Origin: Terriglobia bacterium
GTDB lineage: Bacteria > Acidobacteriota > Terriglobia > 20CM-2-55-15
NCBI GenBank assembly: GCA_965198225.1
Contig: CBDAOY010000007.1
Location: 224,001-288,000, forward strand
Length of the DNA stretch: 64,000 nucleotides
Reading direction: 5' to 3'
Both the position numbers and the translations under genes were made by a program. Positions 1 through 64,000 of the stretch are shown here, piece by piece (within the stretch, counting starts at the first letter, position 1; each line of letters begins with the position of its first letter). The notes below the pieces were generated by a model. That model saw nothing but the letters and a program-made list of their open reading frames with translations, did no database searches and was not told where the DNA came from.

Positions 1-734
1 TTCGAAGGCTCCAGCCGGGTGAGCGGAGATAGGGGGCCTGTCTGGACTCGGGACGGTAGCAGAATTGCTTTCATGTCAGACCGGCAACCGCCGAACGACA
101 TTTATTGGAAACCGGCGGATGGCAGCGGCGAGGCCGAACTGCTCCTGGAACAAGATTTCCACCTGGTACCGGTCTCGTGGTCCCCGGACGACGATGTCCT
201 GGCGTTTTATCTCATCGACCCGGAAACGCAACGAGACATCTGGACTCTTCAAGTGAACGATGCCGCGGCAAAGCCGGAACCTTTTCTCGCTGGCCCAGCC
301 GATGAAAGAGCCCCAGCGTTTTCACCGGGTGGCAATTGGATCGCTTACGTTTCAGATGAGACGGGGCGGGACGAAGTTTGGGTGAAACCGTATCCAAGCA
401 CGAGTGGAGGCCAGCGACGGATTTCGACCGGGAGTGTCGAGCCCGTGTGGTCGCATGATGGCCGAGAATTATTCTTCCGCACGATCGAGGGGGACATGAT
501 GGCGGTACAGGTGGACGTCGGCACACCCTTCACATTCGAGCCGCCTCGAAAGCTCTTCGACGGACGTATATGAACTTTGAGGATCCCTCTCAGCGAGGAG
601 TGCAAACATACGATGTTCATCCGGACGGAGATCGTTTCCTGATGGTTACAGAGCCACAAGAACAGATCAGCGAAAGGATCCACATCGTCGTGAACTGGTT
701 TCAAGAGCTGAAAGAACGCGTGCCGGTGCCATGA
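1..734 (+). CDS. C-terminal TolB/PD40 beta-propeller part of a Ser/Thr kinase-propeller protein; 5' end outside window; frameshift near 563
   Basis: Repeated P.WS.DG motifs. After a 1-nt shift the frame continues YDVHPDGDRFLM...NWFQELKERVPVP* (stop 732-734), matching the C-termini of the kinases ending at 8528 and 11182. Confidence 0.8.
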
Positions 735-778
735 TCTTCTCGTCTGAGTCGCGAACCCTGCAAGGTTCTGGGAACCGA

Positions 779-1094
779 TTGTTCAGTTCTGTTCAGTCGA
801 GCGACGCATCGGACTCGTTGCCAACCCGCAAACACGTCGTGGTGAACGGTGGAGTGGGTCAAAAGAGATGGAATGAGCCCCTGTTTGACCACAGGCGCTC
901 ATCGGACTTGACGCTCGTTTAGAAATAGCTGATACTAAAGGCCTTACCGAAGGGATCGTAGCTCAGTCGGAAGAGCGCCTGCTTTACACAACAACTCAAA
1001 CACACCATCTTGTTGGTTCTTCGTGCCTGTTGGTTGGGTCAGGGCATGGTGTTACATGGTATTCGGCAGAAAATTGTTCAGTAAATTGTTCAGT
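779..1094 (+). repeat. att-like junction J1: arm-type repeat pair, tRNA-Val 5' half (952-989), second arm-type pair
   Basis: TTGTTCAGT-TCTGTTCAGT 779-797; CAGGCGCTCATCGGACTTGACG 892-913; GGGATCGTAGCTCAGTCGGAAGAGCGCCTGCTTTACAC 952-989; AAATTGTTCAGT x2 at 1071-1094. Confidence 0.9.
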
Positions 1095-1283
1095 CGGCCT
1101 TAAAGCAGGGTCATTCTTATTCGCGGCAACCGGACTCACCGCACTCGTCTCAAGGCGCCATTTGTCCGATACGCCAGTTTCACCTACCCGACACTTTGAT
1201 TGCTTCCAACTCCCACCTTTCGTAGTATTTACGCAAGTTTTTCCTGATCATGGCGAGGGAACGCCTGCGAGGCAGCGCGGCCT

Positions 1284-4082
1284 ATGGCTCTCACGGCAGG
1301 TACACGTCTGGGTCCCTACGAAATCGGCGCCCAACTCGGCGCTGGTGGTATGGGCGAGGTGTATCGTGCCACCGACACCCGTCTGGACCGCACGGTTGCC
1401 ATCAAAGTCCTTCCTCAACACCTCGCCGACGAACCGCAACGTCGGGAACGCTTCGAGCGTGAAGCCAAAGCCGTCAGCAGCCTGAACCATCCGCATATCT
1501 GCACGCTCCACGACGTGGGTGAACAGGACGGGATTCACTACCTCGTCATGGAGTACGTGGAGGGCGACACACTCCAGCAGCGATTGGAGAAGGGACGATT
1601 GCCGCTCGATCAGGCGCTCGAATACTCCATCCAGATCGCGGACGCGTTGGACAAGGCGCATCGGCAAGGTGTTGTGCACCGGGATCTGAAGCCTGGGAAC
1701 ATCATGATCACGAAATCAGCTGGCGTGAAGTTGCTCGACTTCGGGTTGGCGAAACTGAAGGGCGACGCCGGCCACGTGTCTCCTCTGTCGCAGTTGCCCA
1801 CGCAGGACGCCTCCGCACCTCTCACCGCTGAAGGCACCATCCTCGGCACGCTCCAGTACATGGCACCCGAGCAGTTGGAGGGCAAGGAAGCCGACGCCCG
1901 GACGGACATTTTCGCGTTCGGTGCCGTCGTCTACGAGATAGTGACGGGGAAGAAAGCGTTTGAGGGATCGAGTCAGGCAAGTTTGATCGCGGCGATCATC
2001 GAGCGCCAACCACCGGCGATTTCGGAACAGCAGGTTCTGGCCCCTTCGGCCTTGGACCGTTTGGTTCGCACTTGCTTGGCCAAAGATCCTGATGACAGGT
2101 GGCAGTCTATGGCGGACCTCTGTCGCGAACTTGAGTGGCTTTCCAGAAGGGAAACTGTCGATGTGCAGGCGATTAAGGAATCTCGGAGTCGTTCAAACAA
2201 GATTCAAACTGCAATGATCGTCGCGCTCCTCCTGGTTGTGTCGGTCATAGCAATCTCCTACTTCAGCGAAAGTGATCCACTACAAAGTTCCACCGCAGGG
2301 CAGCAAGTTCGGCAGCAACTGACCTATCAAGAATCGGCAAGCAAACCATCGTTATCACCGGACGGCGAGTTTCTCGCTTACGGAGTTGCTGACTGTTCCC
2401 CGGGCGCGGCCTGCAGAGCGCAACTTATGGTCAAGGATCTTGCAGGCGGAGATCCTATTTCGCTTGGTCCTGAGATTTCCTTTGACGGCCAGGAACTTAG
2501 GCCAAACTTTTTCTGGTCCATCGAGTGGAGTCCCGACGGTCAGGAATTGCTCTTTACTGCCCGCTACAATTCGAACCCTGAACTCTCAGGAGTCTACAGG
2601 ATTCCAAGACTGGGTGGTTTCGCCGAGCGGGTCGCAACGGAAGGTGTAGTTACATCTGCGGCGTATCGATTCGACGGAGAAACAATTGACTGGATTGCGA
2701 AGCCAGAAGGGCTCCAAGCGCAATCAGTCATGCGAACCAAGCAGGAAAACTCTGAAGTAGTGACTCGCACGTTGCCTATACGCGCCACACACCACCAATG
2801 GTCACCGGATGGTCAATGGCTTGCGTTGGTGGGGGCACCTGGGTTTGGCTTTTTCCGGAGCGGACCTGAAGTCGTGATCATGAGCCCGAGTTTTGAGATC
2901 GCAGACAAGATTCAGATAGGAAGTGCGACGGAGGGCTGGCCACACGTGCGTTGGCATCCGAGCGGGAACGCCATTTATCTCATGGTTGAGGGGGACCTTT
3001 TACGCGTCGAGATAGATGAGTCGAGCGGTACTTTCCTCAGCACCGAGGAGGTGGTTAGCGGCGTAGAGCCCCACGGTCTGCGGCAGTCCGAATTCGATGT
3101 CTCCCGGGACGGTCTATCCTTCGTCCATACACTGACGCGCGAGCGAATCGAAATTCGAGCCCTAGAAGCAAGTAACGATGGTCTCACAATGTCCGTACTC
3201 GCCGGCGGCATGACGTGGCGCGATTTCCCGGCCCTGTCGCCGGATGGAGAGATCGTCGCATACGTTCGGGAAGACCAACTGGGCTCGAACATTTATGTTG
3301 TTCCTTTCCGAGGTGGAGTCGAGCGAGCACTCACGGCCACGGCGAATGAGAAAACTCATCCACGCTGGTCCCCCGACGGCTCCCAGCTTGCCTATGTTGC
3401 ATTGGAGGATGAAGCTGTCTGGTTGAACGTCACAGCAAGTGTACCTGGGCAGATTGAGCAGATTGCGCGCCTATATGGGGCTGACACTCCTCCTTTTGCC
3501 TGGTATCCGGACAGCGAAAGACTGCTATTTGTAGACGAGTCTGGAAGGCTTTCGATTGCTACACTCGGAGAAGAAGATGTCCAGCACCTGATGGCTTTGT
3601 CGGACACGCCTGGAATAGGTTGGGGCGTGTCTGTGGAGCCGAACAGCGAATCAGTTGCAGTTTTTAATCACGGTCTCGGCGTAGAAGCGGGACTCCCCAT
3701 ATGGCTGGACGTTGCTTCGCTCGCTACTACGGCAAGCAAATGGACAACAGTCTTCAGGTCCCAGTTGGAGAATCTCGTAACGTCCACGCAGTCCGTTGGC
3801 AGCGCCGCCCTGATAGGATGGGTTCGTGGAGGCCTGCACGGTTGGATGCCCGATGGACGGCTGCTTTTGCTGCACTCCCGTTCAGAAGGAGTCGAAGTGA
3901 GCGCCGGTGTATGGGCCATACCAGTGGACGGCGGTACCCCCGAACAGCTTCTGGATCTCAGCGAATCATGTGGCGCACCCACGTGGGGCTCCTTGACCCT
4001 GGACCTGCGACGGATCGTCTGTGCGTATCGCCAGTCCGAAATGGACATCTGGTTGATAAGCAGTTTTGACGGGCGGCAATAA
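1284..4082 (+). CDS. Hanks-type Ser/Thr protein kinase with TM helix and TolB-like beta-propeller
   Basis: GAGGMGEVY, VAIK, HRDLKPGN, DFG and APE motifs; hydrophobic segment; repeated WSPDG motifs. Confidence 0.93.
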   Translation: MALTAGTRLGPYEIGAQLGAGGMGEVYRATDTRLDRTVAIKVLPQHLADEPQRRERFEREAKAVSSLNHPHICTLHDVGEQDGIHYLVMEYVEGDTLQQRLEKGRLPLDQALEYSIQIADALDKAHRQGVVHRDLKPGNIMITKSAGVKLLDFGLAKLKGDAGHVSPLSQLPTQDASAPLTAEGTILGTLQYMAPEQLEGKEADARTDIFAFGAVVYEIVTGKKAFEGSSQASLIAAIIERQPPAISEQQVLAPSALDRLVRTCLAKDPDDRWQSMADLCRELEWLSRRETVDVQAIKESRSRSNKIQTAMIVALLLVVSVIAISYFSESDPLQSSTAGQQVRQQLTYQESASKPSLSPDGEFLAYGVADCSPGAACRAQLMVKDLAGGDPISLGPEISFDGQELRPNFFWSIEWSPDGQELLFTARYNSNPELSGVYRIPRLGGFAERVATEGVVTSAAYRFDGETIDWIAKPEGLQAQSVMRTKQENSEVVTRTLPIRATHHQWSPDGQWLALVGAPGFGFFRSGPEVVIMSPSFEIADKIQIGSATEGWPHVRWHPSGNAIYLMVEGDLLRVEIDESSGTFLSTEEVVSGVEPHGLRQSEFDVSRDGLSFVHTLTRERIEIRALEASNDGLTMSVLAGGMTWRDFPALSPDGEIVAYVREDQLGSNIYVVPFRGGVERALTATANEKTHPRWSPDGSQLAYVALEDEAVWLNVTASVPGQIEQIARLYGADTPPFAWYPDSERLLFVDESGRLSIATLGEEDVQHLMALSDTPGIGWGVSVEPNSESVAVFNHGLGVEAGLPIWLDVASLATTASKWTTVFRSQLENLVTSTQSVGSAALIGWVRGGLHGWMPDGRLLLLHSRSEGVEVSAGVWAIPVDGGTPEQLLDLSESCGAPTWGSLTLDLRRIVCAYRQSEMDIWLISSFDGRQ

Positions 4083-4084
4083 CG

Positions 4085-4117
4085 ATGATTCCCGGCACCC
4101 AACTCGGCAGCTACGAA
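4085..4117 (+). pseudogene. 11-codon stub resembling a kinase N-terminus (MIPGTQLGSYE)
   Basis: Resembles AGTRLGPYE and MIGKTLGHYE of the neighbouring kinases; begins 2 nt after the previous kinase stop. Confidence 0.55.
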
Positions 4118-4161
4118 CCCACTTTTCCCCGAGTACGATTCGCGTGCAGCAGGAGGAATCC

Positions 4162-5781
4162 ATGAACCGTAGAGAGGTATTGGCCGGTCTGTTGGCCGCG
4201 GCAGCGTTTGGCCCTGATGCTTGTGGCACAGCCTTTGCAGAGGCCCAACAGGAGAACGCGTCGTTCGATCCGAGGACTCCACGCCCGCTGCGGTCGCCGA
4301 CCCTGCGTGAATTCCGTGCGATCGCCGAGGACTACGGGCTGGAACTTACCGACAGTGAACTCAACGTGTACCTGGAACGCATGAAACCTCAACTGGCTTC
4401 CTTGCGGAAGCTGGAGCAGATGGCCGAGCCGACTTTGCCCGTGAAGTACCCACGAACACCGGGCTACCGGCCAAAACGGGAGGACAACCCGCTTAACGCG
4501 TGGTTCTGGAAATGCTCCATCAAGGGGGCCTCGAGCGGATTGCTGGCCGGCAAGAAAGTGGTCGTCAAGGACACGTATTGTGTTGCAGGGTTGCCTCTGA
4601 CCAACGGTTCAAGCGTCTTGGATGGATTCGTTCCCAACGTCGACGCGACGGTGGTGACCCGGATTCTCGATGCTGGCGGCGAGATCGTCGGCAAATCAGT
4701 CTGCGAGGCGTTTTCATTTTCTGGAGGCAGCCACACTTCAGACACCGGCCCAGTAGTAAACCCCCACGACCGAACCCGCTCGGCCGGGGGTTCCTCAAGC
4801 GGAAGTGGGGCTCTTGTGGCCGCCGGCGAAGTCGACATCGCGACGGGAGGCGACCAGGGCGGATCGATCCGCATTCCCAGTTCCTGGTGCGGGATCTTCG
4901 GTCTCAAGCCGACCTACGGTCTGGTGCCGTATACGGGCATTTTCCCCGGAGAAATGACCATCGACCATACAGGGCCGATGGCCCGGACGGTCGAGGATTG
5001 CGCGCTACTGCTCGAGTCGGTCGCAGGACCGGACGGTTTCGACCCGCGACAGTGGGAACGCCGCGAGGGCGAAACCTACAGCCAGATGCTGACCGGAGAT
5101 GCCCGTGGACTTCGGTGTGGCGTTCTCAAGGAAGGGTTCGGGCGGCCGGAGGGGGAGACAGATGTCGACAATTTGGTCCGCGAGGCAGCAGAGCGGCTCA
5201 CGAGGACTGGGGCATCGGTCACCGAGGTTTCTGTTCCGATGCATCTGGAGGCCGCTGCAATATGGTCCGGCTTGAATGCGGGAGTCCTGCACCTCATGGA
5301 GAGCGGTGCGGTTGGAACGAACTGGCAGGGATTCTACCTGACGCAGTTAGTGGATGCTCTGGGGGCGCGAATGAAGGAGCGCGCAAACGACTGGCCTCCG
5401 AATGTCAAAGGATACATGCTCGGCGCCCGTTGGGTGCGAGACAACTATCACGGGCGTCATTATGCCAAGATGCAGAACATGAGAGGCGTTCTGCGAGACG
5501 CGTACAACCACGCCTTCGATGAGGTCGACCTGTTGGTCCTTCCGACGATTCCGATGAAAGCAACGCCCATACCGCCACCCGACGCGGATCTGAACCAAGT
5601 TGTCGAGCGCGCCGAAGAAATGTCCGGGAACACTTACCCATTCAATTTATCCGGCCACCCGGCAATGAACGTGCCCTGCGGCATGTCGGAAGGCCTCCCG
5701 GTCGGGATGATGCTCGTTGGACGACATGGGGAGGACGGGACGGTTCTACGAGCCGCCCATGCTTTCGAGCAACTCGGGTGA
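4162..5781 (+). CDS. Amidase signature family protein with probable Tat signal
   Basis: RBS AGGAGG at 4151; MNRREVLAGLLAAAAFG leader; GGSSSGSG and GDQGGSIRIP signature motifs. Confidence 0.92.
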   Translation: MNRREVLAGLLAAAAFGPDACGTAFAEAQQENASFDPRTPRPLRSPTLREFRAIAEDYGLELTDSELNVYLERMKPQLASLRKLEQMAEPTLPVKYPRTPGYRPKREDNPLNAWFWKCSIKGASSGLLAGKKVVVKDTYCVAGLPLTNGSSVLDGFVPNVDATVVTRILDAGGEIVGKSVCEAFSFSGGSHTSDTGPVVNPHDRTRSAGGSSSGSGALVAAGEVDIATGGDQGGSIRIPSSWCGIFGLKPTYGLVPYTGIFPGEMTIDHTGPMARTVEDCALLLESVAGPDGFDPRQWERREGETYSQMLTGDARGLRCGVLKEGFGRPEGETDVDNLVREAAERLTRTGASVTEVSVPMHLEAAAIWSGLNAGVLHLMESGAVGTNWQGFYLTQLVDALGARMKERANDWPPNVKGYMLGARWVRDNYHGRHYAKMQNMRGVLRDAYNHAFDEVDLLVLPTIPMKATPIPPPDADLNQVVERAEEMSGNTYPFNLSGHPAMNVPCGMSEGLPVGMMLVGRHGEDGTVLRAAHAFEQLG

Positions 5782-5825
5782 CACGACAGGTCCTTCGGAA
5801 AATAAGGGGGTTGGACACGGAGAAA

Positions 5826-8528
5826 ATGATCGGCAAAACGCTCGGTCACTACGAGATCACCGACAAGCTCGGTCAGGGCGGCATGGGATCGGTGTGGCTG
5901 GCGCAGGATTCGAAGCTGGGTCGGCAGGTCGCGATCAAGACCCTCCCGGAAGAGTTTGCACAGGACGAAGAGCGCCTGGCCCGGTTTGAACGGGAAGCCA
6001 AACTGCTGGCATCGTTGAACCACCCGAACATTGCCGCCATCTACGGACTGGAAGAAGACACCGGCACCCGCTTCCTTGTTCTGGAACTCGTCGAAGGTGA
6101 CACGCTTGCAGATCGGTTGAAGCGCGGTGCCGTCCCTGTCGAAGAATCCCTCAAACTCGCCTTGCAGATCGCAAAAGCCCTCGAAGCGGCGCACGAGAAG
6201 GGTGTCATCCACCGGGACCTGAAACCCGCCAACATCAAGGTCACATCCGAGGAGAGGATCAAGGTTCTGGACTTCGGGTTGGCGAAGGCGTTCGCGGGCG
6301 ATGGTGCCGATGCGAGCCTCTCAAATTCACCAACCCTGAGCATGGCGGCAACGCAACAGGGGGTGATTCTCGGTACCGCAGCCTATATGAGTCCTGAGCA
6401 GGCGAGTGGCGAAGCGACTGATAAGAGAGCCGACATTTGGTCCTTTGGTGTCGTCCTGTTTGAACTGCTGGTCGGACGACAGGTATTCACCGGCAGGACG
6501 GCCTCCCACGTGATGGGGGCAGTCCTGAACATCGAACCAGACTGGAACAGTTTGCCTCCGAATCTCCATCCTCGACTCCGATTGCTTCTTGAACGCTGCC
6601 TGGAAAAGGAGGCCAAGGACCGGGGCCACGACATTGCCGACGTGCGCGTGGATATTCAGAAGGTGCTCGCTGATCCCAACGGGGTGATGGTCCAGGAGGC
6701 TGCCGAAGTCCGGGCGTCGCGACCACCCCTTTCCTGGGTCGCACTCACAGCCGTTCTCAGTATGGCCCTCGTTGGAGTCACAGTCTGGAACATGAGGCCG
6801 ACAGCTCCACCTGACGCGGGACCAATCAGCCGCTTCGACTACCAACCGCCCGAAGGACTGCAGTTTGGAAACCCCGGGGGATCTCTAGTCGCAATTTCAC
6901 CCGACGGTCGTCACTTCGCCTACAACACCGCCGGCGGTCTCTACTTGCGCTCAATGGACGAACTTGAGGCCAGACTCCTCCCCGAAACCCAGGCAGGTGT
7001 CGCTACTCCGGTGTTCTCACCGGACAGTCGATGGATTGCGTACTGGTCCCAAACAGACGCCCAACTGAAAAAGATCGCCGTCGGTGGGGGTGCGCCCGTG
7101 ACCCTGTGCGATGCCGTCAGGCCTGATGGGGTGAGCTGGACAGTAGACGACACGTTACTGTTCGGTCGCCGCAACCAGTTTTCCACAGAGGGAGCCGCGA
7201 TCATGCGGATTTCCTCGAATGGAGGAACCCCAGAAGTACTAATCGAGGCTAGAGAAGGCGAACTGGTCTACGGGCCCCAGTTACTGCCCGATGGAGAGTC
7301 CGTACTCTTCACCGTGACGCGCGACACTGGGCCAACGCGGTGGGACCGGGCCCAGGTTGTCGTGGACTCGTCGGAATCGGGTGAGCGAAGGGTTCTGTTT
7401 GAGACCGGCAACGACGCGCGCTATGTGCCGACAGGCCATCTCACTTATGCGATTGACAATGTGCTGTTTGCAGTTCGGTTTGACGTTGTTGGCCTAGAGG
7501 TCGTTGGAGGTAGCGTTCCGGTCATTGAGGGCGTCGGGAGGGGTAGTTATCCGGGTCAGGCACGAGCCGCCGCGCACTATGGTTTCTCCGACAGTGGGAC
7601 GCTTGTATATCTCAGCGGAGGGGGGGGCTCACGCGATCCGAATCTGCTGCTTGTGGATCGTGAGGGGATCCCCGTCTCGGTGACGGATGACCGGCGCGAC
7701 TACGACGCCAACAGGATGTCCCCGGACGGTCAGAAGATCGCCGTTGGCGTAGTCTCGGTGGGAGAAAGCGACATTTGGGTCTATGACTTGCAGAGTGGGA
7801 CTCCGAGCCAGCTGACGGAGACCGACGGCAGGGAAAAGCGTTTTCCGACCTGGAGCCCAGACGGTTCGATGGTTGCGTTTACGGCGGACGGAGACATTTA
7901 CTGGAAGAAGGCGGACGGCAGCGAAGAAGCCGAGTTGTTGTGGGACGGCGAGTACCCCATCGATGATTACATGTCTTTCTCTTCGGACGGCAAGTACCTG
8001 GCCTTAGCCGAGCGTGGTGAGAACAAATCCAGCATATGGGTGCTATCAATGGAGAACCGGACGGCGGAGCCATTCCGGAATGATCCCGGTTCGGTATACC
8101 GCCCGATTTTTTCTCCAGATGGAAAGTGGATCGCCTACGACACCAATGAGTCCGGACGCGCGGAGGTGTGGGTCGCGCCATTTCCGGGTCCGGGGAGCAG
8201 AATTCAGGTTTCAACGGATGGAGGTGCGTTTCCGATGTGGTCTCCTGACTTGGGAGCGTTGTTCTTTCGGGGAGGTCCAGATAGCCAGGAGATCTGGGTG
8301 GCTCGAATCAAGCCCGAACCCTCTTTCAGCAGAAACGATCCGGCGGTCCTGTTCCGGCTCGACTTCCCGTTCCATGTTAACGACATCGATCCGGACGGCG
8401 AGCGGTTCCTGATGTTGGGGCTTGGGGATAGCGCAGGGCAGACTGGGGACACCGCCGCGCCAAGACAGGACATCATCATCGTCCAAAACTGGTTCGAGGA
8501 ACTGAAGGAACGGGTGCCTGTTCCATGA
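5826..8528 (+). CDS. Ser/Thr protein kinase with TM helix and TolB-like propeller
   Basis: VAIK, HRDLKPAN, DFG and YMSPEQ motifs; TM helix; SPDG repeats; ends NWFEELKERVPVP. Confidence 0.93.
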   Translation: MIGKTLGHYEITDKLGQGGMGSVWLAQDSKLGRQVAIKTLPEEFAQDEERLARFEREAKLLASLNHPNIAAIYGLEEDTGTRFLVLELVEGDTLADRLKRGAVPVEESLKLALQIAKALEAAHEKGVIHRDLKPANIKVTSEERIKVLDFGLAKAFAGDGADASLSNSPTLSMAATQQGVILGTAAYMSPEQASGEATDKRADIWSFGVVLFELLVGRQVFTGRTASHVMGAVLNIEPDWNSLPPNLHPRLRLLLERCLEKEAKDRGHDIADVRVDIQKVLADPNGVMVQEAAEVRASRPPLSWVALTAVLSMALVGVTVWNMRPTAPPDAGPISRFDYQPPEGLQFGNPGGSLVAISPDGRHFAYNTAGGLYLRSMDELEARLLPETQAGVATPVFSPDSRWIAYWSQTDAQLKKIAVGGGAPVTLCDAVRPDGVSWTVDDTLLFGRRNQFSTEGAAIMRISSNGGTPEVLIEAREGELVYGPQLLPDGESVLFTVTRDTGPTRWDRAQVVVDSSESGERRVLFETGNDARYVPTGHLTYAIDNVLFAVRFDVVGLEVVGGSVPVIEGVGRGSYPGQARAAAHYGFSDSGTLVYLSGGGGSRDPNLLLVDREGIPVSVTDDRRDYDANRMSPDGQKIAVGVVSVGESDIWVYDLQSGTPSQLTETDGREKRFPTWSPDGSMVAFTADGDIYWKKADGSEEAELLWDGEYPIDDYMSFSSDGKYLALAERGENKSSIWVLSMENRTAEPFRNDPGSVYRPIFSPDGKWIAYDTNESGRAEVWVAPFPGPGSRIQVSTDGGAFPMWSPDLGALFFRGGPDSQEIWVARIKPEPSFSRNDPAVLFRLDFPFHVNDIDPDGERFLMLGLGDSAGQTGDTAAPRQDIIIVQNWFEELKERVPVP

Positions 8529-11182
8529 TCGGCAAGACGCTTGGCCACTACGAGATCACCGACAAGCTCGGCCAGGGCGGAATGGGGTCGGTCTGGCTGG
8601 CGCAGGACGCGAAGCTAGGGCGTCACGTCGCCATCAAGACCCTACCCGAAGAGTTCGCCAAGGACGAAGAGCGCCTCGCTCGGTTCGAGCGTGAAGCGAA
8701 ACTTTTGGCGTCGCTGAATCATCCTAACATTGCGACCATCCACGGGCTGGAAGAAGACAACGGCACCTGCTTCCTTGTCCTCGAACTCGTCGAAGGCGAC
8801 ACGCTGGCGGACCGGCTGAAACGCGGTGCGATCCCAGTTGAGGAAGCCCTCCAACTCGCTCTCCAGATCGCCGAAGCACTCGAAACCGCGCACGAAAAGG
8901 GCGTCATTCACCGCGATTTGAAGCCCGCCAACATCAAGGTCACTCCCGAAGGAAAGATCAAGGTGCTGGACTTCGGGTTGGCGAAGGCGTTCCAGGGAGA
9001 TGGGGCGGACGTGAACCTGTCGCAGTCGCCCACGTTGAGCATGGCTGCGACCCAGCAAGGTGTCATCTTAGGCACTGCGGCATACATGTCGCCCGAGCAG
9101 GCGAGAGGGCAGGAAGTCGACAAGCGGGCCGATGTGTGGGCTTTCGGATGTGTTCTCTACGAGATGTTGGCAGGTCGGCAGCTCTGGGAAGGACCGACTG
9201 CAACGGACATGATCGCGGCGGCGATTGCGAAAGACGCTGACTTCAGCACCCTGGCCCCGAGTGTCGATTCCAAGATTCGCGAATTGTTGCAGCGGTGCCT
9301 CCAAAAGGACCCTCGAAACCGGCGACAGTCCGTCGGAGATGTCCGCGTCGACCTTCAGGCTTTAATGGAGCGGGCGGACACTCCAACACAACTTGAAGCA
9401 CTTTCTCTTGGAGGCCGTCGCCGGATAGTGTCTGCGACTTTCGTTCTCTTTCTTGTCGCCGTTGCCATCGCCATATCCGTTATGTCGTACGTCGGTAGCC
9501 GAGAACCGACACGAATGGAAGTCTTCCGACTGACGTCCTCACTATCCCACACTCTCGACCTCGGATCGGCGGAACGTCCGGCCCTAGCAATTTCCCCTGA
9601 TGGTTCCCGCCTCGCCTACGTAGCGGACGGTCAACTGTATGAACGGCCGATGAACCAGTTCGTAGGCCGAGCAGTCCCGGGTTCTGAAGGTGCCTACTCA
9701 CCGTTCTTCTCGCCGGACGGGGAATGGGTCGGGTTCTTCGCCGATAACAGGCTTAAGAAGATCGCGTTAGACGGTGGATTGCTCCAGGAAATCTGTACCG
9801 CCCAATTTGTGCGCGGTGCCGTGTGGGTGGGTGATGAGATCATCTTTGCGCCAGATTTTGGCATTCATGGCTTGTCTCGAGTCTCAAGTTCTGGTGGTGA
9901 ACCATCAAGCTTCACCCTCGTAAAGACTGATGTCGGCGAATCTCGGCACGCTTGGCCGAGCCGGTTGCCAGGCCGTAACGGGATCCTCATGACCGTCAAC
10001 GTGGGTGATGAAGCACAGCAGAACTACAACTTGGCGGCGGTGTCTCTGGAAACTGGTGAGCGGACACTGATAATGGAGGAGGGTGGGCCAAGCGAGTATT
10101 TGCCGACTGGACATCTAGCGTATGTGCGCGGTGGTCAGCTCATGGCGGTTCCCTTGGACCCGGATCGTCTCGAAACTGTCGGAATGCCTTCTCTGCTTGT
10201 AGACAACGTGATGCAGCACACGAGGTCCGGTGCGGCGCAGTTTTCGGTGTCGGCGTCCGGATCCATGGCGTTCATCCCAGGGGGATTGGTTCACTCCCAG
10301 TACCGGCTTGTCTGGGTGACGCGGGATGGAGTGACTGAACCCCTCAATCTACCACCCAGAAACTACGTCCAACCGCGGATTTCCCCCGACGGCACGCGCC
10401 TGGCAACAGGAATCCAGGAGGATCGTTTCGACGTTTGGGTTTACGACATTCGCAGAGGGATCGGAGATCGCGTGACCGTTGATGGTGACAACCGCAGCCC
10501 GATCTGGGCACCAGATGGAGAAACGATTGTGTTCTGTTCCGAACGGGACGGAGTCTGGGACCTGTACCGAATATCGTCCACGGGCGGGCCGTTGGAGAAA
10601 ATTACCCCGGCAAGTCGCGATGAACCGTGGTTTCTCCATCCTGAGTCATGGTCAACAGACGGCAAGGTGCTGTTCTGTACCGGTCTTACGGAGACGATCG
10701 TCGATTCGATCTGGACTCTTGCCCTTGACTCTGGCTTGGAACCGCTTGTGGGGGACACATCGCTCGAACGCGGCGCTCCTGCGCTCTCTCCCGATGGAAA
10801 CTGGATAGCGTATGCCGCGGAAGGGATCGATCAACAGCAGGTATTCCTTCGCAAGTACCCGGAAAGTGGGGAGCGTCACCTAGTCTCCGCGGATGGTGCT
10901 CGGGAGCCATTGTGGTCCCCCGACGGCGAACAACTGTTCTACCGTTCGGGCGACAAGATGATGAGCGTCGAGATCAAGACGACACCCGAGCTTGACATAG
11001 GAATACCTACCGTTTTGTTCAGCGGGAGCTACGGCTCGAGACCCGCGTTCCGACCGAACTACGACATCACCCCGGATGGGGACCGGTTCCTTATGACTCT
11101 GTCGGACGATCCGGGCGTAACTGAGATCAACATCATCTTAAACTGGTTCGAAGAACTGAAGGAACGGGTGCCGGTGCCATGA
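8525..11182 (+). CDS. Ser/Thr protein kinase with TM helix and TolB-like propeller
   Basis: Kinase domain very similar to the 5826 copy with a divergent propeller; ATGA start/stop overlap with the previous gene. Confidence 0.93.
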   Translation: MIGKTLGHYEITDKLGQGGMGSVWLAQDAKLGRHVAIKTLPEEFAKDEERLARFEREAKLLASLNHPNIATIHGLEEDNGTCFLVLELVEGDTLADRLKRGAIPVEEALQLALQIAEALETAHEKGVIHRDLKPANIKVTPEGKIKVLDFGLAKAFQGDGADVNLSQSPTLSMAATQQGVILGTAAYMSPEQARGQEVDKRADVWAFGCVLYEMLAGRQLWEGPTATDMIAAAIAKDADFSTLAPSVDSKIRELLQRCLQKDPRNRRQSVGDVRVDLQALMERADTPTQLEALSLGGRRRIVSATFVLFLVAVAIAISVMSYVGSREPTRMEVFRLTSSLSHTLDLGSAERPALAISPDGSRLAYVADGQLYERPMNQFVGRAVPGSEGAYSPFFSPDGEWVGFFADNRLKKIALDGGLLQEICTAQFVRGAVWVGDEIIFAPDFGIHGLSRVSSSGGEPSSFTLVKTDVGESRHAWPSRLPGRNGILMTVNVGDEAQQNYNLAAVSLETGERTLIMEEGGPSEYLPTGHLAYVRGGQLMAVPLDPDRLETVGMPSLLVDNVMQHTRSGAAQFSVSASGSMAFIPGGLVHSQYRLVWVTRDGVTEPLNLPPRNYVQPRISPDGTRLATGIQEDRFDVWVYDIRRGIGDRVTVDGDNRSPIWAPDGETIVFCSERDGVWDLYRISSTGGPLEKITPASRDEPWFLHPESWSTDGKVLFCTGLTETIVDSIWTLALDSGLEPLVGDTSLERGAPALSPDGNWIAYAAEGIDQQQVFLRKYPESGERHLVSADGAREPLWSPDGEQLFYRSGDKMMSVEIKTTPELDIGIPTVLFSGSYGSRPAFRPNYDITPDGDRFLMTLSDDPGVTEINIILNWFEELKERVPVP

Positions 11183-11226
11183 TCTTCTTGTCTGAGTCCG
11201 AAATTCTTCTACGTTCCGCGAAGCGG

Positions 11227-11545
11227 TTGTTCAATTTTGTTCAGTCGAGAGAGGCATCGAACTCGCCCGCCCACCCCCGAGCGTGTCGTTATGAGCGGGC
11301 TGAGCGGGTCAGAGATGTAGAGTGACCTCCAGTTTGAACACAGGCGCTCATCGGACTTGACGTCTTTCGATAAGTATAAGAAAATATAGCTACTTACGAG
11401 AGGGATCGTAGCTCAGTTGGAAGAGCGCCTGCTTCACACAACAACTCATTTATAGCAATCTTGTTGGTTCTTCTTGTCCCTAGTTCGCTTCAGACGACGG
11501 TGTTAGCCGGTATTGCCCGGAAAATTGGTCAGTAAATTGTTCAGT
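11227..11545 (+). repeat. att-like junction J2 with tRNA-Val 5' half (11402-11439)
   Basis: TTGTTCAAT-TTTGTTCAGT 11227-11245; CAGGCGCTCATCGGACTTGACG 11341-11362; tRNA half identical to 35763-35800; AAATTGGTCAGT-AAATTGTTCAGT 11522-11545. Confidence 0.9.
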
Positions 11546-11629
11546 CGGTTGGCAGACGCCACCGACCCCAGTCACGACGTTGACCGGGTGCCTCTCTCCC
11601 TCTGACGGCGAAGAACCCGATTTGTCTTC

Positions 11630-11646
11630 TGCACCACTGTGGTGCA
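11630..11646. promoter_or_regulatory. Palindromic operator candidate TGCACCA-CTG-TGGTGCA
   Basis: Perfect 7-bp inverted repeat 10 nt upstream of an RHH-like gene. Confidence 0.55.
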
Positions 11647-11656
11647 TACTGGTGCC

Positions 11657-11914
11657 ATGCCGACCAAAGTGAAAACCATCCGCCAAAGCGTAACCCTTCC
11701 CGTCAAGGTTGCCAGCCAGGTGCGCGCGATGGCCAAGCGCCGCAAACTGAGCGCCAGCCGCATGCTCGTCGAGTTGCTTGAAGAAGGGATCGAGTCTCGG
11801 AAGGCCAAGGAGAAGGCCTTTTTCGAGCTCGCTGAACGTTTCCGCCAGGCAGAAAATCCCGGCGAAGCGGCGCGCCTTGGCGAGGAACTGGGCAAGATGG
11901 TCTTTGGGAAGTAA
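11657..11914 (+). CDS. Ribbon-helix-helix-like DNA-binding protein (putative antitoxin)
   Basis: RQSVTLP...VRAMAKRRKLSASRMLVELLEEG pattern; overlaps the next gene by TAATG. Confidence 0.65.
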   Translation: MPTKVKTIRQSVTLPVKVASQVRAMAKRRKLSASRMLVELLEEGIESRKAKEKAFFELAERFRQAENPGEAARLGEELGKMVFGK

Positions 11915-12159
11915 TGCCCAAGATTGCTGGATGGACTGAATTCCCCTCGGCGATTCGGGAGCATCTGGTTGAGAGAATGCGCGGCCGCTGGATAACGCTA
12001 GAGGACCTGAATCGGCTTCGGTTATGGGTCGAGTCTGATCCTGACGTGCCCGAGGACACGTCGTACAAGGATTTCGGATCTTTCAAGATATGCGGGGAGG
12101 GCCGATATCCGAAAACGTTTCTACTTGCCGCTCAACCTGCAAAGGGAACCGAGGTTTGA
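11914..12159 (+). CDS. Small hypothetical protein (putative toxin)
   Basis: 81 aa, translationally coupled to the RHH-like gene; no family recognised. Confidence 0.55.
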   Translation: MPKIAGWTEFPSAIREHLVERMRGRWITLEDLNRLRLWVESDPDVPEDTSYKDFGSFKICGEGRYPKTFLLAAQPAKGTEV

Positions 12160-12255
12160 GCCTGTCCTGCAAATCCCTACGTCAAACGACTGTCCGCGGG
12201 ACTCGAGTTTGACCTGAAAATATAACGATCGCGGAATGATCTCCTGTGTAGAATA

Positions 12256-12459
12256 CAGGCGGTCATTGGACTTGACGCCTTTCGATAAGTATAAGAAAAT
12301 ATAGCTACTTATCTGAGGGATCGTAGCTCAGTCGGAAGAGCGCCTGCTTCACACAACAACCCAGACACGTTATCTTGTTGGTTCTTCTTGTCTCTAGTTC
12401 TTATCAGGCGACGGTATTAGCTGGTATTCGGCAGGAAATTGTTCAGTGAATTGTTCAGT
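12256..12459 (+). repeat. att-like junction J3 with tRNA-Val 5' half (12317-12354)
   Basis: CAGGCGGTCATTGGACTTGACG 12256-12277; AT-rich TAAGTA...TACTTA; tRNA half; AAATTGTTCAGT-GAATTGTTCAGT 12436-12459. The upstream arm pair was not seen. Confidence 0.9.
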
Positions 12460-12575
12460 CGCGACGAAGGCCCGAAACGAACTGCATCATAGGACTATCT
12501 GTAGCCGGTCAGAGCATTTCGGGCCGAATTCACTGAAAACAAAGATGCGCTCTTCTGATCGGAGCGTTCGAAAAA

Positions 12576-13805
12576 TTAATGATGTTCGAAGGCTGATGCC
12601 ACGCGGTCGATTTGACCAGCACTAAGGCCCAGGCCTGCGGCAGCTTCCCGCCATTTCTCCACTGCGCTTTCGACTTTGGTAACTACGCTACGCGCCTCGT
12701 CGGGCGTGAGTTCGAAATACTCGGCAACGCTCATCGCCAAATCGACCGACGCTGTACCGTCATCAAGATCGATCGCTGTCGTCAGGATGCGTGGCTTGAT
12801 GTCCACAGGCACGGGATTGAGATCATATGCCGGCGCCAGTCGCCATCCATCCGGGCCTTCATAGAGAAAGCCGTGATTGCGCAGGTGGTCGTCCGTGTTG
12901 GAAATCAGGACACTGAAAATGATACGCCGCCACAGGGCGTGCATGTCTTCTTTTGGAGCTGCCCCGTGTTGACGCAATGCATCCACAAAGTCGAGATAGC
13001 TGCGCGCCTCGTTGTCGACAGCACCCAGCATGCTCATGGCTGACAGGAAGGGGATGCGCATGCCGTCGACGCGATCGAAGCGGCGCAAGAGAAGCACGGG
13101 CTTACCAGCAACATCTTCCAGTCGCCATTCCGGTACCGAAAGGCCGGCATTTGCCGCCAGCGTCAACGCGACCGCTTCCCATCTCACCGTTTCGATTTCA
13201 TCATCTCGGTGCGGAAACTTGGCAATCGCCAGCGTCCCGTCCCTGTCCCGAACGGAAGCCTTGGGGCGAGCACCGCCCAATGAGGAGCCAGGCGCGAGCA
13301 ACAACCGTAGATCCTCATCGCTGTCAGAATCACCGGCCACGCGGTCGGCAGCGGAGAGCAGCCTTGGCAGATCAATCAGTGGCGGAATTGGCATAGTGTC
13401 ATGTGCGGTATGGAATGGCCCACCTTCCGTGGTCGCAAATCGCAATGCGCTTTGCCGCGCCTCGTCATTGACCATCAGCAGGTAGTCGATTTCCATCAAT
13501 GTGCGTGGCGTCTCGCCGGCGCCCTCGGCACGACGGCGTTCGGCCCGGCGCATGAGCACACGGCCCCAGCGGTCGGGAGCGGAATCGCCGATTGCGCCAA
13601 ATAGAGGTTTGTCTCCTGACGTGTGATACGGGCCGGGCCCCAGCGTCAAGGCTGGTTCCAGGGAGAAGCGGTCTTTATACTCAAGCCATGTTTCGTCGTA
13701 CTCAAATGTGGCGCTTTGACGGTTCTTGCGCGTGCGCGTCCACAGCCGTCCGGTGAGGCACGGAACGCCATCGACATCAACATAGACAAGAACCTCGGTA
13801 TCCAT
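12576..13805 (-). CDS. hipA: HipA-family toxin kinase
   Basis: DSAPDRWGR, SSLGGARPKA, AIAKFP, NTDDHLRNHGFL and LAPAYDLNP motifs. Confidence 0.92.
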   Translation of the reverse strand: MDTEVLVYVDVDGVPCLTGRLWTRTRKNRQSATFEYDETWLEYKDRFSLEPALTLGPGPYHTSGDKPLFGAIGDSAPDRWGRVLMRRAERRRAEGAGETPRTLMEIDYLLMVNDEARQSALRFATTEGGPFHTAHDTMPIPPLIDLPRLLSAADRVAGDSDSDEDLRLLLAPGSSLGGARPKASVRDRDGTLAIAKFPHRDDEIETVRWEAVALTLAANAGLSVPEWRLEDVAGKPVLLLRRFDRVDGMRIPFLSAMSMLGAVDNEARSYLDFVDALRQHGAAPKEDMHALWRRIIFSVLISNTDDHLRNHGFLYEGPDGWRLAPAYDLNPVPVDIKPRILTTAIDLDDGTASVDLAMSVAEYFELTPDEARSVVTKVESAVEKWREAAAGLGLSAGQIDRVASAFEHH

Positions 13806-13810
13806 TGTTC

Positions 13811-14179
13811 TTACTCTTTTCCTTCTATCCGGTCAGGCTGAATCGATTTGCGCTGGCCCGATTTCCGAATACGTTTGGGCAACCGCTCCTCTTCCAATTC
13901 AAGTCCGACGGTATCGCTCTTCACATCTGCCAGGAGGCTGAGCCTTTCGGCCATACCCAATACGAAAAGTACGGTGGCATAGCTACCCATCGAGACGCCC
14001 GGCTGTCCCTTTTCCACCTTGCTTAGCGTCGTCCGGCTGATTGACGCCCTTTCGGCCATGACCGTCGTCGGAATTCGTCGCCGCAGTCTTGCGTCACGGA
14101 TATCCGCACCAAGCTTACGTAAGGCTCGCCTGATCGGGATCGGGATCGCTGAAGTTGATCGTTCCATAGATTTTCTCAT
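13811..14179 (-). CDS. XRE/HTH antitoxin partner of HipA
   Basis: LGADIRDARLRRR...AERASISRTTLSKVEKG HTH, immediately upstream of hipA. Confidence 0.85.
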   Translation of the reverse strand: MRKSMERSTSAIPIPIRRALRKLGADIRDARLRRRIPTTVMAERASISRTTLSKVEKGQPGVSMGSYATVLFVLGMAERLSLLADVKSDTVGLELEEERLPKRIRKSGQRKSIQPDRIEGKE

Positions 14180-14456
14180 TTATTGTTTATTTTATTAGTC
14201 ATTATAATGCGTACCGTACAATATAGTAGACATTATATCAAGCTATCCCTTCACCACGGCCTTCGGCAAGTTCAACTATCAATTGTCTATAAAAATAACC
14301 CGTATCTCATATAACGTCTATTATTCTAACCTTAAACTGACATAATGGAATATGCCAACACGATATGGAGTCAATTCCAACCGTCCTATCGAGCGCTACC
14401 GGGCGGCATAGCATCGTCCGCAAATCACATCTGCAAGGTTCACGGCCAGCCCGATA

Positions 14457-14494
14457 TTGACAATGTCAGATAATAAATATAATATATATGACAT
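14457..14494 (+). promoter_or_regulatory. Sigma70-like promoter with overlapping inverted repeats, upstream of the QueC-like operon
   Basis: TTGACA at 14457, then TATAAT (14478) or TAATAT (14480); TGACAATGTCA palindrome; ATGTCA...TGACAT inverted repeat. Confidence 0.6.
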
Positions 14495-14505
14495 TTGAGA
14501 GCGAA

Positions 14506-15075
14506 ATGAGCGACGGCCCACACAGAAGTCTGAATATGCGGCGGGGCTGGAAACAGCTTGCGGAGCGCGCGGATAAGAAAGCTTTCGCGCCCCAAGAGAT
14601 ATGCGATGCGATTCCCATGGCGCTGGAACAAGACTGGCGTGCTGAAGTTCCGCGGCGTCTTCTCCGACAGGTTCGAGCGACATTGGAAGACGACCAAAGC
14701 TCGTTCTTCGAAGACCAGAGACCAAAAACGCTCGAAGTGCTAAGGGGCAATACGGCCGGCAGTTCCCTCGCCACAATGTTTCTGGACTGTGCCATTCAGG
14801 AAGCAGCAGGCGGCAAAGCGGGTGATCAAGTTACGCGAGACGCCGTGCGCGGTGCACTTATGGATCGTACGGCTCGCGGCATACGTCAGGTTGAAGAACA
14901 TTACTACCGTGAATCCACGCAGAACCGCGCCATGAACGTGAGAGAGAGATTGGAGAGCGGTGTCGCGCAAACCAACATTCCGGCGATCGTTGACCGCGTT
15001 ACCGGAACCGACAAGTCCGCATCGCCACGAATGCCTGTAAAGCAGACTGGCCTTGATGACGGGGTGCAGTTGTAA
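14506..15075 (+). CDS. Hypothetical protein, first gene of the QueC-like operon
   Basis: ORF starting MSDGPHRSL; TAATG coupling to the next gene. Confidence 0.7.
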   Translation: MSDGPHRSLNMRRGWKQLAERADKKAFAPQEICDAIPMALEQDWRAEVPRRLLRQVRATLEDDQSSFFEDQRPKTLEVLRGNTAGSSLATMFLDCAIQEAAGGKAGDQVTRDAVRGALMDRTARGIRQVEEHYYRESTQNRAMNVRERLESGVAQTNIPAIVDRVTGTDKSASPRMPVKQTGLDDGVQL

Positions 15076-16478
15076 TGGACAATACGAAAGCCGCTGACAT
15101 TCAACTCCCTTCGATCCGCGTTGACGTTGTCGAGCCGGGTACACGACCACGCCGGAACTGGATCAAATGCGCGATCAATGAGAACCTGGAATTCAAAACG
15201 GAGGGTTTGGAATCCTACTGTTTCGCGGAATGGGAATCGCTCGTATACGACGCGTTCCTCATTGCTGCTGCGGTCCAGTTCTGTGATCACGCCAAAGCCC
15301 GGCCAGCAACCGGCTGGGGTAGAGACATCGCCTTGCGTGTTCCGGTTCATGACCCTGTCCATTGGAGCGGAGCTGATGTCTCGGGAACGCTGCATACGGC
15401 GCTGAAGTTCCTCACCGGAGATCAGTGGAACATTTCCTTCACTGGCAGGAAAACACCGGAACCGCCACCTCGACAAGGTCAGTTCAGGATGCCTGATGGT
15501 TCGCGCGTGATCATCCCGTTCAGCGACGGAATCGACTCCCTCACCGTCGCCGGATTAATGAAGCGCGAATACGGCAGCCGCCTAATCCAGGTAAGACTGA
15601 GCTCGCAATCTTTGAAACGCACGCCACCTGGAACACTGCGTTTCCCCTTCGCCTTAGTTCCCTACAAAGTGCGCGCCGGCAAAACACGGTTCGTTGAAAC
15701 GAGTGCGCGGTCACGCGGTTTTAGGTTCGCGCTCCTAAGCGGTATAGCGGCTTACCTTTCGCAGACCGAAACGATAGTCGTGTCGGAAAGTGGCCAGGGG
15801 GCACTGGGACCAACGCTCGTCCCGGTGGGACAAGCCTACGAGGACTACAGAAATCACCCTTTGTTCACGGTGAAGATGGAGGCGTTTATTCTAGCCCTGC
15901 TTGGGCATCAGGTTCGCTATATATTCCCGCGCCTCTGGCACACGAAGGGCGAGACATTGGCCGAATACGTCGCCAAGTGCCCCGATTGCCCAGACTGGGA
16001 AGAAACGCGCTCGTGCTGGCAATTGCAGAGACAGGTATCTGTTGCCGGCCGGATGCGCCAATGCGGCATTTGCGCCGCATGCATGCTCAGACGCATGAGT
16101 ATTCATGCCATCGGCGCAACCGAGAAACATGACACCTATGTCTGGGAAGATCTAACCGCCGCCCGTTTCGAAGATGGTGCTACAGCTCTCTTCGGAAATA
16201 CAGAGCCGAAAGGCGCACTGCATGAGTATGCGATTGCCGGCACCCTCCATCTTGATCATCTCGCCGACCTGCGGCGCTCACCACAAGGCGGCGTAACGAT
16301 CGATCGATCGGCGTTCCAACTGAGCCGAAGTCTCGAAGAATCCCAGACGGAGATTGAGTCACGTCTGAATCGATTGCTTAAACACCATGAGGAGGAATGG
16401 AAGAGCTTCGTCCGTTCTTTGGGACCAAACTCTTTCGTCGCCGGCTGGGCCAGAGGCGCAGAACAACATGTCACTTGA
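15075..16478 (+). CDS. QueC-like (PP-loop, 7-cyano-7-deazaguanine synthase-like / QatC-like) protein
   Basis: PFSDGIDS PP-loop, TRSCW and CGICAACMLRR Zn motif; 467 aa with an N-terminal extension, longer than housekeeping QueC. Confidence 0.8.
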   Translation: MDNTKAADIQLPSIRVDVVEPGTRPRRNWIKCAINENLEFKTEGLESYCFAEWESLVYDAFLIAAAVQFCDHAKARPATGWGRDIALRVPVHDPVHWSGADVSGTLHTALKFLTGDQWNISFTGRKTPEPPPRQGQFRMPDGSRVIIPFSDGIDSLTVAGLMKREYGSRLIQVRLSSQSLKRTPPGTLRFPFALVPYKVRAGKTRFVETSARSRGFRFALLSGIAAYLSQTETIVVSESGQGALGPTLVPVGQAYEDYRNHPLFTVKMEAFILALLGHQVRYIFPRLWHTKGETLAEYVAKCPDCPDWEETRSCWQLQRQVSVAGRMRQCGICAACMLRRMSIHAIGATEKHDTYVWEDLTAARFEDGATALFGNTEPKGALHEYAIAGTLHLDHLADLRRSPQGGVTIDRSAFQLSRSLEESQTEIESRLNRLLKHHEEEWKSFVRSLGPNSFVAGWARGAEQHVT

Positions 16479-17646
16479 TGAACTAGATTCGATCGACGTA
16501 GGCGAGCGCTTGCGGGTTGCCCGTGAGGCGGCAGGCATTACGCAGGCTGATGCTGCGACAGATATCAATGTCGCGCGGACGACTCTTATCGCAATCGAAA
16601 AGGGACAGCGTCGTTTCCGGATCGGCGAGTTGCAACGACTAGCCCGCCTGTACAACATGTCGGTGAACGCCCTGCTGCGCCGCGAGTCCATCCATGTTGA
16701 TCTGACCCCTCGTTTCAGAAAACTCCAGAAAAGCGGTGAGGAAGCGTCGAGCGCGGCTGCACAACTTCTGACCAATTTGGCAAAGGCTGAAGTTGAACTT
16801 GAAGATCTGCTCGGTATAAAGCGTACGCGCAACTATCCATCCGAGCGTCCGCTTTTACCAGGTGATGTCAGAGCGCAGGCCGAAGGCGATGCATTGGAAC
16901 TCCGGCATTGGTTCGGTCTTGGGATTAGTCCGGTCCGTGATCTCGTGACGTTGCTCGAATTGGAGCTTGGCGTGCGCGTCTACATAAGGAAGCTGGATGG
17001 GCGAATATCGGGGCTATTCGCGTATGACGAAAGGCTCGGCGCATGCATGCTTCTTAATGCCAATCATCCACCTGGTCGAAGGGCGCAGACTGCTGCGCAC
17101 GAACTCGGTCATTTCATCTCGACGCGCAAGACACCGGAAGTCTTACATGTGGACGAAGTAGTTTCGTCCCGCGAAGAGCGTTACGCGAAGACGTTCGGGC
17201 GCAATTTCCTGACTCCTGCAAGGGCGGTCATGCAAAGATTTCAGGAAGTTACTGCAGGATCACCTCGACTTACGCGACGGCACGTCATCGTGCTGGCCCA
17301 TGCATTTGGTGTCGCCCGAGAAGCCATTGTCAGGCGTCTTGAGGAACTTGGCATAGCCAAGGCTGGCACATGGGACTGGTTCCAGGCGAATGGCGGCATC
17401 ACCGACGATCAGGCACGCCACGTCCTCGGAGATCCGATTCATGCAGACACCGGCAAGGCTGATGCGGACCGGCCGGCAACTCTCAGACTCAATATATTGA
17501 CCGCAGAGGCATGGCGTCAGGGCCTACTCAGTGAAGGGCAACTGGCAAATCTTCTGCAAATCGATCGTATCGAGCTGCGTGAACTCTTGGACGATGCAGA
17601 CATCGAAGGGGGCGTGGCAGATGGTATGCCCAAGCTGCTTGACTGA
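16468..17646 (+). CDS. XRE HTH + ImmA/IrrE (M78) metallopeptidase
   Basis: N-terminal HTH (GERLRVARE...TQADAA); AHELGH zinc motif; EERYA. Confidence 0.88.
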   Translation: MSLDELDSIDVGERLRVAREAAGITQADAATDINVARTTLIAIEKGQRRFRIGELQRLARLYNMSVNALLRRESIHVDLTPRFRKLQKSGEEASSAAAQLLTNLAKAEVELEDLLGIKRTRNYPSERPLLPGDVRAQAEGDALELRHWFGLGISPVRDLVTLLELELGVRVYIRKLDGRISGLFAYDERLGACMLLNANHPPGRRAQTAAHELGHFISTRKTPEVLHVDEVVSSREERYAKTFGRNFLTPARAVMQRFQEVTAGSPRLTRRHVIVLAHAFGVAREAIVRRLEELGIAKAGTWDWFQANGGITDDQARHVLGDPIHADTGKADADRPATLRLNILTAEAWRQGLLSEGQLANLLQIDRIELRELLDDADIEGGVADGMPKLLD

Positions 17647-18244
17647 CCCCTCGGATCTCGTCGTTGCCGATGCGAGTGTAGTCATAAACCTGAACGCGAC
17701 CGGCCGTTCCGCCGCTGTTCTTGACGCATTCCCCAATCGTATGGTGATAGTTCAGGAGGTCTCATTTGAAATAAAGAACGGCCGCCACAATGCGATCAAT
17801 GATGCTGCTGAGCTTTCTACCCTGGCTTCTAGCAATAGGATAGAGATTGTTCAGCTCGGCAAACTTGGATTGCATCATTTCGAGGACCTCATAGCGGGAA
17901 CGACGGCAAACACGCTTGATGATGGCGAGGCGGCGACGATCGCCTATGCTATTGAACAGAGCGCGACCGCCCTAATCGACGAACGAAAAGCAAACCGGAT
18001 CTGCGGTGAAAGGTTTCCGGATCTGCGGACTGGATCCACTGTCGATTTACTCTGTCACCGAGCAATCATAGAGAGCCTCGGGAACGAAATACTCAGCGAT
18101 GCCGTGTTCAACGCTCTTTATCATGGCCGCATGAGGGTCCTACCGCATCATGCGAAATGGGTGGTGAACCTTATAGGCGCGGACCGCGCTGCAAAGTGTC
18201 ACAGCATCCCAACAGCGCTTCGGCGAATCTCTTCATCCCCATAG
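17621..18244 (+). CDS. PIN-domain-like protein
   Basis: Acidic motifs VVADASVVINL, LDDGEAATIAYA and LIDERKA. Confidence 0.75.
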   Translation: MVCPSCLTDPSDLVVADASVVINLNATGRSAAVLDAFPNRMVIVQEVSFEIKNGRHNAINDAAELSTLASSNRIEIVQLGKLGLHHFEDLIAGTTANTLDDGEAATIAYAIEQSATALIDERKANRICGERFPDLRTGSTVDLLCHRAIIESLGNEILSDAVFNALYHGRMRVLPHHAKWVVNLIGADRAAKCHSIPTALRRISSSP

Positions 18245-18450
18245 AACGGCGCTGCACACGAGCGATGGCGGGTGCCGCCAAAGCGACCCGGGCACGCAGC
18301 GCGCTCGCCGGTGCAAACACACCGAAATACCGGGTCAGGTGTGCGCGAGGCTTCGGTACCAGCGCGGCGAGCCGGGCGGTAAAATCCATGGGCTCGAAGA
18401 TCACGTGCGTGGTGCCGTCGCGACAGGCGGTCCTCAACGTATAGCGAACA
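18245..18450 (-). pseudogene. IS91-family (Y2) transposase C-terminal fragment
   Basis: DGTTHVIFEPMDFTARLAALVPKPRAHLTRYFGVFAP. Confidence 0.75.
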
Positions 18451-18525
18451 TGCCCCGACCCCGACCCTCGACGAAAACACCGGCCCGAATGTCCAACGTC
18501 AATCAAAATTCCTTCTCGAAAATAA

Positions 18526-18745
18526 TTGACGCTAAACACGCTGCATTGGGTAGCGCGGCGCGGGCGTGCTGAAGCCGTGACGGTGCTGTTGGCGGCGGGT
18601 GCGAATCTGGAAGCGCGAAGCGGAGGTTGCCTCACCCCGCTGCATTGGGCAGCGGCGATTGGGACTGCTGTAGCCGTAGCGGAGTTGCTAGAGGCGGGTG
18701 CGGACCCGAAGGCGCGGGACAACGATGGCAGACTGCCTGTCGACT
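18526..18745 (+). pseudogene. Ankyrin-repeat fragment truncated by an element left end
   Basis: TPLHWAA...LLEAGADPKARDNDGRLPVDY, then an abrupt switch to the junction sequence. Confidence 0.75.
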
Positions 18746-18852
18746 ACAACAACCCAAACACGTTATCTTGTTGGTTCTTCTTGTCTCTAGTTCTTATCAG
18801 GCGACGGTATTAGCTGGTATTCGGCAAGAAATTGTTCAGTACATTGTTCAGT
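18746..18852 (+). repeat. Orphan element left end J4 (no tRNA half)
   Basis: Near-identical to 12353-12459, including AAATTGTTCAGT-ACATTGTTCAGT at 18829-18852. Confidence 0.88.
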
Positions 18853-18970
18853 CGGGATCAGAGGGCCCAGCCCACTACGGCGAAGCAACGAGCGCCTCAG
18901 TGTCCGGATCCCTGCTACCAGGAACGGATTCGGGAAGAGAAGTGGTAAAATTGCCTTTGAGTCGAGAATC

Positions 18971-19162
18971 ATGTCTGAGGCAACACCCTTCAAAGAAGAA
19001 GCCCGCCGGCTCGTTGACGAGCTACCCGACAACGCCACGTGGACGGATTTTGCGCGGCTGGTTATCGAGCGGCAGCGTGTCAAAGACGGAATCGCTGATC
19101 TGGATGCCGGCATTACGTGGAGCAGTGACGAGATTCGAGAAAAGCTCAGTATCCCCAAGTGA
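18971..19162 (+). CDS. Small antitoxin-like protein
   Basis: 63 aa acidic protein (KEEARRLVDELPDNATW...GIADLDAG); overlaps the toxin start. Confidence 0.75.
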   Translation: MSEATPFKEEARRLVDELPDNATWTDFARLVIERQRVKDGIADLDAGITWSSDEIREKLSIPK

Positions 19163-19446
19163 AAGTCGTCTGGTCTGATCGGGCGCTGCGATCCCTGGCC
19201 GATATCCACGCTCACATTTCAGCCGATTCCCTAAACGCTGCGAACCGGACAGTCAATGCCATCTTGAAGCGTGGGGACCGGCTGGCTCAGTTCCCACACC
19301 TTGGTCGAGTCGTCGAGCGTTACGATCAGCCTGACATCCGTGAGTTGGTCGAGAGTCCGTACCGCATCGTGTATCGCGTACGCCCCGAGGCCGTCGAAGT
19401 GATCGATGTCTTTCATTCAGCGCAACTGCCTCCTTGGGAACGCTGA
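19159..19446 (+). CDS. RelE/ParE-family toxin
   Basis: MKVVWSDRALRSL...FPHLGR...YRIVYR...VIDVFHS. Confidence 0.88.
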   Translation: MKVVWSDRALRSLADIHAHISADSLNAANRTVNAILKRGDRLAQFPHLGRVVERYDQPDIRELVESPYRIVYRVRPEAVEVIDVFHSAQLPPWER

Positions 19447-19490
19447 AGCTGACACCCGATCGGGCTGTCAATGGCACTCAGAATCTCAAG

Positions 19491-19830
19491 TTATTTGTCA
19501 AAACGACAACGCCCCGATTCCTGGCGCCTTGCCAACGACCGCAGGATCGTATCGAGAATGCCATCGAGGTTCTTGGCCAGGTCCTCGGCGAGGAAACGCA
19601 GCACTAAATAATCGTTTTCCTGCAAGAGCATGTCTTTGCGCCGGTCGCGGCGATAAGCGGCGGCGCCATCCAGATGCTGCGCCCCATCCAGTTCAACGGC
19701 GATGCGGGGGTCCACGCACAGCAGATCGACTTCCATTCGACCCTGGCCGTCAAACGGAATCGGCAGGTCCACATTCAAACGGAATCGTCCCTTTGTTTCG
19801 GTGAGAGTTTCAAGGCGACGATAGAGGAAC
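19491..19830 (-). pseudogene. DUF559/Vsr-like endonuclease C-terminal fragment
   Basis: EVDLLC...IAVELDGAQH...RDRRKD...GY-like VLRF motif; no N-terminus. Confidence 0.7.
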
Positions 19831-19834
19831 GCCT

Positions 19835-20789
19835 CGGAGGCATCCGGGACTACCTGGCTTGGCTCGAAGAGAAATACCCGGAACGGTTTCTTCTGCTATA
19901 TATCCCCCCCAACGGCACTCGCCCGTCGGAATGGAGCATTCGAGAGACGGAACTTGAGAAATGGAGCAACGGTTTTGCCATCATGCCGTACTGCGAAGGT
20001 TCCGAGGAGCGAACCGACAAAGATCCCTTCCGTATTCCGCAGTCGGTCGCCGACTGGCTCCGGGAGTGCCGAAAGAATTGCGAAGTGGACCGACTGCGGG
20101 AGTTCCTGCGCAACTTCGAGATGTTTTGCAGCAAGACGTTTGGAGACCAAGCCATGACGACCGACAGCGAAAGGAAGGCCGCTTCTGAATTCATATTGGC
20201 TGAACCGGACCGTCTGGGGACCGCTCTGGCGGTGTCCGCAGCCTGGCCCGCCGTCAAAGACCACGTATGTGAGAAGTTTCTGAAGCGACTGTGTTCTCAG
20301 ATCGAGACGGAAGTCAAAGAGAAACTGAAGGAGTTCGCCGACGACATGCAGCTCTGCCATACGTGTGACGGCCGCTGGTCAAGCATCTCGCTATATCGAG
20401 ATTGTTGGGCTCAATACGAAGTAAAACGCTCCGATTCAAACCGGCGCACCTCTATTAAACTGGAGGCTGACAAGGACGGGGCCAATGGCTGCTACATTGG
20501 CGTATGGTCTCCTATGGCCGTGGACGAAATGGCGAACGGAGATAAGGAACGACGCCGGCATCTTGATGGAGAGCTTAAGAACAAACTTGATCGTGGCAAG
20601 AAAGACGCTTGGTGGCCATGGTATTCTTACGTGAATGCAGACAAGAGGGATTGGAGACAACTGGTTCCGAACTTGTACAGTGAGTCGCAAGGGCAAGGCG
20701 GCGAGATTATGACGTACTTCGTTGAGAAGTTTGTTGAAGTCGCTGAGAAAGCGCTTCCGGTGATCGACGACATCGAAAGGTCGAACTGA
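19835..20789 (+). pseudogene. 5'-truncated PD-(D/E)XK nuclease-like protein
   Basis: DYLAWL...LLLYIPPNGTRPSEWS resembles the post-catalytic part of PDDEXK_4 proteins; the start region overlaps an unrelated fragment. Confidence 0.5.
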
Positions 20790-20849
20790 AATCGCCTCAA
20801 GTAAGAAGCCCGCATAAGTGGGCACGGACGGAATCAAACCGATGACCTT

Positions 20850-21776
20850 CTACCGTGGGAACTGGGCGGCGTTGAGCTTCCAGTAGGCATCGGTCCCTTT
20901 GAGTTGCTCGTTGTCTTCGGCGTAGACGAAAGGCCGTTTGTCATCGTTGTCCCGCGCATTCGGGTCGGCGCCGGCTTCGAGCAACGCCGCTACGACTGTA
21001 GCGGTTCCAGGCAACTCTGCACGCGCCGCGTAATGTAGCGGGGTGCAGCCGAATGCGTCTCGCGCCTCCAGATCCGCGCCTGCCTCCAACAGCGCCGCTA
21101 CGATGGCGGCCACCGTCTCCGAGAACGCCGCCCTCGACGCGTAATGCAGCGGCGTCTGGCCGTCTTCAGCGCGCACCTCCAGGTCGGCCCCGGCCTCCAA
21201 CAGCATCGTGACAACCTCAGGGATCCCGGCCGACGCTGAGTGCAGCGCAGTAAAGCCGTCTGCGGTTCGTGCGTTCGGGTCCGCCCCGGCCTCCAACAGT
21301 ACCGCAACAACCGCCCGAGTCGGGCTCGACGTCGTATGCAGCCCGCGGGATGGCGTCGCCATAAGCAGGGGGGTCTGGCCGCCTTCAGTTTGTGCGTTCG
21401 GATCCGCGCCGGCTTGCAACAGCATTGTTGCGGCCTCAGTGTTTGCGACCGAACACGCGTAATGCAGCGGGGTCCAGCCGCCCGGGCCTCGCGCGTTGGG
21501 GTCCGCGCCCGCTTCCAACAGCACCGTTACAGCCTTAGGGTTTCCGACCGAAGCCGCATGCAGCGGGGTCAAGCCGTCTTCAGCGCGCGCTTCCAGGTCC
21601 GCCCCGGCCTCCCACAGCACCGTTACAACCTCAGGGAGCCCAACCGAAGCCGCGTAATGCAGCGGAGTCCAGCCGCTGGCGCCCCGAGCGGCTAGGTCGG
21701 CGCCGGACTGTAAACAACGGGCCACGTCGGACACGGCGGCCGTCTTGAAGAAAGCTCTTGTATTCCAAGGTTCCAT
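20850..21776 (-). CDS. Ankyrin-repeat protein
   Basis: Multiple GxTPLHxA...LLEAGADxxAR repeats. Confidence 0.92.
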   Translation of the reverse strand: MEPWNTRAFFKTAAVSDVARCLQSGADLAARGASGWTPLHYAASVGLPEVVTVLWEAGADLEARAEDGLTPLHAASVGNPKAVTVLLEAGADPNARGPGGWTPLHYACSVANTEAATMLLQAGADPNAQTEGGQTPLLMATPSRGLHTTSSPTRAVVAVLLEAGADPNARTADGFTALHSASAGIPEVVTMLLEAGADLEVRAEDGQTPLHYASRAAFSETVAAIVAALLEAGADLEARDAFGCTPLHYAARAELPGTATVVAALLEAGADPNARDNDDKRPFVYAEDNEQLKGTDAYWKLNAAQFPR

Positions 21777-21970
21777 GGCGCGCCTTTTCTCTTGGGATAT
21801 TCGGGCCCTCGGCTAGCATTGCATGAGACCCTTTAGCTGGCAGTGGGCCGTCTCCAGCTTAGCCGACTTGGGGCGGAAGTTGGATTTGATCGCGCGGTCG
21901 ATTCCTCGATGTCAGGGTGAACCCACGTTCGGCGCCGGGCTCCCGCGCGACGATTACGAGGATTCCATGA

Positions 21971-23245
21971 TCTGTCCAAGGGGCTGAAGGTCGACTCCTC
22001 CTCAAGACGCTGTCAGAGAGCCTGAACATCAATCGTTATAGCTTCGGCACTGATTTTCTTGCTCGCTATACAAAGTCGGTCGCAGGATCGGAAGATCAAG
22101 TTATAGCAGCGGCGAACCACATTGTTTTTGGGAGGCGCGGTGCTGGTAAGTCCATTCTTCTCCTGTATTCCCTGCACTCTCGCACGAATTTATCTCTTCC
22201 TTCCGTATGGGTAGACATGCAAGTGTATGCGCGGAGAGATGACGTCGGCGTCATCTCAGATGTTCTGTGCGAAGTTCTTCGTCAGATATCGCCCTTTGTT
22301 GGTCATCGACGTGAGCACGACAGAATGCTCACAACGCTACAGGCTGCCGACATTGATGAGGGATATATCCGCCCCAAGCTTCCGGCCTTGCGCCGATTAC
22401 TCTCGCACTTTTCAGAAAAGAGTCAGGATCTCTTCGTTTTCTTGGATGACTTTCATGTTTTGGCCGAATCTCTTCAGCCAAGATTGCTAGATGTTCTCTA
22501 TGCAGTGAGCCGAGGGAACAGAGTATTTCTAAAACTGTCTGCCATCGAAACATTGACACGAACCTTTGATCCGCATACCAAGCAGGGTCTTGAGCTTCCT
22601 CACGATGCACAGCCCATCCGCCTCGACTACAATCTGACTATTCCAGATCAAGCAACTCAACATATCGAAGCAATTCTCAGTTCACACTCAGAGTACTGCG
22701 GATTGCCGTCGGTAAGGAGCCTCTGCACAAGTGCAGACGTCATTCCACGTTTGACATGGGTTGCTGCAGGTGTTCCTCGAGATGCCCTCAATCTCTTTTC
22801 TCAGGCAATGACGAGGGCAGCTAGTGATGTTCGCCGACAAGTGTCGGTATCGAATGTGAACATCGCTGCATCTGAAGCCATCAACAGTAAGATTCACGAA
22901 TTGGAAGCAGATGTGTCCAGTGACGCTTATCCTTCCCTAGATGGCCTGCTTACGACCATCCGAGAGTTTTGCGTCAAGAAACACCGCAGCAACGCGTTTC
23001 TTGTTGAGATCACGAGTGACAGCGCGATACTTGAACAGGTGCGCAAGTTGGTAGACCTCCGGCTTTTGCACGTGATTAGCGAAGGAATCACGATTGGCGA
23101 AGCCGGAAGAAAGTACCTAGGACTGATCCTTGACTATGGTTTCTACACAGGTATCCGTGCCGCGCGGAGTGTGGGCCTATTTAACCGCCAGACGGCACGT
23201 GTAGCCTATAAGGATTTGCGGAAACTACCAGTGTTTGCAGAATAG
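21971..23245 (+). CDS. P-loop ATPase (AAA+/ORC-CDC6-like); start uncertain
   Basis: Frame is open from 21971; Walker A GRRGAGKS at 22130-22153 lies upstream of the first ATG (22217); Walker B LFVFLDD. Confidence 0.7.
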   Translation, partial: SVQGAEGRLLLKTLSESLNINRYSFGTDFLARYTKSVAGSEDQVIAAANHIVFGRRGAGKSILLLYSLHSRTNLSLPSVWVDMQVYARRDDVGVISDVLCEVLRQISPFVGHRREHDRMLTTLQAADIDEGYIRPKLPALRRLLSHFSEKSQDLFVFLDDFHVLAESLQPRLLDVLYAVSRGNRVFLKLSAIETLTRTFDPHTKQGLELPHDAQPIRLDYNLTIPDQATQHIEAILSSHSEYCGLPSVRSLCTSADVIPRLTWVAAGVPRDALNLFSQAMTRAASDVRRQVSVSNVNIAASEAINSKIHELEADVSSDAYPSLDGLLTTIREFCVKKHRSNAFLVEITSDSAILEQVRKLVDLRLLHVISEGITIGEAGRKYLGLILDYGFYTGIRAARSVGLFNRQTARVAYKDLRKLPVFAE

Positions 23246-23399
23246 CTTCTGGGCGTTATTGCGGCGCGAAATAGCACTGTCAAGTTAACTGGAATTCACT
23301 CTTTTTCGACGCGAAATCAATTCGAGCCAGGACGAAAAATCAGCGACTTGGCTGGCATGTCAATCAGCGGAATATCTAGGAAATCAGTTAACCTGCCCG

Positions 23400-23645
23400 A
23401 GGCTACTTAAACGGCCAACGTGACAGTTTCGCGGTGCATGCAATTGAGGTGCCCGAGCCCAACCCAACATTGTGGCGATCCGAAGCAAGACGGGACTGTC
23501 TCAACCGGTTTTCGCCAAGAGTATCGGAGTTCCGCTTGGCACTCTCAAGAATTGGGAGCAGGGCCGCCGCCGGCCAGAGGGGCCGGCACGCGTGCTTCTT
23601 GCGTTGATCGAAAAGCGACCGTCGGTTGTTCAGGAAGAACTCCAA
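23400..23645 (+). pseudogene. HigA/NadS-like HTH antitoxin fragment
   Basis: AIRSKTGLSQPVFAKSIGVPLGTLKNWEQGRRRPEGPARVLL; CCAAC duplication shifts the frame near 23460; no start seen. Confidence 0.7.
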
Positions 23646-23997
23646 TCCCCGATTCGTGGTGACCTCACTGTCGCCGAAACGCTTGGATGCACGCGCGCTC
23701 TACGAAGACTTTTACTGTGCACGGGGCGACATGGAGAACCGCATCAAGGAACAGCAGTTGGATCTGTTCGCCGACCGCACCAGCGCGGCCACGATGCGCG
23801 CCAATCAACTCCGACTGTATCTGTCCTCGGCCGCATACATGATCATGCACGCGCTGCGCCGGCTGGGACTGAAGAACACCGACTTGGCCCGCGCTCAGTG
23901 CCAGACGATCCGCCTGAAGCTTCTTAAGATTGGTGCCCAGATCCGCCTGACCGTTCGCAACGTATGGATTTCGATGTCGGAGGCCTATCCCTACAGC
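23646..23997 (+). pseudogene. IS1380-family transposase C-terminal fragment
   Basis: NPRFVVTSL...YCARGDMENRIKEQQLDLFADRTS...ANQLRL. Confidence 0.82.
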
Positions 23998-26365
23998 GAG
24001 CTTACCTTCACCCTCACCGTGACTGGGCGCGGGCACGAAAGCAACGGCACCGCCACCGCCACCGCCACGGTGACGGTGAACCGGGAGGCGGACACCGACC
24101 CCACCGCGCCAACGCTCACAAGTGCGAGCGTTGGCCGTTCCGGAGGTTCCACGACCCTTCGGTTCAGCGAGGATTTGGACCTGACGGTCGGGGAGGCTCT
24201 CTCTGCGGCGGCTCGAGGCGCCTTCTCGCGCACCGTCAACGGCGTCGCGCAAGATATCGCTGATATTAGAAGGGATTTTTTGACTGCCTACTCGTTGGTT
24301 GTCTACCACACAACGATCTACAGCGGCCAGACCGTCGTCGTGAGCTACGACCAGTCGGTTGCCGGCGGCGCCGCCATCGCGTACAGCGACGGTGACGAGG
24401 TCGCCTCGTTCACCACCGGTCAGGACGGCGTTCCCGCGGTGGTGAACGGTTCAACGCGGCCGGCGCCGGTCTCGCCGGACGCGACGCTGAGCGATCTGGT
24501 CGTCCACGACGGCAGTGCGAACCTGACGCTGACGCCGCCCTTCGCATCGGACACCACCACCTACACGGCGATGGTGGCGAACGCCGTCGCCGAGGTGACG
24601 GTGACGGCGATGACGAGCGATTCCGACGCGACGATCACCGACGCGGGCACGGCGGACGGCCACCAGGTGGCGGTGGCGGAGGGCGAGACCGTCATCAAGG
24701 TGAAGGTGACGGCCACGGACGGTAACACCACCCAGACCTACACGGTGACGGTGACCCGGGCGGCGGCGACGATCCCGCCGGGGCTGGAGGTGACGCTGCA
24801 GCTCAGCGCTGACGCGGTCCTCGAGGGCGATAGGGTCAGGGTGACGGCGACCGTGTCGCCCGCCTCGCCCGTGGCCTTCACGGTGACGATCTCGGCGACC
24901 CCGGTGGCGCCGGCGACGGATGACGACTTCACGCTGAGCAGGAACCGCGTGCTCAGCTTTGCCGCGGACGCGACCGCGAGCACCGGGACGGTGACGATCA
25001 GGCCGGTCGACGACGACATCCCCGAGCCCCACGACGTCGTGCGGGTGTCCGGCGCCGTGTCGAACGCGGCCATCCCGGACCCGGACGACGTGACGGTCGA
25101 GATCATCAACAACGATCCTGAAGACTTCGACATCGCGGTCAGCGCGCCGCCGGCCGTGGACGAGAACGCTGGGGCCGTGGCCGTGACCGTCACGCTCACG
25201 ACCCGGAAGAACACCGCCCCGATGGCCAACATAGACCTGTTCTATCTCGGGAAGCCGGGGGAAACCGCCACGCGCAGCGACGACTACACGCCGCCGCCCG
25301 GCCGCGACCTTGGTGCGACAGGCGTGCACTTCGCCACCGTGCAGCCCACGGCGTTCTCTCCCAACGCCGCCGGCACGGCCTGGGTGGCGGAGCCTTCCTT
25401 CACGATCGGCATCATCGACGACCAGAAAGCCGAGCTGGCCGAGACCATCGTGTTCGCGCTCCTAACCTATGGGGACCAGACGCCCGCGCACACCATCACC
25501 ATCCGCGACAACGACGGCCTCGTCCCCGGCCCGCCGACGGGCCTGCAGGCCGCGGCCAAGAGCCAGACGCGGATCCAGCTGTTCTGGACCGCCCCGGCGA
25601 ACGTCGGCAGCTTTGCGATCACGGGCTACAAGATCGAGGTCTCCGAGACCGCGGGCGGGCGCTGGCACGTCCTCGTCGCCGACACCCGCGACCCCCGCAC
25701 CGACAAGGCCCATACCGGGCTTTCGGCCGGCGACACGCGCCACTACCGGGTGTCGGCGATCAGCCCCGCGAGCACGTCGGCCCCCTCGGGCGTCGCGTCC
25801 GCCACCACCGTTGCCGCGGGCCCGGCCGCGACGAACGCCGCGCTCCCCCCGCCGCAGGACGTGAATGCGGAGCCCTTGCTGCCCGGCGAGATTCGCCTGA
25901 GCTGGTGGAGAAACCCCGACGCCGCATCGCATAACCTGGTCGATCGCCACCAGTACCAGTACCGGTACCGCATCCGCGACGCGAGCACCTGGATTGCGGA
26001 CTGGACCCCCGTGAACCAGACGGCGCTTCCCGGGACGACCGAGACCAGAAACTACAACTCGGTCCTGCTGAAGGGGTTGACCGCGCGGACGACCTACGAG
26101 TTCCAGGTGCGCTCGGTGGACAAGGGCGGCCGCTACAGCGAGGCCGTCTCGGCCCTGGGGACGGCGGTCCGTCGGCAAATGGTCTGGATCGACGCGGACA
26201 CCCGCTCGGTGGAGGAAGGAGAACCGTTGCGCTTCACGCTGTCGCGCGACCAGCCCCACGGCCGGCTGATGGTGATCCTGCGGACCAGCGAGACCGGCGA
26301 CATGCTCCCGCCGGACGGGCGCACATCCGAAGGATACTGGCACGAGCAGGTCCATTTCGGGGACG
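23998..26365 (+). pseudogene. Internal fragment of a large surface protein (cadherin-like beta-sandwich, Calx-beta-like, FN3 domains)
   Basis: DATLSDL...LTPPFASDTTTYTA; PGPPTGL...LFWTAP...ITGYKIE...YRVSAI; markedly higher GC; no own start or stop. Confidence 0.75.
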
Positions 26366-27035
26366 GAAATTCGCCGATCCCGCCGTCTATATCCGGCGGC
26401 TCCTGTCGCTCGATTACGTCATCGATCACTCCGACCTGCACTGGCTCCCGACCGAAGAGGAAAAGGTTTGGTACTGCGAAGAAGTCGGCATCCCCACCGA
26501 CCGCCTACCGAAGCGGATTTATGGTGGAGCGGCCGGGAATGTCACCCGATATTTCCCCCTGAAGCTCCCCGTTGCGGGAGGGCGGACCACCACGTTTGTC
26601 TATGTCGATCCGGGCAACGGAACCTCCGCCGAACTGCGGCATTGGGGCCGGGCGCACGAGCATGTCTGGAGTGTCATGCGGGGACGCGGGATCACGGTTC
26701 ATGTGGCCGCAATCGGAGTCAACCCGGATGCCGACAGGCGAGCGCGGACTGCATTGGAGGGATGGGCGCGGGACCGGAAAAGAGTCCGGGACGGGAGCCC
26801 CCTGGAGACGGAATTGCGGGAGGAGCTGGACAGAGTTTCCAGAGCCCTCGATACCTCGGATTCCAGGATTCTCGACCGCTACGGCGGCTTTGACAATACC
26901 GGGCGGCGCTACCGGGAATTGACGGATATCCTGGCTCGACCCGCGCCGCATAACATCCGGATCGACACGTTCGAGATATGGCGATCCCGGCGCGTTTATC
27001 CCGACGGTGTGCAAATCTACGAGGCGCCGGTATGA
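26366..27035 (+). pseudogene. 5'-truncated mobile-element hypothetical protein
   Basis: The frame of ORF 26676-27035 is open upstream: RRLLSLDYVIDHSDLHWLPTEEEK...RYFPLKLP...FVYVDPG; directly precedes conjugation genes. Confidence 0.5.
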
Positions 27036-27435
27036 GATCACAGATCGGTCATTATTTGAGAGGATCGGCCCCTCGGTTTCGCGCGAAAAATCGGGTCCCA
27101 TCCCTGCGACAATTGGATGCCCAATTACCAGCCCCGGTGCCGTACGAGGCTGGTAAAAGGTCAGGGGGTATAAATTACCATGGCCTTTTACCATTTTCCT
27201 TGTTCCATATCGCTTTTCTTAACTTGTGGTTAGGCCATTTTTACCCCCGGGTTCCGGAGCTGCACCAGAGGGGGGGAGAGTGGCGGGAGCGGCCCCACCT
27301 TTTTTTGTCTCGTGCTGCACCAGACCCCCTCGCTATATTCCATCGCGGGGGTCTGGAGCCGCCCTCCCCAAGGGGGACCGCTCCCGCCACAATGATCCCT
27401 GCGGGAAGGCCTGGATTCCGGCGGAGTGCGACGGC

Positions 27436-29466
27436 ATGAAATGGAGTCACATTTTTCTATTTGCCCTGGGTGTTGCCGCCTCGACGGCCCGGTATCTTTC
27501 GAGTCCGTTCCCGGCCGGATCGGAGAACCCTGTCGTCGCGCTCATGGCCCTGAATGCGCCCGTGCTTCTGTCGCTGATGCACGGCTGGTATGCCGCCATG
27601 CCTGGTGTCGTTGTGTTCATCGGCGGGACACTCGCCTTGGGCGTTTGGCGGGTCTGGTTCGAGTCGGGTCCACGGAAGAAACACGGCAAGGGCGAGCTGC
27701 CCCCGTGGCCGATCGCCCCATCGGACGAGCGCCCAGCCATCGTCGTCGGGGAGACGCATCACCCGGTCGAGGCGCGAGAGGTTCCCGACCCGCACTGGCT
27801 CGTGATCCCGGAGCGGGGGCTCTACACCGGAGTCGCCATCTTTGGCGCGGTCGGGTCCGGAAAGACCTCGGCTTGCATGAACCCGTTTGCCCGGCAATTG
27901 CTCGGCTGGCAAGCCACGAAACCCGAGCGGCGGGCCGCCGCCCTGGTCCTCGAAGTCAAGGGGGATTTCTGCTACGACATCCGGGAGATTCTGACAACTG
28001 CGGGCCGGGAAGACGATTACATGGAGCTTGGCATGGGCGGGAAATGGCAGTGGAACCCCCTGGGCGCGTACTGGCTCGATTCCTACTCCCTGGCCTATAC
28101 CGTGTCGTCTCTCCTGAATCAGTTGTTCGGGAAGGGGAAAGACCCGTTCTGGCAGCAAGCCTACACGAACCTGGTGAAGTGGATTATTGAGCTGCACCGG
28201 ATTTTTCCCGACCGCTGGGTGACCTTGCGGGATGTCTACCGATGCGCGATCAACCCGGAACTGTTCAAGCAAAAAATCGGCCAAGCGGCGGTTGTCGTGA
28301 AGAGTCAGGAGAACGGGGCCATCGTGGTTTCGGTCGGTGATTGGAAAGCCCACGAGGAACTGGCCGACTCCGGGCCGTGGGCTGAACTTTCAGGCGAGGA
28401 ATGCCAGACCCCGTGGACGGCCAAGACTGAACACTGGCTGCAAGCGCACGGCGTGGAATACCGCGTCAGCAATCCCGAGGGTCACACCGACACAGACCGT
28501 TTGGCGGCCCGCCTGGACAGTGTCGCGACCTGGTACAGCCAAGATTGGATGAAGCTGGACTCGAAACTGCGGACCTCGTGCGTCGAGGGGATTTCCAGTT
28601 TCCTGTCTCTGTTCGACATGGAGGACGTGGCCGCCATTTTCTGTCCCAAGGCACCACCCCGGCCGGGCAGCGGCAATGAAGCCGGGAATGGTGACGGGCG
28701 GCCGCCGGTGCCGGCCGCCGGAATGCGAAAGCATCTTCCGGTCCTGGATGAGCTGATCGAGACCGGAAAAGTCCTGGCGCTCAACATGCCCGCCGGATCG
28801 AATCCGGCGCTCGCCCGCACCGTGGGCGTGTTCCTCAAAAATGCCTGGCTCCAGACCCTGCTCCGGCGGCCGGCGCAGATGAAGCGGGAGCCGGACCGCT
28901 ACTTCCGGCCCGCCGTCTTCATTTGCGACGAATATCAATCGTTCGCTTCGGTCGGCGAGGACGACCCTAGCGGAGACGAGAAGGCGTTTGCCCTCACCCG
29001 GCAGTGCCGCGTCATCCCCATCGTCGCAACCCAATCCATATCCTCGCTCCGATCCGTCCTGGGCACCTCCGAGGCCTGGCGTGCGCTCTTGCAGACCCTG
29101 CGCACCCGGATCTTCCTCTCCCTCAGCGACGACGCAAGCGCCGACATCGCCTCGAAACTCTGCGGGCAGGTGGCCAAGATCAAGCCGAGTTGGACCGTCA
29201 CCGAATCCACACGCCAGGCCCAGGTGTCCCTGCTTTCGGGAAAGGCCGGAGGCAGCCAGGGTTCGGTCGGAACCAGCAAATCCTTCCGGGAACAGCGGGA
29301 GCCTTTGTTTCAGCCCAGGGAGTTTGCCTTGCTCCCCAATTGTCAGGCGATCTGCCTGCCCTATGACGGCACCCACGCGGCCAGCGCCGTCCGTGTTTAT
29401 CTCAAGCCGCACTACCTTCCGGTCGACACGCCCTACTGGCGCGCCGTCGAGGCGGGGCAGATATGA
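27436..29466 (+). CDS. Type IV coupling protein (VirD4/TraD-like)
   Basis: N-terminal TM helices; GAVGSGKT Walker A; FICDEYQ; IVATQS. Confidence 0.85.
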   Translation: MKWSHIFLFALGVAASTARYLSSPFPAGSENPVVALMALNAPVLLSLMHGWYAAMPGVVVFIGGTLALGVWRVWFESGPRKKHGKGELPPWPIAPSDERPAIVVGETHHPVEAREVPDPHWLVIPERGLYTGVAIFGAVGSGKTSACMNPFARQLLGWQATKPERRAAALVLEVKGDFCYDIREILTTAGREDDYMELGMGGKWQWNPLGAYWLDSYSLAYTVSSLLNQLFGKGKDPFWQQAYTNLVKWIIELHRIFPDRWVTLRDVYRCAINPELFKQKIGQAAVVVKSQENGAIVVSVGDWKAHEELADSGPWAELSGEECQTPWTAKTEHWLQAHGVEYRVSNPEGHTDTDRLAARLDSVATWYSQDWMKLDSKLRTSCVEGISSFLSLFDMEDVAAIFCPKAPPRPGSGNEAGNGDGRPPVPAAGMRKHLPVLDELIETGKVLALNMPAGSNPALARTVGVFLKNAWLQTLLRRPAQMKREPDRYFRPAVFICDEYQSFASVGEDDPSGDEKAFALTRQCRVIPIVATQSISSLRSVLGTSEAWRALLQTLRTRIFLSLSDDASADIASKLCGQVAKIKPSWTVTESTRQAQVSLLSGKAGGSQGSVGTSKSFREQREPLFQPREFALLPNCQAICLPYDGTHAASAVRVYLKPHYLPVDTPYWRAVEAGQI

Positions 29467-30425
29467 GCGCCACCGGAGGCATGGACTACCTTCGGCCGTT
29501 TTTGCCGGGACTGGAATCGGTCCTCGAAGATGAGGACGTCAGCGAGATCATGATTAACGGTCCCGCCAACGTCTGGGTTGAAAGCCGGGGGGAAATCCGG
29601 CAGCATCCCGCGCCGGGCCTCGATCGGGCCGCGCTGGATCGTGCGGCCATTCAGATCGCGCGGCCCCTGGGTCTCGATCCGGCCACCGCGCCCATTCTCG
29701 ATGCGCGCCTGGACGATGGCTCCCGCGTGGCGATCTGTGTCCCCCCGGCCGCGCCGCACGTCGCCATCACCATCCGGCGCTTCGGAAACCGCGCATTCAC
29801 GGCCGAGCAACTCGTCGCCCAGGGTGCCCTGCCGCAGCTCGTCTACGAGACAGCCCGCTCTCTGCTCCGGTCCCGCTCGAACATCCTGGTCAGCGGGGGG
29901 ACCGGGTCGGGAAAAACCACGCTGCTCAATGCCCTGGTCGAACTGCTCCCCGACGACGACCGCATTGTTTCCATCGAGGACCCGCTGGAGCTCCGGATCG
30001 AGAGGGACAACTGTGTCCGCTTCGAGGCACGCGGCCTGACCGATGGCGTCACGATCCGCGACCTGGTCAAGCATTCTCTCCGGCACCGCCCCGACCACAT
30101 TGTGGTCGGCGAAGTCCGCGGCGGCGAGGCCGCCGACCTCCTGCAGGCGCTCAATACCGGGCACGGCGGCTCCCTGACCACCGTCCACGCGAACAACGCC
30201 CTATCGGCGCTGTCCCGGCTCGCAGCCTGCGCCATGCAGGGCGAGAGCGACCTGCCTTGGGAAGTCACCTGCCGGGGCGTGGTGGACGGGATTCAGATGG
30301 TGGTTCACATGACGCGCCGGGAAGGGCGGCGTTTTGTCGAGGAAGCCTTGCTGGTTAAAGGCTACGAAGCGGGTGAAAACCGTTGGCTCACAGAACCGAT
30401 CTGGAGGGAACACGATGATGCATGA
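29463..30425 (+). CDS. VirB11/CpaF-like secretion ATPase
   Basis: GGTGSGKTT, SIEDPLEL, LRHRPDHIVVGEVRG and NTGHGGSLTTVHAN motifs. Confidence 0.92.
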   Translation: MSATGGMDYLRPFLPGLESVLEDEDVSEIMINGPANVWVESRGEIRQHPAPGLDRAALDRAAIQIARPLGLDPATAPILDARLDDGSRVAICVPPAAPHVAITIRRFGNRAFTAEQLVAQGALPQLVYETARSLLRSRSNILVSGGTGSGKTTLLNALVELLPDDDRIVSIEDPLELRIERDNCVRFEARGLTDGVTIRDLVKHSLRHRPDHIVVGEVRGGEAADLLQALNTGHGGSLTTVHANNALSALSRLAACAMQGESDLPWEVTCRGVVDGIQMVVHMTRREGRRFVEEALLVKGYEAGENRWLTEPIWREHDDA

Positions 30426-30675
30426 CGAAACCAAGGACGAGACAAGGCGTGACGACATGAACTCCCAAGAGAAAGTCATACGGGTCACCTCGCTCGAAGA
30501 CTTCGACCGGGAGCTGGCGCGGGACGGAGGTGAAACCCTCGAGGTCCCGGCCTGGATGGCCACCGAGTACGGCATCTTCCCCGAGGACGTCGGCACGGAG
30601 GACGAAATCCGGGACGACGGCCAAGGGCCAGCCAGCGAAGCTATGACCAAGCGTTCGGCGGAAAGGAGCGACTGA
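30415..30675 (+). CDS. Small acidic hypothetical protein
   Basis: RBS GGAGG before ATG 30415; coupled to neighbours on both sides. Confidence 0.5.
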   Translation: MMHDETKDETRRDDMNSQEKVIRVTSLEDFDRELARDGGETLEVPAWMATEYGIFPEDVGTEDEIRDDGQGPASEAMTKRSAERSD

Positions 30676-31900
30676 TGCCGCAACAAGACGATGCTCTCGT
30701 TGCGGCCATTGCGCGCAACGACCCGGCTGGCGTCGAAGCCGCCATCGGCGCGGGCGCCGATCTGAATGCCCGCCAGGGCTACAACCACACCGCCTTGTCC
30801 CGTGCCGTCGCCAATGACTCGGCCCGCCTCGCCGGCCTGTTGCTTGAGCGCGGCGCGGACCCGAACGCTCGCAGCGAGAGCGGAGAAACCCCGCTCCATC
30901 ACGCCCGGCTGGCATCCCGTGAAGTCTTCGATCGGATGATCGCAGCCAGCGCGGATCCGAACTCCGCCGACCGCATTGGCCGGACTCCGTTGCATCTCGC
31001 CGTCTCCGACCCCGATTCAGACAGCCTGGAGCGCTTCGAGCGGGTCGTCCGCTTGATCAACGCCGGGGCGGACCCGAACGCCCGCACGAATCGCCAGGAA
31101 ACCCCCTTGCACCGGGCGGCCCTTTCCTTACGCGACTCCGCTCCAACCATCCGGCAACTACTGGATGCCGGTGCGGACCCGAAGGCCCGGGACGAGCTGG
31201 GCAACACAGCCCTTCATTACGCCGCCGGCAAGTCGTCCATCGACCGGGCCTGTGCGGTGGATCACTTGCTCCGAGCCGGAGCTGGACTCCATGCCCGGAA
31301 TCTCGCCGGAGCCACGCCGCTTCATTTCGCGGCGGCCGGCGATGGGGACGGGCAAGCCAAGACAATGACCCGGCTGCTCCCCGAGCACCCTGACCTGACC
31401 ATCCGCAACGCCGACGGGCAGACGCCCCTAGACGTTGCCACCTCACCCACCGCCAAGGAAATCCTTTCCCGGCGATGGCCCGCGACTGCCCGCCAGCAAC
31501 AGGAGACAACAACCGTGAAGGAACAACCCGAGAAGAACACGCCGAAGAAACCGGACCGTACCGAGGAATACCACCGTCAGTTCGCCGACAGGATCATCAA
31601 GCAGATCGAGCAGGGCACCGCCCCGTGGCAGAAGCCGTGGAAGCCGGGCGAGCGCGTCCTCCCGTCGAACGTCGATACCGGTCGGCCCTATGCGGGCGGC
31701 AACAGCCTCCATCTGGCCGCCGTGGCGCAAGCGCGCGGCTACGCCGACGTCCGCTGGGGAACCTACCGCCAGATCCAGGCCCTCGGCGGCCAGGTCCGAA
31801 AAGGCGAGCAGGGCACCCGCATCCTGTCCTACCAGGATCACAAACGAGTTGCCGTCACTGACGAGCGGGGACAGCCCGTGACCGATTCGGAAGGCAAGCG
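30675..31900 (+). CDS. Ankyrin repeats fused in frame to an ArdC (DUF1738) N-terminal domain; 3' truncated
   Basis: TPLH ankyrin repeats, then IIKQIEQGTAPWQKPW...YAGGN...RWGTYRQ...GGQVRKGE; internal AGGAGA + GTG at 31516. Confidence 0.75.
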
Positions 31901-32190
31901 GCCGATTCTGAGCGGCGCCGCGCCGCCCAAGACCTGGGCCTTCCCATCGACGAGAACGGGCGCGTGCACTACCCCGACGCGCAACTGGAGTACACCGGTG
32001 AGGATGGCCGCACCGGCCGCGTCAACGTCGAGGTGGCCTCCGGACACTGCAGCGCTTCCGCCATCCGGCCAAGGCGAACGTCGGATTCGTGGTACACGCC
32101 ACCGGATCCTCCCAGGCCCGGGTGCTTCGCGTATTGGGCACCGGCGGGGAGCATGGCTCTATTCGGGGGCCGACCCAGGGGGATCCGGCG
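31900..32190 (+). pseudogene. C-terminal fragment of a replication-relaxation-like mobile-element protein
   Basis: Alternative frame LGLPIDENGRVHYPDAQLEYTGEDGRTGRVNVEVASGH; frameshifted. Confidence 0.4.
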
Positions 32191-32446
32191 GCTTTCGAAC
32201 TGTACGGGACGGCAATGCAACCGTGGAAAATCAGCGCGGGTTTGACCGCCGCCGTTGCAGGTGTGACCGTCCTCGCTGCTGGTTCGCGTCTGGACTATCT
32301 GGCGCCATTCTGGCGGGTCATCCTCGCCGACCATGGCCTGGTCATCGCCTTGCATCTGGGCCTGGTGCTGGCCGCAGTGGCGGCTACGCTCTACGCGTGC
32401 GCCCGGGCCGCCGGGCTGGCCGACCTGGGGCGGAGGGTCGTTCTAG

Positions 32447-34071
32447 GAGCCTGTCGGGAATAGATTCACGGATCGGAAGAGCAGTCCGGACCTGAGATGG
32501 CTGAAGAGATTGGTAGAAAGAGGCATTATGAAATGCTTTCTGATCGACGATCTGGACCAGGGCTTGTTGATGCCGCCGTCGTTACACGACTGGCTACCGG
32601 AGAATCACCTGGCGCGATTCGTGGTGGATTTGGTGGACACGTTGGATCTTTCGGCATTCTACCGGTCCTACGAGGAGAAGGACGGGAGGGGGCAGGCGGC
32701 GTACCATCCAGTGATGATGGTGCGGTTGTTGATTTATGGCTATTGCACCGGAGTGGTCAGCTCGCGGCAGATCGAGAAGCGGACGTACGAGGATGTGGCG
32801 TTTCGGTACCTGAGTGCGGATTCCCATCCGGATCACAGCACGGTGAGCGAGTTTCGGAAGCGGCATTTGGGAGCACTGGCGGGACTGTTCCTGCAAGCGC
32901 TGCAATTGTGCCAGAAGGCGGGGCTGGTGAAACTGGGGCATGTGGCGGTGGACGGGAGCAAGGTGCAGGGGAACGCAAGCAAACACAAGGCGATGAGTTA
33001 CGGTCGGATGTGTGAATCCGAGGAGAAGTTGAAGGCCGAAGTGGAAGAGTTGCTCCGGCAGGCCGAAGCGGCGGATGCGGCCGAGGATGAGAAGGAACGG
33101 CGAGGACAGGCCGACAAGTTACCCGACGAGTTGGCCCGGCGTGAAAGTCGGCTGAAGAAGATCCGGGAGGCGAAGGCGGCACTGGAAGCCGAAGCCCAGC
33201 AGAAGGCCGAGGAGACGAAGGCGGCCGCGGAAGCCCGAACCGCCGAACGGCTCCAGAAGGAGGCTGAGACAGGTCGGAAGACTCCGGGACGCCCACCGCA
33301 GGTTCCCGATCCCGAGCAGGCGGTGCCGGAACCAAAGGCGCAACGGAACTTCACGGACCCGGACAGCCGGATCATGCCCGACGGGGCGCACAAAGGCAGC
33401 TTCGTACAGGCCTACAATGCACAGATTGCCGTGGATAGCGAAGCACAGATCATCGTGGCCGCCAACATCACGCAGCAGAGCAACGACAAACAACAACTGG
33501 CACCGATGTTGGAACAGGTGAAGCAGAATACGGGAGCCTCCCCGGTGGCGTGCAGTGCCGATACCGGCTATTGGAGCCCGGAGCAAGTCGCCGACAAGCG
33601 GGTTGAAGGCATCGACCTGCACGTGGCGACAGGCAGGGATAAACATGGCGCATCGGCCGCACCCATCCAGGTATCGGATGAAGGTGACCTTCTGCAGCAA
33701 ATGAGACAGAAACTCCAAAGCGAGGCCGGCCGGGCGGTTTACAAGATGCGCAAGGCGATTGTGGAACCGGTATTCGGACAGATCAAGGAATGCCGGCACT
33801 TCCGCCGGTTCAGTCTCCGCGGACTGGAGAACGTGCAGGCAGAGTGGACGCTGGTGTGCCTGACACACAATCTATTGAAACTGTATCGCGCGGGACGGGG
33901 TGATACAGATGTCGGCAGCATGAATCAAGGTCCAGGGTTCTTGGAAAGCAGCTTCTACAGACAACATACAGGCTGTCTCCGCTCCATTTGGATTGTCTGT
34001 GACTCTTTTCGCCGCCTCTTCATCCAATACGCCGCCTTGCATCCTTCAATAACCTTATTGCCGACAGGCTC
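32447..34071 (+). mobile_element. IS1182-family insertion sequence with CTAG target duplication
   Basis: TIRs GAGCCTGTCGGGAATA / TATTGCCGACAGGCTC; CTAG at 32443-32446 and 34072-34075. Confidence 0.92.
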
Positions 34072-34075
34072 CTAG
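32528..34075 (+). CDS. IS1182-family transposase
   Basis: LMPPSLHDWLPENHLARF, VAVDGSK, NFTDPDSRIM, YNAQIAVD, ADTGY and VEPVFGQIK motifs. Confidence 0.93.
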   Translation: MKCFLIDDLDQGLLMPPSLHDWLPENHLARFVVDLVDTLDLSAFYRSYEEKDGRGQAAYHPVMMVRLLIYGYCTGVVSSRQIEKRTYEDVAFRYLSADSHPDHSTVSEFRKRHLGALAGLFLQALQLCQKAGLVKLGHVAVDGSKVQGNASKHKAMSYGRMCESEEKLKAEVEELLRQAEAADAAEDEKERRGQADKLPDELARRESRLKKIREAKAALEAEAQQKAEETKAAAEARTAERLQKEAETGRKTPGRPPQVPDPEQAVPEPKAQRNFTDPDSRIMPDGAHKGSFVQAYNAQIAVDSEAQIIVAANITQQSNDKQQLAPMLEQVKQNTGASPVACSADTGYWSPEQVADKRVEGIDLHVATGRDKHGASAAPIQVSDEGDLLQQMRQKLQSEAGRAVYKMRKAIVEPVFGQIKECRHFRRFSLRGLENVQAEWTLVCLTHNLLKLYRAGRGDTDVGSMNQGPGFLESSFYRQHTGCLRSIWIVCDSFRRLFIQYAALHPSITLLPTGS

Positions 34076-34274
34076 TGGAGCGCTCGATCCGCCGTGGCGA
34101 AGGCGATCCGGAACTCGCCGGGGCCCTCCGGCGGGGCGCCGAAGGTGATTGGGAATGACCTCCGCACCCGGAGTTCTGCATTTCTGGGGCTTTTCTTTGA
34201 AATCGATCGCAGCAAGCCGAGCAGGCTAAGTGGGAAATGGTTTTTGACGGATTTTCTTGATCTCTGAGACAGCA

Positions 34275-34499
34275 ATGAATCCTGAATCAACATTCTCCGA
34301 GAACAATACGGAAGAGGTCCTTGAAGCGCTTCTCACCGTCGAGGAAGTTTCAGCTTTGCTCAAGGTTCCCAAGTCGTGGGTCTATGGCAAGACAAGACGG
34401 CGAGGTTTGGAGCGTCTTCCTCATTTGAAATTGGGCAAGTATCTCCGTTTTGAAGAACATGACGTTAAAGCGTTTCTTCAGCGATGCAAATCCCGATGA
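34275..34499 (+). CDS. Excisionase / HTH_17 DNA-binding protein
   Basis: LLTVEEVSALLKVPKSWVY...LPHLKLGKYLRF; directly upstream of the integrase. Confidence 0.85.
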   Translation: MNPESTFSENNTEEVLEALLTVEEVSALLKVPKSWVYGKTRRRGLERLPHLKLGKYLRFEEHDVKAFLQRCKSR

Positions 34500-34573
34500 C
34501 GATGTCTGCAGCAACCGGTACAATAGCCGGCGAACTAGAGCAAGAAGAGCCAACGGGAGAAAGGAAAACTCGT

Positions 34574-35719
34574 ATGGCTCGAAAGAAGCGGCCGTATGGA
34601 AGCGGCTGTGTCATCTCCACAGCCAATGGATTGGCGATTCGCTGGCGGGAAACAATTGTCAAGGACGGCAGACGACACCGGGTTCTACGTTATGAAGCGC
34701 TCGGTAACGTTTCCAGGAAGGAAGCAGCCAAGAAACTTCGGGAGAAACTCCAGACAGCGGATATTCCCAGACAGGCGCCAATCACATTCGAAGAACTGGC
34801 ATCAGAGTGGGTGAAGAGCATCGTGCCCATGTACAAGTACTCGACGCGCAAGAGCCACCGGCACATTCTCAACAAGCATCTGTTGCCAATGTTCGGAACG
34901 CTCGAATTAACGAAGCTCACCCGGCAACGGGTCCAGGGCTTTATCGCTGAGTTGAACAGGTTCGGCTATGCGCCGCATTCAATCCACCACTATCACGAGG
35001 TATTGAGCGCGGTGCTGCGGACCGCGGTGTCTTGGAACCATATCAGCGAGAATCCCGCGCAGGGCGTTTCATTGCCGAAACTCAAGCCTAAACGTCCGAA
35101 GACAGTGTTGACGCCGAAGCAGGCAGCGGACTTGCTGCTTGTATTACCCCTCAAGACCAAGACGATGGTTGCGCTGGCGATTCTCTCCGGATTGCGGAGG
35201 GGGGAATTGCTGGCCCTGCGGTGGAAAGCAGTCGATGAATCCGCTGGCTCCATCATCGTGTCGGAAGCCGTCTATGACGGCCGTTTCGACAGCCCGAAGA
35301 CCAAAGCGGGAAAACGGGCCGTCCCTGTGCCGGAGCATATGCTGGACCTGCTGATGGAATGGAAGGCGAAGGCTCGCCGAACGGATCCCGAGGACCTGGT
35401 GTTTGGCACCAGGAATGGAACTCCGGTTTCATCGAACAACTTGATGCGACGGCAGATTCTGCCTGCCTGTGAAAAGCTTGGACTGCCGCGCTCCACATGG
35501 CTGACGTTCAGGCGTACGTATTCCTCGTGGTCGCATCAGAATGGAGTGCCCGACAAGGTGATCGCCGAGCTGATGGGGCATGCGAACGTCTACACGACCC
35601 TCAATGTCTACACACAAGTGATGGACGAGTCCAGGCGTGCGGCTGCCGGCCGGATCGGAAGGGAATTGTTCAGTATTGTTCAGTTTCGGGGAAAATCAGC
35701 CAAAAAACAGACAGCTTGA
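34574..35719 (+). CDS. int: Tyrosine recombinase (phage-type integrase)
   Basis: N-terminal arm-binding-like region; SGLRRGELLAL, PKTK, LTFRRTY and LMGHANVYTTLNVYTQ motifs; adjacent to the tRNA. Confidence 0.93.
   Translation: MARKKRPYGSGCVISTANGLAIRWRETIVKDGRRHRVLRYEALGNVSRKEAAKKLREKLQTADIPRQAPITFEELASEWVKSIVPMYKYSTRKSHRHILNKHLLPMFGTLELTKLTRQRVQGFIAELNRFGYAPHSIHHYHEVLSAVLRTAVSWNHISENPAQGVSLPKLKPKRPKTVLTPKQAADLLLVLPLKTKTMVALAILSGLRRGELLALRWKAVDESAGSIIVSEAVYDGRFDSPKTKAGKRAVPVPEHMLDLLMEWKAKARRTDPEDLVFGTRNGTPVSSNNLMRRQILPACEKLGLPRSTWLTFRRTYSSWSHQNGVPDKVIAELMGHANVYTTLNVYTQVMDESRRAAAGRIGRELFSIVQFRGKSAKKQTA
35663..35684 (+). repeat. Arm-type repeat pair inside the integrase 3' end
   Basis: GAATTGTTCAGT-ATTGTTCAGT, the same motif as in junctions J1-J4. 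Confidence 0.8.
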
Positions 35720-35762
35720 GAAATGGCTAAAATAATAAAATAGAAGCGGTTATCCCCTCTAA

Positions 35763-35835
35763 GGGATCGTAGCTCAGTTGGAAGAGCGCCTGCTTCACAC
35801 GCAGGAGGTCATCGGTTCGAGCCCGGTCGGTCCCA
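35763..35835 (+). tRNA. tRNA-Val (anticodon CAC); CCA not encoded
   Basis: Cloverleaf: GGGATCG/CGGTCCC acceptor stem, GCTC/GAGC D-stem, CCTGC-TTCACAC-GCAGG anticodon arm, TTCGAGC T-loop. Confidence 0.96.
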
Positions 35836-35927
35836 CTATTTAACTTCTGTGTTTTCAACACCGATCTACCGTTCCTCTCGCTACTGAAGACGGAAACGTA
35901 AAGAAACTGTCAGAAAACTCGCCCTAG

Positions 35928-36035
35928 GAGTCTGCGCGGCAGAAGAAACCCGGTACTACATGTCGATGCTAAGTGCTGCGCACACACACTATGCTGTGGT
36001 CACAATGACCCAAAATCGTTCTACCGCGCAGACTC
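35928..36035. mobile_element. 108-bp MITE sharing TIRs with the adjacent IS1182-like element
   Basis: GAGTCTGCGCGGCAGAA / TTCTACCGCGCAGACTC; CTAG at 35924-35927 and 36036-36039. Confidence 0.85.
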
Positions 36036-36603
36036 CTAGCCAGCCAGCGCCGTAAAGGAAGTCGCGCTGTGCTCGTTCGCCTGCCGATCGAGCTTCGACA
36101 GCGCTTCCCGCATCATGTTCAGCTTCGCTTGGCTGTAGCGCTTAAACACTTGCGAATCGCCTTGCCGAAGCATCTGCGTCACGAAATGATCCGCCACGCC
36201 CCCGGCACTGAGCCGGGTCGCAAACGTGTGACGCAACTCATATAGCGAAAAATGGGGCAGCTCGGCGCGCTTGAGTGTCCGGTCCCACAGCTTGCGCACC
36301 GTCGTAATGTGCGGCTTGCTCGACCCCATCCGCGGGCTCGGGAACAGGTAGTCGGAATCGCCGCTCTGTTTCATCTGTGCGGCGAACGCTTCGCGGGCAC
36401 TGTCCGTCATCGGCATGTCCGCGATGCCATTCACCGTCTTTGAATCCGGCAGATGCACGATCCCGTTCTCCAGATCGACCTGTTCCTTGCGCATCGGGAT
36501 CAACTCGCGATAGGGCCGCAGCCCCATCTCCACCATGATCACGATGATGTTGCCAAGGTAAGCAGGCGCGGAGGCTACCAGTCGGGCCTGCTCCGACCAA
36601 CAG
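36036..36603 (-). pseudogene. Second tyrosine integrase, catalytic C-terminal fragment
   Basis: MGLRPYREL, SKT, YELRHTFATRL and MLRQ...KRYS motifs; N-terminus replaced by IS sequence. Confidence 0.85.
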
Positions 36604-37765
36604 CGGTGTCTTTGGGTGGGAGTGGGGCACGGGCGAGATCCTTCTCGCGACCCATCGCAACATACCCGTCAATCTGACGTTGTTCCAACATCCCCAGATT
36701 TGACTCGGATCGATATCCCGCATCGGCCAGCACGCGGTCGGGACGCTCCCCCAGATTGTCGCTCAACGCATCCAGCGTGGGTTCCAACTGCCCCACATCC
36801 GATGCATTGTCAGTCACCGTTGTTGCCACGATGATCCGGGCCTGGGAATCCACCACCGCTTGCGCGTTGTAGCATTGCTGGAACCCTTCGGTGGAGGTCT
36901 TCATCATCCGGCTTTCCGGGTCGGTGAAGTTGTCCTGGGCCGTGGGTTTAGGTTCCCCCATGGGACGTTTGAATGGCTTCTTTCCGCATCCGGGTTTGTG
37001 ATCTTTGGTGTTCCGTCCCGCTTCCTTGTCCGCGGCCATCTGACGTTCTTCGAGCCGCTTCATGGCCGCCTGTATCGTGGCCAGGCGCTTCTTGCGCGTG
37101 GCCAACCCGTCGGGCAGTTCGTCTCCGCGCCGGTCCTTGCCGTATCGCTCGTCTTCGTCCTCATCGGTCGCCTCGGCCCGGTTCAACAGATCCCGAATCT
37201 GTTCACCCAATTCGGTCTCCTGCTTTTTCATGCGTTCGTAGCTCATCGCTTTGCGTTTGCTTGCATTCGCCCGCATCTTGGTCCCGTCCACCGCCACGGT
37301 TCCCATCTTCACCAGTCCCGCTTCCCGCGCCATCATCACCACTTGCACAAACAGGTTTCCGAACTCCTCAAGATGCAGTTTGCGAAAATCCGAGATCGTT
37401 CGGTGCGCCGGAAAGTTCTCCGCTCCCAACATCCGGAACGCTACGTCGTCGGTCAACTTCGCCGCGATCTTCCTGGACGAGAACACTCCGGTCGCGTACC
37501 CATAAATCAGCACCTTCACCATCATCCGCGGATCAAACGCCTGATTGCCCGGACCCTCGGTTCCATACCGCTGTTCGAACGCGCTCAAATCCATCGCGTC
37601 CACCGCGTCCGATATGAAGTACGACAGGTGATCTTCGGCCAACCAATCTCTCAACGACGGTGGCATCAGCAGTGTTTGTTCTGGGCTATAAGTCCGATAG
37701 GTTCGTGCCATGACATATCTTCGATCTTTATCCGCCCAATTCCGGTCCTTCTGCCGCGCAGACTC
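36604..37765 (-). mobile_element. Truncated IS1182-family element (transposase starts at 37711; 3' end lost)
   Basis: LMPPSLRDWL, VAVDGTK, NFTDPESRMM and ADAGY motifs; one TIR at 37749-37765. Confidence 0.88.
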
Positions 37766-38261
37766 CTATAGCGCGAAGAAAGATGAAGATATCGATCCCA
37801 TTCATCTCTGGAGGCCGAACGTTGCTGGCCTTCTCCCAGGGAAGTGGTGGTCCCGTATTCCTCCAGAAAACGGATTCTGTCAGATTCCAACTAATGTTTT
37901 TCACATTCTTCGGTCACGGGAAAGATTGACGGTCCCTCAGGGAGTTGCAGTATATGCACGAGCGACCGATGAAGAAATCGGAGAGATGCGTATCCACTAT
38001 GCCGGGTTCGTGCACCCTCACTTTGGCCTCGGGCGACCCGATAAACGCGGGGGTACTCCACTGATTTTCGAGGTCCGCTGCCACAACTTGGATGTCGTTC
38101 TTAGGCAGGGTGAGGTTTTGGCGCGCTTGCAGTTCTACCGAATGTCTCAGGGAGAGGATCTCAGTACGCGGGACAAGGAGAAGATCGAGAATTTACAGGA
38201 CGATCCTTACGCAACTCAAGAGTTAAATCTCTCAAAGATATTCTCCACCAAATGGAACTAA
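37766..38261 (+). pseudogene. dCTP deaminase-like C-terminal fragment, 5' end cut by the IS
   Basis: EIGEMRIHYAGFVHPHFG...GTPLIFEVR...GEVLARLQFYRM. Confidence 0.7.
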
Positions 38262-38336
38262 GTAGGGCAAGATGTCGGTCGAGGAGATTCGTTGAAAGTG
38301 GTGGGACCCGAGGACATAAATCGCAAGTGATTCGTT

Positions 38337-39500
38337 GTGATCATCGTGGATAAGCATAATAGTGGGATGATGGCTCATGACAGCAGGCCGTCGTTTCAGT
38401 TACTTCGCATACGTCCAGACGATGCTCAGGGGCGTACGGATACTATATCTGTGTTGACCCGTGAGCTTGCAAAGCATGAGGAACACTACCCCAATATTGA
38501 GCGTTGGATTGATAAAAAAGTGATCCCTGGGCTACGGACTGGGGAACGTGTCGCGTACATTGGATTTAAGGACGATCAGGCCATCCTTGTAGCTATTTTA
38601 AAGCTTGGACAACGCAGTAAGTTCTGTCACCTAAGTATCAAGGAAGGTTTTAGAGATGGGAGATACGGGACTCTTCTGTTTTCGTTAATGGCCACTGAAG
38701 TAAGAAAGGTAGCCTCCGAAATCCACTTCACGTTGCCGGAGAGCCTGTGGATACAGGAGAAGGAATTCTTCCAGTCTTTCGGCTTCATGAATGCAGAGCT
38801 TGCTCACCAGCAGTATCGACTTTTCGAAGACGAGCTACGATGCTCGGCTAGATTCAAGGACGTTTGGTCGAAAGTGATGGGTCATTTGCCTGCAGTGTTG
38901 AGTAGCGCATCAATTGGCGGCTTCGGGTCAAGCGAGGGTGTCGTGCTCTCAGTACACGAGAAGCATGCAAAGGCAATCATGGAGGGCCGCAAGAAGGTAG
39001 AAGTACGTCGGCGGTTCTCGGAGCGGTGGTGTGGTCGGAGGGCGGGTGTATACGCAACGGGGGGGCTAGGTGCTCTCGTGGGGGAAGTTACGATCTCGGA
39101 CGTCGTTCGAGGGAGCCCGAGCGAGCTTTGGGAGCAGTTCGGACCGGAGATGGGATGCTCCTATCGAAGCTTCTCTCAGTACGTGGGTGGGCGAGCAGAG
39201 ATCTTCGCTATCAAGCTTTCCGATGCGAAGCCTTACATTGCACCCGTGTCGCTGCCTCAACTCGGCCACATATTGGGAGAGCATCTTCTGTCACCACCAC
39301 AATCTTACTGCACCTACGGGGACAATGATAAATGGGCCCAGGCTCTGACGGTGGCGGCTCTCCTACATGGGGTCGGAGATCTTCGAAGCTATCGTGGATC
39401 CATGTCTGGACTGTCCAATGTACGGTACTCGCCAAAAACAGGCGAAAGGCAGAAAAAAAACGTCGCGGTGGATGTAAAGCAGTATTCGCTGGACCTTTAA
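38337..39500 (+). CDS. GNAT-like acetyltransferase fused to an ASCH domain
   Basis: KFCHLSIKEGFRDGRYGTLLF (GNAT motif A-like); VVLSVHEKHAKAIMEGRKKVEVRR...VYAT (ASCH). Confidence 0.75.
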   Translation: MIIVDKHNSGMMAHDSRPSFQLLRIRPDDAQGRTDTISVLTRELAKHEEHYPNIERWIDKKVIPGLRTGERVAYIGFKDDQAILVAILKLGQRSKFCHLSIKEGFRDGRYGTLLFSLMATEVRKVASEIHFTLPESLWIQEKEFFQSFGFMNAELAHQQYRLFEDELRCSARFKDVWSKVMGHLPAVLSSASIGGFGSSEGVVLSVHEKHAKAIMEGRKKVEVRRRFSERWCGRRAGVYATGGLGALVGEVTISDVVRGSPSELWEQFGPEMGCSYRSFSQYVGGRAEIFAIKLSDAKPYIAPVSLPQLGHILGEHLLSPPQSYCTYGDNDKWAQALTVAALLHGVGDLRSYRGSMSGLSNVRYSPKTGERQKKNVAVDVKQYSLDL

Positions 39501-39624
39501 CCTGAGATGTCTATGTTGCGGAATCTCACGAAAGTAGCCACCCAGAGCAGTAGTGTCCCAGCAAGTGGTGTATGTGACCTTCCCCCGATCTTAGGTCCGA
39601 CTCCAGAGTGAGGAATTTGGGGGA

Positions 39625-40479
39625 TTATCCCCGCCGTTGTGGCTGGGAAAGTGGGAAACTCGAAGAGTTTTCCACTTTCCCAGGGCCCACCTCGCCCGCG
39701 GCTCGAAACTGCTCTGGCGTAAGAAACCCCAGTGAGCTGTGCGGTCGGACGGTGTTGTAGTGGACACGCCATGCCTCGATCGTGCGCCGGGCGTCGGCCA
39801 GATCGACGAACCAGTGTTCATTCAGACAGGCAGCCCGGAACTTGCCGTTGAAGCTTTCGACCAGCGCGTTCTGGATCGGCTTGCCCGGCTGAATGAACCG
39901 CAGGGTCGCACCGATCCGTTGAGACCACAGATGCATCGCCTTGCTGATGAACTCGGGTCCGTTGTCGGTGACGATGGATTCGGGGACGGAAGGTTCCAAC
40001 ACGAGTTGATCCAGTAGCCGGCTGACCCGTTCCCCGGTGATCGCGGTGTCCACAATCTGGCCGATGCACTCCCGGCAGTAGTCGTCCAGGATGTTCAGCA
40101 CTCGGAATCGGCGGCCCGTGGCCAGTTGATCCGACACGAAGTCCATCGACCAGCGCTGGTTCGGCCCCTCGGGCATCGGCAGCGGAACTCGATCCCGCGC
40201 CAACAGGCGTTTTCGCCTCTTTCGCCGCACTTGGAGCTTCTCTTCGCGGTAGATTCGATACGTCTTCTTCTCGTTCACAACCAAACCCTCGGCCTTCAAC
40301 ATCCCGTGCAGCAGCTCGTACCCGTAGCGTGGATACTCGGTCGCCAATTCCTTCAGACGTTCCCGAAGCGCGCTGTCGTCTCCGCGTTGAGACGGGTGAC
40401 GGGCCACCGATCGGTGGATTCCCATGAGTCGGCAGACCCGCCGCTGACTCAACATCCCGAGCCCGACCCGATGGTCCAC
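39625..40479 (-). CDS. IS3 transposase OrfB (DDE)
   Basis: WSMDFVSD, TDNGPEF, PGKPIQNALVESFNG and YNTVRPHSSLG motifs. Confidence 0.93.
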   Translation of the reverse strand: MDHRVGLGMLSQRRVCRLMGIHRSVARHPSQRGDDSALRERLKELATEYPRYGYELLHGMLKAEGLVVNEKKTYRIYREEKLQVRRKRRKRLLARDRVPLPMPEGPNQRWSMDFVSDQLATGRRFRVLNILDDYCRECIGQIVDTAITGERVSRLLDQLVLEPSVPESIVTDNGPEFISKAMHLWSQRIGATLRFIQPGKPIQNALVESFNGKFRAACLNEHWFVDLADARRTIEAWRVHYNTVRPHSSLGFLTPEQFRAAGEVGPGKVENSSSFPLSQPQRRG

Positions 40480-40502
40480 GGCTCGGCGGCGTGCAACGGG
40501 CC

Positions 40503-40769
40503 TTACCAGTTTTTTGAGAGCACCTCCTTCAGAGCGGCGTTATCCAGGTGCGCATCGGCCAGCAACTGCTTCAGCTTCCGGTTCTCAGCCTCGAGTCCCG
40601 TCAGCTTCTTGGCCTCCGACACCTGCATCCCGCCGTACTTGGACCGCCATCGGTAAAAGCTGTGTTCCGAGATCCCGTGCTTCCGGCAGAGCTCCTGCCT
40701 CTTCGCCCCGGCTTCAGCCTCTTTCAGGATCCCTATGATCTGTTCTTCGGTGAATCGCTTCCGCTTCAT
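40503..40769 (-). CDS. IS3 transposase OrfA
   Basis: MKRKRFTEEQIIGILKE...YRWRSKYGGM...LEAENRKLK. Confidence 0.93.
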   Translation of the reverse strand: MKRKRFTEEQIIGILKEAEAGAKRQELCRKHGISEHSFYRWRSKYGGMQVSEAKKLTGLEAENRKLKQLLADAHLDNAALKEVLSKNW

Positions 40770-40840
40770 GGTGAATCCTCCTTGCCCGTTTTACCGGAAA
40801 ACTCACTCTCGAAGTGGACCGTTTTATGGGGGGAAGGTCA

Positions 40841-41047
40841 CTTCGACATCAAGGTCGTGGCATACGCCACGCGCGAAACCGACGCCACGTCGGCACGGAT
40901 TTCGAAGTTGTCGAGATCGACCCGGCGGAATACGATGCTTATGCTCAGCGGTGCGGGAAGCACCGAGATGGAAACGGGCACTCCGGTATGAAGTCCCATG
41001 CCGGAGAATTCAATGGAATCGGCAAGCGTTCGTACTTCTGCAAACAC
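40841..41047 (-). pseudogene. lpxC: LpxC (UDP-3-O-acyl-GlcNAc deacetylase) N-terminal fragment truncated by IS3
   Basis: RTLADSIEFSGMGLHTG...LPAP...IVFRRVDL...ATTL matches the LpxC N-terminus. Confidence 0.8.
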
Positions 41048-41145
41048 TTACAGTAATTCGCAGTCCGAACAAGCTATGGAATGAGTCACTTGAATCTATG
41101 CCGGTCGGCGGAGTCGTGTCTGGCAGTACACACTTCTGCTCACGC

Positions 41146-42597
41146 ATGATCAAGCGCCCTTCACTGATGCTCGTCGACGCTATGTCGCAGGTATTCCGCG
41201 CCTACTATGCCATCCGGGGTCTGACCAACAGCAAGGGACTACCGACGAACGCAACATACGGGTTCGCGCTGATGCTCAACCGGGTGTTGGAGAAATTCCC
41301 TCCCGACTATGTCGCAATGGTCTTCGACTCGAGTGTGCCCACGCACCGCCACGAGCGGTATCCCGAATACAAAGCCAACCGCGAAAAGATGCCGCCGGAC
41401 CTTGCCGAACAGATCCCCTACATCAAGCAGTTCTGCGAAGCCATGCGGATCCCGATGCTGGAAGTTCCGGGCCAGGAAGCCGACGATGTGATCGGAACGT
41501 TGGCCCGGCGCGCGCCCCTGGAGGGGCTTCACCCCGTGATCGTCACGCTGGACAAAGACATGATGCAGTTGGTCACGGCGGACACGGTTGTGCTGAACAC
41601 ATCGAAGGACGACCGCATCATCGGACCCGATGAAGTCCAAGATCTCTTTGGTGTGACTCCAGACCAGATCATCGATCTGCTGGGGCTCTGGGGCGATTCC
41701 TCCGACAACGTGCCCGGCGCCCCCGGAATCGGCGAAAAGGGAGCGCGGGCGCTCGTCGAACGCTTCGGGTCGATTGAAGCCTGCCTCGAGCACGCCGGAG
41801 AAGTCAAAGCCAGGCGACAGCGTGAATCGCTGATCGAATACCGCGAGCAGATCCTTCTGAGCAAGGAATTGGTCACGATCAACACGGAAGTACCGATCGA
41901 AGTCGACTGGGAAGCGTTGAAACATCGACACCCGGACGACGAGACACTGATTCCGCTGCTCCGGGAGCTGGATTTCACCACGTTATTGAAAGCACAGTTG
42001 GAAGCCGGTGACGGTACGTCGGAGGACGGACTGGAAACCATCAAGACAGATGAGCCACCCGACGTTGGCGACGAATTTTCGGTATGGTTCGACGAAGATC
42101 GGGCATTTCTATGGGCGGGTGAAGGCGCGCTCTACGACATCCTCGTCGAGAAGACCGCGCCGCTGCTCTCCGATTCCGGCAAGCGCAAAATCCTCCATAA
42201 CGCGAAGGCCGCGATTCTTGCACTGCGTGCAAAGGGTCTGACGCTGGCGCCACCCTACGACGATGTGATGCTGATGGCCTATCTGCTCGATCCCAACAGC
42301 GGAAAGTATGAGGTGGCCGACCTGATGCGCGCCTCCTTCGGGAAGAACCTCGACGAGGAACAAACCGACGAGGCGGCCTGGATCCATCGTGTTCACGAAC
42401 TTCTGCGTCCCAGGATCCGGGAGGAACTTGAAGATCTCTATTCCCGCATCGAGTTGCCGCTGGTTCCCGTCCTTGCCGAAATCGAAGAGAACGGAATCAT
42501 GCTGGATGTGGGCGTGCTGGAAACGATGTCACGCGATATGGCCTTGGAACTGAACGGCCTGACTTCGCGCATCCATGAGCTGGCGGGCGAACACTTC
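41146..42597 (+). pseudogene. polA: DNA polymerase I N-terminal part (5'-3' exonuclease, proofreading-like domain, start of polymerase domain); truncated
   Basis: LVDA...FRAYYA, PTNATYGF, YKANR, EADDVIGT, GDSSDNVPGAPGIGEK and IELPLVPVLAEIEENG motifs; ends at IHELAGEHF. Confidence 0.88.
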
Positions 42598-42897
42598 GAT
42601 ACTGCCGAGCTCTGGAAGATCGGGTTTGGCGGCCCCGGATTTGACGTTTTTCAGGTGACCGCACACGAGATTGGCCATGCCATCGGACTGGGCCACGAGA
42701 TGGTCGCGACAGCACTCATGAACCCCTTCTACACCGAAGCCAATCCTCCCGGGCTACTGGCGGATGATATCGCCGGGGCGCAGTTTATATATGGCCCGGC
42801 TGTCTCGACTCCGGAACCCGACACGATGGTGCTGCTGGCTTTCGCACTTATCGTCGTCGTCGTGTGGCACAGACGGACGTCGTCGGGTCTGGTATAG
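42592..42897 (+). pseudogene. Matrixin (M10) metalloprotease C-terminus with PEP-CTERM-like tail, fused in frame to polA
   Basis: HFDTAELW, HEIGHAIGLGH, ALMNPFY and TPEPDTMVLLAFALIVVVVWHRR. Confidence 0.8.
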
Positions 42898-42917
42898 TCG
42901 CGATCCGGAGGGAAATA

Positions 42918-43745
42918 GTGCAGTGGGGCTTTACGGCGGCCTTGGTCGCGGCGGGTATGCAGTGGGCGCAATTCAGCCAGGCCGAACTGATCGCGCGGTC
43001 CGAGTTGATCGTTGTGGCCGAACTGACTGGTGTGACTCCCTCGCCCGATCGGACAGCCGCATCGTTCGGCGTACTGCTGGTTGAAGAGGTCCTGCGGGGC
43101 GCTATACCCTCGAGTTCGAAAGAGCTGCTTTTGATAGTGCCTTCTCCCGGGGGGCTGCGATCGAGTTCGGACATCTTTTATCGTAGAAGCCAGCGGGGAT
43201 TGTGGTTCCTGCGCGCCCGCACGCCCGGTGTTGAAGGTGGGCCTTACCTGGCCGATCATCCACAACGTTTTGTTTCGGCTGACGACAATCGTTTCGAAGA
43301 GCTCCGGAACACCCTGAAGAGCCACCAGGGCCGCTCCAGCCCGCTGCAAGGGTCTTGGAAACTTGAAGAGATTTCCGTCATTGGTGGACCAAATGCCGGT
43401 ACGAACAGCAGCCCCCAAGCCAGTCTCTGGATTTTCACCGAACGTCACTACAGCGAGTCGTATGTGAATAGCGCCGAACCAAGAGCCCTCATCGAAAATC
43501 AACCACCTACCGACGCGGAGAAGATCGCCGCTTACGATTCCTTTATCTTCAACGCGGGCACGTACGACTTGGAGGGTTCAACCGTGATGTTTCATCCGTC
43601 AGTGGCAAGGAATCCAAACTTCATGTCGGGAGGATCAAAGCAGTACGACTTCCGAGTCGAGGGAGACACCCTGTGGCTGATTCAGAAGCCGGGCCAGAAT
43701 CAGCAATTCACGGAGATTCGGAGGAAACTGACCCGTCTGGAATAA
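42918..43745 (+). CDS. Hypothetical exported protein with a C-terminal lipocalin-like beta-barrel
   Basis: RBS GGAGG before GTG 42918; C-terminal half resembles 56317-56841 (IFTERHYS, AEPR, PT..EK.A.YD). Confidence 0.55.
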   Translation: MQWGFTAALVAAGMQWAQFSQAELIARSELIVVAELTGVTPSPDRTAASFGVLLVEEVLRGAIPSSSKELLLIVPSPGGLRSSSDIFYRRSQRGLWFLRARTPGVEGGPYLADHPQRFVSADDNRFEELRNTLKSHQGRSSPLQGSWKLEEISVIGGPNAGTNSSPQASLWIFTERHYSESYVNSAEPRALIENQPPTDAEKIAAYDSFIFNAGTYDLEGSTVMFHPSVARNPNFMSGGSKQYDFRVEGDTLWLIQKPGQNQQFTEIRRKLTRLE

Positions 43746-43895
43746 GTTCTAAAGTCGAATTTGACCGCTAACCACACTGACGCTTCTGACGATAGATTTC
43801 CCATTTCTTCTGTTCAGGCCAAAGGAAGAAAGAGACAGCGATGTCATTCGGTCTCCGTCCCCGAATACCCGATCCCCGAATTCCCCAACAACTAG

Positions 43896-44162
43896 TGACC
43901 TGTAACAGTGCTATCGGTACCATCGTTCGGCGGAACGGCGTCGGATTCTAGGAGTGACGCCCGAGCCAATGCTGTTTCATTGCGAGGGCGTTACGACACC
44001 GAAGACGGCGCCGTTCCGCCGAACCCTTTGGGCCGATGGGGGTTGCGGGCGATCTCTTTGTCGGAAGCCGTCACCGATGAAAGAGCATCGCTTTCCGTCT
44101 CCCTCTTCGACCTCGCCCACAAGACCCATCGGCGATGGTACCGATAGCATTGTTACAGGCCA
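43896..44162. mobile_element. 267-bp MITE with 30-bp TIRs, flanked by CTAG
   Basis: TGACCTGTAACAGTGCTATCGGTACCATCG / CGATGGTACCGATAGCATTGTTACAGGCCA (28/30 match); CTAG at 43892 and 44163. Confidence 0.85.
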
Positions 44163-44218
44163 CTAGCCTTGGCGTCGGTGAGAAATGGGACTGCCCGAAC
44201 CTTCGTTAGAAGTTCGGG

Positions 44219-46420
44219 CTAGAAGCTCAACAGGTGAGTCATCTTGATGGCAAGCGCGCGATCCAGTATGGCGCTGCCGCCGACACCACGGGTTTCAGTG
44301 TAGACGACGAAGAAATCGCTCAGTGGGTGGTGGATGAAACGGAAACGAAAGTTGGACGTGACGGTTCGCGCCTCGCTGTTGTACTGGATGAGGTTCTCCA
44401 GGAACATCCGCGGGGAGAACGCGATGTTTGCCCGCAGCGACACCAGATCGGTCTCGAACAGTCCTTCGGCGAGATCGACGTTGTTTCGCGACCACGTCAA
44501 CTGGGTCAGAAAATGGATGCTGTGCCGATAGTTGAAGCCGACCCGATTCTGGCGCAGCGTGCCGGTCCAGAAATCTCCACGCTTGACGCTGGCGTTGAAG
44601 GCCACACGCCGCCCCCTTGAAGTCTGGAACTCCGCCTCCCAATCGTTGAACGCGTGATCTCCCGCGGGAACGTTGATACCGCCCCGGATTCGAAACGGCT
44701 CTTTCAGACGTTCAAACCGCATGTTGCGGTTGAGGTTGATCCTATCGCCGGCATGAAACTCGATGTTGGCGCCGATGCGATGCTCGCGCGTGAGCAACTC
44801 GTTGGACTGATCGGTGATGTAGCTGGACTCGAACTGCGGAAAGATCTGTCGCACGGGTCCCCGTCCCGGTCGCGGGCGAACGCCGGCAAGAAAATGCCTC
44901 TTTCGGATCGATTGGCGCGGCACGAAACCGAAGTCGTTGTGGAAACCATCCTCGATGGTCAGGTACGAGGTCCGCGCCGTAAAGAAGTTGTCCTGGTATG
45001 AGGTTTGGACCTGGCCGGCCAGGTTGTCTACGTCCTCGCCGTTCGTGTACGTCTTCATCGCAAACCCGGAAAAAGTGAGACGCTGACCGAGGAATCGAAA
45101 ATTGGCATCCGCGCCGCTCGCTCGATTCCAGTAACCCGTGTCGGCCGTCCTCCGGTTGAAGAAAAACGTGCCGACGTCGGAGTTTGCCAGCATCTCCCGC
45201 CTGAGACGAAGGATGCTCCAATTGTCCGCCGGGGTTTCTCCGTCCCGTCCCACCTGGATGTTCATGGCGCCGACGTCGAAACCGCCGAGCTTTCCGGTCA
45301 GGCGGGCGCCGCCTCGGATCGGTAACACTTGACCGCTCTCGGACAGTCCGATGCGTCGGCTGAAGAACGGAATCAGATCCCTGCTCCGGGCGCCACCACG
45401 TGCACCGCGGAATGTGCCCGTTGCCCCCCCGACATCGAAGAGTCCGGCGTTTTCGAGGAAGAACTCCCGCTTCTCGGGAAAGAAAAGGTTGAACCGCGTC
45501 AGGTTCACCTGCTGCTCGTCGACCTCCACCTGGGAAAAATCGGTGTTCACGGTCAGATCGAGGGTGAGATCGGCATTGAGGCCGTACTTCACGTCCAGCC
45601 CGGCATCCGAATCAGTGCGATCGTCGGGACGGTCGGGAAGGTAGTTCGAGACCGCGAAGGGCTTTATGTACAGGTTCGTTCCTTGCTTTACCCCTTCGAT
45701 ACCCTCGATCGTGCCGCCGAGAAAAACGTCCCAGAAACCGAATGGGCGCGGGCCCGGCACCCACAGGTGGCGTTCGTTTGAATAGCGGATGACACGCAAC
45801 ATGTTAAAGCCCCATCGCTGGACCGGCCGCGTGTCGTCAAACCGCAAAGTCCTGAACGGAATCGCGAACTCCGCAACCCAGCCGGACTCCCCGACACTGG
45901 TAGCCACATCGTAAACGCCATTCCAATCCGTGTTCTTGATGCCGGCCGCGATCTGATGATCCCGCTTGGCGCTGCCGGGGTTCGTTTGAAAGACGAAGCC
46001 ATCGCGATCGTTGTTGAAGGTATCGAACAACAGGCCAATGCCGTCTCCATCCGGCCACGAGAAATCACGCTTCATCTCGCTCACTATCGTGGTGCCGTCC
46101 TGGTACAGGATGACGCCGACGTAGACGTTGTCGTCGTCGTACAGGATGCGAAACACGGTCGGTTCCTTTACGGGGTCGCCGCGATTGGGCTCGTCCTGGT
46201 AAAAGTCCCCGCCGACCTCCGCCTCCTCCCAGGCCGCCTCGTCGATGACACCGTCGATCCTGATGACGCCACTCGTTCGGGTCGCCCGGTAGACCTTCTC
46301 AGCACGGACGGCTTCATAGTTCGCGACCGGTTCCGCGGAGGTGTCATCCAAAGCCTGCTGCCCGGCGAGGCTCACCGGACAGAAAACGCAGAGGACGAAC
46401 ACCGGCAAGAATCGATTCAT
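44219..46420 (-). CDS. DUF5916 / CBM9-like outer-membrane protein
   Basis: Signal peptide; IDGVIDEAAW, WVAEFAIPFRTLRF and TVNTDFSQVEVD...FFPEKREFFLE motifs. Confidence 0.85.
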   Translation of the reverse strand: MNRFLPVFVLCVFCPVSLAGQQALDDTSAEPVANYEAVRAEKVYRATRTSGVIRIDGVIDEAAWEEAEVGGDFYQDEPNRGDPVKEPTVFRILYDDDNVYVGVILYQDGTTIVSEMKRDFSWPDGDGIGLLFDTFNNDRDGFVFQTNPGSAKRDHQIAAGIKNTDWNGVYDVATSVGESGWVAEFAIPFRTLRFDDTRPVQRWGFNMLRVIRYSNERHLWVPGPRPFGFWDVFLGGTIEGIEGVKQGTNLYIKPFAVSNYLPDRPDDRTDSDAGLDVKYGLNADLTLDLTVNTDFSQVEVDEQQVNLTRFNLFFPEKREFFLENAGLFDVGGATGTFRGARGGARSRDLIPFFSRRIGLSESGQVLPIRGGARLTGKLGGFDVGAMNIQVGRDGETPADNWSILRLRREMLANSDVGTFFFNRRTADTGYWNRASGADANFRFLGQRLTFSGFAMKTYTNGEDVDNLAGQVQTSYQDNFFTARTSYLTIEDGFHNDFGFVPRQSIRKRHFLAGVRPRPGRGPVRQIFPQFESSYITDQSNELLTREHRIGANIEFHAGDRINLNRNMRFERLKEPFRIRGGINVPAGDHAFNDWEAEFQTSRGRRVAFNASVKRGDFWTGTLRQNRVGFNYRHSIHFLTQLTWSRNNVDLAEGLFETDLVSLRANIAFSPRMFLENLIQYNSEARTVTSNFRFRFIHHPLSDFFVVYTETRGVGGSAILDRALAIKMTHLLSF

Positions 46421-46626
46421 GGCTCTCCCGACCTGATGGAACAAGGCGTAAAAATTTGGATGAATGGTATCACGCGGATGCATTGGAACAGGCACCTGCA
46501 CCTCATTAATGAGGACGCGGAATTTTCTGACTCGGAAAAATCGGGACAGAGGTGCCCGTCCCTGCTAAAATCAGGCAACGACTCGACATAGTAGGAGAAA
46601 GGGCTGAGCACGTCCTGTCGACGTGG

Positions 46627-49092
46627 ATGTTGGTCGAGCCGTTTTTGGTCTTTCAACGGAGGCTAGTTTTGGCGAGACGATTCTTTGTGATCCTGGCCGT
46701 AACGGTTGTGTGCCTTGCCGCGGTTGCGGACATGAAACTGGCGCGAGAGCAGCCGACCCAGGCGGCTGCCGCCGGTGAGCAAACCGCCACTCTGTCGCTC
46801 GAGGCGCAACAGGCGGTGATCGACCAGTATTGTGTGTTCTGCCACGACGATGTCGAGATGTCGGGCAACATGACCTTGTCGGCGTTGGATCTCGCCCACG
46901 TGGATGAGAACCCGGAGCTGGCGGAGAAGGTGATACGCAAGCTGCGAGCGGGCATGATGCCTCCCCCGGGCCAGTCGCGGCCGGATCCGGACACGCGCAG
47001 GGCTCTTGCAGCATCGCTGGAATCGGCGATCGACCGGGCTGCTGCCGGCCAGCCGAATCCCGGAAACCGGAGCTTTCAACGACTCACTCGCACCGAGTAT
47101 GTTCGCTCGATCCGCGACCTGCTTGGGGTCGAAGTCGATGTCGCTCCGTTCCTTCCGCCCGACACGGTCAGCGACGGATTTGACAACATCGCCGACAACC
47201 AGTCTTCCTCGCCGACGTTGATGGAGGGATACATCCGGGCGGCCCACCGGATCAGCCGCGAGGCCTTGGGCGATCCGACCGGCGGCGCCACGGCGACCAC
47301 CTACAGGCCTCCGCGGACCGGCTCGCAGATGCGTCACGTCCAGGGTGCGCCGTACGGAACGCGCGGCGGGATGGTCGTCGAGCACAACTTCCCGGCCGAC
47401 GGCGAGTACGTCCTCAGGTTGTTGCTCTACGGCGCGCGTACCGGTGCGCTGTTTGGCAACGTCGTCCGTGGTGAGCAGATCGAGGTTGCGATCAACGGCG
47501 AGCGGGTGGCGCTGCTGGACATCGACCACACGCTGAGCCAATCGTCGCCCGACGGCTTGAACCTTCGGACAGGATCGATCGCGGTAGCGGCCGGCCCGCA
47601 GAAGGTGTCGGCCGCTTTCATCGAGGGATATTCGGGTCTCGTCGACGACCTGGTTTCGCCGATCGAACACACCCTGGCGGATCGCACGACAGGCACGCAG
47701 GTACAGATGACCCATCGGCCCCACCTCCGGGAGCTCGAGATCAAGGGCCCGTATACCGTGACCGGTATGTCGGAAACGCCCAGTCGGGCGAAGGTCTTTA
47801 CGTGTCGGCCTGCGGCTCCCAGCGAGGACGCTGCTTGTGCCGAGGAGATCATCACCCGGCTGGCACGCCAGGCTTTCCGGAGGCCTCCGACACCTGAAGA
47901 CCTGGAAGGGTTGATGACGCTGTATGAAAGCGGACTGGGCGACGGAGGTTTCGAGTCGGGAATTCGCACAGCTCTGCAAGCCATCCTGGCGAGCCCTCGC
48001 TTTCTGTTCCGGTTGGAAAGCGCGCCGGCCGACGCGAGACCGGGCGCCAGTTATCGGCTCGGTGACTTCGAGCTGGCGTCCCGCCTGTCGTATTTTCTGT
48101 GGGCCACCGCCCCGGATGACGAACTGATCAGCGTGGCAAGCCAGGGGCGGCTCCAGGATCCCGCGGTTCTCGAACGCCAGGTGCGACGCATGCTGGCCGA
48201 TCCCCGCGCGGAGTCGCTGTCGACGAAGTTCGGCGCGCAGTGGCTGCGGTTGTCGGACCTGGAGAAGCTCGACCCGGATTTCCTGATCTATCCCCAGTAC
48301 GACGCCCTGCTGGCTCAGGCGATGAAGCGCGAGACGGAGTTGTTCTTCGACAGCATCGTGCGCGAGGACCGCAGCGTCTTCGATCTCCTGACCGCGGACT
48401 ACACGTTCGTCAATGAACGCCTGGCCAGCCACTATGGCTTTCCAGACGTTCTGGGCCACGAGTTTCGTCGGGTCGTGTGGGATGACGAGAATCGGAGAGG
48501 TGTGCTTGGGCACGGCAGCATTCTGACATTGACTTCGATCGCCGATCGAACCTCGGCGGTGCAGCGCGGGAAATGGGTCATGGAAGTCCTCTTCGGGACG
48601 CCGCCTCCTCCTCCTCCTCCGAATGTGCCGGAGTTGGAGCAGACCGCAGGCGTCTTGGACGGCAAGGTACTGACGCTGTCCGAGCGTATGGAAATGCACC
48701 GCGCGAACCCCGCCTGCAACTCCTGTCACCGATTGATCGATCCGATCGGGCTGGCGCTGGAGAATTTCGACGTGACCGGAGCGTCGCGGATCAAAGACGG
48801 GACCCAAATGGTCGACACAAGGACGGAGTTGTTCGACGGGACAAAGGTGGATGGTCCGGCCGGCCTTCGTCAGGCGATCATGAACTATTCCGATGCGTTC
48901 GTCCTTACGTTGACGGAAAACCTTCTGACCTACGGCCTGGGTCGGAGGGTCGAATACCCGGACATGCCGATGGTCCGCACGATCATTCGAGAGGCGGCCG
49001 AAAACGACTACCGGTTCTCTTCACTGATCATGGGAATCGTCAAGAGTCCGGCGTTCCAGATGAATACGTTCGCAGAATCCGCGGAGAACTAG
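46627..49092 (+). CDS. DUF1592/DUF1587/DUF1588/DUF1585/DUF1595 cytochrome-c-motif protein; start uncertain
   Basis: CVFCH and CNSCH motifs; ELASRLSYFLW; RGKWV; PPPPPPNVP. Confidence 0.85.
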   Translation: MLVEPFLVFQRRLVLARRFFVILAVTVVCLAAVADMKLAREQPTQAAAAGEQTATLSLEAQQAVIDQYCVFCHDDVEMSGNMTLSALDLAHVDENPELAEKVIRKLRAGMMPPPGQSRPDPDTRRALAASLESAIDRAAAGQPNPGNRSFQRLTRTEYVRSIRDLLGVEVDVAPFLPPDTVSDGFDNIADNQSSSPTLMEGYIRAAHRISREALGDPTGGATATTYRPPRTGSQMRHVQGAPYGTRGGMVVEHNFPADGEYVLRLLLYGARTGALFGNVVRGEQIEVAINGERVALLDIDHTLSQSSPDGLNLRTGSIAVAAGPQKVSAAFIEGYSGLVDDLVSPIEHTLADRTTGTQVQMTHRPHLRELEIKGPYTVTGMSETPSRAKVFTCRPAAPSEDAACAEEIITRLARQAFRRPPTPEDLEGLMTLYESGLGDGGFESGIRTALQAILASPRFLFRLESAPADARPGASYRLGDFELASRLSYFLWATAPDDELISVASQGRLQDPAVLERQVRRMLADPRAESLSTKFGAQWLRLSDLEKLDPDFLIYPQYDALLAQAMKRETELFFDSIVREDRSVFDLLTADYTFVNERLASHYGFPDVLGHEFRRVVWDDENRRGVLGHGSILTLTSIADRTSAVQRGKWVMEVLFGTPPPPPPPNVPELEQTAGVLDGKVLTLSERMEMHRANPACNSCHRLIDPIGLALENFDVTGASRIKDGTQMVDTRTELFDGTKVDGPAGLRQAIMNYSDAFVLTLTENLLTYGLGRRVEYPDMPMVRTIIREAAENDYRFSSLIMGIVKSPAFQMNTFAESAEN

Positions 49093-49161
49093 AGTACTGG
49101 ATTGCTAGACGGCTTTTAAATTATCGAGATGAGTTGAAATAGGTTTCAGGGAGGCAACAGG

Positions 49162-50541
49162 ATGTTCATCACGAAAAAACACATTTCGCGCCGAACAATG
49201 CTTCGTGGGATGGGGGCTGCGGTAGCGCTCCCGTTCATGGAGTCGATGGTGCCCGCTCAGACGCCGGTGCGAAAGACGGCGGCGGTATCTCCCGCGCGCT
49301 TGACTTGCATCGAAATGGTGCACGGCTGTGCCGGCAGCAACGCCTACGGGATCAAGAAGAACATGTGGGCTCCAGCCGCCGTGGGTCGAGATTTCGATCT
49401 GACTCCCAGCGCCCTGTTGCCGCTGGAACCGTTCAGGGATTACCTGACGATCATCAGCAACATCAATGTTCCTGCGGCAGAGGCCCACTTCCCGGAAGAG
49501 GTGGGTGGCGACCACTATCGAACGGCCTGCACGATGTACACCCAGGCCCATCCCAAGCTGACGGTGGCTTCCGACATCTATTGCGGGATATCGCTGGATC
49601 AAGTCTACGCGCAGCGGTTTGGCCAGGACACGCCGATCGGGTCGATCCAGCTCAGCATCGAGAGTGTGGACCAGCAGGGTGGATGCGGCTACGGGTATTC
49701 CTGTGTCTACACCGACTCGATCGCCTGGGCGTCGCCCACCGATCCGCTTCCCATGGTGAGAGATCCGCGCGCGGTGTTCGAGCAGTTGTTCGGCGGAGGC
49801 AGCACGCCGGAACAGCGTGCCGCCCGCCTGCAGACGGATCGAAGTATTCTCGATTGGATTGCCCGCGATTTTGCCCGACTGAAGCAGGATCTGAGCCCGG
49901 TCGATCGCAGCAGGCTCAACGAGTATCTGGATGACATTCGCGATGTGGAGCAACGGATCCACAGGATCGAGGCACACAACTCTTCCGGTGGGGCCAGAGA
50001 GTTGCCGGATGCTCCGGTCGGGGTTCCGGATTCCTACGACGAGCACGTCAAGCTGATGTTCGACCTGCAGGCGTTGGCATTCACCGCGGGCATCACGCGC
50101 GTTTCGTCGTTCAAAATGAGTCGCGACAGCTCGGGCCGCGTCTGGCCGGAAACGGGTGTCCGGACCGGGTTCCATTCGGCGTCCCATCACGGAGCCAGGC
50201 CCGCCAGACTCGAGGACCTCAAGAAGATCAACACCTATCACGTCAGTCTGATCCCGTACTTCCTGGAGAAGTTGAAGAACACACCCGACGGCGACGGCAG
50301 CCTGCTGGACCATACCCTGCTCATCTACGGTTCCGCTATGGGCGATTCGAACCTCCACAACCACGTGCGGACCCCCCTGTTCATGGCAGGCGGTGGCAAT
50401 GGTCAGTTCAAAGGCGAGATGCACGTCAGAGCGGAAGATGGAACGAGCGTCGCCAATTCTTTCCTGACCGTGCTGCACAGGCTTGGTCTTGACGACGTGG
50501 ACAGCTTCGGCGACAGCACCGGAGAACTTACGACAATCTGA
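49162..50541 (+). CDS. DUF1552 family protein with Tat signal
   Basis: ISRRTMLRGMGAAVALPFMESM leader; SLDQ, RSILD and YGSAMGDSNLHNH motifs. Confidence 0.87.
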   Translation: MFITKKHISRRTMLRGMGAAVALPFMESMVPAQTPVRKTAAVSPARLTCIEMVHGCAGSNAYGIKKNMWAPAAVGRDFDLTPSALLPLEPFRDYLTIISNINVPAAEAHFPEEVGGDHYRTACTMYTQAHPKLTVASDIYCGISLDQVYAQRFGQDTPIGSIQLSIESVDQQGGCGYGYSCVYTDSIAWASPTDPLPMVRDPRAVFEQLFGGGSTPEQRAARLQTDRSILDWIARDFARLKQDLSPVDRSRLNEYLDDIRDVEQRIHRIEAHNSSGGARELPDAPVGVPDSYDEHVKLMFDLQALAFTAGITRVSSFKMSRDSSGRVWPETGVRTGFHSASHHGARPARLEDLKKINTYHVSLIPYFLEKLKNTPDGDGSLLDHTLLIYGSAMGDSNLHNHVRTPLFMAGGGNGQFKGEMHVRAEDGTSVANSFLTVLHRLGLDDVDSFGDSTGELTTI

Positions 50542-50573
50542 AGGTGAGACGCGTAGCGCGGAGGAAACAAAAG

Positions 50574-52112
50574 ATGTTGCGTAAGAGTGTAATCGGTAGC
50601 CTGTCGGTGGGCGTCGTCGGCGTCCTCTGTGTGACCGCGGTCCTTCTGGCGAGCCCTTCCAATGCGCCGGTCGCCGATGCGGCCATGCAGGGCGACACCG
50701 ACGCCGTGCGCTCCCTGCTCGGAGCGGGGGCGGATGTCAATGCAACCCAGGGGGATGGCATGACGGCGCTGCACTGGGCAGCAGTCCGTGGTGACGTCGA
50801 ATTGGCCGAGGTCCTGATTTCCGCCGGGGCGGAAGTGGCTGCCACGAACCGGTTGGGCGCCTATACTCCTCTGTTGCTGGCGAGCAAGAGCGGGAGCGCC
50901 CCGATGATCAACACTCTGTTGGTGGCCGGGGCAGAAGCGAATCCGGCTACGACGACCACCGAGATGACTCCTCTGATGCTGGCTGCCACCGCGGGCAGTG
51001 CCGACGCAGTGACACTTCTGCTCGAGCACGGCGCCGACGTGAACGCGACCGAATCCTCTCACGGACAGACGGCCTTGATGTTTGCGGCAGCCCTCAATCA
51101 CGTAGACGCGGTCGAGGCCCTGATGGAGTACGATGCGGACCCCGCGATCGCGACCGACGTCCGGATGCCTCCGACTCGTCCCCGTGAGGGTGGCGTCATT
51201 AATCGCAACTTTCAGCGCGAACGGGATAGGTCCGATCCTCTCGGTGGTTTGACGGCGTTGATTTACGCGGCGCGCCAGGGCCACACCGAATCGGCCCTTG
51301 CCCTGGTCGAGGCCGGGGCGGACATCGACCAGGTGAGCCCGGCGAACCGTGTCAGCCCACTGGTGATGGCCACGATCAACGGCCGTTTCGATCTGGCGAT
51401 GGCGCTGCTCGAACGCGGTGCGGACCCGAACCAGGCCAGCACATGGGGAATGACGCCCCTGTACGCCGTGATGAACGTGCAGTGGGCGCCCCACGCGTTT
51501 TATCCCACACCCAGTGCCGACCAGGAAAGGGCCACGCACATGGAGTTGGTCCGGACGCTGCTCGATCACGGTGCGGACCCGGACGCCAGGATGACCGCCC
51601 GCAGGCTCTGGTACAACGTTTACGCCTCGGGAGGAGTCGGCAACATCAATGAGTCGGGCGCAACGGCGTTCTGGAGAGCCGCGCAATCGAGTGACGTCGA
51701 GGCGATGCGTCTTCTGATGGCGTTCGGTGCGGACCCGAACATACCGACAACCGAGGGCACGTCTCCGTTGAACGTGGCGGCCGGCGCCGGCTGGCGCGGC
51801 AACTTGAACGTGAACGCGCCGGTCGGCTGGATGCCGGCCGTTCGGTACCTCGTCGAGGAGCTCGGCGCCGACGTGAGTGAGGGCAACGTCCACGGCTACA
51901 CACCGCTACACGCCGCAGCGGAAAGAGGAGACAACCAAATGATCCTCTACTTCGTAGGCAAGGGAGCCGACGTGAAGGCCGTGACCACTCGGGGCGAGAC
52001 CGTGACGGATATGGCGAACGGCCCGCGACAGCGAATTCGACCTTTCCGCCAGACGATAGCTCTTCTGGGCGCGCTGGGCGCGCCGTTCAGTCACAAGTGC
52101 ATATCCTGCTGA
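50574..52112 (+). CDS. Exported ankyrin-repeat protein
   Basis: Signal peptide; many TALHWAA/TPLMLAA repeats. Confidence 0.88.
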   Translation: MLRKSVIGSLSVGVVGVLCVTAVLLASPSNAPVADAAMQGDTDAVRSLLGAGADVNATQGDGMTALHWAAVRGDVELAEVLISAGAEVAATNRLGAYTPLLLASKSGSAPMINTLLVAGAEANPATTTTEMTPLMLAATAGSADAVTLLLEHGADVNATESSHGQTALMFAAALNHVDAVEALMEYDADPAIATDVRMPPTRPREGGVINRNFQRERDRSDPLGGLTALIYAARQGHTESALALVEAGADIDQVSPANRVSPLVMATINGRFDLAMALLERGADPNQASTWGMTPLYAVMNVQWAPHAFYPTPSADQERATHMELVRTLLDHGADPDARMTARRLWYNVYASGGVGNINESGATAFWRAAQSSDVEAMRLLMAFGADPNIPTTEGTSPLNVAAGAGWRGNLNVNAPVGWMPAVRYLVEELGADVSEGNVHGYTPLHAAAERGDNQMILYFVGKGADVKAVTTRGETVTDMANGPRQRIRPFRQTIALLGALGAPFSHKCISC

Positions 52113-52246
52113 GAATCAGTCACCGCAAACGGGCGGCCGGCCGGGCAGGGGCCGCGGTCGCCCATTAATCCTCACCACAACGCCGCTCGAGACATTCGGT
52201 CAGGACTCGAACTATACAAAACAGGGGGCGGATCTCCTGAGGAGGT

Positions 52247-52513
52247 GTAGGTGCGGTCTATGACCGCACATTCTTCGGGCCGAAACGATGTGCGCTCATA
52301 CAAGCTGTGAACGAATGCCATTTGTTTGAGAATCGGGTGGCGGGGCTTTTCACCAAGAACCTGCGATCCTCAAGTGTAGGTGCGCTCCATGAGCGCACAA
52401 ATGCCCGCGGAACCACAAGTTGTGCGGTCATAGACCGCACCTACACGTGAAAAGCCCCGCCACCCGATTTTCCGTTCCCATAATTCGTTCACAGCTTCAT
52501 AGAGCGCACCTAC
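52247..52513. repeat. GTAG-type REP cluster with a nested inverted-repeat element
   Basis: GTAG-GTGCG(G/C)TC(T/C)ATGA(C/G)CGCAC copies at 52247 and 52376 plus reverse copies; internal 15-bp IR AAGCTGTGAACGAAT / ATTCGTTCACAGCTT. Confidence 0.82.
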
Positions 52514-52558
52514 ACCTGAGCCCCTCTTCGCAGAATCGGTGGGTGGCTACCAAGGCAG

Positions 52559-52586
52559 AAAAAAGGCGGGTCGAAACGACCCGCCT
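52559..52586 (-). terminator. Rho-independent terminator of the creatininase gene
   Basis: AGGCGGGTCG-AAA-CGACCCGCCT hairpin followed by a T-run on the minus strand. Confidence 0.75.
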
Positions 52587-52635
52587 GTGCAAAATGAGAA
52601 GGCGACCCCGGAAAAAGACGGGCCGTCCACACTCT

Positions 52636-54429
52636 TTACCGCTGTTCCATGCTCCTTGCCGTGATCCTTTCACGGATCACGTTCGTCGTGCGTTTCGCAC
52701 GGGCGTCGGAGATGGCCTTGGCGAGCTCGAGCGACCGACTCAGATCGGCAATCGAGACCCCGTTGATGACCGCCTGCCCGGTCTTCACCCGCTGCGCCCA
52801 ACGGACGGAGTTGGGATCGTCGAGCATCATGTTGAGCGTGATGCCCGGGCTGTCGTGCAAACCGTCCCTGGGCATGTCATCGGTCGTGACACCCAGATCG
52901 CGCAGGACGTTCGGGGTGCCCGGAGGGGCCCGGTAGTACTCGCCGATGTGAAAGGCGGACGCCTCTGAGCCCCAGTTGGCGGTGAGCTTCTCGGCGACGT
53001 TCGCCTGGCCGCTCTGATTGCCGCCGCTGTCGCCGATGAAGATGATGTTCTTAAAGCCGTGCGCCTTGAGGCTCTCCGCCGTGTCGGTCAGCACTGCCTC
53101 AAAGGTCTCCTGGCGGAGACTCAGAGTGCCGGGGCTGCGCATGTGGCCGCTCTGCGGATCGATATTCCCTTCGGGAACCAGCTCCATCACCGGCGCGCAG
53201 AGCGCGTTGCCCAGTTCTTGCGCGATGGCGGGGCAGTTGGTTCGCAGCACGTAGTTGTGCTTGCCCGTCACGAGCCACGGGCCGTTCGGCTCGATGCCGC
53301 CGGTCGAGATAATGGCCGTTGTCTTGCCCTCATTCAGGGCATCCCGAACGTCCATCCACGTCATCTCTTCGATCCACACCGTATCCGCCTTGGGCAGCGG
53401 ATTGGGCGTGTCCGAGCAGTTGTACTCGTTCGCGTCGCAGCTGCCGCCGCCCATCGTCCGCGGGTTGGGAGCGGGTCTCTGCGCCTGCTGGCCGCCGCGA
53501 CCGCCACGACCTCCTCTCGCCTGTCGCTGGGGCGCCGGGAGAGTGCCCCTGTTCGCGATCGCCCTCTTGATCGCCGTCGCGGTCTGGTTCGCCCGGAAGT
53601 CGACGATATCTCTGGCGAGCTCGAGCGACTTCACACGGTCGGCGATCGAAAAGCCGTTGATGGTCGCTTTGCCGGCGGCAACCCGCTTTTCGTAACGCAC
53701 CGAGCTGGGGTCGGTGTGGAACATGTTCAGGGTGATAATGGGATCGTCGTGGAGCCCGTCGCTTTCAGTGGCCTCCAGACCCCTGTATGCCATGTACCTG
53801 CTGACACCCCCGTAGTCGTAGTACTCCTGCACGTGCGCCACGACGGCGGCGCCTCCAAACTGTGCGTTCAGTTTTTCGGCGACAGAGCGCTGGCCGCCCT
53901 GATTGCCACCGCTGTCGCCGATGAAGATGATGTTCCGGAAGCCGTGCATCTTCAGGCTGTGTGCGACATCGGTCAGCACCGCCTCGAAGGTGTCGCCGCG
54001 GAGGCTCAAGGTGCCGGGGCTGGTCATATGGCCACTGGGCGGATCGATCGAGCCTTCGGGAACAAACTTGATGATGGGCGTGCAGATCGCGTTACCGAGC
54101 TTGCGCGCGGTCGCGTCGCAGTTGGCGCGCAACACGTAGTTATGTTTGCCCGTCACGAGCCACGGGCCGTTCGGCTCCATGCCACCGGTAGGGACGATGG
54201 CCGTCGTCTTGCCGTCAGCCAGGGCATCGCGGACATCCGTCCACGTCATCTCCTCGAGCCACACCGTGTCGGGTGTGGGTAGCGGATTGGGCGTGTCCAC
54301 GCAGTTGTACACATTCGCATCGCAGTCGCCGCCGCCTATCGAGCGCGGATCGGGCGCAGGTCGCTCCTGCGCCTGCAGCGGCACGGCGACAAGAAGCACC
54401 ACAACGAGGGCTAGAATCGTCTTCTTCAT
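52636..54429 (-). CDS. Secreted protein with two tandem creatininase-family domains
   Basis: Signal peptide; EEMTW.DVRDAL, GG.EPNGPWLVTGKHN, PGTLSLR and IIFIGDSGGNQ each occur twice. Confidence 0.85.
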   Translation of the reverse strand: MKKTILALVVVLLVAVPLQAQERPAPDPRSIGGGDCDANVYNCVDTPNPLPTPDTVWLEEMTWTDVRDALADGKTTAIVPTGGMEPNGPWLVTGKHNYVLRANCDATARKLGNAICTPIIKFVPEGSIDPPSGHMTSPGTLSLRGDTFEAVLTDVAHSLKMHGFRNIIFIGDSGGNQGGQRSVAEKLNAQFGGAAVVAHVQEYYDYGGVSRYMAYRGLEATESDGLHDDPIITLNMFHTDPSSVRYEKRVAAGKATINGFSIADRVKSLELARDIVDFRANQTATAIKRAIANRGTLPAPQRQARGGRGGRGGQQAQRPAPNPRTMGGGSCDANEYNCSDTPNPLPKADTVWIEEMTWMDVRDALNEGKTTAIISTGGIEPNGPWLVTGKHNYVLRTNCPAIAQELGNALCAPVMELVPEGNIDPQSGHMRSPGTLSLRQETFEAVLTDTAESLKAHGFKNIIFIGDSGGNQSGQANVAEKLTANWGSEASAFHIGEYYRAPPGTPNVLRDLGVTTDDMPRDGLHDSPGITLNMMLDDPNSVRWAQRVKTGQAVINGVSIADLSRSLELAKAISDARAKRTTNVIRERITARSMEQR

Positions 54430-54860
54430 GTTCCTCTCCGATTGGGCGAGCGTCTTACCGAGGCTTCGACCGAGCCATTCGGTGCGCCCGGGGGTTGATC
54501 CCGATTTGATGAAGAACCTCCCGCACTCGATGGTCCGTGCCAGAGCGGGAGCTCTTACACTGCGGACAAAGCGCGTCAGGCCGTGCATCGCTATGTATCC
54601 TCAATGGTAAGGCCGCGTGCTTTCGGTGGGGATTGTACCAATCCTCGGCGGCGGAGAGGAGAAATAAGAGACTAGTGGCTACAGGACGTCTAGACAACCT
54701 TGGGACGTCCAAGCCACGGGCACACTCGGACTTGGGTACTCCATTCTTTCACTCCGGCTGGCGATCCAAGTGGCAAGCGTATGTACGACACTTCGTCACG
54801 CGCATAGACCGTCTGGCGCAGCCACGTGTTATGCGGTATGGAGGAGTCCCTAGAAGACTT

Positions 54861-55205
54861 TCAGAACCACGGCTTTCGGCCCACGACATATGTCTGCTCG
54901 AACTCTTCATCCGATTTCGTAAGGTAAAGAATGCCTTCGATCAGCGCGATGATCGCAAGCGCGATGTTCGGGAGTCCTAGCAGAAAAATTGTCACGATCC
55001 ACCCAACCGTGTTGGTCAGAAGATAAATGAGACCCGGACCAATGTAGCCCAGATAGAATTTGTGAATTCCAAAGCCGCCAAGAAAAATCGCAAACAACCC
55101 TGCTGCGACTTTGCTCTTGGAGCCCGGAGTTACAGTACCGGTACCGCCCAGCGCCCTGTAGACCGCAACAGCATTGTTTCCTTGGACATCAAAGTCGACT
55201 GACAT
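54861..55205 (-). CDS. TM2-domain membrane protein (possibly 5'-truncated)
   Basis: KSKVAAGLFAIFLGGFGIHKFYLG...IEGILYLTKSDEEF. Confidence 0.85.
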   Translation of the reverse strand: MSVDFDVQGNNAVAVYRALGGTGTVTPGSKSKVAAGLFAIFLGGFGIHKFYLGYIGPGLIYLLTNTVGWIVTIFLLGLPNIALAIIALIEGILYLTKSDEEFEQTYVVGRKPWF

Positions 55206-55552
55206 CCCCGTCGCCTGCAGTGGTTAGGCGATCTCGCAGTCTAGCTATTGCAAGGCGAAAATAAATCCGTCCCCTTTTCTTTACGGACCTCGACCACGGT
55301 GACCCAGGGGGGCGGCTCTCTCCCGTACCTGGCAGGCCGTGGTTCGGTAGGTTGGCGTGCAAAACGACGACATCCAGGGGGGCGGAAAATCATCGTGATT
55401 CTCCTGCGTACCTGGTCACGAATCGAGGGATGTTCTCGCCGGATCGAACCACCCACACGCTGACGACATTGGCGCGTCCCGTCGGTCCATTCAGGGTAGC
55501 CCGAATCTAGAATCTCTGCCCATACGGCGTCGACGTCTCGCCATCGAACGTC

Positions 55553-56008
55553 CTACGCCGCATAGCCTTTGATTCGTACGACCTGCTCGGCGAGATCCAC
55601 CGTCCCCGTGGCCCAGATCTGAAGGGTGTTGACCCAGGCGTAGGCCTTTGAAGAGGTTGTCAGGGTTACGTTCTCGCGGAGATCAGCGATGGTGCTTCCT
55701 TCTCGCGGCGTGGCAACGCCGTCCGCGAAAAAGGCAATTCGCTCCCCGCCCTCCGTGGTGATCTCTGCATGAATGTGGAGCTGAAACCGGCCGTCCGCAC
55801 GAATCTGCAGGTAGTCGACGCCTTTGAGATTACCCTTGAGTCTCGGTCCAGTTGCCTCGCCCTCGAATGCGACATCGAATCGTGCCCCTTCTGCCGGTGG
55901 TGCGGCGTCCCCTGCCATCAGAGCGTCGAGACTAACGCCGTAGTCCGTCATGCCTGTGAACTTGACAGTGTATTCGTACAGCAGGTCTCCCACTTCAATC
56001 GTGCTCAT
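55553..56008 (-). CDS. DUF3237-like beta-barrel protein
   Basis: G.DYLQIRADG...I.TEGG...YAWVN pattern; RBS GGAG upstream. Confidence 0.6.
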   Translation of the reverse strand: MSTIEVGDLLYEYTVKFTGMTDYGVSLDALMAGDAAPPAEGARFDVAFEGEATGPRLKGNLKGVDYLQIRADGRFQLHIHAEITTEGGERIAFFADGVATPREGSTIADLRENVTLTTSSKAYAWVNTLQIWATGTVDLAEQVVRIKGYAA

Positions 56009-56142
56009 TGGTGCTCCCTCCTCAAAGTTGGCAAGAAGACATGACGCCTAACGGATCACGATTGAGCTGCAGCGGCCGCTCAATCCTCGAAGAAGTAAAA
56101 GTCGCGATCGCTGTTATGGTTGCTGTTTCATCCAACATGGCC

Positions 56143-56247
56143 GCCTAACGGTTTGGCGATAACCCGCGCCGAGGAGCATTGCGCCGAGGGAACCGCTGAA
56201 CGGCCCGCAGCGCCGGAAGCGGCGCCGGGTTCATCGCCGTGTTAGGC
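56143..56247 (-). mobile_element. Integron attC-like site
   Basis: Minus strand: R'' GCCTAAC, 5-nt spacer, L'' GATGAACC (extra base), imperfect palindrome, L' GGTTATC, R' GTTAGGC. Confidence 0.7.
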
Positions 56248-56316
56248 AGTTCCGTAGCCGAAGCAGCGCCGATTGCGTATGCTCACTAACCGGGAATGCC
56301 GTTTTCGATGTTCGGC

Positions 56317-56841
56317 CTACTCGATGCGCCGCAACGTCATCGAGGAGCCCGGTGCATTAGGGGCGGACACACTATCCACAGCCACGACACTCTCCTGAGT
56401 GAGAGTCAGCACGTCGCCGTCGATTTGGAAGTCCATCGTTCCCTGTCCGCCGACGCGTTCGGGACTCTTGGCGACCTGCGGCCGAAAGGTAATGGTGGAG
56501 CCGCTAACCTCATAAGCGCCCGTGTTGACGATGATCGTGTCGTATTGCGCGACCTTCTCTTCCGGCGTCGGGCCGAAGCTGGCTGCAGCCCGGGGACGCG
56601 GTTCCGCTCCGAGCGAGTGGACCGCGCTGTAGTGTCGCTCAGTGAAGATAAACAGACCTGGTTGCGAGGGTTCGATCGTCTCCCCCTCGCTTGAGGTCCT
56701 TGCGCTGACTGACCACACTCCGAGCAGCGGGTTGGGCGGTGCGGCTGGCTCCTCGGGCACCGGATCCGGAGCGCAGGACGCGATCGTTACCAGAATAACG
56801 AGCGCAGCAGTCCCCAACACCAACCGTGAACCTATTCGCAT
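56317..56841 (-). CDS. Lipoprotein with a lipocalin-like domain
   Basis: Lipobox IASC; LLGVW; RBS AAGGAGG. Confidence 0.75.
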   Translation of the reverse strand: MRIGSRLVLGTAALVILVTIASCAPDPVPEEPAAPPNPLLGVWSVSARTSSEGETIEPSQPGLFIFTERHYSAVHSLGAEPRPRAAASFGPTPEEKVAQYDTIIVNTGAYEVSGSTITFRPQVAKSPERVGGQGTMDFQIDGDVLTLTQESVVAVDSVSAPNAPGSSMTLRRIE

Positions 56842-56910
56842 GACAACATCCTCCTTATCTGCCTGACTACCATTAGACGACCTATCAGTTGCCGCTCGAA
56901 CCGAGAAGAC

Positions 56911-58128
56911 TCATCCCTTCGAAGTCCAGCCTGCACCTCCCGACAGGCCTGCCTGCTTCCCGAGCCAGGCGATCGCGTTCTCCACGAGCCGGATGTTGTC
57001 GCGCTGGCCCAGCGTGAGGATCTTCCAGGTTCCTGAGGCCACGACCCGTCCCTGGCCATATTGCCAGGCGGCGAGGATGGTGGGCTCGGATCGTGATGTC
57101 GGGACGTAGTCATGTATCTGGTGCAGGTATCCCTGGTCATCGGGTCGCCCAGTTGCTTCCACTACGACCGCCGAGTCAGCGCCGATCCGGATCTCGTACT
57201 CCGGCGTATCGATCGGCTCGATAGAGCAGGCAGAGAGGACCGCCAGCTCGCGAGCGCCGCGGCTAATTGGGTGATCATTGCTCGCTGGCAACTGGATCGC
57301 GACAGCGAATTCGCCGTTCGTATCGAAGCCCTGATCCTGGCACTCGCGGCGTGAGGTCCTCCCCCGCGGCATCACAATATCGTTTCGAAACGAAAACCCG
57401 AGCGCCCGGCCGAGAGAGCTAGGATTAGCAAGATGATGAATGTCCGCGAGGTAGAAGCCGAGCAGAAAGAGCCCACCGCCAGCCTGGACCCAGTCACGCA
57501 CGAGCATTACGTCCTCGCGGGAGAACTCGACGTGCCACCCGAGGGCCAACACCAGCACCCGGCAATCAGCCAAATCATCCATCTGCGCTGCGATGCCGGC
57601 GTCGAGTTCAAGCGCGTCGTCCTTGAGAATTCGCCCCGCGGCTGCCCTGAAGCCGTACCATTCGCGTTGGCCGTGAGAGACATCGAGGGCGACGGCCGGG
57701 TGTCGCCTCGCCTCCTAGGCCTTGTCGACCGCCGCCGCGATGGCCTGGGTCAGCGCCTCCGTCCCATCCCGCGTGCTACCGCAAACTAGCCCCCCTAGTA
57801 CTGGCGAGCGGCTCACGAGTTCCCTGTAGTCCATTTCGTGCAGCACCGGCAGGATCGTCTTCTTGTACTCTTGCATCGCCACAAGGCCCTGGAGTTCGGC
57901 CATAGTCCAGGACTTGTCAAAGAAGCTCTTGCTCAGGATCACGACTCCGAAGCGGCTCTTCTTGAGCCCGCCGTCGATCCCACTGAATAGCGGGTCGCCC
58001 AGCGTGAGCTCGCTCTCGTCGATCCACACGCGCAGGCCCTTCCGCTCAAGCGCGGCCGCGAGAGGTCTCGCGATAGTCGCCTTGTCCTCGCGCGCGTGGC
58101 TGATGAAGACGTCGTATTGTTTCGGCAT
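56911..58128 (-). pseudogene. TIR-domain protein fused to a GATase/DUF4350-like domain, interrupted by one in-frame TAG at 57715-57717
   Basis: YDVFISHA..DK...VWIDE...W.MAEL (TIR_2). After the TAG the same frame continues VALDVSHGQ into ORF 56911-57582 (WVQAGGGLFLLG, YGQGRVVASG). Confidence 0.75.
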
Positions 58129-58699
58129 AGTGTTCCGCCAGTATATTCGACGCCAGATTGTTCACTCACGAAGCCGGGTCGCCCAGATCGTCTAACCACC
58201 ATTCTGCAGAACTACGTAACCACACATATCAGGCACCGTTAGCCAGGTATCAACAGCCGGCCTTTTCTAAACACGATGGAAACAAATCAGGTTCTGGAAA
58301 GCGCCTCGCACGATATGCTGCAGGAATTGTGATCATAAATCCACGAGTTTGCTGGGGTGGAGCGATCGGGCTGCATACTGCTGGATTAGCTTCACTAAAG
58401 CTGTTCCTCCTCTATGTTGGTCTCCCGCGTTTCGGCTAAATCGCGTTACTCACGAGTGTCTTCGATGATTCGGGTTGCTTGAAGGGGGTCTCTCGGTCAA
58501 GGCATGGTAGCCCGCGTTTCCGAATCCTGTGGTGATCGCGCATAGATACGGCTATTCGTGGTTGACGGGAATGCACATTGGCCGAGGTAGACGAAGAAAA
58601 GAGACAGGCCTGCAGCTTTGTCTTCAAGCCAACCCGAGAACCGCGTTCCGTAATCGAGACCGCGGTGGTCGGGCCACGTAATGTGTTAAAAAGACTTGC

Positions 58700-61323
58700 A
58701 TGATCAACTACCGCTGGATGCGAACCGTTCGATTCGCCACTGTCGCATTTCTGACTCTCATCTGCCATCCGGGTCCATGGTTTGGCGAGTCATCTCATGT
58801 GTACGCCCAGGGCACTGCAAACCCGGTCGTTCGTGTCGAGACAGCGGTGGGCAATTTTTCTATCGAGCTGTTCGAACAGACCACGCCGGTCACGGTGGCG
58901 AACTTTCTCAACTATGTGAGAGATGGGGACTATACAGGAACGTTCTTCCATCGGGTTGTCCCCAATTTTGTCGTGCAGGGAGGCGGTTTTCGACTGGATT
59001 CCAATGGCACAGCGGTCGAGATTTCTAAGGACCCACCGATTGTAAATGAGTACAACATCTCCAACACCCGCGGCACCGTGGCGATGGCCAAACTGGGAGG
59101 AGATCCCAATAGTGCGACCAACCAGTGGTTCGTCAACCTGGCCGATAACTCCGCGAATCTCGATTCTCAGAATGGCGGGTTTACGGTGTTCGGGCGGGTG
59201 ATTGACGACGGCATGGACGTGGTCGATGCGATCGCGGCATTGCCGCTGTTCAATTTCGGCGGCGCGTTTACCGCGACGCCAACTATCAACTTCAGCGGGG
59301 TGGGCAATGTTCAGGCCGAAAACCTGGTAATTATGAACAGGGTGACCGTGGTTGAAACGGTGCTGGCATCGACGGGGGCAGTCACCCCGGAATCCGTAGC
59401 CGCCGGAGCGTCCGCCCTGTTTACCGTAATCGTCACGCCGGCGGCGAATCCAGTCAGCACCGGAATCACCGTCACCGCGGATTTGTCGGCAATCGGCGGG
59501 TCCTCGACACAGTCCCTCGTCGACGACGGAACGAACGGTGACGCCACGTCCGGCGACAACACCTTTTCGTTCCAGGTGACGGTTCCCGCCACAACGTCCA
59601 CAGGAACCAAGACGATCGCGGCGACCGTCGCCGATGGACAGTCGCGAACCAGCAGCTCCTCGATCACGCTGACAGTCACAAGGGCAATCGGCACCCAAAC
59701 GTTTTCGGTCACGGACCGTGGCGCAACCTTGAACTTCAGCCAGGGGACGTCGGCGAACACGACGGTCGGCTATGGCCGGATACGGCCGGACTCTGGAATG
59801 ACGACACCTTCTGGTTTGGCGATATTCGGTTTTACCCAGGATGGCGTTCTGGTCGCCGAGGCCGGGGTTCCCGCAACGGCACCGATTCAGCAGGGCCGCA
59901 TCTTCGCGGAAGTGGCTGGTCCGGTAAACACGGGACTGGCCATCGCCAACCCCAATGACGTCGATGCGACGATTTCCTTCTACTTCACAAACCTCGAGGG
60001 AACGAACTTTGGAGAAGGCAGCCTGACGCTGGGCGCCAACCAGCAGACAGCGAAGTTCCTGGATCAGGCTCCCTTCAACGGGGTTTCGATCCTGGGCACC
60101 TTCACGTTTACGTCCTCGGTGCCCGTGTCCGCGGTCGCCCTTCGAGGGTTTACGAACCAGCGTTCGGAATTCTTGACCACGACGCTACCGGTTGCGCCGT
60201 TGTCGTCGGCATCGTCGGACACCATCTATTTTCCTCACTTCGCGGATGGCGGCGGGTGGACGACTCAAGTCATCCTCGTGAACCCGACCGACGTTACTAT
60301 ACAGGAAGCGTGGAATTCCTCGGGCAGGGAAGCGGTGCCATCGCCGCCGCGCCCGTTACCCTGACCTTGGACGATGCTGCCACAGGATCCAGCTTTCTCT
60401 ACGCGATCGCTCCGCGCAGTCGGCCTTCACGTTTACGTCCTCGGTGCCCGTGTCCGCGGTCGCCCTTCGAGGGTTTACGAACCAGCGTTCGGAATTCTTG
60501 ACCACGACGCACAGGAAGCGTGGAATTCCTCGGGCAGGGAAGCGGTGCCATCGCCGCCGCGCCCGTTACCCTGACCTTGGACGATGCTGCCACAGGATCC
60601 AGCTTTCTCTACGCGATCGCTCCGCGCACATCGAAGCGTTTCACTACCTCAAACCCCGTGGGTTCGGTGTCTGTGGGTTCGGTCCGCGCCACTCCCGATA
60701 GCGGTAGCTCAACCCCCTCGGGGGTGGGCGTCTTTTCCCTGACCAGTGGAGGGATCACGGTTTCTGAGGCGGGTGTGCCGGCTCTGCCGACCGGATCCGC
60801 GTTTCGAGTCTATGTCGAAGCGTCGGGAACGACGGGCCAGGTGGGGTCGATCCGCAGTGGGCTTGCGGTTACCGACACGTCCGCTACCGCGAACACGGTG
60901 ACGCTGGAATTGACGAGCCTGGACGGATCCACAGTAGGTGCTGCCGAGACGTTGTCGCTTCCCCCTTCGGGGCAGGTGGCACAGTTTATCGATGAATTGT
61001 TCTCTCTGCCCGCCGACTTCTCGGGAGTGCTGAGAGTCACTTCGACTTCAGATATTGCACTGGTCGGGCTGAGAGGCCGAACGAATCAGCGTTCCGATTT
61101 TCTCATTACAACGACACCGCCATCGAACGAGGTCAGCACGCCGGCGAGCGTCGATATCTACTTCCCGCACATAGCGGATTCAGGGGGGTGGGCCACCCAG
61201 TTCGTTCTGTTCAGCGGTACGGCGGGCCAGGCGTCCGCCGGGACTTTGAGCTTCATCGACCAGGCCGGGCAGCCACTCGACCTGTCGGTCTTGTCATCCA
61301 GCAGCATATCGGGCATCAACTGA
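58700..61323 (+). CDS. Secreted cyclophilin-type PPIase with Ig-like/repeat domains; frame disrupted and locally duplicated at 60300-60630
   Basis: FFHRVVPNFVVQGGG, RGTVAMAK, SATNQWFVNL and FTVFGRV motifs; LVDDGTNGDATSGD; YFPH.ADGGGW.TQ twice. Confidence 0.8.
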
Positions 61324-61389
61324 TTTTCGCCGAACGGTATCCGTGTTCTGAGATCTCGGATGTGAGAGGGCGAAACTTCAGGATCGGGT

Positions 61390-61455
61390 GTAGGTGCGCT
61401 CTATGAGCGCACGTTGTAGCGGTTTGAGGAATGTGCGGTCATAGACCGCACCTAC
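61390..61455. repeat. Inverted GTAG-REP pair
   Basis: GTAGGTGCGCTCTATGAGCGCAC ... GTGCGGTCATAGACCGCACCTAC. Confidence 0.82.
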
Positions 61456-61474
61456 ACGTGGGCACCTTTAGATA

Positions 61475-62803
61475 ATGAAGCAGAGTGAGGCCATTCAAAA
61501 GCCGTTGACGCATCGGACCGTCCTTGCGATTGCTCTGTCGGTCATGATTTCCAACGTGTCGACTCCGCTCATCGGGGTTGTCGACACCGGCGTCGTCGGC
61601 CAGATCCCGGACCCGGTCTACATCGGAGCTGTCGCCATCGGTTCCCTGGTGTTCACGTTTCTCTTCTGGGCTTTCGGTTTCCTGCGGATGGGGACGACAG
61701 GGCTGACCGCGCAGGCGCTCGGTGCGGGGGACACCGACGAGTTGGTGGCGGGTCTCGGTCGCGCGTTGATGATCGCGGTCTCTGCGGGCGCCGGACTGCT
61801 CCTACTGCAGTGGCCTATCGGACAGGCCGCGTTCTTTCTGCTCGACGGCAGCCCGCAGGTCGAGCAACTCGCTCGTGACTATTTCGACATCCGAATCTGG
61901 TCGGCGCCCGCGGCATTCGCAAACTTCGCCTTGCTCGGCTGGTTCATCGGCCTCGGCCGCACCGACATCGGTCTGGTTTTGCAGCTCGTGTTGAACCTGA
62001 CCAACATGTCGCTGGATGCGCTGTTTGTGCTCGGTTTCGGTTGGGACGTCACCGGCGTCGCGCTCGGAACGCTGATCGCCGAAGTCGTCGCCGCAGCAGT
62101 CGGGCTTGCGGTCGCTGCCCGACATGTGCGGCGTCTCAGCGGGAGCTGGCCCATGGACAGGCTGCTGATCCCTGCACGGCTGCGGCGGACGATCGCTGTC
62201 AACGGAGACATCATGATCCGGTCGCTGGCGCTTGTTTTCGTGTTCGCCTGGTTCATGTCCGAAGGTGCACGGCAGGGGAATGTGATCCTGGCGGCAAATG
62301 CGGTTCTCATGCACTTCATCTCGATGGCAGCGTACTTCCTCGACGGGCTGGCGTTTGCTGCCGAAGCTCTGGTCGGTCGGTCGGTCGGGGCATCGCATCG
62401 GGCGGGCCTGAGGGCTGCGGCGCGTATGACCACGCTCTGGTCGGCGGGGGTCGCTGTGGCGATCTCCTCAGTCCTGGCCCTGCTCGGCACATTTTTTATC
62501 GATACGCTGACGGTTGACGCGGCGTCGCGTGCTGCGGCACGCACGTATCTGCCCTGGGCTGCAGCGGCGCCATTGCTTGGTGTCTGGGCGTTTCAGCTCG
62601 ACGGCATCTTCATCGGCGCAACCCGCTCGGTCGATATGCGAAATGCGATGCTCGCCTCACTCGCCATCTTTCTCGCCGCCTGGTGGCTGTTGACGCCGTA
62701 TGACAATCACGGACTCTGGGCCGCGCTTTACGTCCACTACGTGGCCCGTATCGGCACCTTGTCCTACTACTACCCGAGGTTGGTCCGTTCAGTCGAGGCG
62801 TGA
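61475..62803 (+). CDS. MATE-family efflux transporter (DinF-like)
   Basis: PLIGVVDTGVVGQ, FGFLRMGTTGLTAQA and FQLDGIFIGAT motifs; many TM segments. Confidence 0.92.
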   Translation: MKQSEAIQKPLTHRTVLAIALSVMISNVSTPLIGVVDTGVVGQIPDPVYIGAVAIGSLVFTFLFWAFGFLRMGTTGLTAQALGAGDTDELVAGLGRALMIAVSAGAGLLLLQWPIGQAAFFLLDGSPQVEQLARDYFDIRIWSAPAAFANFALLGWFIGLGRTDIGLVLQLVLNLTNMSLDALFVLGFGWDVTGVALGTLIAEVVAAAVGLAVAARHVRRLSGSWPMDRLLIPARLRRTIAVNGDIMIRSLALVFVFAWFMSEGARQGNVILAANAVLMHFISMAAYFLDGLAFAAEALVGRSVGASHRAGLRAAARMTTLWSAGVAVAISSVLALLGTFFIDTLTVDAASRAAARTYLPWAAAAPLLGVWAFQLDGIFIGATRSVDMRNAMLASLAIFLAAWWLLTPYDNHGLWAALYVHYVARIGTLSYYYPRLVRSVEA

Positions 62804-62832
62804 GGGGTATGGGCGAAACTTCAGGCTCAGGT

Positions 62833-62897
62833 GTAGGTGCGCTCTATGAGCGCACATGTTTCGGTTCGTAGAATGTGCGGTCATAGACCGCATCTAC
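62833..62897. repeat. Inverted GTAG-REP pair
   Basis: Same REP motif as 61390; both pairs are preceded by GGGCGAAACTTCAGG. Confidence 0.82.
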
Positions 62898-62985
62898 ACG
62901 GCTGGAGGCCGAAAAAAGAGAACGGCCGGAAGAGCGCTATACTCTCCCGGCCGCATTGATCTCAAGGGAATACTATTGCTTCGTC

Positions 62986-64000
62986 CTACCGATTCGGCCC
63001 CCCAGGCCCTTCGTCCTCGGTGGTCTTCATCGCCTCTCGCTTGGCGACCTCCTGATCGAACTCTTCCTGGCTCAGATAGGTGACGTCGACCCAGGCATGA
63101 GCCATTTCGTCGACCGTGCGGTCACCCCATCCGACCCACTGCGTGGGATCCGGGTTGTTGGGGTTGTTCTCCGTGTTGTCGTGCCAGGCCGTGATCACGA
63201 TCGTGGTACCTGCCGGCAGCAGCGGCGCCGCGTGGTCGGCATAGATGTAGTTGATGTGCCAGTTCCACTGGGGGTTGTCCGCCTGGCTCAGGATTTCGGT
63301 TCGTCCATCGGGATAGACCGCTTCCATCGTCATGGTCTTTCCACGCATGTGCATGTGGGGCTGGAAGTTCTCAAGTCGCGACGGCCACTTGAGGACGTGG
63401 AATTCCTGCGTCACCGCGACTTCACCCGGCGGGATGTCCAGGCCGTTGCGTCCCCTGGCGTCGAACATTCGTAATCGCGTACGGTTCGCGGGTTCGTTCC
63501 CCTTGTCATAGAACCAGACGCCCAGCTCGACGTAGCTGTCTTCCACGAGCTCGCCGATTGCGTGCATGTGGACTTCCCAGCGGATCTTGGAATCGGGCAG
63601 CATCACCTTGCCGGCGCCGTCAGGGAAGATCTCGCCGCGCTTTCCGACCGCCCACTCCATGAAGAGGCCTGGACCGCCCATCGCGCCCCGGCTGGTGGTC
63701 TGGACGCTTCCCGCACTCATTTCGCCTTCTTCCTCCTGCTGCTCGAGGAAGGCAAGTACATGGTGCATGATGGCCGTTCCTTGTTTGCCGATTGGCCGGA
63801 TTTCGATCGCCTTCACCCAACGCTCTTCAGTGAGCCCAGTCTCGTTCACCGGTCGGAACCACTTGTCCTGCGTCTGCGCCGCCAGCGTGTAAGGATCCGA
63901 GGCCACGACCAGGTCAGGCGCACCGAATTCCTCTTCGAACTGCCAGCCAAACGGATCGGGGAACTCGGCGGGCGGAGGCAGATCCTTCTCGTCACCGAAA
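62986..64000 (-). CDS. Copper type II ascorbate-dependent monooxygenase-like protein; 5' end outside window
   Basis: Candidate copper ligands in MHHVL, HMH, PHMHMRG and DEMAH motifs. Confidence 0.72.
   Translation of the reverse strand, partial: FGDEKDLPPPAEFPDPFGWQFEEEFGAPDLVVASDPYTLAAQTQDKWFRPVNETGLTEERWVKAIEIRPIGKQGTAIMHHVLAFLEQQEEEGEMSAGSVQTTSRGAMGGPGLFMEWAVGKRGEIFPDGAGKVMLPDSKIRWEVHMHAIGELVEDSYVELGVWFYDKGNEPANRTRLRMFDARGRNGLDIPPGEVAVTQEFHVLKWPSRLENFQPHMHMRGKTMTMEAVYPDGRTEILSQADNPQWNWHINYIYADHAAPLLPAGTTIVITAWHDNTENNPNNPDPTQWVGWGDRTVDEMAHAWVDVTYLSQEEFDQEVAKREAMKTTEDEGPGGPNR

Follow-up and report, generated by a model that had tools for sequence, protein, structure and literature searches.

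How does one tRNA gene come to stand at the end of a row of its own 5' halves? We analysed a 64,000-nt stretch of DNA (the window) from a soil-dwelling Terriglobia bacterium of the Acidobacteriota, in which displaced copies of the start of tRNA-Val lie upstream of the intact gene. The initial annotation read the locus as an integron-like array of cassettes captured in trans by one integrase. Our analyses suggest that the array was probably built by tandem accretion, with related elements of one att family integrating serially into a single tRNA-Val(CAC) gene. It is a large example of a known process and not a new integron-like or gene-capture system.

Displaced tRNA halves upstream of tRNA-Val

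ARAGORN and Rfam agree on a single tRNA in the region, which is the sole CAC isoacceptor gene of the genome (Table 1); over positions 1-40000, Rfam found no family besides it. The first 38 nt of the gene stop at the final base of the anticodon loop (CCTGC TTCACAC, followed by GCAGG). As the initial annotation had reported, this segment recurs at 952, 11402 and 12317: the window holds four matches, intact gene included, compared with none in 100 shuffles. The array proved larger than noted. A fifth half lies at C7:214030, 9,970 bp left of the window, and all five genome-wide copies are on contig C7, co-oriented and within 46 kb upstream of the tRNA. Counting these copies and three truncated arm relics, the array comprises at least seven tandem units over about 47 kb. 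The original left boundary (native promoter, half and left arm) is missing, leaving the start of the array undocumented. No repeat of the tRNA 3' part, the sign of a conventional right-side island, was found downstream in the genome.

The halves differ at 1-3 of 38 nt, whereas their flanks diverge by 23-33% (P = 5e-6 to 5e-3 across six junction pairs). Such conservation is expected if each half had once belonged to the functional tRNA of an element that evolved separately.

On the 3' side of the tRNA, a tyrosine-recombinase fragment (36036-36542) is cut by an IS transposase (36575-37711).

Table 1 Features of the tRNA-Val array (window positions unless marked C7)
Feature	Position	Strand	Remarks
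Truncated left arm	C7:212899-212955		directly after hydrolase gene
Right-arm relic	C7:219907-220072		core missing
Kinase-type right ends	C7:219907-220072; 677-849; 11125-11303
3' end of last Ser/Thr-kinase/PD40-propeller gene of U1	1-733	+	Pfam PD40
Right-arm (P) 9-mer pair of U1	779-797	+	TTGTTCAGT then CTGTTCAGT, 10-nt spacing
Degenerate tRNA-Val copy, then promoter-like site	865-936	+	in front of J1 half
Promoter-like site TTGACG-17-GATACT	908-936	+	before J1 half; promoter scan
J1, displaced 5' half of tRNA-Val	952-989	+	2 mismatches; anticodon reads TAC
U2	990-11439		10450 bp
Left arm (P') of U2, alpha subtype	990-1096	+	9-mers at 1074 and 1086
U2 cargo	1284-11182	+	Pfam: three kinase-PD40 genes, one amidase
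U2 kinase-PD40 genes	1284-4082, 5778-8528, 8525-11182	+
U2 amidase	4066-5781	+
Right-arm 9-mer pair of U2	11227-11245	+	TTGTTCAAT then TTGTTCAGT
Promoter-like site TTGACG-17-GAAAAT	11357-11385	+	before J2 half
J2, displaced 5' half of tRNA-Val	11402-11439	+	0 mismatches
U3	11440-12354	+	915 bp: left arm, interior, degenerate right arm, promoter-like site, J3 half
Left arm of U3	11440-11547	+
Promoter-like site of U3	12272-12300	+	before J3 half
J3, displaced 5' half of tRNA-Val	12317-12354	+	1 mismatch
Left arm (P') of U4, beta subtype	12355-12461	+	9-mers at 12439 and 12451
U4 cargo	12576-18244	.	Pfam, PADLOC
U4 HipA-like	12576-13805	-
U4 HTH	13811-14179	-
U4 195-aa ORF	between HTH and QatC-like genes
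U4 QatC-like	15075-16478
U4 HTH-M78/RmrA-like	16387-17646
U4 PDC-S70-like	17531-18244
Truncated ankyrin-repeat ORF	18526-18746	+	joined to U5 left arm exactly at core boundary
U5	18747-35800		adjoins tRNA; sole unit with xis and intact int
Left arm (P') of U5	18747-18854	+	94-96% identical to U4 left arm
U5 body	19406-34075	.	Pfam: ankyrin proteins, ORC/CDC6-like ATPase, transfer-type genes, IS
U5 IS transposases or fragments	23626-, 32510-34075
U5 VirD4/TraG-like	27226-29466
U5 VirB11-like	29463-30425
U5 Ank-ArdC	30675-32495
Excisionase-like gene (HTH_17)	34257-34499	+	overlaps int start
Tyrosine integrase, 411 aa	34484-35719	+	PF00589 and PF14659
Right-arm 9-mer pair of U5	35666-35684	+	within int 3' end; encodes ELFSIVQ
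Promoter-like site CAGACA-17-AATAAT	35708-35736	+	read as element-supplied; overlaps int stop codon
Intact tRNA-Val(CAC)	35763-35836	+	5' 38 nt and promoter assigned to U5
Unrelated tyrosine-recombinase fragment and IS transposase	36036-37711	-	different element's remnant, 3' side of tRNA

Attachment arms and arm-type repeats

The conserved ends described in the initial annotation are both present. Each tRNA half is followed by a left end (AACAAC, then ATCTTGTTGGTTCTTC, then two 9-mers) and preceded by a right end (CAGGCG.TCAT.GGACTTGACG). Every unit begins with a conserved left arm of ~105 bp and, if intact, closes with a right arm that includes a tRNA promoter and the 5' tRNA half. The left-arm core ATCTTGTTGGTTCTTC has five exact copies genome-wide, all co-oriented on C7 and within 46 kb upstream of the tRNA.

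The 9-mer TTGTTCAGT occurs 11 times in the window, always on the + strand (0.35 expected), and six of the genome's seven close 9-mer pairs fall inside the array. Direct copies are present on both arms: every left arm has them about 85-105 nt to the right of the core, and in right arms they lie 80-175 nt to the left of the tRNA start. Arm-type repeats on both att arms, distinct from the core, are a trait of lambda-type (arm-binding) integrase systems, and Int would be predicted to bind these 9-mers. Pairs of TTGTTCAGT had been reported at J1 and J2; pairs do exist there, but each consists of one exact 9-mer and one copy with 8/9 matches.

GGACTTGACG contains the -35 box of a tRNA promoter, and CAGGCG.TCAT.GG is a degenerate copy of the tRNA's own anticodon stem, variable loop and T-stem. 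In front of J1, this copy has 33/41 matches to tRNA positions 13-53, a score reached by 0/500 shuffles. An inverted-repeat scan of four junction regions found no attC-like hairpins at unit ends, which are direct repeats; the inverted repeats in these regions lie only within or against tRNA-like sequences.

Unit contents and the single integrase

Six units lie left of U5, the unit beside the tRNA: U0-U4, with U1 being two fused units. The initial annotation gave unit sizes of 10450, 915 and 23446 bp, which are correct, but the largest (12355-35800) is a composite of U4 and U5 with an extra left arm inside. That arm has no tRNA half in front of it. The ankyrin ORF joins it at GCCTG in anticodon-stem register, and U4 has neither its right end nor its tRNA half. 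Nor are the units uniform cassettes: their lengths range over 0.9-17 kb, they are multi-gene, with as many as four or more genes carried on both strands, and in most (four units) an arm or its 9-mers are absent. A full arm pair is kept only in U2, in U1 as a whole and in U4 and U5 together, and the array holds three truncated arm relics overall. GC content has no diagnostic value here, with 54-61% in the units and 60% in the whole genome.

No integrase, relaxase or T4SS Pfam families were found in the scanned ORFs of U1, U2 and U3. The kinase-PD40 ORF of U1 enters from left of the window (continuing from L001 17751) and stops at 573; homology to the C-termini of its paralogues runs to about 733, and repeat family D10 covers 675-736. 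U1 and U2 share an 880-bp stretch with 88% identity near their left ends and have paralogous kinase genes. No homologue of the 683-bp interior of U3 was detected, its ORFs had no Pfam or PADLOC match, and the interiors of U3 and U0 have no other copy in the genome or the compared loci.

The observation that only the last unit carries xis and int was confirmed: tblastn searches of the 6.4-Mb genome revealed no second full copy of Int, and with Int and Xis as queries U1, U2 and U3 were negative. The catalytic Arg, Arg, His and Tyr positions of Int are conserved in an alignment with the PDB 6en0 Int and five relatives. Pfam found no domain in Int residues 1-110 even at E up to 10, and the Int family has a conserved N-terminal block of about 70 residues. 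The HTH_17 ORF is predicted to be the recombination directionality factor. A self-transmissible ICE would need a relaxase and a complete type IV secretion system besides int/xis; among the 12 U5 ORFs scanned, the only families of this kind are VirD4/TraG-like, VirB11-like and ArdC. From this content and the IS insertions, we interpret U5 as a decayed ICE or IME.

The three kinase-type right ends (74-78% identical) share the junction between the kinase gene end and the 9-mer pair, without an int remnant. The shared junction implies that int was lost before these ends diverged, and not in three independent decays. Hence some units may have spread without an integrase of their own. This would be a known CIME or cis/trans-mobilisation scenario and nothing new, as the account in PMC5704250 indicates. 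Behind the kinase genes, the 9-mer pairs with 10-nt spacing would translate as LFSxVQ, resembling ELFSIVQ of Int. We considered them as relics of an int 3' end; there is no further int homology, and the idea is conjecture only.

Relatives in other genomes

The initial annotation had suggested comparison with related genomes. Arms of this family were found in at least 10 other genomes, where several tRNAs are used, and sister att lineages share one anticodon loop but use it in either orientation. In the same-genus genomes G002 and G003, neither DNA nor protein synteny around tRNA-Val is conserved, and no clean empty site can therefore be defined. All six related integrases examined (49-75% identity) adjoin the 3' end of a tRNA-Asn, Ala, Lys or Val gene, which fits a tRNA-anticodon-loop integrase family, and Xis-like homologues lie upstream of related int genes. 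G024 carries a U5-like backbone at a tRNA-Asn 3' fragment (VirD4 79%, VirB11 83%, Xis 67%, Int 57% identity). Over 599 bp, a sister element on contig C5 of the present genome matches the G024 copy with 99.8% identity, but its int has already been truncated by loss of the 5' part, which suggests that decay by deletion is fast. In G015, right arms of this type also occur without int, and two tRNA halves lie 1,042 bp apart in a similar tandem junction. No close int was found in the arm-carrying genomes G016, G006, G055 and G021. A metagenome scan for the 19-nt junction of half and left arm gave five matches, all of them unrelated chance matches on inspection.

These relatives bear on whether the units arrived separately. 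Alternatively, unequal homologous recombination between flanking junction repeats could have duplicated one or two elements in place, with divergence of the copies afterwards, in which case the unit count would overstate the number of integrations. The stretch shared by U1 and U2, their paralogous kinase genes and kinase-to-9-mer right ends, and the near-identical left arms of U4 and U5 would suit such amplification. However, most arm pairs inside the array are 71-82% identical and less alike than arms from different genera, with only the U4 and U5 arms reaching 94%: the J3 arm has 91% identity to G024 and 85% to G021, and the J1 arm 86% to G015. That the arms are often nearer to those of other genera than to each other argues for independent acquisitions. 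Near-perfect halves beside diverged flanks are unexpected for silent copies drifting in place, and the cargo differs from unit to unit. We regard local amplification as very unlikely.

Assembly support

Seven public sequencing runs were available as Logan contigs, and four of them were aligned to window positions 500-19500. The contigs break at the repeated tRNA half, and no listed piece bridges J1, J2 or J3, as might be expected if the junctions of this metagenome-derived assembly were misjoined alternative alleles or collapsed repeats. However, the junctions differ by 15-30% outside the 38-nt half and are thus no repeats that could collapse. Contigs of other runs, with 0-2 differing letters, cover the U4/U5 junction as well as the interiors of U3 and U4, and similar tandem junctions exist elsewhere, such as that of G015. 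An assembly artefact is extremely improbable. None of the joints listed for these four of seven runs skips a whole unit, an observation that is uninformative on excision and on the continuity of J1-J3.

Formation of the array

Under serial integration, recombination by the tyrosine integrase at the anticodon loop would insert each circle at tRNA-Val. The elements would bring a promoter together with the first 38 nt of the tRNA, so that insertion takes place upstream of the gene. Each arrival would give the resident 3' half a new promoter and 5' half, and would push the previous promoter and half leftwards, fused to the newcomer's left arm. Most tRNA-targeting islands are unlike these upstream-inserting, promoter-carrying elements. 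The initial annotation is supported in reading the junctions as att-type junctions of elements integrated in tandem at a regenerated tRNA, with a crossover region that would border the anticodon loop and direct 9-mers on both arms. Growth in one direction from the tRNA side, with the oldest unit leftmost, is likewise supported.

U5 would then be the newest unit and U0-U4 integrase-less, CIME-like remnants at different stages of deletion. Marks of decay include a left arm cut by the hydrolase gene, a right arm without its core, the ankyrin ORF fused to an arm and the IS in U5. At most U2, U1 as a whole, and U4 and U5 together, which keep both arms, could still be excised by the Int/Xis of U5. 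Integration, decay to a CIME and entry of a new element into the regenerated att site have been described as a process (PMC5704250, section 2.3). Against this reading stand the kinase-type right ends that would have lost int before diverging, the int-less right arms of G015, the arm-carrying genomes in which no close int was found and the missing left boundary of the array.

The capture first proposed would instead rely on non-autonomous attP-only circles, which a single integrase would excise and insert in trans at the regenerated tRNA, giving an integron-like array. Both arms of U2 and of U1 as a whole are kept, with 9-mers identical to those of U5, and the int-less kinase lineage persisted and diversified with a near-perfect tRNA half; both would fit such capture. 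So would the recurrence of the left-arm-then-kinase arrangement in G015 and the junctions without a nearby close int that are common in other genomes. Topologically, however, the array does not fit capture by the resident Int. The unit with int occupies the right end, and int has the tRNA as its direct neighbour; as a circle entering the intact tRNA lands right of all residents, this unit would be the last arrival, with nothing captured since. The incomplete arms, the large and heterogeneous multi-gene units and the absence of hairpin recombination sites also count against capture, and int-less persistence is equally explained by co-transfer with a neighbour, the cis-mobilisation of CIMEs described in PMC5704250. 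We consider capture in trans unlikely.

It is also rather doubtful that the alpha-arm kinase units are a long-lived, int-less 'att-only' lineage that parasitises the Int/Xis of an ICE/IME lineage, with the loop targeted either way. The right end of a unit would then consist of the tRNA promoter, a fossil tRNA and the 5' tRNA half, and because it carries this promoter, each accretion would set a strong promoter before the co-oriented cargo of the next unit. Inverting the 7-nt overlap would let the integrase family target one anticodon loop either way. If this reading were true, the array would gain an integron-like expression logic built on tRNA att chemistry.

Comparison with known systems

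Serial integration and decay place the array closest to the tandem accretion of CIMEs with ICEs or IMEs (ICESt1/ICESt3-type, streptococci). In the process described there, a site-specifically integrated element loses its integration and transfer genes and becomes a remnant flanked by att sites, a new element enters the regenerated att site so that the two stand in tandem with att repeats in common, and the recombinase of the neighbour may still excise such remnants (PMC5704250). U1, U2 and U3 are CIME-like in this sense, with half-plus-arm junctions and no integration or transfer genes in the ORFs scanned, and U5 brings xis and int with the same left arm and 9-mers. The present array differs in its host phylum, in targeting the tRNA-Val anticodon loop and in upstream insertion with a promoter and 5' half. 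It has at least seven units instead of two or three.

As in the Islander/TIGER-type islands outlined in PMC4383910, an intact tDNA is accompanied by co-oriented displaced fragments on the matching side, the att site is centred on the anticodon and there is a tyrosine integrase; the recombinase lies inside, and the 5' fragments lie upstream, all on the + strand. Table 1 of the Islander report lists 159/3919 islands with 5' tDNA fragments, and its tandems number 125 with two or more and 4 with three or more (PMC4383910). A tandem by the rule stated there requires an integrase in every unit (PMC4383910), whereas here one of seven units has one. Under that rule, an array of this kind would either count as a single island or escape notice.

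Klebsiella islands upstream of tRNA-Arg (arg2) also show 5'-side integration with a 5' repeat, which their description calls unusual compared with all other islands (bioRxiv 10.1101/2020.11.02.365908). Those islands use a D-loop sublocation in that description, whereas the repeat here reaches the end of the anticodon loop, and arms related to the array also use the same loop in the conventional orientation.

The locus resembles integrons in that a single tyrosine recombinase gene stands next to int-less units arrayed in order and in one direction. In contrast to integrons, it shows neither attC hairpins nor an attI/Pc arrangement, and lacks small, promoterless single-ORF cassettes next to the integrase. 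The recombinase is a member of a family that targets tRNAs, with Xis and arm repeats, and no unit lies between int and the target.

Implications

To our knowledge, mobile elements of Acidobacteriota are little described. Among the papers listed by literature searches, none treats this system in the phylum, which is not proof that there is none. The locus defines an att family, characterised by a left arm of ~105 bp, arm repeats of TTGTTCAGT and a core in the anticodon loop, and an integrase family common to several genera. The 599 bp shared by the C5 sister element and G024 are evidence of very recent inter-genus transfer. Island finders that expect an integrase in every unit will overlook such stacks or lump their units together. 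The array would be a clear natural case of an element supplying the promoter and 5' half of an essential-type gene, and the use of one anticodon loop both ways round is relevant to the question of how integrases that target tRNAs switch specificity.

Tandem units upstream of tRNA-Val(CAC)

The source genome (6.4 Mb, nine contigs) has four tRNA-Val genes, one of which is the CAC isoacceptor, and this gene (35763-35836) is the single tRNA gene in the window. The window spans positions 224001-288000 of contig C7. The initial annotation reported that the 5' 38 nt of this gene, up to and including the final base of the anticodon loop, recur upstream at 952, 11402 and 12317. All three copies were recovered, with 2, 0 and 1 mismatches, respectively, and 100 shuffles gave no match. 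An additional 38-nt half is located at C7:214030 on the same contig, 9,970 bp beyond the left edge of the window. We refer to the junctions bearing these halves, from left to right, as J0 to J3. The conserved left end previously noted after each half is present as a ~105-bp arm (P') containing AACAAC, ATCTTGTTGGTTCTTC and two copies of TTGTTCAGT that are 12 nt apart. The window contains 11 copies of TTGTTCAGT, all on the + strand, where 0.35 would be expected, and six of the seven close TTGTTCAGT pairs in the genome are within the array.

A P' relic without a preceding tRNA half is located at 18747-18854. The last unit, originally delimited as 12355-35800, does contain int but is composite, and this second P' splits it into U4 and U5. 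Only the distal half of P' is left at C7:212899-212955, immediately after the stop codon of a gene for an alpha/beta-hydrolase, and a right-arm relic is found at C7:219907-220072. The arm relics and the half/arm junctions together indicate an array of at least seven units.

Coordinates of array units and related features (window positions unless a fetched locus, L, is named; negative values lie left of the window)
Feature	Location	Remark
U0	-11044..-9933	
U1a	-9932..-3928	
U1b	-3927..989	
U2	990-11439	
U3	11440-12354	
U4	12355-18746	
U5	18747-35800	
Degenerate tRNA-Val copy in right arm	865-915; 11330-11362; 12245-12277; L001 about 9940-9990	D-loop to T-stem
Left arms after 5' tRNA halves in G055	L034 about 10330-10475; L035 about 10480-10620	Genome of another family
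TTATGCACG after half	L025 about 10130-10168 (G003); L037 9619-16738 (G015)	

Right arms, promoter-like sites and a fossil tRNA

In U5, the 9-mer pair of the right arm (P) falls in the final codons of int and is translated as ELFSIVQ; a promoter-like site and then the tRNA come next. The 110 nt upstream of the half in J0-J3 are unlike those of U5, and we named this sequence type A. It holds a promoter-like site, TTGACG-17-GATACT or TTGACG-17-GAAAAT, which ends 16 nt upstream of the half; in J1, J2 and J3 this site is at 908-936, 11357-11385 and 12272-12300. Its proximal ~75 nt are up to 95% identical to the region 5' of an intact tRNA-Val from a different genus (genome G027), and because no arm is near that gene, this is a native tRNA-Val promoter type. 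Genomes of the same genus as the source (G001-G003) have a third kind of sequence upstream of tRNA-Val. Each promoter-plus-half in the array therefore looks to have been imported with an element.

The right-end motif described initially (CAGGCG.TCAT.GGAC) is present and belongs to a degenerate tRNA-Val copy. In J1, the alignment of this copy covers tRNA positions 13-53 and matches at 33 of 41, a score reached by none of 500 shuffles. The copies in J0, J2 and J3 align less well (17-35 of 500 shuffles score as high), and for G027 the shuffle test shows no significance. The fossil is best preserved in J1, its anticodon-arm part is a 12-bp palindrome (873-884/891-902), and the -35 box comes after its T-stem. 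It may stem from an ancestral tandem tRNA or from a tRNA regenerated earlier.

Proposed integration and order of arrival

We propose that an element circle (P-O-P') would recombine with the tRNA at the anticodon loop. On the left, P' would be joined to the previous promoter and half; on the right, the resident 3' half would be joined to the P arm, promoter and half of the element. Repeated rounds would give the observed series, with the newest unit beside the tRNA and the oldest leftmost, an order already suggested in the initial annotation and consistent with integration at the regenerated tRNA. The anticodon stem is palindromic (CCTGC/GCAGG), so the left arm meets CCTGC and a 7-nt loop in either orientation, with the loop alone inverted. 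Orientation may be determined by the overlap.

U5 encodes an excisionase-like HTH_17 protein and a tyrosine integrase of 411 aa. As first reported, int is confined to this last unit: tblastn of the genome detected one full copy, in U5, and one fragment on contig C5 (63% identity, residues 230-400). Arg, Arg, His and Tyr are conserved at the catalytic positions, and the first His position of the HxxR motif is Leu in this integrase and in all five aligned relatives. Its nearest named relatives are from Blastocatellia/Acidobacteriota MAGs, and all six related integrases examined face the tRNA 3' end.

Since the newest position is beside the tRNA, where U5 sits, U5 would have been the last to arrive, and since no unit lies between int and the tRNA, nothing appears to have been captured after it. 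This is the main argument against the proposal that this integrase captured the other units in trans, with the caveats that the units might have arrived together as a composite and that internal junctions may also serve as integration sites.

Probable separate acquisition of diverged units

In junction pairs, the half differs at 1-3 of 38 nt and the flanks at 23-33% (P = 5e-6 to 5e-3). The left arms fall into an alpha subtype (J0, J1 and two G015 arms) and a beta subtype (J3, U5, and arms from G021, G024, G016, G006 and G055), and several arms of the source genome are nearer to those of other genera than to one another. U1 and U2 are related (880 bp in common at 88% identity), as duplication of resident units in place would have it. 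However, because the half is kept while its flanks diverge and several arms match other genera better, these comparisons make separate acquisition of diverged elements likelier than local duplication.

Three kinase-type right ends have one common integrase-less junction (74-78% identity), so an integrase-less lineage has persisted. This is the best evidence for the initial proposal of capture in trans, but it fits co-transfer beside an integrase-bearing element equally well. Co-transfer of CIMEs, att-flanked remnants without their own integration or transfer genes, with an integrase-bearing neighbour is described in PMC5704250.

Gene content and decay

Ser/Thr-kinase/PD40-propeller paralogues are present in both U1 and U2, accompanied by an aminotransferase or an amidase gene, and no gene was recognised in U3. 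In U1, the final kinase-PD40 gene (1-733) stops at 573, and homology to the C-termini of its paralogues runs to ~733, possibly reflecting a frameshift or premature stop. In U4, QatC-like (E = 1.7e-26), RmrA-like HTH-M78 (E = 1.3e-24) and PDC-S70-like ORFs at 15075-18244 adjoin a HipA/HTH pair, a possible defence-type cargo.

The U5 cargo includes ankyrin proteins, an ORC/CDC6-like ATPase, VirD4-like, VirB11-like and Ank-ArdC proteins, and two IS-derived genes. The 12 U5 ORFs scanned yielded neither a relaxase nor a VirB4 family, and we therefore interpret U5 as either a decayed ICE or an IME. A 978-aa ORF (23626-26562) opens with the C-terminal portion of a DDE_Tnp_1_4 transposase, followed by cadherin-like and fibronectin-III domains, and is probably a fusion made by an IS remnant.

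The arm or its 9-mers are missing in four units. At the U4/U5 joint, an ankyrin ORF meets P' exactly at the core boundary, with GCCTG in anticodon-stem register and 9 of 17 positions matching. A joint in G024 is alike (9 of 17, with the overlap-like heptamer TTCGAAC), and both could be integrase-mediated secondary-site events.

The - strand just 3' of the tRNA (36036-37711) holds a fragment (168 aa) of a tyrosine recombinase that is unrelated to the U5 integrase and is interrupted by a DUF772/DDE transposase. It has the appearance of a second island, of the conventional type, that has decayed on the opposite side of the tRNA. The 3' part of tRNA-Val is not repeated elsewhere in the genome.

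Distribution in other genomes

Matches containing the left arm were detected in 9 of 59 other relatives searched and in 10 genomes from a sample of 399 others of the class, in which only two candidates per genome were scored. In G015, a distance of 1,042 bp separates two halves, which gives a mini-unit resembling U3. A U5-type right arm, a half and P' occur in this order in G016 and G006, and int is deleted there. Two P' arms are found in G024, at 12 and 29 kb on the 5' side of tRNA-Val, and the interval between them contains no PF00589 match. The G055 arms follow 5' halves of tRNA-Val(TAC) and tRNA-Lys(TTT), so the 5'-side orientation is not confined to tRNA-Val(CAC). The conventional orientation is found in G024 and G015. 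There the arm is preceded by the segment from the loop to the 3' end, in reverse complement, of tRNA-Val(CAC) and of tRNA-Asn. A metagenome scan for the half/left-arm junction yielded chance matches only.

A truncated int 3' part, the 9-mer pair and a tRNA-Asn 3' part form 599 bp that are 99.8% identical between two genera (L002 6748-7346, source contig C5 at about 901.7-902.3 kb; L044, G024). Identity breaks off within the tRNA-Asn anticodon loop, and the int 5' part is already lost on C5. This similarity indicates that a sister element moved between the genera very recently.

In G003 and G015, a different sequence (TTATGCACG) is found behind this 38-nt half at the same boundary, with an IS30-like transposase ~0.7 kb away in both. 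G015 also has a 7.08-kb IS-rich unit between near-identical copies of right arm plus half.

Relation to known systems

The array does not pass as an integron, as the junctions have no attC-like hairpins and single-ORF cassettes are lacking. Islander lists a 5' fragment in 159 of 3919 islands and, requiring an integrase in each unit, only four tandems of three or more (PMC4383910). Upstream integration at Klebsiella tRNA-Arg is described as unusual (bioRxiv 10.1101/2020.11.02.365908). An established model has elements accrete and decay to CIMEs (PMC5704250). The array is of this known kind, and the locus is a large, well-preserved new example of it.
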